NCBI GenBank assembly: GCA_963666275.2
Contig: CAXXOA010000001.1
Coordinates: 160,001 to 224,000, forward strand
Length of the DNA stretch: 64,000 bases
Direction of reading: 5' to 3'
Origin: Oceanispirochaeta sp.
Lineage (GTDB): Bacteria > Spirochaetota > Spirochaetia > DSM-2461
The translations under genes and the position numbers were made by a program. Every line of letters starts with the position of its first letter. Position 1 is the first letter of the stretch. Under the pieces are notes generated by a model. The model was given only the letters and a program-made list of their open reading frames with translations, was not told the origin of the DNA and did no database searches. Positions 1-64,000 of this stretch are shown here, piece after piece.

Positions 1-1
1 G

Positions 2-592
2 AGTGTGGGACAGATCGGAAAAATCGCGGCTCAGACAAACCTGCTGGCTATGAATGCGGCCATCGAGGCGGCTCATGCGGGAGATGTGGGGGCGGGATTC
101 GCCGTGGTTGCCGCGGAGGTCAGGAAGCTGGCTGAGGATTCAGGAGTCACAACAAAGCGCATTTCCGAGCATATCGGCAGGATGAACGAACTGAGCGGAA
201 GCGGTCTTGTTCAGGCTCAGAAAGCCCAGGAGAGTTTCGGGGAGATCAGTGAGGATGTTAAAAAAAATGCGGAGCTTATGGCTGAAATTTCCCAGGCCAT
301 GAAGGAGCAGGAAGCGGGGAGTCATGAGATGCAGTCTTCCATGGAAAGGCTGGACAGCCTGAGCCGGGATGTCCTGAAGATTACCCGGGATCAGGAAGTC
401 CAGAGCCAGCATATGGGGGAGAGTATGGGGCATCTGAACCGGGCTGCCAACGGCATCCAGGAACAGATGGACTCTCTTGTGGATCTGAACAATCAGGTGG
501 AAACTTTCATTGCCTCATTGAATGAAATCATCAAACGGAATACATCCATGGTTGAGGATCTGAGACGGGTTTCCTCTCTGAGTCAGGAATAG
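2..592 (+). CDS. Methyl-accepting chemotaxis protein, C-terminal signalling domain (5'-partial)
   Basis: [38 protein letters not shown] is the conserved MCP hairpin tip; the frame is open to the window edge. Confidence 0.95.
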
Positions 593-1434
593 ACAAGTTC
601 TGTAAAGGCTTTTCGCAGTGAACCCGTCAGGTCTCCTGGTGTTCCCGTACCGATCGGGCGGTTGTCTATTTTTACCACAGGAATGATCTCTGCTCCCGTG
701 CCTGTCAGGAAGCACTCATCCGCCGTATACAGATCAAACCGGGTCAGGGTGGTCTCCGCAAAGGGGACTCCCTGTTTTTCTGCCAGTTCCAGTATGCTGC
801 TGCGGGTAATGCCTTCCAGAATTCCAAGATGCGGGGCGGGTGTAAGGAGTTTTCCTTCCCGGATGATAAAGATATTATCGGCAGTACACTCTGTCACATA
901 GCCGTCCCTGTTGAGCAGAACCGCCTCCAGGCATCCTGCCGCATGGGCTTCCATCTTGGCCATTATGTTGGTCAGATAGTTCAGGCTTTTGACCCGGGGA
1001 TCAAAGATATCCGGCGAGAGCCTTCTTGTCCCGGCTGTGACGACAGCTATGCCTTTGCGGTAGAAATCTTCCGGATACAGGGAAATCCCGTCCACAATGA
1101 TGATCACCGAAGGAACCGGACAGCTGCCCGGGTCTATTCCCAGAGATCCTTTCCCCCTTGTCACCACCAGGCGGATGTAGCCGTCTTCCCGTTCGTTGAG
1201 ATCTACGGTTTTCTGTACCAGCCGGCCCATCTCTTCCGGGGTCTCCCGGATCATCAGATTCAGGGCTCTGGCACTCTGATAGAGCCTTTTGATATGCTCC
1301 TCCAGTTTGAAGATCTTTCCGCCATAGAGCCTGATCCCTTCAAAAATACCGTCACCATAAAGCAGGCCATGGTCGAAAACGGATATTTTCGCGTCATCTT
1401 TTTCGTAGAATTCTCCGTCAATATACACTTTCAT
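583..1434 (-). CDS. ilvE: Branched-chain amino acid aminotransferase (class IV PLP)
   Basis: [51 protein letters not shown] motifs. Confidence 0.92.
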
Positions 1435-2240
1435 TTCTTTACCTCCCGGTTATGAAAAATGTCTCTCAGATAGGTGTATCCCTCTCCGAATGTTTCTGTC
1501 ATCTGGGGCTCAAACCGCTCCACGATTTTCATGATGTAGATATCATGCTTGATATAGTCTTCCGCCAGAGTGACAAAGCCCCGGTTCCGGCTCCAGGCCC
1601 CTTCCGGGCCGCTTTCCGAAATAGTTCCGGCCAGGGCGGATGCCGAGTCGGTGACAAGGGTAAATCCCCGGCCTCCCTTTTCCTGGTAGAGGGTGTCTTC
1701 AATGGGATGCTGGAAAAGATACTCCATTTCCGACGATACCGGGCCGAAGTGGACGACCGCCGTTCTGATCCCTTCGTCTCTTTTTTTGTTGACCAGCGGG
1801 GCCAGCTGCCTGAATTCCTCTTTCCACAGGGACAGCAGGATCGTGTTTTCGGCAGTGAGGATCATCCTTTCGGCTTTCTCCATCATCTGGTCCATATCTT
1901 TCAGGTTCCATATGAAAGAGAGGTTTTTGCTCTCCCGGGGCTTCCTGAGTTCAGAGGACAGGGCGCTGATCCTTTTGTTCATCTGATAGCGGTAGGCGCT
2001 GAGAAACTCTTCCGGTTCCTGGGGAACATAGCGCTTTTTTGACTGATCCTGAATCTCAAGGATCATCTGTTTGTCCAGGAGCTTTCTGACCACACCGTAG
2101 ATTTTGGATGTGGGAATCCCGGCCTGTCCGGCGGCTTCGTAGGCCGTGAGAGGATGATCTTCCAGAAGGGCCAGATAGGTCCGGGCTTCATAGTCGGAGA
2201 GACCGAGATTCATGAGCTCTGTATTAATATTAACTACCAT
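1431..2240 (-). CDS. TrmB-family transcriptional regulator
   Basis: LGLSDYEARTYLALL...GIPTSKIYGVVRKL wHTH plus C-terminal effector domain; overlaps the ilvE start by 4 nt. Confidence 0.88.
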   Translation of the reverse strand: MVVNINTELMNLGLSDYEARTYLALLEDHPLTAYEAAGQAGIPTSKIYGVVRKLLDKQMILEIQDQSKKRYVPQEPEEFLSAYRYQMNKRISALSSELRKPRESKNLSFIWNLKDMDQMMEKAERMILTAENTILLSLWKEEFRQLAPLVNKKRDEGIRTAVVHFGPVSSEMEYLFQHPIEDTLYQEKGGRGFTLVTDSASALAGTISESGPEGAWSRNRGFVTLAEDYIKHDIYIMKIVERFEPQMTETFGEGYTYLRDIFHNREVKK

Positions 2241-2277
2241 GGTAGTTAATATAGGGGCGTAAGAAGATTTTTGTCAA
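2227..2277 (-). promoter_or_regulatory. Sigma70-like promoter and 26-bp perfect palindrome (probable TrmB operator) centred on the start codon
   Basis: ATATTAACTACCATGGTAGTTAATAT at 2227-2252; minus-strand TTGACA (2272-2277), 18 nt, TATATT (2248-2253). Confidence 0.75.
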
Positions 2278-2294
2278 GAATTAAAAACACAAAA

Positions 2295-3005
2295 TCAGTC
2301 TGTCAGGGGGAAAAGATCCGCTTTTTCAGCTTCCAGTATCAGTCCCAGAGCCTTCTCGGGGGAAGTGGAATTGATGAGATCTCTTATAAGATCCGTATCG
2401 GTGGCGATCCGGCTGACCCGTGAAAGGATCCGGAGATGGATGACTTCGCTGTCTGTGATAATGAGAAAAAACAGGTGGGTGGGGTTTCCGTCAATAGCAT
2501 CGAAATCACAGCCTTCGCGGCAGATTCCCATAATGATTTCCGGTCCGGGGATAAGACTTTCCTCAGGACGTCTCAGATGGGGTATGGCGATAGACTGCCC
2601 TATGGCGGTAGAGCTGAGGCTCTCTCTGTGCATCAGCTTTTCAAGAAAAACCTGACGCCCCTGGGCTCCCAGTTCCAGAGGAGCAATCATACTGTTGAGG
2701 ATGGCCTCTTTGGATCCCGGTTTAAGGTCCAGGAGTATCCGCTCCTTTTTGATGAGTCTTGAAAGGGGGACCAGAGATCCCTCTTTTTCAATCAGACTGG
2801 ACAGATCATTCTTCGGCAGGACATTCATCCGGGAGATCAGCCAGTCGTCGATCATGGGTTTCATGAAGCGCCACTGACTGGCTACTTTGGCGCAGGGAAT
2901 CTCCTTTTTCTGGATCATCCGCAAGACGGTTTTCTCCGCTACCTTCAGGTATTCGGCTACCTCACTGAGAGTCATAATCTGGTTATCAAAAGAACTGTTT
3001 GTCAT
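2295..3005 (-). CDS. Excisionase-type HTH fused to PTS EIIA(Ntr/Fru) domain
   Basis: MTLSEVAEYLKVAEKTVLRMIQKKEIPCAKVASQWRF HTH_17; STAIGQSIAIPHLR EIIA phospho-His motif; start moved to ATG at 3005. Confidence 0.88.
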   Translation of the reverse strand: MTNSSFDNQIMTLSEVAEYLKVAEKTVLRMIQKKEIPCAKVASQWRFMKPMIDDWLISRMNVLPKNDLSSLIEKEGSLVPLSRLIKKERILLDLKPGSKEAILNSMIAPLELGAQGRQVFLEKLMHRESLSSTAIGQSIAIPHLRRPEESLIPGPEIIMGICREGCDFDAIDGNPTHLFFLIITDSEVIHLRILSRVSRIATDTDLIRDLINSTSPEKALGLILEAEKADLFPLTD

Positions 3006-3167
3006 CAGGAGTACACTATAGTCTTTTTTATACCTCCATGGCAATGTATTCTTTCCTGCATCTTGCCGGGATCTCCGGAATTTAAACCCTCCCTGAGCGG
3101 AAGGACGCCGCCCTGATTGATTGACTAAGCTCCTGAAGCTGCTATAGCATGATCCCGGAGGAGAGCA

Positions 3168-3932
3168 GTGAAAGATTTTATCGTCAAGGTTGCCAGAGAG
3201 GCGGGAGAACTGGCGCTCTCCTACCGGAAAGATATCGATGCCATCCGTATGGTACGAAAAAGAACTGAAAAAGACCTGGTCACAGAGGCTGATCAGGCGG
3301 TGGAGGCCTATATCCGCAGACAGGTCGAAGAGCGCTATCCCGGCCATGCCTTTACGGGAGAAGAACAGGGTTCCACGGGAGAGAGCGATTACCGCTGGAT
3401 TGTGGATCCCATCGACGGAACCATTTCCTTTTTTCACGGCCAGCATTTTTTCAGTGTCTCCATTGCACTTGTGCACAAGGGTGAAACCACTCTGGCGGCA
3501 GTCTACGCTCCTGCTCTGGATGAACTTTTTTTTGCAGAAAAGGGGAAGGGCGCCTTTCTGAACGGTAACAGGATCTCTGTTTCCTCAACCCGGGAGGTAA
3601 AAGATGCTGTGGCTGCGACCGGGTTCTGCTGTATCCGTGACGGAAAAGAGACAGACAGCATGGAGATCTTTGCCCGGATGGTTCCGGTTCTCAGAGATTT
3701 CAGACGCAGCGGTTCCGCTGCATTGGATCTGTGTCATGTCGCCTGCGGCAGGCTGGATGCCTACTGGGAGAGATGTCTGAATATCTACGATGTGGCTGCG
3801 GGATTGCTGATCGTGGAAGAAGCCGGCGGGACTGTTACAGACTACAGGGGGAACCGGGAGCAAATTCCTTCGGAAATTGCCGCCACTAACGGTCTGATAC
3901 AGAAAGAATTTCTGAAGTCCCTCTATGCCTGA
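3168..3932 (+). CDS. suhB: Inositol monophosphatase family protein
   Basis: DLVTEAD, GEE, WIVDPIDGT, GSAALDLCHVACG, YDVAAG; GGAG RBS before GTG. Confidence 0.88.
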   Translation: MKDFIVKVAREAGELALSYRKDIDAIRMVRKRTEKDLVTEADQAVEAYIRRQVEERYPGHAFTGEEQGSTGESDYRWIVDPIDGTISFFHGQHFFSVSIALVHKGETTLAAVYAPALDELFFAEKGKGAFLNGNRISVSSTREVKDAVAATGFCCIRDGKETDSMEIFARMVPVLRDFRRSGSAALDLCHVACGRLDAYWERCLNIYDVAAGLLIVEEAGGTVTDYRGNREQIPSEIAATNGLIQKEFLKSLYA

Positions 3933-3954
3933 TTTCCTTCAGGACAGATTTTCC

Positions 3955-4698
3955 TCAGGCAATCAGAATCTCCACACCTGCTTTTTCCAGAAGGGTTCTG
4001 ATCTCCCCGGGAATGTCTTCGTCGGTTATAAGGCAATCCACTTCTTCCGCCCGGCAGTAACGGGAAAGGGCCACTTTGCCGAACTTGCTTGAATCGGTCA
4101 GAATATAGGTTCGGGGGCTGCGGCTAATGATTTCATGGTTGATTTCAGCCCGCATCATGTCCCGGCCTGTAAAGCCGGTTTCCGGTGTAAAACCGTCGAT
4201 TCCTATAAAGGCTTTGGAAAAATTGAGAGCATTCAGGCAGAGTTTGACAAGGTTTCCCACCATACATTCACTTTCGGGCTGATAGATACCGCCCAGGAGA
4301 ATCACCTTTCCCTCCGCTTCCTTCCCGATCTGACGGGCAATGAAGGTATTGGATGTTATAATTGTGGTTCCCGGAATCTTTGCCACTTCCTTGGCAAACA
4401 GGGCATTGATCGAACCCGATTCTATATAGATGATCTCCCCTTCCGAAACATTTTCAGCCGCTTTCCGGGCAATTTGAAGTTTTTTTTCATAGTTGATACC
4501 CATGCGGTGGGAAATATCATCGCTTTCATCCAGTACGGCCCCGCCGTGAACTCTTCTGAGAAAGCCATTATTTTCAAGCATTGTAAGATCCTGTCTCACC
4601 GTGGCCTGGGAAACCCCAAGCTGCTGAGCCAGGGCATTGACGGAGACTTTCCTTCCGTCAGACATGATGCTCAGGATCTGTTTATGTCTTTCATTCAT
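3955..4698 (-). CDS. yciT: DeoR/GlpR-family regulator, YciT-like
   Basis: VSQATVRQDL HTH; FSKAFIGIDGFTPETGFTGRDMMR matches the recalled E. coli YciT signature. Confidence 0.85.
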   Translation of the reverse strand: MNERHKQILSIMSDGRKVSVNALAQQLGVSQATVRQDLTMLENNGFLRRVHGGAVLDESDDISHRMGINYEKKLQIARKAAENVSEGEIIYIESGSINALFAKEVAKIPGTTIITSNTFIARQIGKEAEGKVILLGGIYQPESECMVGNLVKLCLNALNFSKAFIGIDGFTPETGFTGRDMMRAEINHEIISRSPRTYILTDSSKFGKVALSRYCRAEEVDCLITDEDIPGEIRTLLEKAGVEILIA

Positions 4699-4736
4699 AT
4701 TATTACTATTCCTATATTCTTTTTGTTATGTCTCTA

Positions 4737-5216
4737 TCATATCTGTATTGTCTCTTTCTGAGAAGTATTCAGGTAGTCTCTTATCACATCAACGGCAAAA
4801 TCATGATCTTCTTCATCTGTCAGGCCCGATACAGTAAGAGATCCGATGATCCCTCCGGAAGAGAGGAGGATGGGAAAGGCTCCGCCCCAGGGTCTGTACT
4901 CCGTGGGATCCAGGAAATAACTCTCCACATTCTTGCCCCTGCTTTTCATATGACGGGACACATAGAGAGAACTGTGCTGGAAATAGGCACAGATCTTCTG
5001 CTTCCCTTCAATCCAGCGGCTGTTGTCCCGGGTGGTTCCCTCAAGAAAAGCTGTAAACAGAAGCTGTCCGTTTCTATGGATCCCGATAGCTAGAGGAAGG
5101 GATTCTTCGGTTGCCTTTTCTACGGCTGATCTGCCCAGTTCCCAGGCAATGGTGTTGTTGAATTGCGGAAAAGTCAGTTCTTTCTCCTCCTGAAGGAGAG
5201 TAGGGAGGTCTTTCAT
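4737..5216 (-). CDS. UPF0303 / GlcG-HbpS-like heme-binding domain protein
   Basis: FNNTIAWELG, GGAFPI, TVSGLTDEEDH motifs. Confidence 0.8.
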   Translation of the reverse strand: MKDLPTLLQEEKELTFPQFNNTIAWELGRSAVEKATEESLPLAIGIHRNGQLLFTAFLEGTTRDNSRWIEGKQKICAYFQHSSLYVSRHMKSRGKNVESYFLDPTEYRPWGGAFPILLSSGGIIGSLTVSGLTDEEDHDFAVDVIRDYLNTSQKETIQI

Positions 5217-5236
5217 GGAAAAACCTTGTCATGCTG

Positions 5237-5269
5237 TTTCAAATGAAGAAAAATGATATTCATATGAAA
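5237..5269. promoter_or_regulatory. Paired palindromic operator (site 1 of 5), probable YciT-like DeoR site
   Basis: TTTCAAATGAAG (5237-5248) and ATTCATATGAAA (5258-5269), 21-bp spacing. Confidence 0.65.
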
Positions 5270-5289
5270 ATATTATGGAGGGAATTTTT

Positions 5290-6792
5290 CTATCTGTCAA
5301 TAAAATCTCCCAGGCCGGCCCTGCTTATATGATCACCTGCCCGGAGCCCCTGGGCGGCGATTGTCAGAGCGGGATTGACAGCTCCGGAGGTGGGAAAGAA
5401 ACTGGCATCCACCACAAACAGATTGGGATGGTCCCAGCTCCGGCCGAAAGGATCCAGCGGTGCTTCTTCGGCGGTTCTGCCGAAGCGGATGGTTCCGCAC
5501 TGATGCTGAACCGCCCGGATATCCCTTTTATCAACAAAGATCAGAGGGTATCCGGCTTTTCTCATCATCCGGGAGGCTGCTGAAATCAGCTGCCTGTGGG
5601 CTTCTGTATTCCTGTGTTCTACAGAAAGCTGAATCCGGTTGTCCTCCCTGAGGATGATTCTGTTTTCCCTTTCAGGGGGATCTTCGGTCATCAGCCAGAG
5701 ATCAATGCTTCTGGGAGCAATGACGCCGGCCAGGGATTTCAGTATTCCTCCCGATCGGGTCTTCAGCATTTCCCTCTGAATCTTTCCTCTGAGCTGGATA
5801 TTGCCCCAGCCTCTTTCATAGAAGTCATTCAGCCCCAGGGTTTTCTGAAATACAGTCGGGTTTTTTTTCAGAGGGGATAGGGCCAGCATGACCGAATTGA
5901 TATGGCTCATATAGTTCCGGCCCACCAGGTCGGTCGTATTGGCCGCCCCGGATTTATGCTTTTCATCCCGGGACCGGAGCAGGAGGGCGGCCGAATTGAC
6001 TGCCCCAGCGGACACCACTACCAGACGTGCCTTCTGATCGTATTCTTTCCCTTCATGCAGAATCCTGGCTCCCTCTATCAGGTTTTTCTTTCCGGCATAA
6101 AGGAGTTTTACCGCATAGGCCCCTGTGAGCAGTGTCAGGTTGGAGTCTGTTTTCAGATACAGCGGCCGGAGGAACCGGTTCTCTCCATCCCCTTTGGCCC
6201 GTACCATGCAGGGAAATCCGTCGCAGGGACTGCCCTTTCTGCACTTTCCCCCGGGCCCCTGATCAATGGCGATGGGGAGATGAAAAGGGTGAAGCCCCTG
6301 TTTTTCAAGATCTACCGCCAGATCGGTTATAACCTGTTCATGCGAAGCGGCGGTGAAAGGGTATTCCTTCCGGGGCGGCTCTGTGGGATCCTCTCCGGAT
6401 TTTCCCCTGACCCCCAGGAGTTCTTCGGCTTTTTCATACCAGGGGGCGAAGTCGCTGTAGTTCACAGGCCAGTTTCTGAAGTCTGATTCCCGCAGCCTGA
6501 AGGCGGTTCCTCCGAAGAACTTGCTGTTTCCCCCCACGTTGTAGTACATCCTGGGCGTAAAGGACTGCCCCTGCCTGTCGATCCAGATCTCCCGGCTGGC
6601 ATAGCGTCTGTTCTCTACAATCTCATGAACATCCCAGTTCTCTTTTTCCTGCTTTATGAAATCTCCCCGTTCGACCATCAGGACTGAGAGTCCCGAATCC
6701 TTCAGGGCGTAGGCGAGAGCACTTCCGCCCATGCCGGAACCTATGATCAGAACGTCGTAGGTGAAATTTTTATTCCAAATATTTGAATTCAT
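5290..6792 (-). CDS. GMC-family FAD oxidoreductase (sugar/glycoside dehydrogenase-like)
   Basis: DVLIIGSGMGG FAD motif, VGGNSKF, CRKGSPCDGFPC Cys motif, HQCGT, NLFVVDASFFPTSGAVNPALT; start at ATG 6792. Confidence 0.88.
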   Translation of the reverse strand: MNSNIWNKNFTYDVLIIGSGMGGSALAYALKDSGLSVLMVERGDFIKQEKENWDVHEIVENRRYASREIWIDRQGQSFTPRMYYNVGGNSKFFGGTAFRLRESDFRNWPVNYSDFAPWYEKAEELLGVRGKSGEDPTEPPRKEYPFTAASHEQVITDLAVDLEKQGLHPFHLPIAIDQGPGGKCRKGSPCDGFPCMVRAKGDGENRFLRPLYLKTDSNLTLLTGAYAVKLLYAGKKNLIEGARILHEGKEYDQKARLVVVSAGAVNSAALLLRSRDEKHKSGAANTTDLVGRNYMSHINSVMLALSPLKKNPTVFQKTLGLNDFYERGWGNIQLRGKIQREMLKTRSGGILKSLAGVIAPRSIDLWLMTEDPPERENRIILREDNRIQLSVEHRNTEAHRQLISAASRMMRKAGYPLIFVDKRDIRAVQHQCGTIRFGRTAEEAPLDPFGRSWDHPNLFVVDASFFPTSGAVNPALTIAAQGLRAGDHISRAGLGDFIDR

Positions 6793-6812
6793 AAGTATAA
6801 TTGTATTATATT

Positions 6813-6846
6813 GTCCATATGAAATCAAAAAAACTTTCGAATGAAA
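6813..6846. promoter_or_regulatory. Paired palindromic operator (site 2 of 5) between divergent GMC and RPE-like genes
   Basis: GTCCATATGAAA (6813-6824) and TTTCGAATGAAA (6835-6846), 22-bp spacing. Confidence 0.65.
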
Positions 6847-6862
6847 GTTAAAAGAGGTTTAT

Positions 6863-7639
6863 ATGGATAAAAGAAGTATAGGTAATGTTACTGATAAAGT
6901 AAAAATCGCTGCCGGGCTTTTCTGGGCGGATTACGGAAATCTGGCGGGGACTGTTAAGGAACTGGAAGAAGCCGGGGCGGACTGGATCCATCTGGAAATG
7001 CGGGACGGACAGTATATGAACTTCAATGCTCCCAGGGGGGGGCTGGATATCCTTATGGGGATCCGTCCCCATACGTCTCTGGAAATTGAGGTGCAGCTGC
7101 AGATGGTCAGGCCGACTTTCGACCTTTACAGGCAATTGAAAGAGGCGGGGGCCGATCTGATCACGATTCCTCTGGAAACGGCTATGGAAAACACAATGCA
7201 GGATATCACCTTTATCAAAGATGCTCTGGGGCTGAAAGCGGGCGTCTGGGGCTGGCAGGGTATGCCTCTGAATTTTTTCTATCAGTACATCCCTTTTGTG
7301 GATATTATTGAATACGAGAGCCGGGCCCGGTTCTGGGTGGATGAAAAGGGAAAGACTCCCCATCTGATCGATCCCATCATGGTGGAAAGCATCGGGGAAC
7401 TGAAAGAGATGATCCGGAAAGCCGGAAGGGAAGGGGAGGTGGACCTGATGGAAGACGGGGGGATCAACGCAAAGAATTCCGCCCCCTTCGCCAGGGCCGG
7501 AATGACTGTGGGGGAGTACTCTTCGGCTCTGCTGAAAGGACCTGACGGTGAAGGTCCGGGAAACCGCTATGTTCCGGGATCCGGCAGGATCACTAGAGCC
7601 GTAAAAGAACTGCGGTCCGCACTGGACCGGGCTGTCTGA
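6863..7639 (+). CDS. Ribulose-phosphate 3-epimerase-family (TIM barrel) protein, divergent active site
   Basis: ADYGNL...GADWIHLEMRDGQY and MEDGGIN match the RPE fold; the HxD and DxH motifs are altered. Confidence 0.75.
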   Translation: MDKRSIGNVTDKVKIAAGLFWADYGNLAGTVKELEEAGADWIHLEMRDGQYMNFNAPRGGLDILMGIRPHTSLEIEVQLQMVRPTFDLYRQLKEAGADLITIPLETAMENTMQDITFIKDALGLKAGVWGWQGMPLNFFYQYIPFVDIIEYESRARFWVDEKGKTPHLIDPIMVESIGELKEMIRKAGREGEVDLMEDGGINAKNSAPFARAGMTVGEYSSALLKGPDGEGPGNRYVPGSGRITRAVKELRSALDRAV

Positions 7640-7694
7640 AACAGGCCGGCGGAAAAGGGAAAATACATAATCTGTTCTGAAGGAGAATTGGTAA

Positions 7695-8828
7695 ATGGAT
7701 AAAATCGGCGTAGCTATGGCAGGTTTCGGAGGAATCGGCAGAATCCATCTGCTGGCGTACAGGGAGATTCCTCACTTCTATCCGGGAAAGCTTCCGGAAA
7801 TACGGATGACCGGAGTTCTCAGGTCTGGAAAAAGCGCTTCGGTAGAAACAGCCCGGGAAAACGGGTTTGACAGAGGCTACGGCAGTTTCCGGGAAATCCT
7901 GGAGGATCCCGAAGTGGACGTGATTGATCTTGTCACTCCCAACTATCTCCATAAGGATCAGATTATAGCCGCTCTTGAAGGGGGTAAGCACATTCTCTGC
8001 GAAAAACCCCTGGCCCTGAACGCCGCCGAAACGGATGAAATCCTCAGGGCCGCGGAAAAATCCCGGGGAAAAATCGGGATGATTTTCAATTACCGCTTTG
8101 TTCCGGCCATTATGAAAGCCCGGGAACTCATTGACCAGGGCCGTCTGGGAGAGGTCTACTCCTTCCGGGGAGAGTATTTTCATACAGGTTATCAGGACCC
8201 CTCCCGTCCATACAGCTGGCGGATGGATTTTGACAGGTCCGGCGGAGGGGCTCTGGCGGATCTGGGCGTCCATGTTCTGGATCTGCTGAGCTATCTTCTG
8301 GGGGACTTCAAAAGTGTCAGAGCCGATCTGGAAATCTACATAAAAGAGCGGCCCGTCCCGGGACGTGAAGGCGGGATGGCCTCTGTTTCTGTGGACGATG
8401 CGGCCTGGCTTCAGTGCCGGCTGACAGAGGGGGGCCGGGGAAGCGTGGAAGTCTCCCGTTTTGCCACGGGGACTCTGGATGATCTGAATATAACGGTTTA
8501 TGGCAGCAGGGGGTCTTTTCAGTTCCGTCTGATGGATCCGGGCTTTCTCTACTGGTTCGATCAGGACCGGAAGGAGGAGGGGTGGAAACGGCTGGAAACC
8601 CTGCAGCACTACCCGGAGGCGAAAATTCCCAATCCCCGGTCAGTGATCGGCTGGAACCGTTTCCATGCGGAGAACCAGTACAGATTTCTCAAATCAGTTG
8701 TAGAGGGAACTCCCTTCTCCCCGGGAGTGGAAGAGGGAGCCCGGGCCCAGTATGTCCTTGATGCGGCCTACCGGAGTGCTCTTTCGGGCAGGGAGGAGGA
8801 GGTTCAGCAGATCTCTTCTGCCTCGTAG
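7695..8828 (+). CDS. Gfo/Idh/MocA-family NAD(P)-dependent sugar oxidoreductase
   Basis: GFGGIG, TPNYLH, GKHILCEKPLA, GGGALADLGVHVLD. Confidence 0.92.
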   Translation: MDKIGVAMAGFGGIGRIHLLAYREIPHFYPGKLPEIRMTGVLRSGKSASVETARENGFDRGYGSFREILEDPEVDVIDLVTPNYLHKDQIIAALEGGKHILCEKPLALNAAETDEILRAAEKSRGKIGMIFNYRFVPAIMKARELIDQGRLGEVYSFRGEYFHTGYQDPSRPYSWRMDFDRSGGGALADLGVHVLDLLSYLLGDFKSVRADLEIYIKERPVPGREGGMASVSVDDAAWLQCRLTEGGRGSVEVSRFATGTLDDLNITVYGSRGSFQFRLMDPGFLYWFDQDRKEEGWKRLETLQHYPEAKIPNPRSVIGWNRFHAENQYRFLKSVVEGTPFSPGVEEGARAQYVLDAAYRSALSGREEEVQQISSAS

Positions 8829-9112
8829 TCAAAGACCAGAACCCCTTCAAGAAGGGGACCGGCATAGGCAGAAAACGCTTTATGGTCCGGATGGACAAGG
8901 TAGGAATCCCTCTCTTTTGTTCCGGCGAAAGAGAGGACATAACCGTCGGTGAACCCCAGGTTCAGATTCTCGGGGCTTATGTTCACACCCCACTCAAATC
9001 CGAGTATTTCCGGTATCATCCCCTTAAGGGCGGCAAATCTTGCATGCAGCTCCTCCAGTTTCTCTTTTTCCGCATTCTCCGAATAGTTGAATAGAACAAT
9101 ATGACGTATCAC
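8804..9112 (-). CDS. Dabb (stress-responsive alpha/beta barrel) protein
   Basis: MIRHIVLF, YLVHPDH, LVFDY. Confidence 0.85.
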   Translation of the reverse strand: MIRHIVLFNYSENAEKEKLEELHARFAALKGMIPEILGFEWGVNISPENLNLGFTDGYVLSFAGTKERDSYLVHPDHKAFSAYAGPLLEGVLVFDYEAEEIC

Positions 9113-9192
9113 TGTATTTTTTTCTCCTTTTCCTATGACAGTATAATCTAAGTAATCGCATCAATAATATCTGTGTATACGACAATAATAAT

Positions 9193-9225
9193 CTTCATAT
9201 GAAAAATAAAAGTTTACAAGTGAAA
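9193..9225. promoter_or_regulatory. Paired palindromic operator (site 3 of 5) upstream of the sugar ABC operon
   Basis: CTTCATATGAAA (9193-9204) and TTACAAGTGAAA (9214-9225), 21-bp spacing. Confidence 0.6.
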
Positions 9226-9298
9226 ATTGCGATGATAAGATTATTATAAAATCACTGATTTATCCACGTTCTTTTTCGCGTGCGATAAAGGAGGAAAA

Positions 9299-10588
9299 AT
9301 GAAAAAGGTTTCTATCAGTCTGTTGGCAGTGCTGCTTATGTCATCTCTGATGCTTTTTGCAGGCGGTCAGAAAGAGGGCGGAGCCGGCGAAGAAGCTATT
9401 GACGGAAGCAATGTAGAAGTTCTGCACTGGTGGACCTCAGGCAGCGAAGCGGCTGCTTTGAATGTATTGAAAGAAGATCTTGAGAAAAAAGGAATCACCT
9501 GGACCGATTCTCCCGTAGCCGGAGGCGGTGGAGATCAGGCAATGACAGTTCTTCGTTCCAGAGCGACAGCAGGGAATCCTCCCGTCGCTGTTCAGATGCT
9601 GGGATTTGATATTATCGACTGGGCCGAGCTGGGGTTCCTGGCTGACCTGAATGATGTGGCTAAAGAAGAAAACTGGGATGCCGTTGTTCCTGACGCTCTC
9701 AAATTTTTCTCCAAATACAATGGTGTTTGGGTTGCCGCTCCTGTGAATGTTCACTCTACCAACTGGGTATGGGCCAACAAAGAGATCATGGACAGTCTGA
9801 ATATTTCCGAACCCAAAAACTGGGACGAATTTATGGCTGCCATGGAAAAAGTAAAAGCCGCCGGATACACAGCCCTGGCTCATGGCGGACAGGCCTGGCA
9901 GGACGGAACCATGTTCGACGGTGTTGTTGTTTCTACAGGCGGACCTGAATTCTACAAGAAAACCATGATTGATCTGGACGATGCGGCGCTTCGTTCCGAC
10001 ACAATGGTGGAAGTTTTCAGCAGAATGCGTCAGCTGAGATCCTTTGTGGATGACAACTTCAGCGGAAGGGACTGGAACCTGGCTTCTGCCATGGTTATCG
10101 AAGGAAAGGCCGCTTTCCAGATTATGGGTGACTGGGCAAAAGGCGAGTTTAAAAACGCCGGTCTGGAACCGGGAAAAGACTTCTATTTCTTCCGTGTCCC
10201 CGGATCACAGGGCACTGTTACTTTCAACTCCGACCAGTTTGTTATGTTCGATGTGGATCCTGCCTACCAGGATGCCCAGAAAGAGCTTGCAAAATCCATT
10301 ATGCAGCCCAGTTTTCAGATTGCCTTCAACCTGGTTAAGGGATCTGTTCCCGCCAGAACCGACATCTCTGATGCGGAGTTTGATGCGGCCGGTAAAAAAG
10401 GTATGAAAGACCTGGCTGAAGCCTCCAGAAACGGTACCCTTTTCGGTTCCATGGCTCACGGACACGCTGTCCCCGCCGGACTGAAACAGGCTATGTTTGA
10501 TGTCATTACCGCTCATTTCAATGATGAATCCTACAGCGACGAACAGGCCGCCCAGGATTTGGCAGATGCGGTTGCTGCTGCAAAATAA
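9299..10588 (+). CDS. CUT1 sugar ABC transporter substrate-binding protein (glucose/mannose GtsA-like)
   Basis: [36 protein letters not shown]; signal peptide; AGGAGG RBS. Confidence 0.9.
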
Positions 10589-10612
10589 TAGTACTATAAT
10601 TTAATGAATCCC

Positions 10613-10650
10613 ACCGGCCGTTTTGAAGCTTCTTTTTTGAAACGGCCGGT
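10613..10650 (+). other. Intergenic stem-loop after the binding-protein gene (mRNA stabiliser or partial terminator)
   Basis: ACCGGCCGTTT (10613-10623) and AAACGGCCGGT (10640-10650) form an inverted repeat. Confidence 0.6.
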
Positions 10651-10680
10651 TCATCACTTTTAAAAAAAAGGAACAAAAAT

Positions 10681-11565
10681 ATGACACCACACAGCAAGTG
10701 GCGATTGACGAAGGATGATGTAACCGCCCGGTTCGTGCTGATGCCGACCCTTATTCTTACCTTTGTATTTGTTTATGCCTTCATCATTTTTACCATCTAT
10801 ATTTCATTTACCAACTCACGTTTAATGCCCTCTTACGACTGGGTAGGATTTCAGAATTATGTTAAAATGTTCAAACTTCCCCACTGGCATACAGCTCTGA
10901 AGAATTTTGCGATCTTCAGTGTTCTCTATATAACTATCTCCACCTTTCTGGGGCTTTTCCTGGCCATCCTGGTGGACTGGAGCAAACTGGGGGAACGGCT
11001 GTTCCGCCCTATCTACCTTTATCCCATGGCTATCTCCTTTATCGTTACCGGTACCGCATGGAAGTGGTTCCTGGATCCCGGAATCGGTCTGGAACAGATC
11101 ATGCATACCTGGGGTTTTACAAACTTTACATTCAACTGGATAAAAAGTGCCGATTATGCCATCTATACCATTGTGATCGCCGCGGTCTGGCAGGTGACCG
11201 GTTATGTGATGACCATGTTCCTGGCGGGGCTGAGGGCTGTCAATCATGCCACCATAGAGTCGGCGGTTGTCGACGGTGCGGGTATGTGGACACTTTACCG
11301 GAGGATTATCATCCCTCAGCTGGGGCCTTCTTTCACATCAGTCTTTGTTATTCTGGGGCATATGGCGATCAAGTCCTATGACCTTGTCATTGCATTGACC
11401 AACGGAGGGCCGGGCAGGGCGACAGAGCTGCCGTCAACATTCATGTACTCCTATACTTTTACACGAAATCAGATGGGTGTCGGAGCCGGTTCTGCAGTAT
11501 TTATGCTGGTACTCTTCGCCATCATTATCATTCCCTACATCAGAACCATAGTGAAGGATCAGTAA
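10681..11565 (+). CDS. Sugar ABC transporter permease
   Basis: Hydrophobic; EAA-loop variant IESAVVDGA; GGPGRATELP. Confidence 0.92.
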   Translation: MTPHSKWRLTKDDVTARFVLMPTLILTFVFVYAFIIFTIYISFTNSRLMPSYDWVGFQNYVKMFKLPHWHTALKNFAIFSVLYITISTFLGLFLAILVDWSKLGERLFRPIYLYPMAISFIVTGTAWKWFLDPGIGLEQIMHTWGFTNFTFNWIKSADYAIYTIVIAAVWQVTGYVMTMFLAGLRAVNHATIESAVVDGAGMWTLYRRIIIPQLGPSFTSVFVILGHMAIKSYDLVIALTNGGPGRATELPSTFMYSYTFTRNQMGVGAGSAVFMLVLFAIIIIPYIRTIVKDQ

Positions 11566-11567
11566 CG

Positions 11568-12440
11568 ATGACGATTAAAGATACAATGCGAATGAAAAAA
11601 CAGACAGGGTATGTGGTAACTGTGCTGATGGTACTGTTTGCCGTCTTTTTTCTGACTCCCCTGTATGTGATGGTTGTGAATTCCTTTAAACCTCTGGCAG
11701 AGATCCGCGGGGGCAATATGCTTGCCCTTCCCGAGGATTTTCAGATCATTCCCTGGCAGAAAGCCTGGTCGGAAGCTCAGATCGGTGTGCAGGCCACGGG
11801 TTTGAGACCCTATTTTTTCAACTCTATTAAAATGGTTATTCCCGCGGTTTTCTTCTCCACGCTGCTGGGGTCTCTCAGCGGATTTGTCCTGTCCAAATGG
11901 CATTATCCCGGGGATAAATTCCTTTTCGGCCTGATCCTCTTCGGATGTTTCATTCCCTTTCAGATCGTTCTGATACCCACCGCCCGTGTCCTGGGATCTC
12001 TGCATCTGGCAGGAACCACTTCGGGTCTTGTGCTGGTCCATACTGTCTACGGTCTGGGATTTACCACCCTGTTCTTCAAAAATACCTACGACAGTTTTCC
12101 CGCAGAGCTGGTTCAGTCCGCCCAGGTGGACGGGGCGCATTTTTTCAAGATTTTCATGGATATCATCCTGCCCAATTCCACTCCTATCATTGTGGTGTCG
12201 GTCATCTGGCAGACGACAAATATCTGGAATGACTTCCTCTTCGGTGTGTCCTTCGGAGATGCCGCCTCTCAGCCTATGACTGTGGCTCTGAACAACCTTG
12301 TCAGCTCCTCGACCGGTGTGAAGGAGTACAATGTTCACTTTGCCGGTGCTCTGATGGCTGCCCTCCCGACTCTGGCGATCTACCTGGTTTCGGGTAGGTA
12401 CTTTGTCAGGGGACTCATGTCTGGTTCTGTAAAAGGTTAA
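11568..12440 (+). CDS. Sugar ABC transporter permease
   Basis: ELVQSAQVDGA EAA loop; IWNDFLFG; FVRGLMSGSVKG. Confidence 0.92.
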   Translation: MTIKDTMRMKKQTGYVVTVLMVLFAVFFLTPLYVMVVNSFKPLAEIRGGNMLALPEDFQIIPWQKAWSEAQIGVQATGLRPYFFNSIKMVIPAVFFSTLLGSLSGFVLSKWHYPGDKFLFGLILFGCFIPFQIVLIPTARVLGSLHLAGTTSGLVLVHTVYGLGFTTLFFKNTYDSFPAELVQSAQVDGAHFFKIFMDIILPNSTPIIVVSVIWQTTNIWNDFLFGVSFGDAASQPMTVALNNLVSSSTGVKEYNVHFAGALMAALPTLAIYLVSGRYFVRGLMSGSVKG

Positions 12441-12452
12441 AAGGGGTTTCAA

Positions 12453-13415
12453 ATGGAAAAGCTTCTCTGCGGTGTCGACCTGGGAGGCACCAAACTGGCG
12501 GCCGCTCTCTTCTCTCAGGAGGGGAGTCTGGTCGCCAGTGAAATTGTCTACGATCATCATAAATCCACCAGTGATGAGATTCTCCTTGCGGTGGTGGATC
12601 TGCTGAATACTCTTCTCAGGAACAACTCCTGTACTCCCGGGGATCTACTGGGAATAGGTGTGGCTCTGGCGGGACATGTCAATTTTAAAGAAGGGAAAAT
12701 TATCACCACAAGCAACTTTCCCATAACCATACGGGATTTTCCTCTGGTGGATAAACTGAAAAGCCATTTTCCCGGCCTCAAAATTGTTATGGACAACGAT
12801 GCCAATGCCCAGGCCTACGGGGAGTTCAAATACGGTGCTGCCAGAGGGTATAACTCATCTGTTTTTGTCACGGTCAGTACAGGAATCGGCGGAGGCATTA
12901 TCCTGGACGGAAAAATGGTCCGGGGCCGCAGCGGTACCGCCGGAGAAGTGGGGCACTCCATCATTGACTACAACTCGGATATAAAGTGCACCTGCGGTAA
13001 CTACGGCTGTTCCATGGCCCTGGCGTCGGGGCTTTTTTTTCCCAGCCTCTACAGAATGCATCTCCGCAAGGGGATGAAAAGTACCATTGGAGTCACCGAA
13101 GAGAGCGCCGCCGGCATGGACGGCAAAAAGATTGAAGACGGAATGAAAGCGGGAGATCCTATCTGCCGGAAAATCGTGGAAGATTCCGCCACAGCCGTGG
13201 GAGTCTCTCTCTTTAATATCCATCAGATGCTCAATCCCGAACTGGTTGTTCTGGGGGGAGGGCTCATGGCCTTCGGTGAAGAGTACTTCCAAAGCATCCG
13301 CCGGGAATTCCTCTCTCATACCCATGAAATGATGATTCAGGAGATGGAGATCAAGCTGGCCGAGACGGGGGCGAATGCGGGGCTTCTGGGAGCGGCGGCG
13401 CTGCTTCTGGAATAG
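12453..13415 (+). CDS. ROK-family sugar kinase
   Basis: GVDLGGTK, NDANAQAYGE, STGIGGG, AGEVGH, CTCGNYGC; no HTH. Confidence 0.9.
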   Translation: MEKLLCGVDLGGTKLAAALFSQEGSLVASEIVYDHHKSTSDEILLAVVDLLNTLLRNNSCTPGDLLGIGVALAGHVNFKEGKIITTSNFPITIRDFPLVDKLKSHFPGLKIVMDNDANAQAYGEFKYGAARGYNSSVFVTVSTGIGGGIILDGKMVRGRSGTAGEVGHSIIDYNSDIKCTCGNYGCSMALASGLFFPSLYRMHLRKGMKSTIGVTEESAAGMDGKKIEDGMKAGDPICRKIVEDSATAVGVSLFNIHQMLNPELVVLGGGLMAFGEEYFQSIRREFLSHTHEMMIQEMEIKLAETGANAGLLGAAALLLE

Positions 13416-13418
13416 GCT

Positions 13419-14375
13419 TTACAGTAATTCTGCAGGATTTCCTGTCATTTCGAGCCCTGCCTGTCTGCCCTGTCCCTGAAACAGGACCTTTCCGGCAGGG
13501 TCTTTCATAATCACCGACACGGGGGTATCCACCCTCTCTCGGATTGTACGGGCCATATCTCCCTGAACGGGAGCCTGCAGGGTCCCGCCTGATCCATCCA
13601 GATCTGCTTTGACCTCGATGGCAAAATCCTTGGCCCTGATGTTCAGACTCAGTTCCTTCCTGTTCAGGTTTTCAAGGATCACCCGGCTTTTGAGATAGCT
13701 GGCAAAGCGGTGATACCTTCCCCCTGTGTAGAGAAAGCCCAGATGTCCTGTAAACTCTCTCCCCAACCAGGGAACCCGGGCCACCGAGAGCATAAAACTC
13801 GTTCCTGCTTCCTCAAACAGATTGCAGTGGATCCATATCCACGAGGAGGGCATGGAGTGACCCCAGTCCTTTTCAACGTATCCTCTTCCCTTGTCTAGGA
13901 GATACCTGGTTCCGTTCCAGCAAATCTCACCGTCCACTCTGTGGTCGGCTGAAACCACCCCATGATAGCACTCCAGAAAAGGGGCGTATCTATAGGGGCC
14001 CATGATCCCGGGTGACCCGAGTGTCACAGGAAAGGGAACTGTCCCTGTAAAAATGAGCTCCCCCGACAGAGTGTGGCTGTCCCGGGTTTCTCTGAGTTCT
14101 ATTCCCCTGCTGCTAAACCGGTTTGCTCCCAGAGAAATATCGAATTCTTTTTTACTGTATCCGAAGTCACGGGTTGCGAAACGGATGTAGGCTGTTTTAT
14201 GCTCTGCGCTGTCAATGATCTGAATAAATCCATGGGAGTCCTTTCCCAGTGACACTCCCGGTATCAGAGCCAGAGTCTGTCCTGACTGGGGATTGGTGGA
14301 TTTTATATACCAGCCTTCAAAGTAGGAGCTTTTTTTAAGCGATCCCTGGAAGGCGGAGGGAGTCAGAAAACCCAT
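13419..14375 (-). CDS. Tocopherol cyclase-family protein
   Basis: YFEGWY, GIMGPY, ECYHGVVS, GYVEKDWGHSMP. Confidence 0.8.
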   Translation of the reverse strand: MGFLTPSAFQGSLKKSSYFEGWYIKSTNPQSGQTLALIPGVSLGKDSHGFIQIIDSAEHKTAYIRFATRDFGYSKKEFDISLGANRFSSRGIELRETRDSHTLSGELIFTGTVPFPVTLGSPGIMGPYRYAPFLECYHGVVSADHRVDGEICWNGTRYLLDKGRGYVEKDWGHSMPSSWIWIHCNLFEEAGTSFMLSVARVPWLGREFTGHLGFLYTGGRYHRFASYLKSRVILENLNRKELSLNIRAKDFAIEVKADLDGSGGTLQAPVQGDMARTIRERVDTPVSVIMKDPAGKVLFQGQGRQAGLEMTGNPAELL

Positions 14376-14401
14376 TCAGATCTCTCCTGTTTATTTTCCG
14401 G

Positions 14402-15433
14402 TCAGAGACTGGTCAGATCCATGATACTTTCTCTGATTATCAGTTTACCCCCGAAGACGACTTTTGCGGGAGGGGCTTCCGGATCTACCAGAATTCTATC
14501 CATAAGCAGCTGTATGGCCATACGGCCCATTCTATTTTTACACACATCTATGGTTGTGAGGCCCGGCGTCGACATGGATGCGATAGGCAGGTTGTCGAAT
14601 CCCGCCAGAGATACATCTTCGGGGACTCTTATTCCCGCCTCGTTAAAGGCTTTCATACAGCCGCTGGCAATGATGTCATTGGCGCAGAACAGGGCCCGGG
14701 GAAGCTTTTTTCCCTTTTGAATGAAAAGCCTCATATCGTCACAGGCTCCGTTAAAGGTAGAGTCCACTTCGATAATCCGGGACGGTTTGAACTCCAGCCC
14801 ATGGCGGCCCAGCCCTTCTCTGAAGGCTTTTTCTCTGAGCTTGAAGTTGGGGGTCGGCTGGGTACTGCTTATCATGCCGATTTCCCTGTGACCCAATTCG
14901 ATGAAGTGGAGGAGAATCTGGTTCACCGAATCCTCATTGTTCATGTCGATAAAGTCGAAACGCAGTTCCTGATAGAAACTGTCCAGAAAGACAATCGGTT
15001 TCTCCAGGCCCGCAAAAGCCTGAATGTCCTGAAAGCTGAGTTCGGTTCCAAGGATAACAAAACCGGTGTCCTCACTTGAACGGATGGTATGGGCAATCTC
15101 CTCGATGGGAGTTGTTTTATAGGTCATGATCTTCAGGCTCATATTTTTGGATTTAGCTTCCTGACTCATACCCCGTATATAGTCGGCAATGAAGACATCG
15201 TGGTCTCGGTTGAGAGTATGTCCATGCCGGGTTATCTGAAGGAAGCTGATGGATCCGATAGAATCCTGTCCCGGCTGTTTTGTCGAGGGGCCTTCGTATG
15301 CCAGGTCTTCGATGAGGGTGAGTATCCTCTCTCTTGTCTTCTTTCCCACACCGGGCTTGTTATTTATGACGAGAGATACCGTTGCAGGAGACACTCCTGC
15401 TTTTGCAGCGATATCTTTTATGGTTACGCTCAT
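14402..15433 (-). CDS. LacI-family transcriptional regulator
   Basis: TIKDIAAKAGVSPATVSLVIN HTH; VPEDVSLAGFDN. Confidence 0.93.
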   Translation of the reverse strand: MSVTIKDIAAKAGVSPATVSLVINNKPGVGKKTRERILTLIEDLAYEGPSTKQPGQDSIGSISFLQITRHGHTLNRDHDVFIADYIRGMSQEAKSKNMSLKIMTYKTTPIEEIAHTIRSSEDTGFVILGTELSFQDIQAFAGLEKPIVFLDSFYQELRFDFIDMNNEDSVNQILLHFIELGHREIGMISSTQPTPNFKLREKAFREGLGRHGLEFKPSRIIEVDSTFNGACDDMRLFIQKGKKLPRALFCANDIIASGCMKAFNEAGIRVPEDVSLAGFDNLPIASMSTPGLTTIDVCKNRMGRMAIQLLMDRILVDPEAPPAKVVFGGKLIIRESIMDLTSL

Positions 15434-15485
15434 GATGTTTCCTTGATTACTACTGTATCTTTCTTTTTCAAGTATGACAAGAAAA

Positions 15486-15627
15486 ACTAAACATTACTAA
15501 AATAAACTAAATAATAAACGGATTTTATCTGATTTAAAATAGGTTATTTCGCGCTAACCCTACATGTATGGTGAAATTTACTAAAAAATACTAAATAAAT
15601 TGACAGCTGTTCAATCGATGTTACAAT
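15486..15627 (+). promoter_or_regulatory. 10-bp-phased ACTAAA repeats and sigma70 promoter of the ABC operon
   Basis: ACTAAA at 15486, 15496, 15506, 15580 and 15590; TTGACA 15600-15605; TG-n-TACAAT 15619-15627. Confidence 0.6.
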
Positions 15628-15659
15628 AAAATTAATCACCACAAAAAAAGGAGTTTCTT

Positions 15660-16685
15660 ATGGATTGGAAAAAAAGTGTTGTGCTGTTCCTGGTCCTGAC
15701 AATGGCGTTTTCAGCTGTCTTCGCAGGTGGACAGTCTGAACCGGCCGGACCCAAACCTGAATCGGAATGGAAGATCGCTCTGGTTCCCAAGGACAGTACG
15801 AATGCCTGGTTTGTACGGATGGAAGTGGGAGTGAAAGAGTTTGCCGCAGATACCGGGCTGAATGCTTTTCAGAAGGGCCCGGCTAAAACTGATGCGGCTA
15901 TGCAGGTTCAGGTTATACAGGATCTGATCGCCCAGGGCGTGGATGCTCTGTGTGTTGTCCCTGTTGATCCGGCAGCACTGGAACCGGTTCTGGCTGAAGC
16001 CCTGGATAAAGGGATTGTGGTTGTGACCCACGAAGCCTCTTTTCAGGAAAATACCATGTACGACATAGAAGCATTCAACAATGCCGACTATGGCGCCTTC
16101 ATTATGGATAACCTGGCTAAGGCCATGGGAGAAGACGGTGTGTATACCACTATGGTAGGACATGTTACCAATGCGTCCCATAACGAGTGGGCCGACGGGG
16201 GCGTTGCTCATCAGCAGACTGCCTATCCCAATATGACACTTCTGGCGGAGGAACCCCGGGTTGAGTCGGAAGACAATATGGAAAGGGCTTACGAAAAAGC
16301 AAAAGAGCTTTTCAAAAAGTATCCCAACCTGAAAGGAATCATGGGGACCTCTTCCAAGGATGCTCCCGGTGTTTCCCGGGCCATAGAAGAGCTGGGTCTC
16401 AAAGATAAGGTCTTTGTTGCAGGAACCGGTCTTGTTTCAGAATGCGGTCCCTTCCTGGAAAGCGGAATCCTTCAGTATATAACTCTCTGGGATCCGAAAG
16501 ATGCCGGCTATGCCATGTGTTCTCTGGCCACCAAAATACTGCGGGGTGAAGAGATCGGTAACGGACTGGATCTGGGACTTCCCGGATACGACAATATGCA
16601 GTTTGCCCCGGGATCGGATAAAGTGCTGATCGGATCCGGTTGGATTGTCATGAATAAGGACAATATGCTCGACTATAACTTCTGA
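15660..16685 (+). CDS. CUT2 sugar ABC substrate-binding protein (LsrB/RhaS-like)
   Basis: Signal peptide; GPAKTDAAMQVQVIQDLIAQGVDAL; WDPKDAGY. Confidence 0.88.
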   Translation: MDWKKSVVLFLVLTMAFSAVFAGGQSEPAGPKPESEWKIALVPKDSTNAWFVRMEVGVKEFAADTGLNAFQKGPAKTDAAMQVQVIQDLIAQGVDALCVVPVDPAALEPVLAEALDKGIVVVTHEASFQENTMYDIEAFNNADYGAFIMDNLAKAMGEDGVYTTMVGHVTNASHNEWADGGVAHQQTAYPNMTLLAEEPRVESEDNMERAYEKAKELFKKYPNLKGIMGTSSKDAPGVSRAIEELGLKDKVFVAGTGLVSECGPFLESGILQYITLWDPKDAGYAMCSLATKILRGEEIGNGLDLGLPGYDNMQFAPGSDKVLIGSGWIVMNKDNMLDYNF

Positions 16686-16703
16686 TTATTGCAGACATCA
16701 TCG

Positions 16704-16733
16704 ACTGCCTCTCTCCGGAGAGGCGGTTTTTTT
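16704..16733 (+). terminator. Hairpin plus T-tract after the binding-protein gene
   Basis: ACTGCCTCTC-TCCG-GAGAGGCGGT followed by a T run. Confidence 0.6.
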
Positions 16734-16749
16734 AAAAAGGAAGGTCTCT

Positions 16750-18258
16750 ATGTCTGACTATATTCTGCAGGTCGAAAATATCAAAAAATCTTTTGGGGGG
16801 GTAAAAGCCCTGAAAGGTGTCTCTCTGGCAATCAGAAAGGGAGAAATCCACTCTCTTGCCGGTGAGAACGGCTGCGGGAAATCTACGCTGATTAAGATTA
16901 TTTCCGGCTTTTACGAAGCCGATGAAGGCCTCATCAATCTTGATGGGAAAGAATTTAAAAAGATTCATCCTATGGATGCTATTCACAGGGGTGTTCAGGT
17001 TATCTATCAGGACTTTTCGGTATTCCCGAATTTAACAGTTATGGAAAATCTGGCGTTCAATATGGAACTGATGAACCGCCATAAAATTGTCAATTATAAA
17101 AGGATGAGGGAGATCGCGGAGACAGCCGTTTCCCGGATCAACTTCAACATAGATCTGGATGAAAGGGTAGAGAATCTGCCTGTTGCGGATAAGCAGCTCA
17201 TCGCTATCAGCAGGGCTCTTCTGTATGACGCCAGGCTGATTATCATGGATGAGCCGACAACGGCCCTTACGAAAAAAGAGGTGAAATCTCTTTTCGGAGT
17301 CATAAAGAATCTTCAGCAGCAGGGCATTGCCATACTGTTTGTTTCCCATAAACTGGATGAGGTCTTTGAGATCTCCGAAGGGTTTACAATTCTGAGAAAC
17401 GGAGAAAATGTTGTAACAGGACGAACCTCCGAGCTGGATAACAGAAAATTTGCCTATTATATGACCGGACGGGAGTTTAAGGAGGAATCCTTTCATGCGG
17501 CTTCAGCGGGGAAGGATCCTCTTCTGGAGGCAAAGAATCTTTCCCTTTCGGGGGCTTATGAAAATATAAGTTTTGCCCTCAGACCGGGAGAGATCCTGGG
17601 GATTACAGGCCTCCTCGGTTCAGGGCGAACCGAGCTGGTTCAGACCCTCTTCGGAATGAAATTTCCCGATTCGGGAGTGCTTCTCGTTGAGGGGCGGGAG
17701 AAAGAACTCTCCTGTGTGAAAGACGCCGTAGACAGCGGGATCGGATACGTTCCGGAAGACCGTCTTACGGAAGGTCTCTTTCTCCCCCAGTCTATTACCT
17801 TGAATACAATCGTCGCCAAAATTGACAAACTCACTGGAAAATCCGGTTTCCTCCAGACGGAAAAAATCGATTCAGAGGTTTCCCGCTGGATTAAAGAACT
17901 TGCTGTGGCTGCCAGTGATGCGGACCAGCCTGTACAGACCCTGTCCGGGGGTAATCAGCAGAAAATCGTGCTGGCCCGATGGCTGGCAAATGATCTGAAG
18001 GTTCTGATCCTCAACGGGCCCACAGTGGGAGTGGATATCGGGTCTAAATATGATATTCATGCTCTGTTGAGAAATCTGGCGGAACAGGGCATGGGCCTTA
18101 TCGTCATCTCCGATGATCTGCCGGAGATCCTGTCCACCTGCAGCCGGGTCCTGGTCATGCGGGACGGACAGGCCGTCGGGGAGCTGGATCCGGGGGTGGC
18201 CACGGAAGAGGACCTGAACCGAGTCATAACCGGAGATCTTCAGGGGGCCGTGAAATGA
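16750..18258 (+). CDS. Sugar ABC transporter ATP-binding protein (two NBDs)
   Basis: GENGCGKST, DEPT, LSGGNQQK. Confidence 0.95.
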   Translation: MSDYILQVENIKKSFGGVKALKGVSLAIRKGEIHSLAGENGCGKSTLIKIISGFYEADEGLINLDGKEFKKIHPMDAIHRGVQVIYQDFSVFPNLTVMENLAFNMELMNRHKIVNYKRMREIAETAVSRINFNIDLDERVENLPVADKQLIAISRALLYDARLIIMDEPTTALTKKEVKSLFGVIKNLQQQGIAILFVSHKLDEVFEISEGFTILRNGENVVTGRTSELDNRKFAYYMTGREFKEESFHAASAGKDPLLEAKNLSLSGAYENISFALRPGEILGITGLLGSGRTELVQTLFGMKFPDSGVLLVEGREKELSCVKDAVDSGIGYVPEDRLTEGLFLPQSITLNTIVAKIDKLTGKSGFLQTEKIDSEVSRWIKELAVAASDADQPVQTLSGGNQQKIVLARWLANDLKVLILNGPTVGVDIGSKYDIHALLRNLAEQGMGLIVISDDLPEILSTCSRVLVMRDGQAVGELDPGVATEEDLNRVITGDLQGAVK

Positions 18259-19286
18259 ATATTAGTATAAAAAAAATGAGAAAAAGCACTGAACCCTATG
18301 TGCTGGCCGCCATCATACTGCTGAGTTTTCTCATACAGTTCCGGAGCGGGCAGTTTTTTACAGGGAATAACCTGGTAGATCTCAGCCGGTCGATCATTGT
18401 CCCCGCCCTTTTTGCCATCGGGGCGCAGATTGTCATTGTCTCCGGGGGGATCGATGTGTCCTTTCCGGCTATAGCCTCCCTGTCCATGTATATTACCACC
18501 CGGGTTCTTCTGAATGTCGATTATGCCGGTCCTGTGGTTCTCCCCTATCTGATGGGAGCCGTTTTCGGCGTGATTATGGGCCTTTTCAACGGATTCCTGA
18601 TCGGGTTTTTCCGCTTTCCCACCCTGGTCGTGACTCTGGGAACATCCAGCCTTTATATCGGCATTATGCAGGGGGTCCTGGCAGCACACGAACTGCCTGT
18701 CCCTCCGGCCATGTTTGAACATGGCAAGGCCAGGCTCTTTTCGGCCTACAACGCCGGCCTGGGGCTGAGCTCGGATATGCCTGTGACAATATTCATTCTG
18801 ATCTTTTTCCTGGCCCTTACCTTTTTCCTGCTGAAGTTCACCATGCTGGGCCGGGGGATCTATGCTCTGGGAGGAGATGAAGTTTCTGCTCAGAGAGCGG
18901 GATTCAATATCCTGGGAATCAAACTGTTTATCTACTCCTATGTGGGGCTGATTGCCGGGATCGCCGGAATCGCCCGGGCTTGTATGATGAGAAACTGTCA
19001 TCCCACAAACCTTCTGGGAATTGAAATGATTGTGATTGCCGCGGTTGTCCTGGGGGGAACCCGGGTCACAGGGGGGCTGGGAACTCTGACAGGGACCATG
19101 CTGGGGATGGCTCTGATGACGATTATGTCCAACAGTCTGATTCTGCTGGGGATCTCCACATACTGGCAGAAAGTCTTTACCGGTATGATCATTCTCATCG
19201 GGACCGGGGTTTCGGCCTCCCAGGTTATGACTTCAAAGAAAAAGAAGAAGTCCCATAAACCGGAACGCAAGGAGGCTCTGTCGTGA
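18255..19286 (+). CDS. Sugar ABC transporter permease (RbsC family)
   Basis: SGGIDVSF, GRGIYALGGD, AAVVLGG. Confidence 0.92.
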   Translation: MNISIKKMRKSTEPYVLAAIILLSFLIQFRSGQFFTGNNLVDLSRSIIVPALFAIGAQIVIVSGGIDVSFPAIASLSMYITTRVLLNVDYAGPVVLPYLMGAVFGVIMGLFNGFLIGFFRFPTLVVTLGTSSLYIGIMQGVLAAHELPVPPAMFEHGKARLFSAYNAGLGLSSDMPVTIFILIFFLALTFFLLKFTMLGRGIYALGGDEVSAQRAGFNILGIKLFIYSYVGLIAGIAGIARACMMRNCHPTNLLGIEMIVIAAVVLGGTRVTGGLGTLTGTMLGMALMTIMSNSLILLGISTYWQKVFTGMIILIGTGVSASQVMTSKKKKKSHKPERKEALS

Positions 19287-20296
19287 TTCGGAAAATGAAA
19301 ATCACAACCAATTCCAACAACTTCCGTCTCTTTATGATGCTCATTGCGGTATTTTCCCTAATGAGTCTGATGGAACCGGAGATATTCCTGCGGTCCTGGA
19401 ACCTCGTGTCCATGCTGAAGCAGTTTCCCGAATACGGTCTGATGGCCGTAGGGATCAGCCTTGCCATGATGACAGGTGGTATCGATCTGGCGGTGGTGGG
19501 AACAGCCAACCTTTCGGCCATTGTGACCGCCCGGTTTCTGATAGCCATGGTGCCCAAAGGCTCGCCGGACGGTTATGTCCTTCTAATGGTTTTACTGGGC
19601 ATTCTGATTGCCCTGCTTGTGGGAGCCTGTGCGGGAATCTTCAACGGAATACTGATTTCCCGATTTAATATTCCCCCCATCCTGGCGACCCTGGGAACCC
19701 AGCAGCTCTTTACGGGATTTGCCATTGTGATTACAAAGGGGAGGCCCATCAGCGGTCTGCCTATCCTGTTTTCAAAGATCGGGAATAAAACCCTCCTGGG
19801 ATTTCTTCCCGTACCGTTTCTGGTGTATACAGCGGCGGCCATTGCGATAGGGATCCTGCTCTCCCGGACAAGATTCGGAAAGCAGATTTACCTGATCGGT
19901 ACCAATCCCACAGCGTCCCTTTTCGCGGGAATGAACAATACCCTGATCATCATTAAAACCTATATGATTTCGGGGATCCTCTCTTCGGTGGCCGGACTCA
20001 TTATGATGGCCCGTGTTAACTCGGCCAAAGCGGACTACGGATCATCCTATACTCTGCAGTGTGTGCTTATCGCCGTTCTGGGAGGGGTTCATCCGGAAGG
20101 GGGCTTCGGAAAAATTACCGGAGTCACCATGGCGATCCTGATCCTTCAGATACTCTCTTCAGGGCTGAATATGTTTGAAAATGTCAGCAATTTCTACAGG
20201 GATGTTATCTGGGGCGGTGTACTGATTCTTGTTCTTATCATGAATTATGTCATCTCCCGGAGGAATACAAGAAAAGCCCTGCAGGCAGGCAGATAA
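19283..20296 (+). CDS. Sugar ABC transporter permease (RbsC family)
   Basis: TGGIDLAV, FGKQIYLIGTN, IAVLGG. Confidence 0.92.
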   Translation: MIRKMKITTNSNNFRLFMMLIAVFSLMSLMEPEIFLRSWNLVSMLKQFPEYGLMAVGISLAMMTGGIDLAVVGTANLSAIVTARFLIAMVPKGSPDGYVLLMVLLGILIALLVGACAGIFNGILISRFNIPPILATLGTQQLFTGFAIVITKGRPISGLPILFSKIGNKTLLGFLPVPFLVYTAAAIAIGILLSRTRFGKQIYLIGTNPTASLFAGMNNTLIIIKTYMISGILSSVAGLIMMARVNSAKADYGSSYTLQCVLIAVLGGVHPEGGFGKITGVTMAILILQILSSGLNMFENVSNFYRDVIWGGVLILVLIMNYVISRRNTRKALQAGR

Positions 20297-20309
20297 AAAA
20301 GGAGTTTCT

Positions 20310-20624
20310 ATGCAGAGAGTAGGTTTTAAGATGCGCCTCCATCCCGGTATGGCAGAGGAGTATAAAAAAAGGCATGACCAAATCTGGCCGGACCTGAAGG
20401 AAGAGCTGCGCCGGGCCGGTCTGAGAGAGTTCAGTATATTCCTGGATGATGACGGGATCACCCTGTTCGCCTTTCATCTTCTTACACCCGACCGGACCGA
20501 TGAAGGGCAGCCGGGGGGGGAGGTACAGCGGAAGTGGTGGGCGTATATGGAGCCCCTGATGGAGTGCAACGAGGATTCTTCACCCAGAATCTGGCCGCTG
20601 AAAGAAGTTTTTTATATGGAATAA
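20310..20624 (+). CDS. rhaM: L-rhamnose mutarotase
   Basis: EEYKKRHDQIWPDL, QRKWWAYM, LKEVFYME; AAGGAG RBS before ATG 20310. Confidence 0.88.
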   Translation: MQRVGFKMRLHPGMAEEYKKRHDQIWPDLKEELRRAGLREFSIFLDDDGITLFAFHLLTPDRTDEGQPGGEVQRKWWAYMEPLMECNEDSSPRIWPLKEVFYME

Positions 20625-20639
20625 CAGAAGGAGGAATCA

Positions 20640-21614
20640 ATGATAAAATATGCAGTCATTCTGGGGAATCTGGGAAATACCTGTGACCGTTTTCTTTCCA
20701 GCGGCTATAAGGATGTGGAGTCGAAAGAGAGCCTTATCAGGCAGGCTTCGGAAATTGACGGAGTGAAAGGGATTGAACTTGTGGGAACATGGGATGTCTC
20801 TCCGGACAATGTCAATGAGATGAAGCAGATGCTGGACCACTACAGACTGGAGTGTGTTTCTATCATTCCGGATCATTTCAGCCAGAAGCAGTGGGGACGG
20901 GGGACCCTTTCGGCCAAAGATGAAGCAACCCGGAAGGCTGCTATGGATTACACCCGTGAGTGTGTGGATATGGCCCGCAAGCTGAATTGCGGTGTCCTCA
21001 ATATCTGGCCGGGCCAGGACGGTTTTGATTACTCCCTTCAGAGCGATCTGGTTCAGGAGCGCCGTTGGCTTAAAGAGAATCTTTATACCCTGGCGGAAGA
21101 AGCTCCGGATATACGGTTTTCTCTGGAATATAAACCCAAGGAACCGCGGAATTTCTGTTTCATGGCCAGGGCTTCGGATACCCTTCTGATGGCCAAGGAA
21201 ATAGGCCTGGAAAATGTGGGTGTCACCATAGATACGGGTCACTCTTTTGTGGCGGGAGAGAATGTCTCCGAAGCGGCCGTCATATTGCAGGAGTACGGAA
21301 AAAAACTATTCCATATGCATTTCAATGACAATTATAATAGTTGGGATGATGATATGATTGTGGGGAGCGTCCATTTTCCCCTCTATGTGGAACTCCTTTT
21401 CTGGCTGAAGGAAACGGGATACCAGGGCTGGTACTCTATGGATCAGTATCCCTATCGGGAAGACGGGAAGGGAGCCATTGAAGCCAGTATTAAATACCTT
21501 CAGATGATTGACAGGATCCTGACGGAAGAGAAGCGTTCGGAGATAAAGGAACTTCTGAAAGACGGGAATGCCGTGAAAGCCCAGAACTGGCTGAGGCAGA
21601 CCTTTTTCAAATAA
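20640..21614 (+). CDS. Xylose-isomerase-like sugar isomerase (apiose isomerase ApsI / RhaI-like)
   Basis: WPGQDGFDY, LEYKPKEPR, DTGH, NDNYNSWDDDMIVGSVH, DQYPYRE. Confidence 0.8.
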   Translation: MIKYAVILGNLGNTCDRFLSSGYKDVESKESLIRQASEIDGVKGIELVGTWDVSPDNVNEMKQMLDHYRLECVSIIPDHFSQKQWGRGTLSAKDEATRKAAMDYTRECVDMARKLNCGVLNIWPGQDGFDYSLQSDLVQERRWLKENLYTLAEEAPDIRFSLEYKPKEPRNFCFMARASDTLLMAKEIGLENVGVTIDTGHSFVAGENVSEAAVILQEYGKKLFHMHFNDNYNSWDDDMIVGSVHFPLYVELLFWLKETGYQGWYSMDQYPYREDGKGAIEASIKYLQMIDRILTEEKRSEIKELLKDGNAVKAQNWLRQTFFK

Positions 21615-21643
21615 GATCCCATTCAACAGAACAGAATAAAAAC

Positions 21644-21670
21644 GGTCTCCCCCGGCAAAAAGGGGAGACC
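21644..21670. terminator. Hairpin between convergent genes
   Basis: GGTCTCCCC...GGGGAGACC. Confidence 0.6.
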
Positions 21671-22123
21671 CTAAACGAGATGATCCCCGATGAATTTTCT
21701 GTCTTCTTCTGAAAAGTCAGAAACAAAGCCCCTGGCCCCCAGCCAGTAGAAAGCTTCTTTATCGGTCAGGAAGAACCGGGGCATGATGTGGGGTGTTTCG
21801 GCAAAGACCCGCTCCCACTGATTTTTTACCATTCCCTTGCCACCTGAAATGTGTTCCACAGACCAGGCTGTGCAGCGGCAGTTCTGTTTTTCCGCCCACA
21901 GGGTAAAATCCAGGACCAGATGTTCCGCCTCCGGGCTCATGATCGCTGTATTCAGGGCGACAAAGAGAAGTCCCCAGGGTTCTGTTCCCGATTTCAGGAC
22001 AAGGGTTTCCATGTCCGATAGGAATCGCAGAAAGCTCTCCATATTATTGGGGCCGGCCAGAATGGCAACCACAACCCTGTTGGTAATTGAGAGGTGGTAC
22101 TCACCATGGGCCAGGAATATCAT
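21671..22123 (-). CDS. Hypothetical protein (possibly STAS/SEC14-like)
   Basis: 150-aa ORF 20 nt downstream of the RmlD-like gene; FFLTDKEAFYWL C-terminal pattern. Confidence 0.6.
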   Translation of the reverse strand: MIFLAHGEYHLSITNRVVVAILAGPNNMESFLRFLSDMETLVLKSGTEPWGLLFVALNTAIMSPEAEHLVLDFTLWAEKQNCRCTAWSVEHISGGKGMVKNQWERVFAETPHIMPRFFLTDKEAFYWLGARGFVSDFSEEDRKFIGDHLV

Positions 22124-22143
22124 ATCTTATATTCTAACGGAGA

Positions 22144-23013
22144 TTAGCCCATTTTCAAATTATATTCCCTGACGCAGCGGCTTATGCCCTCCATGGTTTC
22201 GGAGAACTTTATGTCTCCGGACTGGATCAGAGAGGTATCCAGCCTGGCATCCCGGGGATGATCTGAGTATTTTTCCCTGTCCGGTATAATCAGTTCCCCG
22301 ATCCGGTTTCCCAGTCCCATCTCTCTGAGGATATGACAGACTACGTCGTATCTGTTATTGTCATTTTTTGCTCCCGTATGATAGAGGCCGGGAGCCAGGT
22401 CCAGGATCCTGTCAAACTGATCTATGAGCTCATTCACATAGGTCAGTCCCCTGTATTCGTTGACAGGAACTTTGAAGGGTTCCCCTTTCATCACGGACTT
22501 CACTGTATCCCAGAAAATATTGTTCACTACCGGCCGGTTCCTGTCGGGAACTCCGAACATCCAGGTAAACCGGAGAATGATCAGGTTTTCAAGAACTTCC
22601 CGGATCTTTCCTTCGGCTTCGTATTTGTTTTTACCGTACATTGTGTCGGGATCGGGGATATCCGTCTCCTTATAGGGGCCGCTTTCCCTGTTGCCGTTAA
22701 ATACCTGCTCTGTGCTGAGAAAGATCATCCGGGAACCGTACTCTCTGCAGGCCCTGGCAATATTGACGGCTCCGTCCACATTGATGGCATGGCATTTTTC
22801 CGGGTTCTTATTACAGAAATCCGTCAGGGCGATGGCCGCAGCATGGATCACGTAGTCGGGTTTGAAAAGCTTGAAGGCGTTCATGACTTTGTCTTCTTCC
22901 AGGATATCCAGTTCCTGTACATCCGTGGACAGTATGGAGAATTTCCCCTGATAGGTTTCCCGGAGCCGGGTACCTATAAAACCATTGCCGCCTGTAAGCA
23001 GAACTCTTTTCAT
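22144..23013 (-). CDS. RmlD-like extended SDR (NAD(P)-dependent keto-sugar reductase)
   Basis: LTGGNGFIG, HAAA, FLSTEQVFNG, YGKNK (YxxxK). Confidence 0.85.
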   Translation of the reverse strand: MKRVLLTGGNGFIGTRLRETYQGKFSILSTDVQELDILEEDKVMNAFKLFKPDYVIHAAAIALTDFCNKNPEKCHAINVDGAVNIARACREYGSRMIFLSTEQVFNGNRESGPYKETDIPDPDTMYGKNKYEAEGKIREVLENLIILRFTWMFGVPDRNRPVVNNIFWDTVKSVMKGEPFKVPVNEYRGLTYVNELIDQFDRILDLAPGLYHTGAKNDNNRYDVVCHILREMGLGNRIGELIIPDREKYSDHPRDARLDTSLIQSGDIKFSETMEGISRCVREYNLKMG

Positions 23014-23092
23014 GTTTCACTCCTATTGGCTATTAAAATTTTTCATATTTTCGATTATTATACATTATCTGAAGATATAGCGATAGATGTAA

Positions 23093-23125
23093 TTTCATAT
23101 GATAATATATAATTATCATATGAAG
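23093..23125. promoter_or_regulatory. Paired palindromic operator (site 4 of 5) between RmlD-like and pflD-like genes
   Basis: TTTCATATGATA (23093-23104) and TATCATATGAAG (23114-23125), 21-bp spacing. Confidence 0.7.
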
Positions 23126-23154
23126 AATATACCCTTTTAAAGGAGCCGGCCGTT

Positions 23155-25524
23155 ATGGAACAGTTAGATCATCTCATGTCTCTCTCTCTGGATGAGGAGA
23201 TCCTGAACTATAAGAAAAAAATTATGGAGGAGGAGCGGATTGTTTCGGTCGATCAGGCCCTCAGTATAACCCGTTCCTACAGGGAAAATCCCCATGATTC
23301 TGTGGTCCTGCAAAGGGCGAAGGCCTTTGCTCTGTCTCTGAAAGAACTGCCTATCCGGATAGATCCGGAAGAAAAGCTGGTTGGAAACAGAACACCCGGG
23401 ATCCGAAGCGGCGTGATCTTTCCGGAAGCCGGACTGTCCTGGCTTGAGAAGGAGTTTGATATTCTGGATACAAGGGACCAGGACAAATTCCAGAAATCCG
23501 AGAAAGAACGTAAAGCCCTATTTGAAGAGCTGATTCCCTTCTGGCAGGGCAGAACTCTGGAGGACTATATCGGCCGGGAGCAGGGCGGTCCCATTAAAGA
23601 GATTGGCCGGGTTGTTAAAATCAATCAGAAGGACCATGCCCAGGGGCATATTGCTCCGGACTGTGTGAGCTGGCTTCATAACGGACCAGCTGAACTGGCG
23701 GCCAAAGCCCGGAAGCTTAAACTGGCGGCTCCCCGGGATAAACAGGACTTCTATGAAGCCCTGGAGACAGCCCTGGACGGGGCATCTTCTTTTATCCTGC
23801 GCTATGGAGACCTGGCGGAAGAGCTGAGTTCCCGGGAGGAGTATAGAAAGGCATCTGATGAGATGAGGGAGATCAGCAGAATCTGCCGGAAGCTGGCCGT
23901 GGAACCAGCCGGAACTTTTCATGAGGCCCTTCAGTCCCTCTGGTTTCTGTTTGTTCTGCTTCAGGCCGAATCCAATGCGTCCTCCTTCTCTCCGGGAAGG
24001 CTGGATCAGTACCTCTACCCCTATCTGGAAAAAGACCTTGCTTCGGGTGTTCTGACACTTGAGGCTGCGCAGATCCTTCTGGAGCACCTCTGGCTGAGCT
24101 TTAATAAAATTGTCTATCTCCGGAACTCCGAAGGGGCCCGGTATTTTGCAGGATTCCCCATAGGATTCAATGTGGCCGTAGGCGGGCAGGACAGGGAGGG
24201 GCGGGATGCGTCGAACCTCCTGTCCTGGATGTGTCTGAAAGCCCAGGAGCATATCGGGCTGCCCCAGCCCAATCTCTCTGTCCGGCTCCACAGGAACAGC
24301 CCCGATGATTTTGTGGACTACTGCTCCTTTGTGATAGGCAAAGGCAGCGGTATGCCCCAGATCTTCAATGACGAAAGTATCATTCCCTCCCTTGAAAACG
24401 TGGGGATCAGTCACGATGACGCCATGAATTACGCGGTGGTAGGCTGTGTTGAACTGACAACTCCCGGGAACAATCTGGGCTGGAGCGATGCGGCCATGTT
24501 CAATCTTGTAAAGGCGCTGGAGATGACCCTGAACAACGGCGTCTGCCTTCAGACGGGAGAACAGATCGGTCCGGGCTTCGGGTCTCTGGAAGAGTATAAA
24601 ACCTTTGAGGACCTGGAAGAGGCCTTCCGGAAACAGATGGACTACTACATTGATAGAATGATCGGTATCTGTGATTTTGTTGACCGGGCCCATGCGCAGA
24701 TCCTTCCCTCTCCCTTTCTCTCTTCGGTGATCGATAACTGCATGGAAAAGGGACTGGACGTTACCGCCGGAGGAGCCCTGTATAACCTGTCGGGGATCCA
24801 GCTGATTCAGGTGGCCAATGTGGCAGACTCTCTGGCTGTAATAAAAAAGCTTATCTTTGAGGATAAGTCTCTTACTCCCCGGGAGCTCATGGAGGCACTG
24901 AAATCCGACTGGGAGGGAAAGGAAAAACTCAGACAGAGGGTCCTCCATCACGTTCCCAAATACGGTAATGATGTGGAGTGGGTCGATCAGCTGGGAAACA
25001 AGTGGGTTACCTACTTTGCGGCTAGACTGAAAGAGTTCCGCAATGCCCGGGGCGGCCCCTATCACACGGGTCTGTATACGGTTTCAGCCCATGTGCCCAT
25101 GGGGAAGAATGTGGGAGCCTCTCCGGATGGCCGGTATTCCGGATCCCCCCTGGCTGACGGGGGAATCTCCGCCATGTACGGAAGGGACGAAAAAGGTCCC
25201 ACAGCCCTGTTGAAATCTGTCAGCCGGGTCAGTTCTCTTCCTGCCAGCAACGGCACCCTGCTGAACATGAAATTCCTTCCGGACTTCTTCCGTTCTGCCG
25301 AAGACAGAAAGAAATTTTCGGCCTTGCTGAAGAGTTTTGTCCGGTTGAAAATCCATCATGTCCAGTTCAATGTGGTCCGGAAAGAGGATCTCCTGGCAGC
25401 CCAGGAGAATCCGGAAGACTACAGGGGACTTACAATAAGGGTGGCCGGTTATACCGCCTATTTTACAGAACTGGCCAGGGACCTGCAGGATGAAATCATC
25501 GCCCGGACCGGTTACGGAGCCTGA
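23155..25524 (+). CDS. pflD: Glycyl radical enzyme, PflD-like (putative 1,5-anhydromannitol-6-phosphate isomerase)
   Basis: RVAGY glycyl loop; single-Cys VVGCVE loop; INQKDHAQGH, ESNASS, ARYFAGFP and YTVSAHVP match recalled E. coli PflD. Confidence 0.85.
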   Translation: MEQLDHLMSLSLDEEILNYKKKIMEEERIVSVDQALSITRSYRENPHDSVVLQRAKAFALSLKELPIRIDPEEKLVGNRTPGIRSGVIFPEAGLSWLEKEFDILDTRDQDKFQKSEKERKALFEELIPFWQGRTLEDYIGREQGGPIKEIGRVVKINQKDHAQGHIAPDCVSWLHNGPAELAAKARKLKLAAPRDKQDFYEALETALDGASSFILRYGDLAEELSSREEYRKASDEMREISRICRKLAVEPAGTFHEALQSLWFLFVLLQAESNASSFSPGRLDQYLYPYLEKDLASGVLTLEAAQILLEHLWLSFNKIVYLRNSEGARYFAGFPIGFNVAVGGQDREGRDASNLLSWMCLKAQEHIGLPQPNLSVRLHRNSPDDFVDYCSFVIGKGSGMPQIFNDESIIPSLENVGISHDDAMNYAVVGCVELTTPGNNLGWSDAAMFNLVKALEMTLNNGVCLQTGEQIGPGFGSLEEYKTFEDLEEAFRKQMDYYIDRMIGICDFVDRAHAQILPSPFLSSVIDNCMEKGLDVTAGGALYNLSGIQLIQVANVADSLAVIKKLIFEDKSLTPRELMEALKSDWEGKEKLRQRVLHHVPKYGNDVEWVDQLGNKWVTYFAARLKEFRNARGGPYHTGLYTVSAHVPMGKNVGASPDGRYSGSPLADGGISAMYGRDEKGPTALLKSVSRVSSLPASNGTLLNMKFLPDFFRSAEDRKKFSALLKSFVRLKIHHVQFNVVRKEDLLAAQENPEDYRGLTIRVAGYTAYFTELARDLQDEIIARTGYGA

Positions 25525-25535
25525 AAGGACTGAGT

Positions 25536-26435
25536 ATGAATGCTGTAATTTTTGATATCAAACGCTTTGCTGTCCATGACGGTCCGGGAATCCGGAGCTC
25601 GGTTTTTTTAAAGGGCTGCCCCCTGAACTGCAAGTGGTGTCATAATCCCGAAGGAATTTCCGGAGCCATTCAGCTCTGGTATTTCAAAGGGCGCTGCCTT
25701 AAATGCGGTGACTGTGTAAAGGTCTGCCCGGAAGGGGCTTTGAGTCTGGATAAGAAAACAGGCATCTCCATTGACAGGAATCTCTGCACCGACTGCGGAG
25801 CCTGCACCAAAGCCTGCCCCACAGGTGCCCTGACGTTTATAGGGTCTGAAGTTTCCATAGATACAGTCGTGGAGGAACTCCTGCTGGACAGGGTTTTCTA
25901 TGAGGAGTCGGGTGGGGGAATTACCCTGACAGGAGGAGAGCCTCTGGCTCAGGGGAAAGCCGCTCTTGAGATCCTCAGGCGAATGAAAAAAGAGGGGATC
26001 GCCACGGCTGTTGAAACCAGCCTGCAGATTCCCCCAGAGACCCTGAAAGCAGCGACGGAGGTCACGGACTTTTTTATGTGTGATCTGAAAATCATGGATC
26101 CGGAAAGGCATAAAAAAGCTATAGGCCGGAATAATATCAGGATCCTTGAAAATCTGAAATGGCTTGCTGCTTCAGAGGCTCAGATCCTGGTGAGAGTACC
26201 TCTTATTCCGGGATTTACAGACAGCCGGGAGAATCTGAACGGCATCGCTGAGTTTCTGGACTCCCTTGAAAGGGCTCTTCCTGTGGAACTGATGAACTTC
26301 AATCCCCTGGCAAAGGAAAAGTTCCGGGTCCTGGGGCGGCCCTATGAACCGGCGGGAGCGGATTCTCCCTACAGCCCAGAGGATATGGATGAGTTCCGGG
26401 ATATTTTCCTATCCATGGGACTGGAAGTGAAGTAA
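25536..26435 (+). CDS. pflC: Glycyl-radical activating enzyme (radical SAM, two ferredoxin motifs)
   Basis: HDGPGIR, CPLNCKWC, CLKCGDCVKVCP, CTDCGACTKACP, GGEP. Confidence 0.9.
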   Translation: MNAVIFDIKRFAVHDGPGIRSSVFLKGCPLNCKWCHNPEGISGAIQLWYFKGRCLKCGDCVKVCPEGALSLDKKTGISIDRNLCTDCGACTKACPTGALTFIGSEVSIDTVVEELLLDRVFYEESGGGITLTGGEPLAQGKAALEILRRMKKEGIATAVETSLQIPPETLKAATEVTDFFMCDLKIMDPERHKKAIGRNNIRILENLKWLAASEAQILVRVPLIPGFTDSRENLNGIAEFLDSLERALPVELMNFNPLAKEKFRVLGRPYEPAGADSPYSPEDMDEFRDIFLSMGLEVK

Positions 26436-26448
26436 GGAGAAATAAGCA

Positions 26449-28224
26449 TCAGATGTTGGCTTCCTGAACCAGGCAGTTTCGTCCGGAGCCTTTGGCTTTA
26501 TACAGAATGGTATCGCAGATCCTGAACAGGTCTTTATTCAGGGTCTCTTTATCACAGAATGTGGTGTAGACTCCCAGGCTGATTGTCAGATAGTCCGAAA
26601 CAGCGGACGTTTTATGGGGGATCATCAGGTCCTCCACTTCCCGGCGCAGTTTTTCTGCAATGATTCCCGCTCCTTCCGGCGGTGTTTCAGACAGCAGGCA
26701 GGTAAACTCCTCTCCGCCGTAACGGGCCGCCAGATCATCGGGTCTGCGTACGATCCTTTTTATAAGCTGCCCCAGCGTCTGAAGGACTTCGTCTCCCTGT
26801 ACGTGTCCGTAGGAATCATTGTAGTTTTTAAAGAAATCCACATCCATCAGAATCAGCGAAAGAGGGTTCCCCGAACGGGAATGGCGTTTTATCTCCATCC
26901 TCAGTTTTTCATCCAGATAGCGCCGATTGGCCAGTTTTGTCAGGGGATCCTGTCTGGTTAAGGTGACAAGCTCCGTGTTGATGGACTCTATCTCTCTTGT
27001 GGAAGTTTCCACAAGCCGGTGGAGCACCCGCATGGTTCTGAACTGTCTGGATTCCTCGGGATAAGTTCTTGATACTTCCGGTGCGTCATGGGCTGTTCCC
27101 TCCAGGTGGCTCTCTGAAAGAGACAGGGCTGTCTGGGTCTGACTGAACATGTAGGTCTGGGAATTTTCATGGCTGTAGTACTCTCCATAGCAGTAGCTTC
27201 CCGCGGAATGGGAAATCTGTTTCACAGCAGAAAGATCCATGGATATATCCGCCCCGAGGACCCATTTTCTGGAGACGCAGGCATAGAGAAAAATGGCCTG
27301 TGGTTGGAGGGCTCTGATCTCGTGACGGAGTTTTTCCGCCCCCAGGCTGATTAATCCGGCATTGCAGTAGCAGAACTGAACCTTTTCGCCCTTCTCGAAA
27401 TTGTGAATATAATCAAAGGTCCCGTCGGGATGGATTTTCATGGGATGAATGGCCACATTCAGCCCTTTCCTGTCTATCATCAGGGGAAACTCCGCTCCGG
27501 CCAGGGGGAGATCCCGGGCAATTTCCTCGCCCAGGTAGTAGCTGTAAAGATCATAGGGCGTCTGGTTTTCGATGGATATGACATGGTTTCCTTCGGCTTC
27601 GGTTATTTCCAGTTTTTTCCCGATAGGAATCCAGCTGAGATTGAAGGCATGCCCCGCTCTGAGATCAGACCCGCTCAGGGAGGCTCCTACGGCTCCGTGT
27701 TCGGTAATCTGCTCCCTGGTAAAGACGAAAGTCCTCTGGCCTATGCCGTTATCCCCCGCCTGACCTCCGGCAATCAGCACATCTCCCAGGCTGTCTTTTA
27801 TACCGGCCAGGAGGGGCTCGCTGTTGATGAACTTTTCCTCTTTCAGTCCGCAGCCGAAGAGTATTACCGCCTTTATCCTGTCCTGAGAGAGTTCCTTCCC
27901 CATCAGGGTTCCTGCCGCATAAAGGTTGTCATTCTGATCCACAAGATATGTTTTCACTCTGGTTGTATCAAAAAAACAGAAGCTCAGGACAATGCTGTTC
28001 TCCGAAAATCGTCCCTCCAGGATCTCTCCTGCGGTACTCATACCCATTACAGGAGCTAGGGGAAAGATTTCATTCAGCTCCTGCTGGAGTTTTCTTATTA
28101 TTTTCTGGTTGAGAACACCGGAAAAAACCTGAATCAGAGTATTTTCAGCCTTCCAGCCGGGGTATTGCTCTCTTACTTCCCGGATATTGGCTTTTGTCCT
28201 GTATACGATATTCCGGCATACCAT
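26449..28224 (-). CDS. FIST-domain diguanylate cyclase
   Basis: GMSTAGEI, AGGQAGDNG, CVSRK, CYGEY (FIST/FIST_C); DPLTKLANRR, RPDD I-site, RYGGEEF. Confidence 0.9.
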   Translation of the reverse strand: MVCRNIVYRTKANIREVREQYPGWKAENTLIQVFSGVLNQKIIRKLQQELNEIFPLAPVMGMSTAGEILEGRFSENSIVLSFCFFDTTRVKTYLVDQNDNLYAAGTLMGKELSQDRIKAVILFGCGLKEEKFINSEPLLAGIKDSLGDVLIAGGQAGDNGIGQRTFVFTREQITEHGAVGASLSGSDLRAGHAFNLSWIPIGKKLEITEAEGNHVISIENQTPYDLYSYYLGEEIARDLPLAGAEFPLMIDRKGLNVAIHPMKIHPDGTFDYIHNFEKGEKVQFCYCNAGLISLGAEKLRHEIRALQPQAIFLYACVSRKWVLGADISMDLSAVKQISHSAGSYCYGEYYSHENSQTYMFSQTQTALSLSESHLEGTAHDAPEVSRTYPEESRQFRTMRVLHRLVETSTREIESINTELVTLTRQDPLTKLANRRYLDEKLRMEIKRHSRSGNPLSLILMDVDFFKNYNDSYGHVQGDEVLQTLGQLIKRIVRRPDDLAARYGGEEFTCLLSETPPEGAGIIAEKLRREVEDLMIPHKTSAVSDYLTISLGVYTTFCDKETLNKDLFRICDTILYKAKGSGRNCLVQEANI

Positions 28225-28378
28225 TTTCTGTTTATTACCTCACTACTAAGTGTAGAGTATGCCTGAGGGGATTGCCATGTCCGGAAAGGATAACTCAGGG
28301 GACTGAACAGCTTTTTTCCTTTTTCAGATTTCACCTCATACGTTTTTCCACTATAATCAAATTTTACAGGAGGCTGGA

Positions 28379-29191
28379 ATGCTCGATTTTATGAAACAGT
28401 TCGGACCTGTTACACAGGCTCTTATTGCAACTCTCTTTACCTGGGGTGTGACTGCTCTGGGTGCCGCCATGGTCTTTTTCTTTAAGACAATAAAAAAATC
28501 TGTTCTGGACACTATGCTGGGATTTGCTGCCGGTGTGATGATCGCAGCCAGTTTCTGGTCACTCCTGGCTCCCTCAATCGACCTTGCCGAAAGTATGGGG
28601 ATTATCCCCTGGGTCCCTGCCGTGGTGGGATTCCTTCTGGGCGGGGTCTTTCTGAGGCTGGTAGACCGGGTGCTTCCCCATCTTCATCTGGGAGAACCCA
28701 TTGAGAATGCAGAAGGCGTACACACCACCTGGAGAAAGAGCCTCCTTCTGGTTCTGGCGATTACACTGCATAATATTCCCGAAGGTCTGGCCGTGGGAGT
28801 GGCATTCGGTGCCGTCGCGGCGGGTATTCCCTCGGCGTCCCTGGCGGGGGCTGTTGCCCTGGCTCTGGGTATCGGTATTCAGAATTTCCCCGAAGGCGCA
28901 GCCGTATCGGTTCCTCTCAGAAGGGAGGGGCTTTCCCGGACCAAATCCTTTGTGTACGGTCAGTTTTCCGGTATGGTCGAGCCTATTGCGGGTGTTCTGG
29001 GAGCCGCCATGGTACTTGTCATGAGACCGATCCTTCCCTATGCCCTCTCTTTTGCCGCGGGGGCCATGATCTTTGTCGTGGTGGAAGAGGCTATCCCCGA
29101 ATCACAGAACTCGGGAAATACCCATGTGGCGACCCTGGGTGCCATGCTGGGGTTTGCCGTTATGATGACACTGGATGTGGCCCTGGGGTAA
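28379..29191 (+). CDS. zupT: ZIP-family metal transporter (ZupT/GufA)
   Basis: [21 protein letters not shown], multiple TM helices. Confidence 0.9.
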
Positions 29192-29197
29192 GTGCTC

Positions 29198-29815
29198 TTA
29201 TACCTTAATTAAAAGATATACTCCCAGACAGGCAAATACCGGGGAAGCAAAATATTTCTGTAAATGTGTTTTTTTTCCTCTTTTCAATGCTTTGACAATC
29301 TTTTCAGAAAGAGTTGCATAAAGCAGATCAAATAGAAATCCTGTTAGTACAAGAATTAAACCCAGAAGGAAAAACTGGTGAATCAGTGGTATTGACTGGG
29401 AGTAGAGAAACTGGGGCAAAAGAATGCTGCAGAATATTAAAGCTTTTGGATTCAGAATGTTGGTAATGAAGCCATGAAAAATGAATCTTTCTTTTTGGGA
29501 TTCAATTGTGGTTTCAGACTTCTCAAGACGGGCACTTATAGAAAATTGATAAGCCATCCAGAAGAGATACAGAGCTCCTGCTATTCTCACAAAATTATAT
29601 AAGACTGAAACACGGTCAAAGAGGGTCGCCATCCCAAGTCCCGAAGCGAAAACATGAATGAAACGGGCACAGCCAATTCCTATGGCAGTGGATATCCCAG
29701 GTCCTCTACCTCTTTCAGATGAAACTGTCATTACAAGGACCATATCCGGTCCCGGTGTAAGATAGGCTGTAATTAAAGCGGTAAGAAAAAGAAAAAGGGA
29801 CTTCCATTCGATCAT
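29198..29815 (-). CDS. LysE/RhtB-family amino acid exporter
   Basis: TPGPDM, GALYLFWM, NILNPKA. Confidence 0.9.
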   Translation of the reverse strand: MIEWKSLFLFLTALITAYLTPGPDMVLVMTVSSERGRGPGISTAIGIGCARFIHVFASGLGMATLFDRVSVLYNFVRIAGALYLFWMAYQFSISARLEKSETTIESQKERFIFHGFITNILNPKALIFCSILLPQFLYSQSIPLIHQFFLLGLILVLTGFLFDLLYATLSEKIVKALKRGKKTHLQKYFASPVFACLGVYLLIKV

Positions 29816-29949
29816 TTTATTTTTTTCACTCCATTCCAGAAACTAATCAAATTATAGCTGTCCTGGAAAGAAATATCCTTGCTATCTTTTCTTCTGGAGT
29901 TTAAAGTTTGAGAAGAAAACACTAACAAATACATAATATGGAGAAGAAT

Positions 29950-30435
29950 ATGCCACAAGAATCTGTTGATGAGGTTGATGTGACTCTTTTGAGATTTCTC
30001 CAGGAAAATGGGAGGGCTTCTAATGTTCAGATTGCAGACCATCTGAACTTAAGTGAAACTCCAAGTTGGAGACGATTGAAAAGACTTGAAACGGAAAAAA
30101 TTATAGAAGGATATCATGCCACCTTGAACAGGGAGAAACTGGGATTTGATATTCTTGCTTTTGTACAGATCATGTTTTCTGTACACACAGACGATACACC
30201 CAGCCGGTTTGAGGACGCTGTCCAGGAAATACCGGAGATTCTATCCTGTTTTAATGTTACAGGTGATGCGGACTACATGCTTGTTATAGTTGCCGAAAAT
30301 CTCAAATCCTATGAAGCCCTCCTGCGCAAAAAGATCCGCTGTCTGCCGGGAGTCAGATCCCTCAAAACAATCATTAGTATGAGAGAAGTGAAGCATTCAC
30401 AGAATTTACCTCTCTATCCAATCATCTCACCTTAA
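29950..30435 (+). CDS. Lrp/AsnC-family transcriptional regulator
   Basis: LQENGRASNVQIADHLNLSETPSWRRLKRLE; VTGDADY; alternative start at 29938. Confidence 0.9.
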   Translation: MPQESVDEVDVTLLRFLQENGRASNVQIADHLNLSETPSWRRLKRLETEKIIEGYHATLNREKLGFDILAFVQIMFSVHTDDTPSRFEDAVQEIPEILSCFNVTGDADYMLVIVAENLKSYEALLRKKIRCLPGVRSLKTIISMREVKHSQNLPLYPIISP

Positions 30436-30520
30436 TCACCCAGGCAGGAGAGAACAAAAGAGAGCCGAAACGGTAACGTTTTTCCCAGGAAAGAAGACTG
30501 AAGTGCGGCTGGCTGATTGC

Positions 30521-32908
30521 CTAAAGCTTCTGCTCTGTCCTGGCGATGATATCGTTCTGGGTTTCCAGGGAGAGATTGGTAAAGAACGCTGAATACCCGG
30601 CCACCCTGACCACCAGGTCATGGTACTCTTCGGGCTTCTCCTGAGCTGCCAGGAGGGTTTCTTTATCCACAATGTTGTACTGGATATGCCAGCCTTTCAG
30701 ATCATCGAAGAAGCTGTGAAGCATGCCTGCCAGTTTCTCTTTTTTCTCCCGGTTTACAAGGACTGCGGGTGAGAGTTTCTGGTTCAGAAGGACTCCACCC
30801 AGGATCTTTTCTGTGGGCAGTTTGCTTATGCTTTTCATTACCGCTGTAGGGCCTTTCAGGTCCGCTCCCGAAGAGGGAGAGGCTCCTTCCGCCAGGGGCT
30901 GCCAGGCTTTTCTTCCGTCAGGAGTGGCGGGGACCACAGATCCGGCGGGAACATTCCCGGAAATGCTGGAGGTTCCCGCATAGTACCGGCATCCTATGGA
31001 ACCGCTTCCCCGGCGGATCGTATATTTGTCACTGATTTCATCTATGTAGCTGTTATAGGCCTGGACCAGAAGCTGATCCACATAATCTTCGTCGTTGCCG
31101 TATTTGGGAGCGTAGTTTTTCAGAATCAGCCGGAGTTTTTCTCCTGCCGGGCCGGCAAAGTCCGATGCCATGGCTTCCATCAGCTCCTGAGGACTGATCC
31201 TCTTCTCTTCAAAGACAAGTTTTTTAATGGCAGCCAGAGAGTCTCCCAGATTGGCGATCCCCACCTGTAGTCCCGATTCAAAATCGTATTTGCTGCCCCC
31301 CTCGTGGATGGTCAGTCCGGTCTCCAGGCAGTTGTCGGTAAAGGCGGAACAGAGAATGTCCGGGGCTTCATCCCGGAGAACAATGTCTATGGCTGCATCG
31401 ATGGCGATTCCCGCCCGGGCATAGAATCTGACCTGATCATCCCAGGCTTCCATGACCTGTGAGAAGTCGGTAAAGTCGGTGAGCTTTCCTTTCCCTTTAT
31501 GAAACTGCCGACCGCTTACAGGGTCTACCCCGTCATTGATGGCCGCCAGAAAAACCCTCATAAAATTGAGAAAGTGCTTGCCCGTACAGCGGTAACCCCA
31601 TTTGCCGGGAACAGCCGTTTCGATACAGCCGATAGCCGAATAGTCCCAGGCGTCCTCTTCTTCCACGCCCAGTTTCCTGAAGGAGGGAATTACGATGCTG
31701 TCGTTATTGAAGGCAGGCATACCGAAGCCCAGCTGAATCACATTGATGCATTCCTGCAGAAACTCCGGGCTGATTCCCGGATGAAAGCGGACGGACAGGT
31801 TGGGCTGGGTGAGCTTTGTCTCTCCCACAGATTTCAGAATGAGAAAACTCAGATCATTGACCGCATCCGAACCGTCTCTGAGCTGGCCACCGATAGTCAC
31901 ATTCTGATAAAGAGGTCCTCCCGCAGAAAAACGGGTGTGCGACCAGGAGCGGATTTTTTTGATACTCACCAGTTTGAGCCAGGTATTTTCCAGAACTTCC
32001 ATGACAAACTCTTGGTCCAGGATTCCCGCTTCTCTGTCCTTTTTGTAGAAAGGGTAGAGGTACTGATCCATCCGTCCCAGCGAGAGGGAGTGGCCGTTGC
32101 TCTCAATCTGAAGTACCACCTGGAGGAAAAAGGTGAGCTGCAGGGCCTGGTAGAAGGTGTCCGGGGCATCTCCGGCCACAAGTGCACAGTTCCGGGAAAT
32201 CAGTTCCAGCTCCTGTTTCCGGGGCGATCCTGTTTCCTTTTCCGCCGTCTGGGCTGCCAGGGCTGAATAGCGGCGTATATAGGTCTGCAGCGCTTTCACA
32301 GAGATGACCACGGCTCTGTAGAAGTGCTGTTTCCGGATACCCACTTCGCTTATCACGTCCACTTCTGCCAGTTTCTTTTCCGTTTCGGCTATATACCAGT
32401 TCAGTCCTTTGGTGAGAATCGTTCTGAAATCCACGGCTATATGGGCGTCTCCGGAGGTAAGATTGCCTTCGGCTTTGATAATGGCAGTTTCATGGATTGC
32501 CAGGAGGTCTTCCGACATAAGGGCCCGGCCTTTGTCCAGGGTGGTAATGCCGTCCCAGTAATCACAGATTTCCAGGAGTTTCTTCTTGGTTGGCTGATCC
32601 GGATAAAAGGCATCTCCCTGACGTTTTTCAAAGTCATCTATCTCCTTGCGGATCCACTCTACCGCATATTCGGGAAAGATCGGCGCCGCATAGATAGCCG
32701 AGGAGTGGTTGCCCACGATCAGATCTTCCGGTTCTATCTTCTGTGTCATCCCCTCCAGGGTATCTTTCAGGGCATAGGCCCGTTTCATGATCACAGGTTC
32801 GGCCCTGTGTTCCCTGTAGGCTCTGGTATAGAATTCAGCCCTTTCTGTGCATATGGTGGGGCGGGTTTTCAGTATCCTCTCTTTGTAGAGGGCAATCCTT
32901 TCTGTCAT
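30521..32908 (-). CDS. ybiW: Glycyl radical enzyme, YbiW-like (putative 1,5-anhydroglucitol-6-phosphate isomerase)
   Basis: RVAGYSAFF; IGCIETAV; IIKAEGNLTSGDAH, QIESNGHS, PLYQNVTIGG and YYAGTSSIS match recalled E. coli YbiW. Confidence 0.88.
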   Translation of the reverse strand: MTERIALYKERILKTRPTICTERAEFYTRAYREHRAEPVIMKRAYALKDTLEGMTQKIEPEDLIVGNHSSAIYAAPIFPEYAVEWIRKEIDDFEKRQGDAFYPDQPTKKKLLEICDYWDGITTLDKGRALMSEDLLAIHETAIIKAEGNLTSGDAHIAVDFRTILTKGLNWYIAETEKKLAEVDVISEVGIRKQHFYRAVVISVKALQTYIRRYSALAAQTAEKETGSPRKQELELISRNCALVAGDAPDTFYQALQLTFFLQVVLQIESNGHSLSLGRMDQYLYPFYKKDREAGILDQEFVMEVLENTWLKLVSIKKIRSWSHTRFSAGGPLYQNVTIGGQLRDGSDAVNDLSFLILKSVGETKLTQPNLSVRFHPGISPEFLQECINVIQLGFGMPAFNNDSIVIPSFRKLGVEEEDAWDYSAIGCIETAVPGKWGYRCTGKHFLNFMRVFLAAINDGVDPVSGRQFHKGKGKLTDFTDFSQVMEAWDDQVRFYARAGIAIDAAIDIVLRDEAPDILCSAFTDNCLETGLTIHEGGSKYDFESGLQVGIANLGDSLAAIKKLVFEEKRISPQELMEAMASDFAGPAGEKLRLILKNYAPKYGNDEDYVDQLLVQAYNSYIDEISDKYTIRRGSGSIGCRYYAGTSSISGNVPAGSVVPATPDGRKAWQPLAEGASPSSGADLKGPTAVMKSISKLPTEKILGGVLLNQKLSPAVLVNREKKEKLAGMLHSFFDDLKGWHIQYNIVDKETLLAAQEKPEEYHDLVVRVAGYSAFFTNLSLETQNDIIARTEQKL

Positions 32909-32910
32909 AT

Positions 32911-33798
32911 TCAGCCTCCGGCAGTGACGATTAAATCTCTCTCCCGGGCCATGCGCACATAAGGTTCCAGTTCTTCCGCGGGCATGGCTGTTTCGGGATG
33001 GGTATATTCTCTTTTCAGATTTCGGTATTTTCCGGCTCCCAGGGGATGGTACGCCATAAAATCCACGGCATAAACCGCATCCAGGGGCGCCAGAAAATCC
33101 AGAATGGATCCGATGGTTTCCCTGTGGTGATTGAATCCGTCAATCACGGGAATCCGGGCTCTTATGGGAGTTCCTGCGCGGGAGAGCCCTTTCAGGTTTT
33201 CCAGGATCAGATTAAGATCTCCTCCGGTGTGACGGGCGAAGATTTCAGGATCCCTGTGTTTGACATCGCAGAGAAACTCATCTGTCAGGGGTATAAGCTT
33301 TTCAATATTTTCCCAGGGAACATGAAGGCAGGTCTCTATGGACAGGTGGATCTCCTGTTTTCTGACTCCCTCCGCGATTTCCCGGCAGAGGCTGCTCTGC
33401 ATCAGAGGTTCGCCTCCCGAAAGGGTGACGCCGCCCTTTCCTGTGTAGAAAACCCGATCCTTAAGAACCTCCCGGACAATCTCATCTGCCGCTTTTTTTT
33501 CGCCTATAACCTGGAGCGCCCGGGAAGGGCAAATGTCTCTATAGGCTTCAGGATTGCCCGTCTGCCCGGGGAGGAACCTGATTTGATCATTTGCTTTCTG
33601 CATGGGGCCGTCGGGAAAGACAGCGGTACAGTCGGCGCATCCTATACAGAGAGAGCTCTCCCAGGAGAGTTCACTTGTGTATTTCTGGCTTTCCGGATTG
33701 CTGCACCAGCTGCATCTGAGGGGACAGCCTTTCAGAAATACCGTGGTTCTCAACCCGCTTCCGTCATGGAGGGAGTATCTCTGGATATTGAAAATCAC
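32911..33798 (-). CDS. ybiY: Glycyl-radical activating enzyme, YbiY-like
   Basis: IFNIQRYSLHDG, CPLRCSWC, partial ferredoxin insert, GGVTLSGGEP. Confidence 0.88.
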   Translation of the reverse strand: MIFNIQRYSLHDGSGLRTTVFLKGCPLRCSWCSNPESQKYTSELSWESSLCIGCADCTAVFPDGPMQKANDQIRFLPGQTGNPEAYRDICPSRALQVIGEKKAADEIVREVLKDRVFYTGKGGVTLSGGEPLMQSSLCREIAEGVRKQEIHLSIETCLHVPWENIEKLIPLTDEFLCDVKHRDPEIFARHTGGDLNLILENLKGLSRAGTPIRARIPVIDGFNHHRETIGSILDFLAPLDAVYAVDFMAYHPLGAGKYRNLKREYTHPETAMPAEELEPYVRMARERDLIVTAGG

Positions 33799-33834
33799 TC
33801 TTATCTTATCTCCTTGACTCTTATCCTATATATA

Positions 33835-33868
33835 TTTCGAACGAAAGTCAAAATGCTTTGTATCGAAA
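33835..33868. promoter_or_regulatory. Paired palindromic operator (site 5 of 5) between ybiY-like and DeoR genes
   Basis: TTTCGAACGAAA (33835-33846) and TTTGTATCGAAA (33857-33868), 22-bp spacing. Confidence 0.55.
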
Positions 33869-33928
33869 ATAAAGGAAATCCCTAAAAATCCCTTTTGCAA
33901 GGGATAACCCTGCTTTATACTGATACCC

Positions 33929-34672
33929 ATGATTGAACGGCATGAAAAGATTCTTCAACTGATAGAGAGGGAAAAAGATGTTTCTGTGAATGATCTATCT
34001 GAGCAGTGCGGCGTCTCTCTTGTAACAATCAGGAGCGATCTGAGGGCTCTGGAAGAACAGAACCTGCTGATTCGCACCCATGGCGGAGCGTCCCTTCCTT
34101 CGGTGGATGATATCAGCAGGCGCATGGGGATCAATCATAAGGCAAAACAGCGGATTGCCGCTGCCGCCGCCTCCCTTGTGAAAAAAGGCGACACCATTCT
34201 TCTGGAAGCGGGATCCTCCATTGCCCTTATGGCCCGGGAACTGGCTGTAAGGGAGGATATCAATGTCATTACCAACAACGCCTTTGTGGCCAGGCAGTTC
34301 AACGGTTCAAAGGGTATCAATGTGATCCTCCTGGGGGGGAAGTTCCAGCAGGAGAGCGAAACCATGGTGGGCCCTATGATTGCCGAGTATCTGAAATATT
34401 ACAACTTTTCCAAAGTGTTTCTGGGGCTGGACGGATTTACCCTGGATAAGGGCGCCATGTGCCGGGATATGGAGCGGGGAGAGGTAATGAAAGAGTTTAT
34501 CCGGCAGGGCAGGGAGATCTGCTTTCTCTCGGACTCCTCCAAGTTCGGTAAGACCGCCGTGAAAACAGTGTGCCCCCCCGAAGGTATGGATTATCTGATC
34601 ACCGACAGGGATCTGGCTGTGGATTATCGGGAGTATTTCAGGAGTGGGAATGTAGAGCTGTTGTGTCTCTGA
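33929..34672 (+). CDS. DeoR/GlpR-family regulator, second YciT-like paralog
   Basis: VSLVTIRSDL HTH; DDISRRMGIN versus DDISHRMGIN in 3955..4698; DSSKFG. Confidence 0.9.
   Translation: MIERHEKILQLIEREKDVSVNDLSEQCGVSLVTIRSDLRALEEQNLLIRTHGGASLPSVDDISRRMGINHKAKQRIAAAAASLVKKGDTILLEAGSSIALMARELAVREDINVITNNAFVARQFNGSKGINVILLGGKFQQESETMVGPMIAEYLKYYNFSKVFLGLDGFTLDKGAMCRDMERGEVMKEFIRQGREICFLSDSSKFGKTAVKTVCPPEGMDYLITDRDLAVDYREYFRSGNVELLCL
34538..34672 (+). repeat. Direct repeat copy 1 (3' end of the DeoR gene)
   Basis: 34538-34642 matches 43861-43965 with 2 mismatches in 105 bp; a colinear diverged tail runs to the stop. Confidence 0.95.
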
Positions 34673-34733
34673 TATAGTGTAATGATCCACTGGTAAATAT
34701 TCGTAAAATGGGTTTAAAAAAATAAGATTTCAA

Positions 34734-34781
34734 TTGACAAGTCTTGATATCTGACATATTATATGAATGTAAACGTTTTCA
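34734..34781 (+). promoter_or_regulatory. Sigma70 promoter with adjacent LacI-type operator
   Basis: TTGACA (34734-34739), 17 nt, TATTAT (34757-34762); TGTAAACGTTTTCA at 34768-34781. Confidence 0.75.
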
Positions 34782-34948
34782 GTTTTTGTTTACATTTTCT
34801 TCTCAAAGTGTAGCTTGAGATTTTATTTATGGATATAAAATAATGAAATATTAACTGTAATATAATGCCTAAATGGTGTATAATTCAGAGATGATAGGGA
34901 TATTGAGAAATGAATCAGAATTTTCCCTACTTTTTATTTTAGTTAAAA

Positions 34949-34962
34949 TGTAAACGTTTACG
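34949..34962. promoter_or_regulatory. Second LacI-type operator
   Basis: Perfect palindrome GTAAACGTTTAC at 34950-34961. Confidence 0.7.
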
Positions 34963-34979
34963 GTATTTCTGAGGGTTTT

Positions 34980-35981
34980 ATGGATAAAAAAAGGGTTGAT
35001 ATAAGGAATGTTGCCAAAGAAGCTGGAGTCTCGATAGCAACGGTTTCAAGAGTGTTGAACAACACAGAAAAAGTGCGGGAGTCTACCAGAAAAAAGGTTT
35101 TGGAAAGTGTTGAAAAACTTGGGTACAGGCAAAATGCTATTGCAAAGAGTCTGAGGAGTAAAACAACTCAGTATATTGGTATTATAGTTCCAGAAATTGA
35201 GCACGAGTATTTTACTATAATTGCAAAGTGGATAGAAAACCTACTTCAGCAGTATGATTATGGTGTTTTTATAGTTTCTATTGAAGGAAATAATGATAAG
35301 GCTATCTGGTATACGAAACTGTTTTTAGATCATGCGGTTCAGGGAATTGTTTCATTAGTAGATAATGCAGATGTTATCAAACTAATCCAGAAAGCCGGAA
35401 TTCCTCTGGTCATTGCAGACAGAATTGAAAAGGTTGAAGATCTTGGTCATGTCTCGTATGTAGGCAGTGACAACGCAGAGGGCGGTAAAATTGCGGGCTT
35501 TGAGATGGCAAGAAGAAAGGTTAACAAGATTGCAATAATGCGTGATAAGAGAGAAATCCTCAATGTGAATGAGCGGGTAGAGGGGATTCTTTCGGCGTTA
35601 AATGATTCCGGATATCAAAAAGGAAATATACGGATCCTGAATACAAAAATTGACAGGGAGTACATTTCAGAAGTATTGAATAAAAATTATGAACAGTGGC
35701 CTTTTGACGGTTTGATATGTACATCAGATTATATTGCACTCACCGCTATGGCCAGTCTGCTTCATCGGGGATTAAAAATTCCTGAGGATGTCCAAGTGAT
35801 AGGTTATGATGGAATACCTTCGGTTAATTATTTTTATCCAACTTTGTCGACAGTTACTCAAGATCTTCAGGCTATGGGAGAAAAAATTGGTCAGATTATG
35901 CATAAAATGCTGCTTAACAGTAGTTATACTGAGTACTGCAAAATACCGGTTGAGTTCGTGAAAGGCGGATCAATACTCTAA
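34980..35981 (+). CDS. LacI-family transcriptional regulator
   Basis: VAKEAGVSIATVSRVLN; IPEDVQVIGYDG. Confidence 0.93.
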   Translation: MDKKRVDIRNVAKEAGVSIATVSRVLNNTEKVRESTRKKVLESVEKLGYRQNAIAKSLRSKTTQYIGIIVPEIEHEYFTIIAKWIENLLQQYDYGVFIVSIEGNNDKAIWYTKLFLDHAVQGIVSLVDNADVIKLIQKAGIPLVIADRIEKVEDLGHVSYVGSDNAEGGKIAGFEMARRKVNKIAIMRDKREILNVNERVEGILSALNDSGYQKGNIRILNTKIDREYISEVLNKNYEQWPFDGLICTSDYIALTAMASLLHRGLKIPEDVQVIGYDGIPSVNYFYPTLSTVTQDLQAMGEKIGQIMHKMLLNSSYTEYCKIPVEFVKGGSIL

Positions 35982-36065
35982 TTTCAAGATATATCAGACA
36001 TAGTATCTCAATATCGTAATCAATGGTGCGTTATGCGCTATTAAATATTAAGGAGGAAGTTTAAG

Positions 36066-37100
36066 ATGAGTCTTAAAACTGCCAGAATTATTAAAAAACT
36101 AGTTGTTGTTAGTGTTGTCCTGTTGGCGTTTGGATGTACGAAACTTGAAACGGGTCAAAAGCAGGCTGCTTCTGCTGCTCCGGTAGCTGAAGGTGAAAAA
36201 GGTTCCCCTGAGGGGCTGGTAATTGGTGTATCCAACCGAGATATGAATGAGTATTTTGGTACAATTTCCAATGCGATTAAAGCAGAAGGAGAAAAAGCTG
36301 GATTTAAAGTTATTCTGACTGACGCTCAGAATGATTTGACAAAACAGCTTCAGGATTGTGAAGATCTTATGTCTTCAGGCATCGATTTCCTGGTATTCAA
36401 TCCTCAGGATCCTGCTGCGGGAACGCAGATAGTCAAGAAAGCAAATTCCCTTGGGATTCCGGTTATCACATTTGACAGTGGTCTTCAGGGAGAACCAGAA
36501 ATCCTTACTCAGGTGAGAGCTCAGAACTATGAGGGAAGTGTTCTGACTGGTGAATATGCCGGAGAGATTATGGGAGCAGAACCCGTGAAAATGGCTATTG
36601 TCAGCGGTTCTCAGGGAAATGTTGTTTCGCTGGATAGAAGAATGGGGTTTCTTGATGGACTTAATGAATATAGATTGAGAAACTATGGTTCTTCTGACGT
36701 TGAAATTGTTTCCCAGCTGTTTGGTGACTGGAATCAGGAAGGCGGCCGGAATGCCATGGAAGATATCCTCGTCGCCCATCCCGATATCAATATGGTGTAT
36801 GCAGAAAGTGATGCCATGGTTATCGGTATGATCAGAGCCATCAAGAGTGCAAATAAATTGGATCAGATTAAAACATTCAGCTTTGATGGAAATAAATTTG
36901 CCTATAAAGCGATTATGGACGAAGACCTTCTGGCAACAAGTGAAAATAGTCCTTACTTAATCGGTAAAAAAGCAGTTGATATACTGCAGGAGTATGTTGT
37001 TGATGGCAGACGTGCTTTCCCCGGCGTAACATATGTTAGAAAGCTGCTTGTCACCGAGGATAATGCTGCAGACGTGTACGATCCGGATTCTCCTTTCTGA
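36066..37100 (+). CDS. Ribose-family sugar ABC substrate-binding lipoprotein
   Basis: Lipobox LAFGC; DAQNDLTKQLQDCEDL; GIPVITFD. Confidence 0.9.
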   Translation: MSLKTARIIKKLVVVSVVLLAFGCTKLETGQKQAASAAPVAEGEKGSPEGLVIGVSNRDMNEYFGTISNAIKAEGEKAGFKVILTDAQNDLTKQLQDCEDLMSSGIDFLVFNPQDPAAGTQIVKKANSLGIPVITFDSGLQGEPEILTQVRAQNYEGSVLTGEYAGEIMGAEPVKMAIVSGSQGNVVSLDRRMGFLDGLNEYRLRNYGSSDVEIVSQLFGDWNQEGGRNAMEDILVAHPDINMVYAESDAMVIGMIRAIKSANKLDQIKTFSFDGNKFAYKAIMDEDLLATSENSPYLIGKKAVDILQEYVVDGRRAFPGVTYVRKLLVTEDNAADVYDPDSPF

Positions 37101-37178
37101 TTGTATTCAATGATATATGCAGCGGTATGTTTTATATTGCTGCATATGCTCTAATTTTGTCATGGAGAACATTAAGTA

Positions 37179-38702
37179 ATGATTCAGAATGCAATAGAAA
37201 TTGATAAAGTAAATAAGCACTTCGGCGGAATAAAAGCGTTAAACGGAATCACTCTTTCTGTAAGAGAAAATGAATTTCATTCTATTATTGGTGAGAATGG
37301 TGCTGGTAAATCGACACTGATGAAGATCCTTTCAGGGGCCTACAAAAAAGATTCTGGCTTAATCAAAATCTTCGGTAATGAAACTGATATCGGGAATCCG
37401 ATTCTCAGTAGAAAACTGGGTATCGGAATTATTTATCAGGAATTTTCTCTTGCCAATGATCTCAGCATTGCAGAGAATATCTTTCTTGGAAATCTCAGTA
37501 AAGATTCAAATCCTTTAACAATAAATTTCAAAGCTCTCTATAAAAAGTCAAAAGAACTTCTGAACTCACTGGGCTTTGACCTGAATCCTAAAAAACAGGT
37601 AGGCACTCTACCTGTGGCATATCAGCAGATTGTAGAAATTGCCAAGGCATTAAGCCAGGATGCGAAAATTCTTATTCTGGATGAACCGACAGCGGTTCTG
37701 ACAGATCCTGAAATTGACAAATTATTTGAGTTACTCAATCGTTTGAAAGAACAGGGTGTAACAATAATCTATATATCCCACAGACTGGACGAAGTATTCA
37801 AACTTTCAGATAGAGTTTCTGTCTTGAAAGATGGTAATTTCATTGCCACAAAAGAGATCAGTGATATTAACAAAGATATTGCCATCTCTTTAATGACAGG
37901 GCGGGATTTTTCTTCTCTATTTCCTCCTAAGTCTGAGAAAACTCTGGGAGATGAAATCCTTTCAGTAGTCAATCTCTCGGCCAGTAATGGTATCCACAAT
38001 ATTAATCTGAGCCTTCGGAAAGGTGAAATTATCGGACTATCAGGACTTGTGGGTGCTGGAAGAACAGAGTTTGCAAAAGCACTGTTCGGGATTGATAAAA
38101 TCACCTCAGGAACAATCAAAATTAATGGAAAAGAGGCTCTTATAAGGAATATCATTTCAGCCAAAAAATATGGGATTGGACTCATCCCGGAAGATAGAAA
38201 AAAACAGGGGCTTATTCTGGAGATGAGTACAGCAGAGAATATGACGATGGCAAAAATATTTGATGTCCTCAGATTCAAGTTGCTTCTCAATAGTCAAAGG
38301 GAATCCGCCATTACCAGAGAATATATTGAAAAGGTAAAAATAAAAGTTCCCAGTATTAAATCATCAGTGGGATCGTTGTCCGGTGGTAATCAGCAAAAGG
38401 TTGTTATCTCCAAATGGTTAAATACAAACAGCCAGATTCTGATATTGGATGAACCGACAAGAGGTGTGGATGTCGGAGCTAAATACGAAATCTATCAGCT
38501 TATCAACACTCTTGCAGAACAGGGGTTTGGTATCATCTTCATTTCTTCGGAATTACCGGAAATCATAGGTATTTCGGATAGAGTTCTTGTTTTCAATGAG
38601 GGAACAATTTCGGGAGAATTGAATGGTAGTGAAATAACAGAAAAGAGAATTATGGATCTTTCCATACCAACGAGCAGGAAATCAGGAGGAGTCGAAAAAT
38701 GA
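37179..38702 (+). CDS. Sugar ABC transporter ATP-binding protein (RbsA-like)
   Basis: GENGAGKST, DEPT, LSGGNQQK, DEPTRGVDVGAK. Confidence 0.95.
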   Translation: MIQNAIEIDKVNKHFGGIKALNGITLSVRENEFHSIIGENGAGKSTLMKILSGAYKKDSGLIKIFGNETDIGNPILSRKLGIGIIYQEFSLANDLSIAENIFLGNLSKDSNPLTINFKALYKKSKELLNSLGFDLNPKKQVGTLPVAYQQIVEIAKALSQDAKILILDEPTAVLTDPEIDKLFELLNRLKEQGVTIIYISHRLDEVFKLSDRVSVLKDGNFIATKEISDINKDIAISLMTGRDFSSLFPPKSEKTLGDEILSVVNLSASNGIHNINLSLRKGEIIGLSGLVGAGRTEFAKALFGIDKITSGTIKINGKEALIRNIISAKKYGIGLIPEDRKKQGLILEMSTAENMTMAKIFDVLRFKLLLNSQRESAITREYIEKVKIKVPSIKSSVGSLSGGNQQKVVISKWLNTNSQILILDEPTRGVDVGAKYEIYQLINTLAEQGFGIIFISSELPEIIGISDRVLVFNEGTISGELNGSEITEKRIMDLSIPTSRKSGGVEK

Positions 38703-39652
38703 CCGCTACATTAAAAAATACAAGGAACTTTCTGTTTAACAACATCGTTCTTGTTGTATTCTTTTTTATGATAATTTTTGCTGGATTTTCATCCAGAAAT
38801 TTTTACACTTACACGAATATTATTAACATTCTTAACCAGGTTTCCTATCTTGGGATTATTGCCTGTGGTATGCTCTTTGTCATCTTAACTTCAGGAATAG
38901 ATCTCTCTGTCGGTTCTATTTTGGCGTTAAGCTCCATAATTATAGCTGTGAATCTGGAAAATCTGGGACATAGTCTTCCTTACAGTATTCTTTTAGCTGT
39001 ATTTGCGGGTGCAGCAGCAGGACTCATTTCAGGGTTTCTTGTTGCAAAAGCCAATATCGCTCCTTTTGTCGTAACTCTAGCCATGATGACAATAGGAAGG
39101 GGTGTTGCATTGATCATTTCAAAGGGAAGACCAATACTTGTATCAAATGATTTCCTGGCCAATTTTGCACTTATGGGAGTTTTGGGGATACCTGCTCCGG
39201 TAATTGTGCTAGCTGTTTTTGTAGTCTTTTCCTGGTTTATCCTTCAGAAAACTGTTATCGGTAGAATCATTATTGCTATAGGCAGCAATGAAACGGCAAC
39301 TGAGTATGCGGGAATCAAGGTCTCACTGTATAAGATCTTTGTATATGTCTATTCGGGAATTGCCTGTGGTATCAGTTCTATCATACTGGTTTCGAGGACT
39401 GGTGTCGGATCCCCCATCCTGGGAGAGGGACTTGAATTGGACACCATTGCCGCCGTTGTCATTGGTGGTGCCAGTCTGGCCGGTGGAAAAGGTAAAGTTC
39501 TCAATACTGTTCTGGGAGCTCTTATTCTTGGAATTATATCAAATATCATGAACCTGCTCGGCATTCCCGGATATAACCAGAGGGTTGTGAAAGGATTAAT
39601 CATTCTTGCGGCAGTTCTTGCAGAAAGTCTGAAATCAAAAAAATCCAACTAG
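38699..39652 (+). CDS. Sugar ABC transporter permease (RbsC-like)
   Basis: SGIDLSVGS, ELDTIAAVVIGGASL. Confidence 0.93.
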   Translation: MTATLKNTRNFLFNNIVLVVFFFMIIFAGFSSRNFYTYTNIINILNQVSYLGIIACGMLFVILTSGIDLSVGSILALSSIIIAVNLENLGHSLPYSILLAVFAGAAAGLISGFLVAKANIAPFVVTLAMMTIGRGVALIISKGRPILVSNDFLANFALMGVLGIPAPVIVLAVFVVFSWFILQKTVIGRIIIAIGSNETATEYAGIKVSLYKIFVYVYSGIACGISSIILVSRTGVGSPILGEGLELDTIAAVVIGGASLAGGKGKVLNTVLGALILGIISNIMNLLGIPGYNQRVVKGLIILAAVLAESLKSKKSN

Positions 39653-39676
39653 ATAAAAAAGTAAGGAGTCTAAATT

Positions 39677-40450
39677 ATGAATAATTTTTTGAATAACCTT
39701 TATAAACTTGAAGGCAAAACTGCCTATATCACCGGGGGAGCCCAGGGAATCGGCTATACCGTAGCAAAAGGTTTTGCCAACTGCGGTGTTAATATTGCCA
39801 TAGTTGATCAGAATCTTGAAAAGGCTGAGACAGTTGCCCAGGAGATTGAAAAACTCGGTGTTTCTTCAATTGCTGTGAAGGCAGATGTCACTTCCCAATC
39901 AGATGTCGATAAAATGATTGACACAATTGTAAAGAAATTCGGAAGTCTGGATATAGCGGTTAATAATGCAGGGATCGGGAAAAATGTAGAAAGTGAAAGC
40001 ATCGAATATGAGGACTGGCAGAAAGTTATTGATGTCAATCTGGCCGGTGTTTTTCTGACCGCAAGAGCAGCAGGCCGCTATATGATTTCCAAGGGTAAAG
40101 GTTCCATAATCAACACAGCTTCTATGTCAGGCCATATCGTTAATCGCCCTCAGCCTCAGAGTGCCTATAATGCGTCAAAAGCGGGCGTTATTATGCTGAC
40201 TAAATCTCTTGCCGTAGAATGGGCGTCAAAGGGTGTGAGGGTAAATTGTATCAGTCCCGGATATATTGAAACAGAATTGACTGTCCATCAGAAAAAAGAG
40301 TGGATTGATTCCTGGATGGATCAGAGTGTTATGCCAAGACTGGGACAGACTGAAGATCTGGTCGGTGCCTATCTTTATCTGGCAGGAGAGGCGTCTCTCT
40401 TTACTACAGGAACAGATATTGTTGTTGATGGCGGATTTACCTCTGTCTGA
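39677..40450 (+). CDS. SDR polyol dehydrogenase / ketose reductase
   Basis: TGGAQGIG, NNAG, SMSGHIVNRPQPQSAYNASK. Confidence 0.9.
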   Translation: MNNFLNNLYKLEGKTAYITGGAQGIGYTVAKGFANCGVNIAIVDQNLEKAETVAQEIEKLGVSSIAVKADVTSQSDVDKMIDTIVKKFGSLDIAVNNAGIGKNVESESIEYEDWQKVIDVNLAGVFLTARAAGRYMISKGKGSIINTASMSGHIVNRPQPQSAYNASKAGVIMLTKSLAVEWASKGVRVNCISPGYIETELTVHQKKEWIDSWMDQSVMPRLGQTEDLVGAYLYLAGEASLFTTGTDIVVDGGFTSV

Positions 40451-40470
40451 CAGTTACCCGGGAGTTCTAA

Positions 40471-41505
40471 ATGAAAGCTTTATATTTACTTGAAAAAGGA
40501 AAACTATCCATTGACGAATATTCAGAAGAATCTATCTTGGGTACTGATGATGTAAAAATCAGAATTGAGAAGGTTGGTATCTGTGGTAGTGATATCCACT
40601 ATTATAAGAACGGGCGTATTGGACAATACATTGTCAATCAGCCCATGATATTGGGGCATGAAGCATCAGGAACAGTGATTGAGGTTGGGAAAAATGTATC
40701 AAATCTAGCTGTCGGCGACAGAGTTTGTATGGAACCGGGAATCCCTGACTTTAAGTCACGGTCCACTCTCATCGGCGCCTATAATCTTGATCCTGCATTA
40801 ACTTTCTGGGCAACACCGCCGGTTCATGGATGTCTGAGAGAAACTGTTATTCATCCGGCTTCTCTGACATTTAAGCTGCCCGATCATATGAGTTTTGAAG
40901 AGGGCGCAATGGTAGAACCTCTTGCTATCGGTATGCAGGCATCTGTTAAAGCTGAAATCAAGCCTGGTGATATTGCGCTTGTAACAGGAGCAGGGACAAT
41001 TGGACTTATGTCTGCGCTGTCTCTTCTGGCAGGCGGATGTTCTCAGGTTGTTATCACGGATATCTCAGAGAAGAAGCTTAAAATCGCTGGCGCTTTTGAA
41101 GGTTTGATACCGGTTAACAGTAATGAAAAAAATCTTTCAGAAATAAAAAATGAGTTTACAGATAACTGGGGATTTGATGTTGTTGTTGAAGCCAGTGGTT
41201 CCAAATCCCTGTATCCATCGGTGATCCGGGTCTGTGCTCCTCTTGGAAGATTTGTCATGGTAGGAATTCCTTCTGAAGCAGTACCTATTGACGTCTCGGA
41301 CGCTCAGGTTCGGGAAGTTGAGATAAGGGCGGTGAACAGATACTGCAACGTCTATAACCGGGCAATAAATCTGATTGCATCTGGAAAAATTGATGTAAAG
41401 AAAATGATTGGAAAAACTTTTTCCTTAGATGAAGCGATACAGGCCTATGAGTACGTTTCATCCGGTGGAGAGGGAGAAGTTAAAGTAATGATCAGTTTAA
41501 GCTGA
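40471..41505 (+). CDS. Zn-dependent polyol dehydrogenase (xylitol/sorbitol dehydrogenase-like)
   Basis: [31 protein letters not shown]. Confidence 0.9.
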
Positions 41506-41559
41506 CATTGAATCAATATTATTGAAATAAGTTATTAAAATATTGGGGAGAAAAGTTAA

Positions 41560-42426
41560 ATGAAGCATGGAATATATTACGCATTCTGGGAACAGGAATG
41601 GGATGGCGATTATATACACTATATAAAAAAAGTATCAAAAATCGGATTTGATATTCTGGAAATAGCAGCACACCAGATCCTGAACTATTCTGATAGTCAG
41701 CTTTCAGATATAAGGAAATGTGCTGAAGATCATAATATACAGCTTACTGCTGGAATTGGTCCGACTATAGATAGAAATCTTTCATCAGCGGATGATTCTG
41801 TGAGAGAAGCAGGAAGAGAGTACTTTAAAAATACTCTGCAGCAGATTGCAAAGTTAGATATAAGTATAATTGGAGGAGCTCTGTATTCCTATTGGCCGAT
41901 TGATTATACAAAACCTGTAGACAAAGAGGGTGATCGGGCCCGTGGAATTAAAGAGATTCGGGAGCTGGCAGATTATGCCAAAGGTTTGGGAATAAACCTC
42001 TGTTTGGAAGTTCTAAACCGCTTTGAAAATCATATTCTTAACACCGCAGAAGAAGGTGTCGCCTATGTCAAGGAAGTGGGAAAAGACAATGTGAAAGTGA
42101 TGCTTGATACATTTCACATGAACATTGAAGAGGATAGTATTTCCGGTGCCATACGGACTGCCGGTTCTCTTTTGGGACATTTCCATACAGGTGAGTGCAA
42201 TAGAAAAGTCCCCGGGAAAGGAAGAACTCCCTGGAGAGAAATCGGAGAAGCCTTAAGGGATATAAACTATGATGGTGGGGTTGTGATGGAACCTTTTGTT
42301 AAGATGGGGGGCACCGTCGGAAATGACATCAAGGTTTGGAGAGACCTCAGCAATGGCGCTGATGAAAGTGTTCTGGATAAAGCAGCCTCGGATGCCTTGA
42401 TCTTTTCCCGGTATATGATGGACTAG
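41560..42426 (+). CDS. dpe: D-psicose (allulose)/D-tagatose 3-epimerase
   Basis: MKHGIYYAFWEQEW, LEVLNRFE, MLDTFHMNIEE, HFHTGECNRKVPG, MEPFV, IKVWRDL. Confidence 0.92.
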   Translation: MKHGIYYAFWEQEWDGDYIHYIKKVSKIGFDILEIAAHQILNYSDSQLSDIRKCAEDHNIQLTAGIGPTIDRNLSSADDSVREAGREYFKNTLQQIAKLDISIIGGALYSYWPIDYTKPVDKEGDRARGIKEIRELADYAKGLGINLCLEVLNRFENHILNTAEEGVAYVKEVGKDNVKVMLDTFHMNIEEDSISGAIRTAGSLLGHFHTGECNRKVPGKGRTPWREIGEALRDINYDGGVVMEPFVKMGGTVGNDIKVWRDLSNGADESVLDKAASDALIFSRYMMD

Positions 42427-42497
42427 CTCCGGAACAAATCCACAACTAACATTAGATTGCCCTGTTCCGGAAGGAAAAAAATGACAATGAGGAAATT

Positions 42498-43823
42498 ATG
42501 TATATTCTCGGTATAGATATAGGTACGACAAAAATTGCCGGAGTCTTGCTTGAGGTTCCAGAAAGCAGAATTGTAAAAGTAATCTCAATGAATACTGATG
42601 CGAATCTTTCTTCACAGTTTGAATGGGAGAAAACTCAGGATCCATCTCTGATTATTAAACATGCTCACTCGATAATTTCTGAACTCAAAGAATCTGTTAA
42701 TGAGAAAGTGGCCTGTATTGGAATTAGCAGCCAGATGCATGGTTTCCTTTATGTCAGTAATGAAGGCGGGTCTTTGAGTCCGCTTTATACCTGGCAGGAT
42801 AACAGAGCTGCAATTCCAACTGGTGATTCGGGAGAATCTGTTCAGAGAATTATAAAGAGTAAAACTGGAAAGGAAATCTATTCCGGTTATGCCCTGGCAA
42901 CTCACTATTATAATACTATTAACGGGAAAGACCCGGATCAGCCCTATCAGATTGTATCCATAGGGGGATTTCTGGGTATGCAGCTCTGTGGGTTGAAGAC
43001 TGCTTTCATTGATCCGAGTGAAGCAGCCAGTTTCGGGTTGTATGATCTGGAGAAGAAAGATTTTTTTCTTGATGATCTGAAGGCTCTTTGGGGGAATGTT
43101 GATTTTCTTCCCCAGAGAGTTCCTTTTTTTGCTCGGATCGGATTTGATGGGGACGGCATCCCTGTATTTCAGTCAATGGGAGATAATCAGGCCAGTTTTT
43201 ACGGGGCCATGCAGGGTAGGGATGAAAAGCTATTATTAAACCTGGGGACAGGAGGGCAGGTTTCTCTATTATCAGATCAGATCCCTTCCAGCTTAAAAGG
43301 ATTGGAAGTAAGGCCTTATCCTGAAAAAAATCTTATCGTAGGGTCTACTCTGGCAGGGGGGAAGTCTTTCGATCTTCTTGTAGATTTTTTCAGTGAAGTG
43401 CTGTCTTTTTTTGGAAAACCCATGGCTAAAAGCGATATGTTCCGTATTATCGACTCACTGGAATCTACTGATCCGGTTAATCCTTTAATTGTTAACCCCT
43501 ATTTTAACGGAACGAGACTGGATCCTGCAATCAGAGGATCTATTACAAACATTGATCTTGATAATCTTACAACCAGTAATCTTCTTTCAGGTTTTGCTGT
43601 AGCTATGGTAAAAGAGCTTAAAGATCTTCTCCATGTGAACAATCTGGATCAGGCTGCTACGATATCCCGTATTGTAGGTTCAGGGAATGGTATTAGAAGG
43701 AATCCTTTAGTTTGTCGGACAATTGAAGACTTTTTTCAATGCGAACTTTATAAATCCGATCTTAAAGAAGAAGCTGCCTGCGGTGCTGCATTCTATGCAT
43801 TCTATAGTTTGGAGAAACTTTGA
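42498..43823 (+). CDS. FGGY carbohydrate kinase, sedoheptulokinase-like
   Basis: GIDIGTT, SQMHG, TWQD, GDNQAS, NLGTGGQVS, GSGNG. Confidence 0.82.
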   Translation: MYILGIDIGTTKIAGVLLEVPESRIVKVISMNTDANLSSQFEWEKTQDPSLIIKHAHSIISELKESVNEKVACIGISSQMHGFLYVSNEGGSLSPLYTWQDNRAAIPTGDSGESVQRIIKSKTGKEIYSGYALATHYYNTINGKDPDQPYQIVSIGGFLGMQLCGLKTAFIDPSEAASFGLYDLEKKDFFLDDLKALWGNVDFLPQRVPFFARIGFDGDGIPVFQSMGDNQASFYGAMQGRDEKLLLNLGTGGQVSLLSDQIPSSLKGLEVRPYPEKNLIVGSTLAGGKSFDLLVDFFSEVLSFFGKPMAKSDMFRIIDSLESTDPVNPLIVNPYFNGTRLDPAIRGSITNIDLDNLTTSNLLSGFAVAMVKELKDLLHVNNLDQAATISRIVGSGNGIRRNPLVCRTIEDFFQCELYKSDLKEEAACGAAFYAFYSLEKL

Positions 43824-43860
43824 TGCTTTCCGGATGTGACCTTTAGTCCATAGTATTCAT

Positions 43861-43995
43861 TCCAAATTCGGTAAGACCGCCGTGAAAACAGTGTGCCCCC
43901 CCGACGGTATGGATTATCTGATCACCGACAGGGATCTGGCTGTGGATTATCGGGAGTATTTCAGGGGGGCAGGGACTGAGCTGGTGTGTACGTGA
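43861..43995 (+). pseudogene. Direct repeat copy 2: orphan DeoR 3' fragment
   Basis: Encodes SKFGKTAVKTVCPPDGMDYLITDRDLAVDYREYFRGAGTELVCT* with no start codon. Confidence 0.93.
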
Positions 43996-43999
43996 TTAC

Positions 44000-46408
44000 C
44001 TATCTTTCATTCTTCTCCTTTTCATTTTGAGGAAAATTATCGGTTTTTACCTCTCTGAAAACCTGCAGGGCCTTATCAATTTCTTGCCGGGTGTGAGTCG
44101 CCATAAGCGTTATGCGCAGAAGTTCGCTTCCTTTGGGGACAGCCGGGGATACCACAGGATTCACAAAGACACCCCGGTCGAAAAGTTTCCTGTACAGAGC
44201 GAAGGTGAGTAGTTCATCCCTACAGTAAAGAGGTATGATCGCTCCTTCGCTGCGGGTCACTTCATAGCCCAGGGATGCCAGCGAGTCCGCCATATAGGCT
44301 GTGTTCTGGATCAGTATTAGTCTCTGTTCTTCCTCTCTGCCTATAATTTCAAGAGCTTTGGATACAGCTCCGATAAGGGGAGGTGCCAGACTGGCTGAAA
44401 AGATATGGCCCCGGGACTCATGTTTCAGAGTGGCAATGAGGCTGTTGTCAGAGGCTATAAATCCCCCCTGGGCAGCCAGTGATTTACTGAAGGTTCCCAT
44501 AAGAACATCAATCCTTTCAGAAAGCCCTTCCCTGGCAGCCAGACCTGCTCCCCGCGGGCCTATGACTCCGATTGCATGGGATTCATCAATCATCAACCGG
44601 GCATGGTACTCTTCTTTCAGTGATACAAGTTTTTTCAGGGGCACAGTTGTTCCTTCCATGCTGAAAAGACTGTCTGTGACAATTAAGAGAGAGCTTCCCC
44701 GGTGCTCCCTGAGTTTTTTCTCCAGAGAGGCCATGTCTGTATGTTTATAGCGTATCAGCCTTGCACGGGACAGCAGAACCCCATCGATCAGGCTGGCATG
44801 GCATCTTTCGTCCATCAGAACAACAACCCCCGGCTTCGCCAGGGTAGACAGGGCTCCCAGATTGGCCTGGTAGCCCGTACTGTATAGAAGAGCATCTTCC
44901 TTGCCTGTATACTCTGCCAGAGCTCCCGCCAGTTTCTGATGAATATCCAATGTTCCGTTCAGAAGGGGAGAGCCTGAACATCCCGTACCGTATCTGCTTA
45001 TGGCTTCCCGGGCAGCATCCCGGACTTCTTTTCTTGCGGCCAGACCTCTGTAGGAGTTTGATCCCATCATGAGGATCCTTCTGCCCTTATAGAAAACCTC
45101 TGGAGTCTGGGCACTTTCAAATTCAGGGAAAAAGGTATAGAGATTCAGAAATTTCAGAATATGGGAGCGGCTGAAACTGTAGAGTCTCTCAAAAGGATCA
45201 GGTCGGGAGGGCTCGGGGCTTGGAGAGGAGGCTTCCTTTTCCAGGTCAGTTCCCGGGTATGCCACTTCTTTGAAGCTGCTGTGACTAGTGATGGTCCGGG
45301 GAATAGAATCTTCCAGATATTTCTGAATCCCCCGGGTTGTTTCCGGATCTCTCCAGCTTTTGACATAGTAGGTCTGAGGAATCAGACGGCATCCCATGAG
45401 CTGTTTGAAATCGTAGGAGGTAATTCCCAGGTTTATCCTCTCCTTTCCCCGTCTGAATCCCTCCTCCAGTATTTTCAGATTCAGGATAAAATAGCTGTTT
45501 CTGCTCTGAGAGTACTCATAGTCCAGACCGACATAGGAACAGAAAAGTTCTTCCGGTGTTTCGTGGATCAGTGAGAAGCCGAGCAGCTTTTCTTTTTCAA
45601 ACAGACCCAGAATGAAAGAATCGGTGCCGGGGGTGTCCTGGAGCCGGGCAAAATAGGGAGCTGTCAGTTTTTCATGGTGATAGTCGCTGCGCGATTCCAC
45701 TTCATTCCATTGCTCCAGGAGCTGGGGAATATAGTGGTCCCACCGGGTAAGGAGACGAACCTCCATACCGTAGGTATCCAGTTTCCTGAGTTTTTTCCGG
45801 AATTCCTTCCGCCGCCCGGGTTTCAGTGTGTCATAGTATTCTTCAAAACTCCCCCAATGGAGATCGAGTACCGCCAGGGGATAACCCCGGAGGGGCAGGA
45901 AGCCCCTCTTTTTCATCTCCCTCATCTGCTCTGCTGCTGATTCGGGTACGTCCCTCACAAGAATAATGTCTGCTCCATTGTCCAGGGCAAGCTCTTCCAG
46001 CGCCCGGGTGAGATTCGTCATGAATGTGTGAGGTTCTCCTCCGGATCTATGGAACCCTTTACCCAGAGCGGTTAGAAAACCGCATTCCAGTACTTTGATC
46101 TGCATGATTCCGGGATACCACTGGTTCAGAACTTTATAGACCGATTCCGGATGGTCCCGGTCAAAATGGGAAAAATCCATGGTCAGAGTGTAGGCCACGG
46201 CCAGCCCTGCCAGGTCTTTCCCGTTGGTATGGAATATCAGGTAATAGGGATCCTCTTCATAGAGGGATGAGTCTTCCAATGCCTGTAGAAAGGACCGGTT
46301 GAATCCGAAGATTGCGGGATCTGAAAGTTTGTTCCATACTTCCGGAGGGATTTGGGATATCTTCCTGCAAATACTGAATGTGAGTTTTTTCTGTTCTAAG
46401 GTTTTCAT
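44000..46408 (-). CDS. Fusion of a GNAT/FemAB-like acyltransferase domain and a PLP alpha-oxoamine synthase (SPT/BioF family); BioF2-like architecture
   Basis: N-half: YVGLDY, INLGITSYDFKQLMGC; C-half: GSNSY, GTGCSGSPLLNGT, HASL, FSMEG, DESH, GTFSKS. Confidence 0.85.
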   Translation of the reverse strand: MKTLEQKKLTFSICRKISQIPPEVWNKLSDPAIFGFNRSFLQALEDSSLYEEDPYYLIFHTNGKDLAGLAVAYTLTMDFSHFDRDHPESVYKVLNQWYPGIMQIKVLECGFLTALGKGFHRSGGEPHTFMTNLTRALEELALDNGADIILVRDVPESAAEQMREMKKRGFLPLRGYPLAVLDLHWGSFEEYYDTLKPGRRKEFRKKLRKLDTYGMEVRLLTRWDHYIPQLLEQWNEVESRSDYHHEKLTAPYFARLQDTPGTDSFILGLFEKEKLLGFSLIHETPEELFCSYVGLDYEYSQSRNSYFILNLKILEEGFRRGKERINLGITSYDFKQLMGCRLIPQTYYVKSWRDPETTRGIQKYLEDSIPRTITSHSSFKEVAYPGTDLEKEASSPSPEPSRPDPFERLYSFSRSHILKFLNLYTFFPEFESAQTPEVFYKGRRILMMGSNSYRGLAARKEVRDAAREAISRYGTGCSGSPLLNGTLDIHQKLAGALAEYTGKEDALLYSTGYQANLGALSTLAKPGVVVLMDERCHASLIDGVLLSRARLIRYKHTDMASLEKKLREHRGSSLLIVTDSLFSMEGTTVPLKKLVSLKEEYHARLMIDESHAIGVIGPRGAGLAAREGLSERIDVLMGTFSKSLAAQGGFIASDNSLIATLKHESRGHIFSASLAPPLIGAVSKALEIIGREEEQRLILIQNTAYMADSLASLGYEVTRSEGAIIPLYCRDELLTFALYRKLFDRGVFVNPVVSPAVPKGSELLRITLMATHTRQEIDKALQVFREVKTDNFPQNEKEKNER

Positions 46409-46756
46409 TCTATACTCTCCTTATAGTAAATGAAAGTATATCATTAAGATGCGTCAGGGCTGTTCTGTCCGATAAGCTGGAACCGTATATCATGTTCCCA
46501 TCCTGTCCCCGTAGAGTCAGACTGCCCCAGCAGGTCATTTTCTTGAAGACTGTCAAAAAAGAGATTCTGCCGGAAATTCTGATCTTGAAGTTCCCGGGAC
46601 AGTACGCAGAAGACCAGATTGCATGCTTTTACCAGACATCTTTTTGTTCATTTAAAAAAACCATACAACTTAGTTGCAAGATTGGGTAAATATGTATTGA
46701 TTTCTCCTTTATGAATGCTAAAGTAGATTAACTTTCAAACCTATTAGGAGGGATCT

Positions 46757-47722
46757 ATGAAGAAAGTAATCTGGTATCTGCTGATTTTAGTTTTTGTTAT
46801 TGAAGGAGTTTCTGCCAACGGGCAGTCGGATAGCGTCAATGTAGAGGACTGGCCGGAAAATCCAGTAACCGTCATCTGCCCCTGGGCTGTAGGAGGGGTT
46901 GCGGACATGGTTAACAGAAAAGCGGCCACTTTTGGCGAAGAGTATCTGGGAGTTCCGATTCTGGCTACCAATGAGTTAGGGGCCGGAGGAAATGTGGCCT
47001 TAACAAATTACCTGAAAAACGGGCCGAATTCTGAAAATCTGATTTTCGGAGGGGAAGGAGCCTTCTCTATTGCCCCCAATCTTGATGGATCCGATGCCAT
47101 CCGTTTCACCTATGATGATTACGAACCTGTGATCAATCTCTACTCTTCCATATTTGTTCTGACAGCGGATGTTTCCTTAGGCATTCAGGATCTGGATTCT
47201 CTCAAAGAATACGGCAAAGGGAAAAAAGTGAAAGTGGCTGTTAACGGGATTGCCGGCTCCGAAGCGTTCCTGGCAAAGGCTCTGTTCAAAGAACTGGGTG
47301 TAGAACTGGAACTTGTAAGTTACAACGGGGCGAACCTGGCTCTGGATGCGGCTGCCAAAGGGGAAACCAGTTTTGCCATTTCCCATCAGTCTCAGGCAAA
47401 GGGGAGTGTTGAGGGAGGAATCCTGACTCCTGTGGTTATGTTCGACCAGGAAGGGGTGAACAATGCCATTTTCAAAAATGTAAAAGGCGTTGGTGAATAC
47501 GGCTATAATACCTATTTCAGAAACAGGTGCTTTATCATGGCCAGGAAAGGAACGGATCCCCAGGTGATCTCAAAAGTCAAAAATGCCTATCTGACCATTC
47601 TCAATGAACCGGAGATTATCGATTTCTATAAATCGCTCATGATTGAAATTGATCCTCTGGATCAGACTGCCATGGACAAGCATGTCTCTGATGTAGCTGA
47701 TATCGTAAAAAATAATCTTTAA
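46757..47722 (+). CDS. Tripartite tricarboxylate transporter substrate-binding protein (TctC/Bug)
   Basis: WPENPVTVICPWAVGGVAD, GAGGNVA; signal peptide. Confidence 0.88.
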   Translation: MKKVIWYLLILVFVIEGVSANGQSDSVNVEDWPENPVTVICPWAVGGVADMVNRKAATFGEEYLGVPILATNELGAGGNVALTNYLKNGPNSENLIFGGEGAFSIAPNLDGSDAIRFTYDDYEPVINLYSSIFVLTADVSLGIQDLDSLKEYGKGKKVKVAVNGIAGSEAFLAKALFKELGVELELVSYNGANLALDAAAKGETSFAISHQSQAKGSVEGGILTPVVMFDQEGVNNAIFKNVKGVGEYGYNTYFRNRCFIMARKGTDPQVISKVKNAYLTILNEPEIIDFYKSLMIEIDPLDQTAMDKHVSDVADIVKNNL

Positions 47723-47785
47723 ATATGTTCATCCGATGCAGCCTGGATTTTATTCCGGGCTGTATCCGGAAAAAGAGGTAATTGC

Positions 47786-48328
47786 ATGAACCTGAAAAGC
47801 TCCGGAAAGAGAGAGTTGGGGCTCTTTGTCAAACTGGACCGGATTTATGAAAGGATTGAATACAAACTGCAGAAAAGGATATTGCGGATCTATCCATCCA
47901 TTGCGGGCCCGCTTTTATTTGTGATCCTTTCTCTGCTTATCATTTTTCTGATGCCCTCCCAGATCAGGATTGTGGATGGACAGATGATTACCGCCAGAAC
48001 TTTTCCGTTCTCTCTGGCTGTGGTGATGCTGGGAGGATCGGTTCTCATCCTTTTGAGGGAACTTGTCAAAGTGTTCAGAAAGGTTCCCCTCGAAACAGTT
48101 GAGTTCCATCTTCTGACAGAGCTTCGCGCTTTCATACTGCTTCTGGATCTGATTGTCTATGCCCTTTTAATGCCCCTCATCGGATTTATTGCCAGTTCTG
48201 TGGTTTTCGGGGTTCTGATGCTTCTCTATTTCAGGATTAAAAACTGGAAATATTATGCCCTGGTATCAGGTTCCGCCATTTTGATAGGAGCTCTTTTTAA
48301 ATACCTCCTGCATGTCAGATTACCCTAA
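47786..48328 (+). CDS. TTT small permease (TctB)
   Basis: Four or five TM helices, GFIASS, LHVRLP C-terminus. Confidence 0.82.
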   Translation: MNLKSSGKRELGLFVKLDRIYERIEYKLQKRILRIYPSIAGPLLFVILSLLIIFLMPSQIRIVDGQMITARTFPFSLAVVMLGGSVLILLRELVKVFRKVPLETVEFHLLTELRAFILLLDLIVYALLMPLIGFIASSVVFGVLMLLYFRIKNWKYYALVSGSAILIGALFKYLLHVRLP

Positions 48329-48341
48329 TGAAGGAATGTTT

Positions 48342-49847
48342 ATGAATCTTTTTCTGGAAGGCTTTTCCCAGCTGTTTCATCTTTCAAATTTTATAGCCAT
48401 GAATATCGGACTTCTTCTGGGGATGATATTCGGTGCCGTGCCCGGGCTGACGGTCATACTCTGTATTGTGCTGTTTCTGCCTTTTACCTATTCCATGGGA
48501 GCCATACAGTCTTTTATGTTCCTTCTGGGAATGTACTGTGCGGGCAGTTACGGAGGATCGATTTCCGCGATCCTCATTAAAACCCCCGGAACGCCCCATG
48601 CCACAGCCACCATGCTGGACGGCTATCCCCTCTCCCGGAAAGGACAGGCTCACAAGGCTTTGAAACTGGCCCTGCAGGCTTCAACTTTCGGCGGCATCGT
48701 CAGTGCTCTCATTCTTCTTTTTCTGGCGCCTCAGGTCAGCTCTTTTGCCCAGAAGATGGGAACACCTGAATATTTTCTGGTTTGTCTTTTCGGGCTGACC
48801 ATCATTGCGGGTGTATCGGGAAAAACACTGGTCCACGGCCTTGTCTCGGGAGCTCTGGGTCTTTTCATAGCAACCATCGGGCTGGATCCCATGACAAGCA
48901 ATACACGATTTATTTTCAACAATATCAATCTGTATTCCGGTTTCGATCTGGTTATCTGTCTCATCGGTCTATTTGCTCTCAGCGAAATTCTGAATAAGAG
49001 CACTTATACGGGCAAAATCGGTGACTCCAGGCTGCATGAGGAGAGTAAAGAGAGCAATGCCATTACAAAAGCGGACTATAAACGGCTGATAAAGCCCGGG
49101 ATACTATCTTCTCTCATCGGTGTCATCATCGGCATTATCCCTGGAACAGGCGCGTCCATGGCATCCTTTGTCAGTTATGACCGGGCCAGAAAGATGAGCC
49201 GCTTTCCGGAGGAGTTCGGAAAAGGTTCCATAGAAGGCATCGTGGCGGCGGAGACTGCCAATAATGCTGTGACCGGAGCGACCCTCATTCCGCTTCTGAC
49301 TCTGGGGATTCCCGGTGACGGATCGGTTGCCATCATGCTGGGAGCCTTGATGATTAATGGGCTGACTCCCGGTCCGAAACTTTTTGTGGACCATGGAACG
49401 ACAATGTATGCCATCATGCTGGGACTGATTTTTGTGAATCTCTTTATGTTTCTCCAGGGAAAATATCTGACAAGGCTTTTTGCCAGAATTATTAAGATTC
49501 CCATTGCGATCCTGACGCCTTTGATTGTCATGTTCTGTTTTGCAGGAGCCTTTTCTGTTAAAAGCTCCATGTTCGATATCTCTGTCGCTATTGTGTTCGC
49601 CGTCTTTGCCTATGTACTGAACAAGCTGAATTTTCCCACGATTCCTGTTCTGCTGGGACTGGTTTTAGGTCCGATCACAGAAGAGAATTTCCGCAGATCC
49701 CTCATCCTTTCCGACGGCAGCTGGAGCATCTTTTTCGGCTCTCCTATTGCCATCGTCTTATGGATCCTTGTGGCTGCATCCGTCTTTGTCATCGTCAAAG
49801 GAAGAACCGGAGAAAAAGAATTGGGAGAGATCAATGAGCAGGCCTAA
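48342..49847 (+). CDS. TTT large permease (TctA)
   Basis: GAVPGL, YGGSISAILIKTPGTP, ETANNA, LLTLGIPG. Confidence 0.92.
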   Translation: MNLFLEGFSQLFHLSNFIAMNIGLLLGMIFGAVPGLTVILCIVLFLPFTYSMGAIQSFMFLLGMYCAGSYGGSISAILIKTPGTPHATATMLDGYPLSRKGQAHKALKLALQASTFGGIVSALILLFLAPQVSSFAQKMGTPEYFLVCLFGLTIIAGVSGKTLVHGLVSGALGLFIATIGLDPMTSNTRFIFNNINLYSGFDLVICLIGLFALSEILNKSTYTGKIGDSRLHEESKESNAITKADYKRLIKPGILSSLIGVIIGIIPGTGASMASFVSYDRARKMSRFPEEFGKGSIEGIVAAETANNAVTGATLIPLLTLGIPGDGSVAIMLGALMINGLTPGPKLFVDHGTTMYAIMLGLIFVNLFMFLQGKYLTRLFARIIKIPIAILTPLIVMFCFAGAFSVKSSMFDISVAIVFAVFAYVLNKLNFPTIPVLLGLVLGPITEENFRRSLILSDGSWSIFFGSPIAIVLWILVAASVFVIVKGRTGEKELGEINEQA

Positions 49848-51195
49848 TATTGTTTTCTACTTTTCCGACCAGCAGAGGGCGGATACATGCGGATGCTATG
49901 GCCAGGAACTGGATATCACACCCGCACTGGATGCCCTGGCCGACCAAGGGATCCGGTTTGAGAATGCTTTCACGCCCCAGCCTGTCTGCGGACCCTGCCG
50001 GGCGATATTCCAGACTGGTTTATACGCCACCACTTCCGGGTGTTTCAGAAACAACATAGCCCTACCGGCGGACGTGCCCACCCTGGGGGAATACTTTACG
50101 GAAAAGGGCTATGAAACCGCCTATGTCGGGAAATGGCATCTTGCTTCAGAGGGCGATCTGGAGTCGAAGCCTACCGTGGATTATCACAGGAAGGCTGTAC
50201 CACTGGAAAGGAGGGGAGGATATCGGGGGTTCTGGAGAGCCGCTGATGTGCTGGAGTTCACTTCGGATGGATACGGAGGCTATGTTTTTGATGAAAACAT
50301 GGAAAAGAGATCTTTCCAAGGGTACCGAACCGACTGTATTACAGATTTTGCCCTGGAATTTCTGGATACCAGGAATCGGGAAAAGCCTTTTTTTCTGACA
50401 GTTTCCCATATAGAGCCCCATCATCAGAATGACGCCGGCCACTATCAGGGGCCTCCCGGTTCGAAAGAACGGTTCCGGGACTGTGCTCTGCCCGAGGATC
50501 TTCAGGCCCTTGCCGGGGACTCTCTGGAGGAGTATCCCGATTATCTGGGGGCCTGTGAAAAAATTGACTGGAACCTGGGGAGGCTGATTCAAAAGCTGAA
50601 GGATCAGGGCATCTATGAGGATACGGTGATCCTTTTCACATCCGATCATGGTTCCCATTTCAGAACAAGAAACAGGGACGGTCATTTACACGGCTATGAC
50701 GATTACAAAAGAACCGGTCATGATGCGGCCCTGCGGGTTCCCCTTGTGATCAGAGGAGGCCGATATCTGGGAGGGCAGGTCGTAGATGATCTTGTCAGTA
50801 CCGGGAGCATTCCCAGGACCCTGATGGCTGTTGCGGGCATAAAGGAAAAATCCCCTATGATCGGGGAGGATCTGATCGATGTGGTTCAGGGACAAGGGCA
50901 GAGGGATAATGCGGTTTTTGCCCAGATTTCTGAGAGCCGCGTCGGAAGAGTTGTACGGACAGCAGACTACACCTATGCGGTTTATGCTCCGGATAAACAG
51001 GGGGGGCTGCACAAAGACAGTGATGTCTATGCTGATGACTATATGTATGATCTGCGTAAGGATCCCGGTCAGCTGACAAATATTGTCGATCATCCGGATT
51101 ATGCTGAAGCGAAAGAAGCACTCCGGGAGAAACTGCTGAACTGGATTCATGAGGCGGAATACCAGGGCCGGCACAATATTGTCCGCATTGTCTGA
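49834..51195 (+). CDS. Formylglycine-dependent (Cys-type) sulfatase
   Basis: RPNIVFYFSDQQRAD, CGPCR (CxPxR), GKWHL, SDHG; start moved to ATG 49834. Confidence 0.9.
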   Translation: MSRPNIVFYFSDQQRADTCGCYGQELDITPALDALADQGIRFENAFTPQPVCGPCRAIFQTGLYATTSGCFRNNIALPADVPTLGEYFTEKGYETAYVGKWHLASEGDLESKPTVDYHRKAVPLERRGGYRGFWRAADVLEFTSDGYGGYVFDENMEKRSFQGYRTDCITDFALEFLDTRNREKPFFLTVSHIEPHHQNDAGHYQGPPGSKERFRDCALPEDLQALAGDSLEEYPDYLGACEKIDWNLGRLIQKLKDQGIYEDTVILFTSDHGSHFRTRNRDGHLHGYDDYKRTGHDAALRVPLVIRGGRYLGGQVVDDLVSTGSIPRTLMAVAGIKEKSPMIGEDLIDVVQGQGQRDNAVFAQISESRVGRVVRTADYTYAVYAPDKQGGLHKDSDVYADDYMYDLRKDPGQLTNIVDHPDYAEAKEALREKLLNWIHEAEYQGRHNIVRIV

Positions 51196-51293
51196 AAGAA
51201 GCTTTGATTTGCCGTGTCAGTTTTGTTTGACCGGCAAATATGACTCTGTTATTCTGAATCATCGTGGAAGAACTGGAACAGTCCATCAGTAAT

Positions 51294-52403
51294 ATGAACC
51301 AGCGTAAGAAATATCTCAGGATCTATGATTATCTGAAAATTTTTATTGATCAGAATAAATTCACTCTGAACAATAAGCTCCCTTCAGAAAATTTTCTCTG
51401 CGGGAAATTTTCAGTCAGCCGCGAAACAGTCCGAATGGCGATGAAGCTGCTTATGGATGAAGGTCTTGTTTACTCCCGGAAGGGAAGCGGGACCTATTTT
51501 GACAAATATGCAGCAATTTCCGCTCCTGATATAGGGGATACCGATAAGACAAGAATCGCTTTTATAACACAGGGAAGGGACTATAACACAAGCTCCAATC
51601 TTGTGCGGGGGATTAAACAGGCTCTGGACAGAGACTCGGTTGAATTGAAGATCTTTATGACTGACAACAAACTGTCCAATGAGCGGAAGTGCCTGGAATC
51701 CTGCTATTCCGGGTATGACGGATTGATCGTGGATGGAGTGAAAGCCAGCATCATGAATCCCAATCTTGACTGCTATTCCTATATAGATAAAAAAAACATT
51801 CCCATTATTTTTTTCAATAACTACTACATGGGAACCCATTACCCCAGGGTCATCATCGATGATGCCGCCTGCGCCGACGGTCTGATAAGGCGATTGACAG
51901 AAAAAGGTCATAAACATATTGCCGGAATATTTATGTACGATAATTATCAGGGTCAGGAGAAATACAACGGGTTTATGAAATCCCTCATAAAATACGGGGC
52001 GGAATTCAGGGATGATTATGTGAAGTGGTGTATTTCCGATGAGAGCTATGATAAAAAAAGCTTCCCCCTGAGCTTATGGCACTTCCTTAAAAAGCTTCCG
52101 AAAGTCACAGCTGTCGTTTGCTGCAATTATATGATCCTGAATATGATGCTGGAGCTTTTTGAAGAAAAAGGCATCTCTGTTCCCCGTGACTACTCTATTG
52201 TGGGGTTTGACTATTCCTGTTCGGACTGGCCGAACAGGGGGATCACCGCATCCATTCACCCGGGGTTTGATATGGGAGTGTACGTGGGGGATACCATCCT
52301 GCAAATGGTAGAAGACAATAACTTTAGAAAGAGAGATTATTCCTATGTCTTCCCTCCCAACATTTTTGACGGGACCTCTGTGAAGGATCTTAATCGTCAG
52401 TGA
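51294..52403 (+). CDS. GntR-HTH / LacI-type sensor regulator (AraR-like)
   Basis: KLPSENFLCGKFSVSRETVRMAM...GSGTYF; VPRDYSIVGFD. Confidence 0.88.
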   Translation: MNQRKKYLRIYDYLKIFIDQNKFTLNNKLPSENFLCGKFSVSRETVRMAMKLLMDEGLVYSRKGSGTYFDKYAAISAPDIGDTDKTRIAFITQGRDYNTSSNLVRGIKQALDRDSVELKIFMTDNKLSNERKCLESCYSGYDGLIVDGVKASIMNPNLDCYSYIDKKNIPIIFFNNYYMGTHYPRVIIDDAACADGLIRRLTEKGHKHIAGIFMYDNYQGQEKYNGFMKSLIKYGAEFRDDYVKWCISDESYDKKSFPLSLWHFLKKLPKVTAVVCCNYMILNMMLELFEEKGISVPRDYSIVGFDYSCSDWPNRGITASIHPGFDMGVYVGDTILQMVEDNNFRKRDYSYVFPPNIFDGTSVKDLNRQ

Positions 52404-52415
52404 GATCCGGAAAGT

Positions 52416-52958
52416 TCATTCATAGGCGAAGATATTAAAATATTTAATGATCTCCGTTACGGGGGTAATTTTATGGGGTATGGAAGATTTAAAATAGAGG
52501 CCCTCACCGGATTTCACTATATAGGTGCTAGTGCCTATTGAGCACTGGGCTTCTCCCTCCAGTATGTATATGAATTCCTCGCCGTCATGCTGAAGGACTT
52601 TTTCTATGAATTCTTCCCTTCTGACTTCGTAGTAGAACGGTTGGAGTTTTTTGCTGTAGAAGTTGGCCGCAATAGGGACGTAAGAGTAACCTCTTTCAGT
52701 AGGAACAAGCATATTCTTGAGCTTATCCAGTTCAAAAGTCACAATATCCTGTTTGTTACTGGGTTCTTCCAGTAGTTCTGTTACCGTGCTTTCGAGTACT
52801 GTCGCTATTTTGTAGAGCGTGGATATCGGAGGCGTGACTTTCCCGTTTTCTATTTTTGAAAGTAGACTTTTTGAAAATCCCGCGAGATCCGCTGTTTCCT
52901 GCAGGGTATATCCTTTATTTGATCTTGCTCTTTTTATCCGTATTCCCAATTCTTTCAT
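52416..52958 (-). CDS. XRE-family HTH-cupin regulator (copy A)
   Basis: TLQETADLAGFSKSLLSKIENG; HDGEEFIYILEG...PH cupin. Confidence 0.9.
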   Translation of the reverse strand: MKELGIRIKRARSNKGYTLQETADLAGFSKSLLSKIENGKVTPPISTLYKIATVLESTVTELLEEPSNKQDIVTFELDKLKNMLVPTERGYSYVPIAANFYSKKLQPFYYEVRREEFIEKVLQHDGEEFIYILEGEAQCSIGTSTYIVKSGEGLYFKSSIPHKITPVTEIIKYFNIFAYE

Positions 52959-53147
52959 TACTATAAATATACGTGTGTGTTGAATTTTGCTCAACAACTA
53001 TTTTAATATATTGAAACATTTTTTGTTATATCAAACGCCTGGTACACTTTTTTGTGCTGTTGGTTGAATTCAGATCTACTTTTTCAAGGTCTGGTGCAAC
53101 TGCATAACCTCCTGATCTTCTCGGATGATCAGGAGCGGACCGGAGGT

Positions 53148-54428
53148 TTAACCCGCAAGAAGGCCGGGAAGCCACAGGGACAGTTCAGGAATATAGGTAA
53201 TCAGCATAAGCAATAGGAACATGCCGATAAAGAAGGGTATAAATCCCCGGAATGCCTGCTTCATATTAATTCCCGCAATTGAGCAGCTCACAAACAGACA
53301 GGATCCCACCGGTGGTGTGAATAGTCCTATCCCCAGGTTTGTTACCACAATAACCCCGAAATGGATTGGATCCACACCAAGATGAAATGCTATGGGTGCA
53401 AGGACAGGGACAAATATGATCATAGCCGGAGTCAGGTCAAGGATGGCTCCTGCCACCAGAAGGATCACGTTGAAAAACAACAGAATCAGAACCTTGCTGC
53501 TTGTAATGCTCAGAAGAAATTCAGATATGATTATGGGAAGTCTCTGACTGGTAATGATCCAGCTGAATACATTTGCCGTACCTACCATCAGCATGACCAT
53601 GCCTGTGATTTTTATGGTTTCCACGAACATCGCCGGGAGATCTTTCAGTTTAATTTTCTTGTAGACGAAAAAACCGACGATAAAGGAATAGATTACAGCC
53701 AGTACCGCAGCTTCTGTAGGTGTTACTATCCCCGAAATAATCCCGCCCAGAACAATGACAATCGACATTAACGGGATAATACTGTCAAGTGTAATGAGTA
53801 CCGCTTCTTTGAACGTGTAGGCTTTATCCCGCGGATAATCTCTTTTCTGGGAAATGAGACCGCTGATAAACATCAGAACGAGTCCCACCAGCAGGCCGGG
53901 AATGGCTCCGGCAATGAAAAGGGTTCCTACGGATTGATTCATGAGTATTCCGTAAATAACCATGGGAATGCTGGGGGGAATCAGTATTCCTATGACAGAT
54001 GAAGTGGCAGTTACAGATACCGAGAAATCTTTATCGTATCCTTTCTTTGTCATGGAAGGAATCAGTATCGAGCCGATGGATGAGGAATCTGCTGTGGCTG
54101 ATCCTGTTATTCCCGCAAACAGCATGCTGACAACGATGTTTATGTAGGCAAGCCCCCCTTTGAAACGCCCGACCACTATAGAGGAGGCTTTGATCATTCT
54201 GTTGGAGATCCCGCCGCTGGCCATGATTTTTCCAGCCAGGATAAAAAACGGTATAGCTAACAGGGTGAATGAGTCCAGGCCTGAATAAAGCCTCTGCGGG
54301 ATCATTATGAGAGGTGTTATATTGGTTGCTTTCAGCCAGATGGCAGATGAAATACCCAGGACGAATCCCACCGGGACAGAAAGAATGACAAAAAGCAGAA
54401 AGCAGATGAAAAGCAATCCGAGCATCAT
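53148..54428 (-). CDS. TRAP transporter large permease DctM
   Basis: LLAIPFFILAG, GSATADSS, LIPPSIPM, TPTEAA, TPPVG. Confidence 0.93.
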   Translation of the reverse strand: MMLGLLFICFLLFVILSVPVGFVLGISSAIWLKATNITPLIMIPQRLYSGLDSFTLLAIPFFILAGKIMASGGISNRMIKASSIVVGRFKGGLAYINIVVSMLFAGITGSATADSSSIGSILIPSMTKKGYDKDFSVSVTATSSVIGILIPPSIPMVIYGILMNQSVGTLFIAGAIPGLLVGLVLMFISGLISQKRDYPRDKAYTFKEAVLITLDSIIPLMSIVIVLGGIISGIVTPTEAAVLAVIYSFIVGFFVYKKIKLKDLPAMFVETIKITGMVMLMVGTANVFSWIITSQRLPIIISEFLLSITSSKVLILLFFNVILLVAGAILDLTPAMIIFVPVLAPIAFHLGVDPIHFGVIVVTNLGIGLFTPPVGSCLFVSCSIAGINMKQAFRGFIPFFIGMFLLLMLITYIPELSLWLPGLLAG

Positions 54429-54931
54429 GATTGAGTTTCTCCTATCTGGTAATCGAGTACAGCAAAGACAATATGGAACAGAGAATAGACGGCCATAAGA
54501 AAAAAGGCAAAGGGGATAACCGAATAGACCACGCCCATGGATATTCTTGAAACCGGGGCGACCTGCTTAGCTGCAATTCCCAGCAGTTTAAGTCCCTGTG
54601 CGGTAACAACAATACTGAAAACGAAAATGAGAACTTGTATAAAGATATTCAGTATCAGAACCCCAAGGGGGCTCAGTTTTTCCGAAATGATATCAAGGCG
54701 TATATGGCTGTTGTCTTTCATGACCATGGCTGCCCCCAGGAAGGATATCCAGATGAACAGAAAACGGCTGATTTCATCGCTGAAGGCGATGGGGAACTGA
54801 AAGACATATCTGGATAGAATCTGTATTGTCGTAAATAGTATGACTATCAGGAACAGGAATACGGCAACAATATTTACCGTAACATCCATTATATCCCTGA
54901 CTCTTTTTATGATGGGTCGAATCCTTTCCAT
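54425..54931 (-). CDS. TRAP transporter small permease DctQ
   Basis: SDEISRFLFIWISFLGA, HIRLD. Confidence 0.92.
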   Translation of the reverse strand: MERIRPIIKRVRDIMDVTVNIVAVFLFLIVILFTTIQILSRYVFQFPIAFSDEISRFLFIWISFLGAAMVMKDNSHIRLDIISEKLSPLGVLILNIFIQVLIFVFSIVVTAQGLKLLGIAAKQVAPVSRISMGVVYSVIPFAFFLMAVYSLFHIVFAVLDYQIGETQS

Positions 54932-54985
54932 TTTTACTCCTTGAAAAGCTGGACGGGAGCCTGTTGAGGCTCCCTTTCGGTTGTA

Positions 54986-55978
54986 TTATTGAGTAACTTT
55001 CATTGCCGCATCAATAATTTCCTTCCCAACCAGATCGGCATTCTCATAGATAATATCCTTTACTGCCATTCTGAAATCTGAAAGGTCCAGATCATTTATT
55101 TTCATACCTTCCGCTGTAAGATCTCCCAGGACACTTTCTTCGAGTTCATTCCAGAGCTCCCATTCGTATTTCTGAGTCTCCTGTGCTGCGGCTTTTACTG
55201 TTTTTTTCTGATCATCCGTAAGGGAATCAAAAACCGGTTTGCTGATGATGACCACATTCAAGTCATAGAAATGGTTTGTCATGGAATAGTAATCGGATAC
55301 TTCGTAAAATTTCTGGGCAAACAGGGCAACGGGAGGTTGTTCTGCTCCGTCGACAACCCCCTGTTTCAGGGCGGAATACAGTTCGCTGTAGGCAATGGGG
55401 GTAGCCAGGGCGCCCAGGGTGTTTATCGCTTCAATCATGATGGGATCATTCATAACCCGGATTTTCAGACCTGAAAGATCTTCCAGGGATTCTATCGGTC
55501 TTTTTCCGTTGAAGATACTTCGGAATCCCGTATCGTAATAGGCCAGAAGTTCAAATCCCGCATCATTAAGGCTGGACTGCAGTATTTCGCCGACTTCTCC
55601 CTCCAGAGCGGCTTTTACTTCGTCTTTGGAGACAAATACATAGGGGAGGCTGAAAATGCTGAATTCCGGACAGAAGGAACTCAGGGCTGCGGCTGATACT
55701 TTTGCAATTTCTATAGTACCGCTCTGCATACCTTCAAGAGATTCCCGTGCTCCTCCCAGCTGGCTGTTGGGGAAAACCTGAACTTCTAGATCTGATGACT
55801 CGTTCTGGTTTATCAGATCCGCAAAATAATTGTCTGCCTGTACATGGGGATTGTCTTCGGATACCTGGTCCGAGAACTTCAACAGCACTTTGCTCTGTTC
55901 TGATGACCCGTTGGCAAACAGCCCGGTTGCGACTAATGCCATTACCAAAAGGACGCCAAAAAAAAATTTCCTATTCAT
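54986..55978 (-). CDS. TRAP transporter substrate-binding protein DctP
   Basis: VFPNSQLG, GLKIRV, ELYSALKQGVVDGAE; AAGGAG RBS before ATG 55978. Confidence 0.92.
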   Translation of the reverse strand: MNRKFFFGVLLVMALVATGLFANGSSEQSKVLLKFSDQVSEDNPHVQADNYFADLINQNESSDLEVQVFPNSQLGGARESLEGMQSGTIEIAKVSAAALSSFCPEFSIFSLPYVFVSKDEVKAALEGEVGEILQSSLNDAGFELLAYYDTGFRSIFNGKRPIESLEDLSGLKIRVMNDPIMIEAINTLGALATPIAYSELYSALKQGVVDGAEQPPVALFAQKFYEVSDYYSMTNHFYDLNVVIISKPVFDSLTDDQKKTVKAAAQETQKYEWELWNELEESVLGDLTAEGMKINDLDLSDFRMAVKDIIYENADLVGKEIIDAAMKVTQ

Positions 55979-56039
55979 CAATATCTCCTTTTTTAGTGGT
56001 CCAACCACTTTGATTGTATATTAATTTCCCTTTTTGTAT

Positions 56040-56147
56040 TTACCAGGTTATCCAGTTTCAATCACTGTAAGCATTCGCCCGGGATCTTCTAAAGGAATCC
56101 CATCTATCACCGGTGAAACTGTTATTGAGAATCTCTTCTCAACTTCC
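56040..56147 (-). pseudogene. Remnant C-terminus of a paralog of the 63023..63691 aldolase-fold gene
   Basis: GS*EEILNNSFTGDRWDSFRRSRANAYSD*NWITW* aligns without gaps to GLWKQFLNNNFTQDRWDSFQKAWSASYGDRNWISG* (17/35 identical, two internal stops). Confidence 0.85.
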
Positions 56148-56237
56148 CGCAACCGCCTGTCATATTTGGATGAAAAAAATCGTAATATTCGGTACTTTAA
56201 GGTTTCATGTGCGGTTGAATTATGGTTTATTTAATTG

Positions 56238-56267
56238 ATTTTATTTCAACAACAGGAAGATAGTCAA
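56238..56267 (-). promoter_or_regulatory. Sigma70-like promoter of TRAP module A, homologous to 63792..63821
   Basis: TTGACT, 18 nt, TAAAAT with a TGTTGAA half-site in the spacer. Confidence 0.6.
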
Positions 56268-56402
56268 ACCTAATTATGAAAAAATATTTGAGTATAAAAT
56301 TATAAATATATTTCCTGTGAAATTAAATTAGTTTTATATAAATACTTATATTAAAATAATATAGAATTTTTATTTTGAGAGGGTTTTAATTGTTTCAATA
56401 TA

Positions 56403-56419
56403 ATTCAACAATGTTGAAT
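56403..56419. promoter_or_regulatory. Palindromic operator, probable XRE-cupin site
   Basis: ATTCAACAATGTTGAAT; the 15-bp core is identical to 63956-63970. Confidence 0.7.
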
Positions 56420-56466
56420 AGTAAGAATCTTTTGGTCTGTTTGGTTTAGTGGTTTATCCTGTTCTT

Positions 56467-57009
56467 TTACTCATAGGCAAAAATATTGAAATATTTTATG
56501 AGATCCGTAAGAGGGGTAATTTTGTGAGGTATCAGGGAATTGAAGAACAGACCTTCTCCAGATTTCACGATATATGTATTGCTGCCGATAGAGCACCTGG
56601 CTTTACCGTCCAGAATGAATATGAACTCCTCTCCTTCATGCTGAAGCACTTTCTCAATGAATTCCTCACGGCGGACCTCGTAGTAGAAGGGCTGAAGCTT
56701 TTTACTGTAGAAATTGGCGGCGATCGGTACAAAAGAGTATCCCCGCTCTGTGGGGACAAGGAGGCTTTCGAGTTGATCGAGCTTGAAGGATACAATGTCC
56801 TGTTTGCTGCTCGGTTCCTCCAGAAGTTCTGTAAGAGTGCTATCCAGGACTGCGGCAATCTTATGGAGTGTTGAAATCGGGGGAGTGACTTTTCCGTTTT
56901 CAATTTTAGAGATAAGGCTTTTGGAATACCCAGCCAGATCTGCTGTCTCCTGCAGGGTATATCCCTTTTTTGATCTTGCTTTTTTTATGCGTATGCCGAT
57001 TTTCTTCAT
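56467..57009 (-). CDS. XRE-family HTH-cupin regulator (copy B)
   Basis: 149/180 aa identical to copy A by manual count. Confidence 0.9.
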   Translation of the reverse strand: MKKIGIRIKKARSKKGYTLQETADLAGYSKSLISKIENGKVTPPISTLHKIAAVLDSTLTELLEEPSSKQDIVSFKLDQLESLLVPTERGYSFVPIAANFYSKKLQPFYYEVRREEFIEKVLQHEGEEFIFILDGKARCSIGSNTYIVKSGEGLFFNSLIPHKITPLTDLIKYFNIFAYE

Positions 57010-57120
57010 AGTTTTCCGGAATGTATTTTGCCGATAGGGAGCCTGCAGCCCGATTGATTCCAATAGAGTCTGTTCTCCCGTCGGATGAATATCAGTCCGA
57101 CGGAAGAATGCTGTATCTCT

Positions 57121-58404
57121 CTATTTCCAGTGCTTTTCCATTCTTTTTCTGAGGTCTTTTTTATACTCTTCCCAGTCGGATATAGGCTCTTTTGCCAGTC
57201 CTTCATCACAGGCTGCTTTGGCAACAGCAACAGCTTCCCATTCGATGACTCTGGGATCGAAGGGTTTGGGCACTACGTAGTCTCTGCCGAATGTAAAATC
57301 CCGGCCGTAGGCTTTTCTGACTTCATCCGGTACAGGTTGTTTCGCCAGCTCCGCCAGGGCCCTGGCGGCTGCCATTTTCATTCCTTCGGATATCTTTTTT
57401 GCCTTTACATCCATAGCTCCCCTGAAGATAAAGGGAAATCCCAGGACATTGTTTACCTGGTTGGGGAAGTCGCTTCTTCCTGTTCCCATTATGATGTCAT
57501 CCCGTGTGGCATGAGCCAGGGCCGGATCGATTTCGGGATTGGGGTTTGCCATAGCGAAAATAATAGGTTTGGGTGCCATGGATTTGATCATGCTTTCGGT
57601 CAGGCAGTCAGCTACGGACAGTCCGATAAAGACATCCGCTCCTTCGATGGCTTCTTCTAGGGTTCTCTTTTCAGTTTCCGCAGTAAATTCTTCCTTTTCC
57701 GGAGTCATTTTTCTGGTTCGTCCCTTATAGATCACCCCGGCTGAGTCCAGTAGGAGCATGTTTTCTTTTTTGATCCCTGCGGCTAAGAACATTTTTGAAC
57801 AGCTGATACCGGCAGCACCGGCTCCGTTTACCACAATTTTCAGCTCGTCCAGTTTTTTACCCTGCACTTCTGCTGCATTGATCAGCCCAGCCGTCGCAAT
57901 GATCGCCGTTCCATGCTGATCGTCATGAAATACGGGGATATTGCATTTCTCAATGAGAGCCTGTTCTATTTCAAAGCATTCGGGAGAACCAATATCCTCC
58001 AGATTGACTCCCCCGAAAGTGGGCTCCATGGTTTTTACTATTTCAATAATTTTTTCCGGATCTTTCGTGTCCAGTTCTATATCAAAGACATCAATATCGG
58101 CAAATCTTTTAAAAAGGACACCTTTGCCCTCCATGACAGGTTTGCTGGCCAGGGCTCCTCTGTTCCCCAGTCCGAGGATAGCAGTTCCGTTGGACACGAC
58201 GGCCACGAGATTGCCCTTGTTGGTATAACGGAAGGCATCGCTGGGATTTTCCGCTATTTCAAGAACGGGATGTGCCACTCCGGGAGAATAGGCCAGTGTC
58301 AGGTCGTCGGAAGTTCTGCATGGCTTGGAAGCTATGACTTCCAGTTTTCCCGGCTGGTTGTTCTGGTTGTGGTATTCCAGTGCCTTCTTTTTCATGTCGT
58401 TCAT
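57121..58404 (-). CDS. NAD(P)-dependent malic enzyme
   Basis: LAYSPGVA, SNGTAILGLG, KPVMEGK, NLEDI, FHDDQHGTA, GAGAAG, FAMANP, NQVNN; no PTA domain. Confidence 0.93.
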   Translation of the reverse strand: MNDMKKKALEYHNQNNQPGKLEVIASKPCRTSDDLTLAYSPGVAHPVLEIAENPSDAFRYTNKGNLVAVVSNGTAILGLGNRGALASKPVMEGKGVLFKRFADIDVFDIELDTKDPEKIIEIVKTMEPTFGGVNLEDIGSPECFEIEQALIEKCNIPVFHDDQHGTAIIATAGLINAAEVQGKKLDELKIVVNGAGAAGISCSKMFLAAGIKKENMLLLDSAGVIYKGRTRKMTPEKEEFTAETEKRTLEEAIEGADVFIGLSVADCLTESMIKSMAPKPIIFAMANPNPEIDPALAHATRDDIIMGTGRSDFPNQVNNVLGFPFIFRGAMDVKAKKISEGMKMAAARALAELAKQPVPDEVRKAYGRDFTFGRDYVVPKPFDPRVIEWEAVAVAKAACDEGLAKEPISDWEEYKKDLRKRMEKHWK

Positions 58405-58491
58405 ATTTTATTCCTTTGAGTCTTGTTTCTTATTGTCTGTTCAATTTGATTTTAAGTTCAGATTTCAGAGTCCTGTGAACTCCGTATAAAA

Positions 58492-59262
58492 TTACAGAGC
58501 CGTCATTCCTCCGTCTATAACCAGTTCCGATCCTGTCATGAAAGAAGATTCCTCCGATGCCAGAAACAGAATCCCTGCTGCAATTTCAACCGGCCGAGCA
58601 AATCTGTTTAAAGGGGTCTGGCTGAGTCTTTTTTCTCTGATTTCCGGATCGGAATGGATGTCTTTTGTCATCGGAGTGTCCGTAAAGCCGGGAAAAACGG
58701 CATTTATCCTGATATTAGATGAGGCATACTGTATAGCCGCTGTACGGGAAAGGGCTCGGCAAGCCCCTTTACTCGCCGAATAGGAGGTCGTTTTCTGGGT
58801 TCCCACCAGGCCGTATACGGATGAGACATTGACGATAGAACCTCCTCCCGTTCTGACCATTTCGGGGATGACATGCTTCATCCCCAGAAAAACCCCGGTA
58901 CTGTTGATGCTGAATACTTTATCCCAGGCATCCAGGGTTGTCTCCGTAAGAGCTGGTCTTACCAGCGGGCCGCCCACGCCGAAAGCGTTCACCAGTACAT
59001 CGATCCGTCCGAATCTTTTTACCGATTTTTCCACGGCCTGAATCCAGTTCTGTTCCGCAGAAGCGTCGCAGTCAAAGAATTCTGAAGGAATTCCGGTTTC
59101 CGTAAGTTCTTCCGCTACCTTCGTCCCTTCAGGTCTTTTGATATCCAGAATCGCTATCCCGTCAGGATTCTCTGTGGAAAAGAGGCGGCATGTTTCGGCG
59201 CCAATGCCTGTAGCCCCTCCCGCGACAAGAATGATTTTGCCAGTTAATCTTCCGTTCTTCAC
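58492..59262 (-). CDS. SDR-family oxidoreductase
   Basis: AGGATGIG, NVSS, YSASK, VIDGG. Confidence 0.92.
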   Translation of the reverse strand: MKNGRLTGKIILVAGGATGIGAETCRLFSTENPDGIAILDIKRPEGTKVAEELTETGIPSEFFDCDASAEQNWIQAVEKSVKRFGRIDVLVNAFGVGGPLVRPALTETTLDAWDKVFSINSTGVFLGMKHVIPEMVRTGGGSIVNVSSVYGLVGTQKTTSYSASKGACRALSRTAAIQYASSNIRINAVFPGFTDTPMTKDIHSDPEIREKRLSQTPLNRFARPVEIAAGILFLASEESSFMTGSELVIDGGMTAL

Positions 59263-59276
59263 ACTCTTCTCCCTTG

Positions 59277-60101
59277 TCAGTTCATTTCGTATCCGCCGTC
59301 TACATTCATGGTCTGCCCGGTAATGAAGTCGGCTTCGCCTGAACAGAGGAATGAAACGGCCGCTGCAATATCTTCGACGGATCCCGCACGCTTCAGGGGA
59401 ATCTTCTCTATCATCTGCTCTGTTGCTTCTTCGATGGAGATCCCCATTGTTCTGGCTTTTTCTCTAATGCTTTTTTCCCACATGGGGGTAACCACCACGC
59501 TGGGGGATACGGCGTTCACATTGATCCCGTAAGGAGCCAGAGCCATGGCTGCAGACTGGGTGATGCTGATTATGGCCGCCTTACTTGCTGCGTAATGGAC
59601 CTGGAAAGAGCGTCCTCTTCGTCCTGCAATAGACGAGAAATTGACAATTTTTCCGTAACATCTGTCGGCTCTTCCTCTGGCTTCCACGTCATCCGGGATA
59701 TTCCGGATCATTAGTCTGCCCGCAGCCTGGTTTGTGAAGGCTGTCCCTTTCTGATTGATGTCTATGATTCTGTCCCACTCGCTGTGATCGACTTCCAGGA
59801 AGTCCTTGGATTGGACTATTCCGGCTGCATTGACCAGTATGTCCAGGGCTTTCCGCTCCCGGTAAATAGTTTCAGCGGCATCTTCAATGGAATCGGGATC
59901 AGAAACATCGCATCTAAGGGGGATCGCCATGCCTCCGCAGGTTTCTTTCAATTCTTCTGCGGTTTTCTGCAGTTCTGAAGTGTTGATGTCGCTTATATAG
60001 ACGAGGGCTCCGTCCTGTATCAGCCTTCGGGCCGAGGCTTTTCCTATACCCGACGCCGCTCCTGTTACCCAGGCTGTTTTACCTTCAAGTTTCAATGACA
60101 C
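59277..60101 (-). CDS. SDR-family oxidoreductase (sorbitol/acetoin dehydrogenase-like)
   Basis: TGAASGIG, YAASK, TPMWE, ITGQTMNVDGG. Confidence 0.92.
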   Translation of the reverse strand: MSLKLEGKTAWVTGAASGIGKASARRLIQDGALVYISDINTSELQKTAEELKETCGGMAIPLRCDVSDPDSIEDAAETIYRERKALDILVNAAGIVQSKDFLEVDHSEWDRIIDINQKGTAFTNQAAGRLMIRNIPDDVEARGRADRCYGKIVNFSSIAGRRGRSFQVHYAASKAAIISITQSAAMALAPYGINVNAVSPSVVVTPMWEKSIREKARTMGISIEEATEQMIEKIPLKRAGSVEDIAAAVSFLCSGEADFITGQTMNVDGGYEMN

Positions 60102-60163
60102 TGATCCTTTCTCCTTTTGCTGATAAACCGGAGCTCCTCCCGCAGAAGAAGCTCCTTATGTAT

Positions 60164-61171
60164 TTAGTTGGAGCTGTTTGCTACAGCTTTGACCTTCTCG
60201 ATAAACTCTTTACCGATCTGATCTTCATACTGGGCGTAAACCGGCTGCACTCCTTCCTGAAACAGTTTGTGCTGGGCGGGAGTCAGTTTTGTTACGGTCA
60301 TTCCGGATTCCTCCAGTTCGGATACGTACTGATCTGTCAGATTTCTGGTCAGGTCTCTCTGGTAGAGGGTGGCTTCCTTTCCGGCTTCCAGAACGATTTT
60401 CTGTTCTTCGGGGGTGAACTTATCAAAAGTAGCTTTGCTCATAAGAAGCATATGGGGCTGCCAGACATGGCTTGTGAGGGTCATGTAATCCTGAACCTCG
60501 AAAAATTTCTGACTGGAAATGATGGAAACCGGGTTTTCCTGGCCGTCAATGGTTTCCTGCTGCATGGCGGTGAAGACTTCACTGAAGGGCATGGGGGTCG
60601 GGTTTGCTCCCAGAGACTTCCAGGCTGCAAGATGAACCTCGTTTTCCATGGTTCTGATTTTCAGTCCATCCAGATCTGAAGGAGAAATAACGGGTTTGAC
60701 GCTGTTGGTCAGCTGTCTGAATCCTCCGTCGAAGTAGGCAATTACGATAATGCCTTTCTCTTCAAGGCTTTTAGAAAGTTCCGCACCGATCTCTCCGTCG
60801 AGTACTTTGTCTGAAGATTCCGCATTCTGGAACAGAAAAGGCAGGTCGAGAACCTGGAATTTGGGAGCCAGTCCTACGATGGGAGAAGAAGATGTCGTAC
60901 ACATCTCCAGAACGCCCATGCTCACCTGCTCGGTTACGCGGACATCATCCCCGAGCTGAGCATTGCCGTACATCTGCACATCCACGGGAAGTTTTGCCTC
61001 CAGAAGTTCTCCGAACTTCACACATCCCAGATAGGTGGGGTTGGATTCATTGACACCTGTAGCCACTTTCAGGACCCTTGTCCCTGATTCCTGCTGACCG
61101 CTGGTGTATGCATTGGTGATTACCAGAAGCATAGCCAATCCTAAAATAAGTGATCTCATTTGCTTTTTCAT
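60164..61171 (-). CDS. TRAP transporter substrate-binding protein DctP
   Basis: GNAQLG, GLKIRT, EVFTAMQQETIDGQENP; GGAGG RBS before ATG 61171. Confidence 0.92.
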   Translation of the reverse strand: MKKQMRSLILGLAMLLVITNAYTSGQQESGTRVLKVATGVNESNPTYLGCVKFGELLEAKLPVDVQMYGNAQLGDDVRVTEQVSMGVLEMCTTSSSPIVGLAPKFQVLDLPFLFQNAESSDKVLDGEIGAELSKSLEEKGIIVIAYFDGGFRQLTNSVKPVISPSDLDGLKIRTMENEVHLAAWKSLGANPTPMPFSEVFTAMQQETIDGQENPVSIISSQKFFEVQDYMTLTSHVWQPHMLLMSKATFDKFTPEEQKIVLEAGKEATLYQRDLTRNLTDQYVSELEESGMTVTKLTPAQHKLFQEGVQPVYAQYEDQIGKEFIEKVKAVANSSN

Positions 61172-61210
61172 AAAGTCTCCTCCTGACATTTATTAACAAC
61201 TAAAACTCGT

Positions 61211-62491
61211 TTAGTTAGAAACCAGATTGGGGATGAACGTAACGATACCCGGTATGTAGGTTATGATGAACAGGGTTACGATCATGATGATAATGTTGGG
61301 CAGTATGGCTTTGCTGATCTGGGCGACCGAAAGTTTGGATATACTGCATCCCACATATAGGATATTGCCCACGGGGGGGGTGATCAGGCCTATACAGAGG
61401 TTGACGATCATGACAACTCCGAAATAGACAGGGTCCAGACCGAACTGGGTCGTTATCTTGATAAGAATCGGTCCCATGATCAGGAGAGCCGGAGTCAGAT
61501 CGAGAACGCAGCCGATCATCAGCAGAAGTATGTTGATGAAGAACATGAGCAGGATAGGACTGTCTCCTGCCAGAGACAGAAGAGATCTGGACATGAGAGC
61601 GGGAATCTGGGCTGTGGTGATGCTGTAGGCTACGGCCGTGGCGGCGCCGCAAACCAGCATAACCACAGCTGAGTTTTTGGCCGTTTTTACAAGAATGGAT
61701 CTCAGCATGCTGATCTTCAGGTCCTTGTAAACAAACAGTCCGATGAAAAAAGCGTACATCACAGCGATAACCGCTGCTTCGGTCGGCGTGTAAGCTCCTC
61801 CGATAATGCCTCCCAGGATTATCAGCGGAAGCAGAAGAGCCCAGAATGCGCTTTTGGCGGCTTTTCCGAGCTGTCTTAAGTTCAGCTTTCCTTCGGCTTT
61901 GTAATTTTTCTTTTTAGCATGAAAAAACCATCCGAGCATCAATCCGAATCCGATGAGTATTCCCGGGACGATTCCTCCCAGAAAGAGCTTTACAATGGAG
62001 ACGTTGGCAATAACGCCAAAGAGGATCATGGGGATGCTAGGGGGAATTATCGGTCCGATCGTCCCGGCGGCGCAGAAAAGGGCTGTCGCCTTTTCCGGGT
62101 CGTAATCTTCTTTTTCCATAACCGGATAAAGGATAGAGCCGATGGCGGAAGTGTCTGCAACAGCTGAACCGGAGACTCCGGCGAAAAGCATGCTGGCCAT
62201 GACCGTGACATAGCCCAGGCCGCCTCTGATATGGCCAAGCATGGCTCTTGCAAAGTCGACGATTCTTCTGGATATTCCACCGGCGTTCATGAGTTCTCCT
62301 GCCAGCAGGAAGAATGGGACAGCCATCAATGGAAAATTGTCGATCCCTCTGACCACGCTCTGTGTGAGCAGTATGGGAGACAGGTTTCCCATGGCATTCA
62401 TGAGGACACCTCCCGTCAGAATCAGAGAAAACGAAATAGGGATGGATAATGCGATTAATGCGAAAAGGGTCACCAGGAAGAGCGCTAGCAT
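61211..62491 (-). CDS. TRAP transporter large permease DctM
   Basis: AVPFFLLAGELM, GSAVADTS, IIPPSIPM, TPTEAA. Confidence 0.93.
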   Translation of the reverse strand: MLALFLVTLFALIALSIPISFSLILTGGVLMNAMGNLSPILLTQSVVRGIDNFPLMAVPFFLLAGELMNAGGISRRIVDFARAMLGHIRGGLGYVTVMASMLFAGVSGSAVADTSAIGSILYPVMEKEDYDPEKATALFCAAGTIGPIIPPSIPMILFGVIANVSIVKLFLGGIVPGILIGFGLMLGWFFHAKKKNYKAEGKLNLRQLGKAAKSAFWALLLPLIILGGIIGGAYTPTEAAVIAVMYAFFIGLFVYKDLKISMLRSILVKTAKNSAVVMLVCGAATAVAYSITTAQIPALMSRSLLSLAGDSPILLMFFINILLLMIGCVLDLTPALLIMGPILIKITTQFGLDPVYFGVVMIVNLCIGLITPPVGNILYVGCSISKLSVAQISKAILPNIIIMIVTLFIITYIPGIVTFIPNLVSN

Positions 62492-62985
62492 AGGACGGCC
62501 TCCTTCCGGGCGGAGATGATGTCGGTAAATGAGTTGGCTATCTTTCCAAGGGCCATGATGACCAGGCAGACCCCTGTAATAGGAACAATCATATAGATTA
62601 TGCCGTAGGGTATGCCGCTGGCGGGAGCTGTCCAGCCGCTCCGGAGAGTGTTTCCTGTAAGAAGGATCCCTCCGTAGGTGAGCAGGGAAAGCGCTGCCGC
62701 AGACAGGATGTAGGAAAGCAGTACAATGTAGCGGCTGGCTTTTTCGGGAAGAGCCTTGACCAGTACGTCCAGGCCCAGGTGGCCGTCATCCGTATAGGCC
62801 AGAACAGCTCCGATAAATACCACGAATATCAGGAGAAACCTGGATCCTTCTTCTGTCCAGGGAATGGAAATGTTTAAAAAATAGCGGGAAAGGACATTCA
62901 GAAAAACAATGAGTGTCATCCCGGTCATGAGAACAGCCAGAACAGTTTCCAGGAAAAATTCGAGTTTCCGGATTATCTGTTTCAT
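62485..62985 (-). CDS. TRAP transporter small permease DctQ
   Basis: NVLSRY, WTEEGSRFL, HLGLD. Confidence 0.92.
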   Translation of the reverse strand: MKQIIRKLEFFLETVLAVLMTGMTLIVFLNVLSRYFLNISIPWTEEGSRFLLIFVVFIGAVLAYTDDGHLGLDVLVKALPEKASRYIVLLSYILSAAALSLLTYGGILLTGNTLRSGWTAPASGIPYGIIYMIVPITGVCLVIMALGKIANSFTDIISARKEAVLC

Positions 62986-63022
62986 AAAATTATCCCCCTT
63001 TTTGTCTGTCAGATTTTTTTAA

Positions 63023-63691
63023 TCACCCTGAGATCCAGTTTCTGTCTCCATAGGAAGCGCTCCAGGCTTTCTGGAAGGAGTCCCAGCGGTCCTGAGTAAA
63101 GTTGTTGTTGAGAAACTGTTTCCATAGTCCGTAGGCGCAGGTGGATTCATCTGCTCCGTAGATGTATCCGTCCACTATCTGGCTGATGCTCCTGGCTGCG
63201 GTCATTACTTTGGTATTGAGTCCTCTTTTTTTGTATACCTCAACAGTGTTCTGCAGCAGATCTCCTACGGGTTGTTCGCTTACCTCTCCCAGCAGACCGA
63301 CGAATATGGCTACATGGTCTACGCCCACTGCGCCGACGGCAATTGCCTCAATGACCGAATGAACACAGGTTGCACAGACCGGAATTCCTGCCTGTTTCAG
63401 CAGTTTCATACCTCCGATTCCGTTTTCATTGGTGATGACTTTTACGGTGATATTGTCAGATACGGAAGCCAGGGCTTTCCCTTCCTCCAGGATTTCCCGG
63501 GGGGAGTCTGATATCACCTGAGCGAATACGGGAAGGTCGGGCACCATGCGGCATATTTCGGTTAATGCATCCTTGAAATTGTATTTTTCTTTTGCGACCA
63601 TCGCAGGATTCATTGTTATACCGCCCAGATGGGCCCACTCTTTTGCTTCTTCGATTTCGGATAAATTGCAGGAATTTAAAAACAGCCTCAT
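63023..63691 (-). CDS. Fructose-6-phosphate aldolase/transaldolase-fold protein with non-canonical active site
   Basis: FLNSC, GITMNP, FAQV, TVKV (Schiff-base Lys), FQKAW C-terminal helix. Confidence 0.82.
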   Translation of the reverse strand: MRLFLNSCNLSEIEEAKEWAHLGGITMNPAMVAKEKYNFKDALTEICRMVPDLPVFAQVISDSPREILEEGKALASVSDNITVKVITNENGIGGMKLLKQAGIPVCATCVHSVIEAIAVGAVGVDHVAIFVGLLGEVSEQPVGDLLQNTVEVYKKRGLNTKVMTAARSISQIVDGYIYGADESTCAYGLWKQFLNNNFTQDRWDSFQKAWSASYGDRNWISG

Positions 63692-63791
63692 TTTATTACC
63701 TCTTCTCTTCTTTTTTTTGGATTTACAGGAAATTGCAGATAACCCTTTTTTTATAGTTGCATGAAGGTTTCATATTGGTTTATCTAATTTG

Positions 63792-63821
63792 ATTATATTT
63801 CAACAAAATTGAATCTGTCAA
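63792..63821 (-). promoter_or_regulatory. Sigma70 promoter of the aldolase-TRAP operon with operator in the spacer
   Basis: TTGACA, 18 nt, TATAAT; + strand TTCAACAAAATTGAA at 63799-63813. Confidence 0.75.
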
Positions 63822-63948
63822 ACTATATTTTCAAAAATAATTTTTGTTTTATATCAGATCTCTTATTCTGATACATTATGATTGTATTTTATATAGTATT
63901 ATATTGTAGATAATTAAAGTTGTTTTCGATTGGGATGGCTAAAAAACG

Positions 63949-63977
63949 TTGACAGTTCAACAATGTTGAATCAAAAT
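63949..63977 (+). promoter_or_regulatory. Divergent promoter with operator in the spacer, facing a gene beyond the window
   Basis: TTGACA (63949-63954), 17 nt, CAAAAT; TTCAACAATGTTGAA at 63956-63970. Confidence 0.65.
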
Positions 63978-64000
63978 ATATCTCATAGATTTGTTATATG

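Follow-up and report, generated by a model that had tools for sequence, protein, structure and literature searches.

A DeoR-flanked locus with two glycyl radical enzymes as a candidate PTS-independent variant of anhydroglycolysis in a spirochaete

Positions 3955 to 34672 of the window (the whole stretch of 64,000 nucleotides analysed, from Oceanispirochaeta sp.) carry two oxygen-sensitive glycyl radical enzymes (GREs), one YbiW-type and one PflD-like, together with genes for sugar import, a kinase, redox enzymes and an epimerase-like protein. With modest confidence, somewhat above an even chance, the locus is read as a DeoR-flanked variant of anhydroglycolysis in which uptake would rely on ABC transport and a ROK kinase, redox enzymes would funnel substrates at the entry, and an enzyme encoded elsewhere, not Fsa, would cleave the product. 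Both ends of this pathway are likely new. Anhydroglycolysis as described in 2024 comprises PTS, GRE, Fsa and GldA and is encoded in E. coli by ybiUVWY-fsaA and ptsA-fsaB-gldA/frwCB-pflDC-frwD (Ma et al. 2024, as related in excerpts of PMC13450708 and PMC12441222). In both systems a YbiW-type and a PflD-type GRE, each with a dedicated activase, carry the CxE and Gly loops, and YciT-like DeoR regulators are associated with operators that resemble each other. The spirochaete differs in having ABC importer and ROK kinase in place of the PTS, a sister clade in place of PflD, a DeoR-type operator at the PflD unit, two DeoR genes with two operator types, and extra GMC, Gfo, RPE-fold, RmlD-fold, HbpS-like and Dabb genes, whereas Fsa, GldA, YbiU and YijO are absent.

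Two GREs with their own activases had been noted within 11 kb in the first-pass annotation; both were intact and the measured span was 10.6 kb. The PflD-like GRE (23155-25524, forward strand; C431, E433 and G765; 41.5% identity to E. coli PflD) precedes a PflC-like activase (25536-26435, forward) with a radical SAM motif and two ferredoxin motifs. The YbiW-type GRE (30521-32908, reverse; C428, E430 and G771; 53.6% identity to E. coli YbiW) lies beside a YbiY-like activase (32911-33798, reverse), which is the best match of the genome to E. coli YbiY (41%). Both activases scored over the TIGR02494 cut-off, and the Cys-x-Glu and glycyl-radical loops are present in both GREs. The tree was calculated with FastTree and included 118 unselected GRE cluster representatives. 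Of the earlier assignment of the GREs to the YbiW and PflD groups, one half was upheld by tree and identity, since the YbiW-like enzyme nests with E. coli YbiW in a four-member clade (support 0.962) inside the sequences with a GMS motif; the PflD-like enzyme is only adjacent, in a clade sister to PflD (support 0.998) and outside the canonical PflD clade.

On the strand after the Cys loop, the YbiW-like GRE reads RCTGKH instead of RCTGMS as in E. coli (M457K, S458H). Both strand motifs, GMS and KH, were found in the same gene context, and because the GMS-motif YbiW of the E. coli type also occurs beside ROK, RPE-like and Gfo genes, this context needs no other YbiW substrate. The enzyme is very likely a C-O lyase converting 1,5-anhydroglucitol-6-P to 1-deoxyfructose-6-P. 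The PflD-like GRE retains the PflD-specific strands QGH, SNASS, FAGFP and YTVSAH, at which glycerol and propanediol dehydratases differ, and carries GWSDAA instead of the canonical GLHDIA. Its clade, here termed WSD, departs from PflD by fixed substitutions at 28 columns that PflD conserves (including K152->H, L431->W, H432->S and G526->Q); fixed changes lie next to the catalytic Cys and also on another strand. These differences and the low identity count against the preferred reading, in which the enzyme would still probably form 1-deoxyfructose-6-P from 1,5-anhydromannitol-6-P. Other WSD loci carry, 3' of pflC, a gene of 610-640 aa for which the search of this genome gave no counterpart.

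As had been proposed, two YciT-like DeoR genes bracket the region: DeoR1 (3955-4698, reverse) and DeoR2 (33929-34672, forward; 46% to DeoR1). For both, YciT was the best-matching curated model (NCBIfam), with 251 and 207 bits, respectively, against a cut-off of 450. Orthologues of DeoR1 (80-89%) adjoin the accessory module in relatives, and DeoR2 is divergent from ybiY or ybiW there. The predicted operators consist of paired 12-bp boxes with a period of 21-22 at five sites. Four of them, to which no strand was assigned, were designated type A: 5237-5269 before UPF0303-DeoR1, close to a promoter-like TTGACA-17-CATAAT ending at 5272; 6813-6846 (spacing 22) between the divergent GMC and RPE-like genes; 9193-9225 before the ABC-ROK operon and the Dabb gene, overlapping a -35-like hexamer at 9213; and 23093-23125 between the divergent RmlD-like gene and pflD. 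In leave-one-out scans, these four sites (scores 23-31) outranked every non-training position of the 5.27-Mb genome. The fifth site (33835-33868, forward; TTTCGnnCGAAA-GTCAA...), between ybiY and DeoR2, scored only 9.3 on the same model, which rules out one operator common to all units. With a model from 12 relatives this type-B site reached 37.9 bits compared to 16.2 for the next site of the genome, and it was present in 13 of 13 orthologous regions examined. Thus, the single recurrent operator of the first-pass annotation holds for the four type-A pairs, but the ybiY/DeoR2 pair is distinct and separately conserved. Type A is likely read by DeoR1 and type B by DeoR2.

No distal member of the type-A regulon rose above background in the genome scan; the next scores were 15.9 (a gene that looks methyltransferase-like by eye) and 15.5 (a GolD/DthD plus DhaKL operon). 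A strict consensus pattern, too strict to be informative, gave no matches in five relatives. When 31 kb of E. coli DNA were scanned with the window-trained model, the top two pairs were located before ybiU and between the divergent ybiY and fsaA, so that the predicted operator resembles that of the E. coli ybi locus. Binding of YciT to the ybiU/ybiY-fsaA region is reported in bioRxiv 10.1101/2021.06.10.447994.

For import, the ABC transporter of the CUT1 family (9299-12440, forward) comprises a binding protein (9299-10588), whose best PDB matches are 4R2B and 5DVF followed by glucose-binding 2B3B, and two permeases (10681-11565 and 11568-12440). Binding protein and permeases bear out the predicted importer, but the operon is without an ATPase gene; four MalK-type ORFs lie elsewhere. 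The ROK protein (12453-13415, forward; PF00480) is likely a 1,5-anhydrohexitol 6-kinase, and there is good reason to regard it as the entry kinase; of 34 YbiW loci from across the class, 27 contain a ROK gene, which is frequently the immediate neighbour of ybiW. Entry had been thought to be PTS-independent, and this stands because PTS IIC, IIB and mannose-type IID (PF02378, PF02302 and PF03613) gave no match in the 97%-complete genome, in which controls matched. Importer and kinase therefore likely replace the PTS.

The accessory gene classes named beforehand (CUT1 ABC, ROK, GMC, RPE-fold, Gfo/Idh/MocA, RmlD-like, UPF0303/HbpS-like and Dabb) were all recovered; the activities of the enzymes among them are inferred. 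In the preferred reading, the redox enzymes likely channel 1,5-anhydrofructose, along with anhydro-hexitols related to it, towards 1,5-anhydroglucitol-6-P and 1,5-anhydromannitol-6-P. The natural precursor of both polyols is 1,5-anhydrofructose according to the review PMC12441222, which also notes that no oxidative 1,5-anhydroglucitol route has been described and gives the aerobic C1 hydroxylase for 1,5-anhydromannitol as unidentified. The genome contains one GH31 gene, unlinked to the locus.

Funnelling of 1,5-anhydrofructose is our favoured guess for the RmlD-like protein only (22144-23013, reverse), which is possibly, at somewhat less than an even chance, an NAD(P)H reductase of 1,5-anhydrofructose-6-P. 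It misses the curated RmlD cut-off (TIGR01214, 144 vs. 224 bits), and an rml operon context is absent; GxxGxxG, T101, Y126 and K130 are invariant in 10 of 10 aligned sequences, and the closest PDB structure is 9GPI. Recurrent neighbours of this PflD-associated subfamily are pflD, PTS, fsa and UPF0303. A GRE lies within 10 kb of the gene in 52 of 80 loci, and because canonical PflD (37/80) and Fsa (42/80) co-occur with it, its step is placed upstream of the aldolase step. Among 60 relatives it was found in 10, all within the 11 having both GREs. The reductase also occurs inside ordinary PTS-type pflD-pflC-rmlD-like-fsa operons of Vibrionaceae, Pseudovibrio, Hahella and clostridia, for which no published description was found. 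These operons share the RmlD-like subfamily (43-57%) and UPF0303 with the spirochaete locus, often with Gfo and sometimes with Dabb beside pflD; they differ by a canonical PflD (54-75% to E. coli), a Frw-type PTS and an intact Fsa.

The GMC-family FAD oxidoreductase (5290-6828, reverse, probable start ATG at 6792; PF00732/PF05199) best matches the large subunits of glucose and fructose dehydrogenase in the PDB (E about 1e-27). Divergent from it are the RPE-fold protein (6863-7639, forward; PF00834) and the Gfo/Idh/MocA oxidoreductase (7695-8828, forward). The AlphaFold model of the RPE-fold protein (pLDDT 73) has RPEs as best Foldseek matches (TM about 0.7), and its ESM Atlas matches are RPE-named clusters only. 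It shares the fold and the His, Asp-Gly and DGG motifs with RPE and AlsE, the 3-epimerases of ribulose-5-P and allulose-6-P. Compared to the separate ordinary RPE of the genome, however, two metal ligands are changed (Asp->Glu and His->Gln, giving H43-E45-Q78-D198 instead of H-D-H-D) and an R-F-W loop replaces GxGGQ. Among the 199 family rows, all have Q78 and 198 have E45, and the subfamily has many invariant Trp, Glu and Arg residues. A sample of 400 genomes from across the phylum showed no member of it. Tentatively, GMC and Gfo proteins might make and re-reduce a 3-keto anhydro-sugar phosphate which the RPE-fold protein would epimerise beside the ketone.

RPE-fold enzymes usually act on 2-keto sugar phosphates. 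This, the retained DGG and SS phosphate-site residues and the fixed WSD changes near the catalytic Cys would suit a PflD sister enzyme using a C3/C4-epimer of the anhydro-hexitol phosphate, with the RPE-fold protein correcting the 1-deoxy-ketose-6-P to the fructose configuration. We regard this as rather improbable: many WSD-clade genomes are without the RPE-like gene (G003, G018, G025, G028 and G029), which in metagenome loci goes more with YbiW (21/80) than with PflD (7/80), and in locus L069 a WSD-clade PflD occurs together with an intact Fsa.

In the preferred reading, cleavage of 1-deoxyfructose-6-P would fall to an enzyme that is not Fsa and is encoded away from the locus. Searches of this genome recovered neither a canonical Fsa nor GldA, the steps that the first-pass annotation named downstream. 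A single short TAL/FSA gene is present (63023-63691); it carries N, F and L at D6, Y131 and R134, which we take to be functional positions of Fsa, and it was ruled out as the aldolase by these residues and by its unrelated TRAP context. Two long transaldolase-family genes are unlinked to the locus. E. coli GldA gave no tblastn match at E ≤ 1e-5; ten other Fe-ADH genes are present. Fsa was absent from 13 of 14 YbiW-bearing relatives, none of the 34 class-wide YbiW loci contained Fsa, transaldolase or GldA, and 7 of 16 GRE-bearing relatives gave no match at all to PF00923. The operator-defined regulon contains no product-splitting gene, which counts against the preferred reading. As best, though doubtful, candidate for the last step, an unlinked ThDP-dependent E1/E2/E3 complex of the acetoin dehydrogenase type might yield acetyl-CoA and erythrose-4-P. 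The E1 candidate occurs in 10 of 10 genus members, four of which lack these GREs, so its profile is not diagnostic; with no operator either, the fused ThDP E1 was rejected as a dedicated partner and kept as a candidate only.

The missing Fsa and GldA, the class-wide YbiW loci and the relatives without PF00923 would also be expected if the accessory enzymes stood in for Fsa and GldA, turning 1-deoxyfructose-6-P through reduction, epimerisation and re-oxidation into a compound that a housekeeping aldolase can split. This is improbable, because the RmlD-like gene and Fsa coexist in 42 of 80 loci, YbiW occurs with no redox or epimerase-like genes nearby in G012, G017 and the loci of family f26, and G003 and G028 are without both Fsa and the RPE-like gene. 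The RPE-like protein was rejected as an obligatory substitute for Fsa on account of the latter two genomes.

RPE-like, Gfo, ROK and GMC genes form a module that has no GRE with it in genome G046 and in 11 of the 30 metagenome loci spanning 8 kb or more; it is thus not only a GRE feeder, which again counts against the preferred reading. ROK, Gfo/GMC and RPE-fold proteins could instead provide a non-radical route to the same product by C3 oxidation, base-catalysed beta-elimination of the ring oxygen to 1-deoxy-2,3-diulose-6-P, reduction and ThDP-dependent cleavage. The altered metal site would agree with this, as would a zinc dehydrogenase and a SorC-type regulator at GRE-free loci, six of which have E1 and/or E2 of a 2-oxoacid-dehydrogenase-type complex; levoglucosan breakdown is a precedent for oxidation, elimination and reduction (PMC10066097, in excerpt). 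Such a route is nevertheless distinctly improbable. Chemically, an ether oxygen should be a poor leaving group. At about 29% (ROK) and about 40% (Gfo), the proteins of GRE-free loci are more remote and may serve a different sugar; the GRE-free loci L192 and L196 have no operator, and E1 is widespread. The same low probability is given to an aldolase-free spirochaete anhydroglycolysis combining acetoin-like ThDP cleavage to acetyl-CoA and erythrose-4-P with non-radical opening of the ether ring by Gfo, GMC and RPE-fold proteins, where the RPE-fold module would occur in GRE-free bacteria because ring opening would need no radical.

That the redox genes serve levoglucosan breakdown, or adjoin the GREs by chance, is highly improbable: the best structural relative of the Gfo protein (PDB 6A3F) is a levoglucosan dehydrogenase and a PF01261 gene lies at 20640-21614, but the Gfo protein reaches only 243 of the 650 bits of NF052479, and the PF01261 gene is part of the LacI unit and recurred at the loci of just a single relative. 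The LgdA/B1/B2/C pathway also has an LGDH-like Gfo adjoining a sugar ABC importer, and LgdB1 neighbours 253 of 265 LgdA genes in the excerpt of PMC10066097; here a conserved LgdB1 (PF01261) partner is missing and a kinase and GREs are present. This pathway was therefore rejected, and levoglucosan is an unlikely substrate.

Chance adjacency is excluded by the shared operators and by conservation despite rearrangement. As had been expected, relatives keep the accessory genes close to GREs of these kinds and also have the operator at them, and these genes stay with the GREs through rearrangements across many spirochaete families; these relatives are not independent of one another, and the locus sets overlap. 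The UPF0303/HbpS-like gene (4737-5216, reverse; PF03928, NF002696 over cut-off) occurs in 35 of 80 RmlD-like loci in three phyla; the Dabb-domain gene (8804-9112, reverse) matches PF07876. A regulon over the whole span, as first suggested, holds for the operator-bearing units, but about 13 kb (13419-21614 and 26449-30435) are without operator and contain a rhamnose-like unit, GGDEF, ZIP and LysE genes not conserved beside GREs. Two operator types, the PflD sister clade, the absence of Fsa and GldA and the GRE-free module copies were additional to the first-pass annotation.

The locus represents a probable version of anhydroglycolysis that is spread over many families of spirochaetes; none of the loci examined contained a PTS or Fsa. 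It offers directly assayable targets in the RmlD-fold reductase, the RPE-fold subfamily with a new metal site, the PflD sister clade and the enzyme disposing of 1-deoxyfructose-6-P. If the link to 1,5-anhydrofructose is true, starch-lyase products of red algae and fungi would feed anaerobic radical catabolism.

The gene set around the two glycyl radical enzymes is a real regulon and probably encodes a new version of anhydroglycolysis. Every gene named in the first-pass annotation was found in its place in the source genome, that of a spirochaete (5.27 Mb, 97% complete). About 13 kb within the span had gone unmentioned there, namely a tocopherol-cyclase-like gene and a LacI gene accompanied by a rhamnose-type CUT2 importer, a mutarotase and a TIM-barrel isomerase (13419-21614), and GGDEF, ZIP, LysE and AsnC genes (26449-30435). 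These genes are passengers, since different genes occupy the places in relatives: carotenoid genes in genome G004 and a two-component system in G005, G007, G008 and G009. The interval from the ROK kinase to the RmlD-like gene is a variable insertion site. The unit at 14402-21614 (LacI, rhamnose-type CUT2 importer, RhaM-like mutarotase, PF01261 isomerase) occurs at the same site in G003 and partly adjoins pflD in G029. In G004 (locus L009:1838-8204) the tocopherol-cyclase-like gene (13419-14375 in the window) adjoins phytoene synthase and two desaturase-like genes, so the window copy could be what is left of a carotenoid cluster.

Five paired 12-bp palindromic boxes with a period of 21-22 are present at 5237, 6813, 9193, 23093 and 33835 and had been taken as a single recurring operator. 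This applies to four of them (type A): in a genome-wide leave-one-out scan, 5237, 6813, 9193 and 23093 each beat all non-training positions, whereas 33835, at ybiY/DeoR2, was outranked by 87 non-training positions of the genome and represents a second type (type B). Using the window-trained model, pairs of at least 15 bits were detected before orthologous units in G003, G004, G005, G007, G008, G009, G018 and G028 and in many distant loci; G016, G020 and the loci L192 and L196 have no such pair. In the source genome, 15 bits are reached by only 9 of 4330 upstream windows, training sites included. A type-A model was rebuilt from 31 sites of relatives, which are incompletely independent as they were picked by the first model; the four window sites rank first, with 23-31 bits vs. 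15.9 for the next in the genome. The type-B site was seen in 13 of 13 orthologous regions examined, and with a model built on 12 of these the window site scores 37.9 bits vs. 16.2 for the next. One regulator per operator type would fit the presence of two DeoR genes and two types. The regulon of the source genome is confined to the window. A borderline type-A-like pair was observed on contig C3 (G000:C3:159772, equal to L004:7773) ahead of genes for a CUT2 importer, a GolD/DthD dehydrogenase and DhaKL. DhaKL genes are also found flanking pflD in G029. When 31 kb of E. coli were scanned with the window-trained model, the top two pairs lay upstream of ybiU (18.3) and in the ybiY-fsaA divergon (10.4); the score in the pflD region peaked at 2.5. 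YciT ChIP-exo peaks upstream of ybiUVWY and fsaA are reported in a preprint (bioRxiv 10.1101/2021.06.10.447994).

The assignment of both glycyl radical enzymes (GREs) to the YbiW and PflD groups was borne out for the GRE at 30521-32908(-). Its top structure matches are YbiW, its identity to E. coli YbiW is 53.6%, and it nests with the latter (support 0.962) in a FastTree phylogeny of 136 GRE sequences, including 118 full-length sequences of 150 cluster representatives. After the Cys loop it carries a GKH motif vs. GMS in E. coli; either motif can be found next to ROK, RPE-like and Gfo/Idh/MocA (Gfo) genes. The GRE at 23155-25524(+), however, falls in a separate clade, sister to canonical PflD (support 0.998, same tree). 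PflD is its top match, narrowly over glycerol dehydratase (634 vs. 582 bits), and four PflD-specific strands are present; its identity to E. coli PflD is 41.5%, and its clade has 179 conserved columns in common with PflD against 28 fixed differences, K152->H and H432->S among them. For the reactions of YbiW and PflD, PMC13450708 is followed. Since no YbiY activase adjoins ybiW in the YbiW loci of G007, G009, G012, G017, G016 and G020, a single activase may serve both GREs there or its gene may lie elsewhere. Three more GRE-family genes of the source genome (~800 aa; G000:C3:55690-58068, C2:421997-424405 and C2:87701-89518) have 25-31% identity to YbiW and PflD. The last is without an RVAGY-type glycyl motif; it may encode an inactive homologue or one with an aminoacyl radical.

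No match was obtained in the source genome for the PTS IIC, IIB and mannose-type IID families or for GldA, YbiU and PhyH. Its sole short TAL/FSA gene (63023-63691) lacks Asp6, Tyr131 and Arg134 of FsaA/B. This divergent Fsa/transaldolase-family gene (N6, F131, L134) is the first in an operon with TRAP, SDR and malic-enzyme-like genes, and its product likely acts on another substrate. Two long transaldolase-family genes are both unlinked to the region. Among 16 GRE-bearing relatives, an Fsa-type match was found in G018 only and PF00923 had no match in seven, including G017 (99% complete) and G028 (93%), absence of either from an incomplete genome being no proof; five further genomes have PF00923 genes, counted by family match. 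As Fsa and GldA were not found in the source genome and an Fsa-type match is rare in GRE-bearing relatives, 1-deoxyfructose-6-P would need an exit other than Fsa/GldA.

In GRE-free loci, the RPE-like/Gfo module adjoins a zinc dehydrogenase, with a fused ThDP E1 and/or E2 in six loci. A 60% homologue is encoded in an E2-E3-E1 cluster on contig C2 of the source genome. Acetoin-dehydrogenase chemistry splits compounds of the form CH3-CO-CHOH-R into acetyl-CoA and an aldehyde. Because this E1 is present in ten of ten genus members, GRE-bearing or not, the C2 complex is no more than a candidate for 1-deoxyfructose-6-P cleavage. GRE-free RPE-like/Gfo/ROK versions were seen at L226 (G046), L192, L196, L205 and L209, with CUT1 importer, zinc dehydrogenase, SorC-type regulator, GMC, HbpS-like and ThDP E1/E2 genes as varying partners.

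Among 60 relatives, a YbiW orthologue (at least 64%) is present in 14, a PflD-like one (at least 55%) in 13 and both in 11. The RmlD-like gene occurs in ten, all within these 11 twin-GRE genomes, and the RPE-like subfamily in eight, i.e. seven twin-GRE genomes (split gene in G005) and the GRE-free G046. In G016 and G020, which belong to another genus, Gfo, RPE-like, ROK, RmlD-like, ybiW, GMC, DeoR and ABC genes are clustered in changed order. For a class-wide sample, 34 of 37 further YbiW places were taken (G526, G634 and G568 omitted). The expected conservation of the accessory genes near such GREs was confirmed, with ROK at 27 of the 34 loci, DeoR1-like at 24, Gfo at 13, GMC at 12, RPE-like at 11 and RmlD-like at 10. 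Fsa, transaldolase, GldA and PTS IIC were found at none of the 34, and no further enzyme recurs except an SDR, seen in five genomes, and an unidentified protein of 251 aa, seen in four. The best 80 of 203 RPE-like metagenome loci contain Gfo (58), ROK (50), GMC (29) and GRE (27) genes, the GRE being present in 19 of the 30 loci that reach 8 kb. The best 80 of 188 RmlD-like genome loci (Spirochaetota, Bacillota, Pseudomonadota) contain GRE (52), Fsa (42) and UPF0303 (35) genes, and the PflD motifs are of the canonical kind in 37 and of the WSD kind, that of the PflD-like window GRE, in 11; pflD-pflC-rmlD-like-fsa inside a PTS cluster is the commonest arrangement. The locus sets overlap partly, and kin among them are non-independent.

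Some lineages are losing parts of the module (L017:880-1705, L020:13248-13871 and L034:4733-7108): in G005 the GMC gene is truncated, the RPE-like gene is split and the pflD-like gene is interrupted by an in-frame stop, and intact GMC is not present at the site in G008 and G003. A second accessory module, not in the source genome, was observed in other spirochaetes, where the RmlD-like gene has as its partner a shikimate-dehydrogenase-like gene under a type-A operator (L015:17592-18455, L058:9130-9993, L078:9126-9989), often with a CUT2 importer and a 610-640-aa protein after pflC.

The RmlD-like protein, whose SDR residues are intact, scores under the RmlD cut-off. Its gene sits between pflC and fsa and is kept in PTS clusters that lost pflD (e.g. 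L105, L095, L118), which argues for an imported sugar phosphate as putative substrate and a step before the GRE. Activity as a keto-pyranose reductase on 1,5-anhydrofructose-6-P would fit. The closest solved structure to the window protein (22144-23013) is the RmlD-annotated PDB 9GPI/9GSC (E 1.6e-53), with a DQIYNGN-type motif in both. Gfo is LGDH-like and falls outside LGDH, and GMC resembles the large subunits of FAD glucose dehydrogenase and fructose dehydrogenase. The RPE-fold protein keeps the RPE fold, but across 199 aligned rows, drawn from 120 proteins and 78 locus ORFs that partly overlap, its metal site is invariably H-E-Q-D and a new loop is present. For the Gfo, GMC and RPE-fold proteins, the simplest joint role would be to oxidise the substrate to a 3-keto sugar, epimerise it beside the ketone and reduce it again; an elimination or a downstream role would be less probable.

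A PhyH-type Fe/2-oxoglutarate dioxygenase was seen in 13 Vibrionaceae and Hahella clusters (L072, L087, L090-L092, L094, L099-L101, L105, L110, L111, L113; e.g. L090:13148-13915) and is a candidate aerobic C1 hydroxylase of 1,5-anhydromannitol(-6-P). Mannose-6-P isomerase occurs in six loci, three of which also have PhyH; L105 retains PTS, RmlD-like, PhyH and mannose-6-P isomerase genes, with neither pflD nor fsa.

The whole reading, with ABC/ROK entry, a redox funnel, two GREs leading to 1-deoxyfructose-6-P and a non-Fsa exit, is in our estimate slightly more probable than even. The gene set is described in no title or abstract start found for YbiW/PflD, anhydroglycolysis, deoxyfructose or anhydrofructose reductases; the original JACS article with its supplement, outside this search, may mention such neighbours. 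New here are the operator-defined regulon and the absence of any canonical Fsa or GldA match from the whole genome, together with an RmlD-like family tied to PflD across phyla and GRE-free copies of the module.
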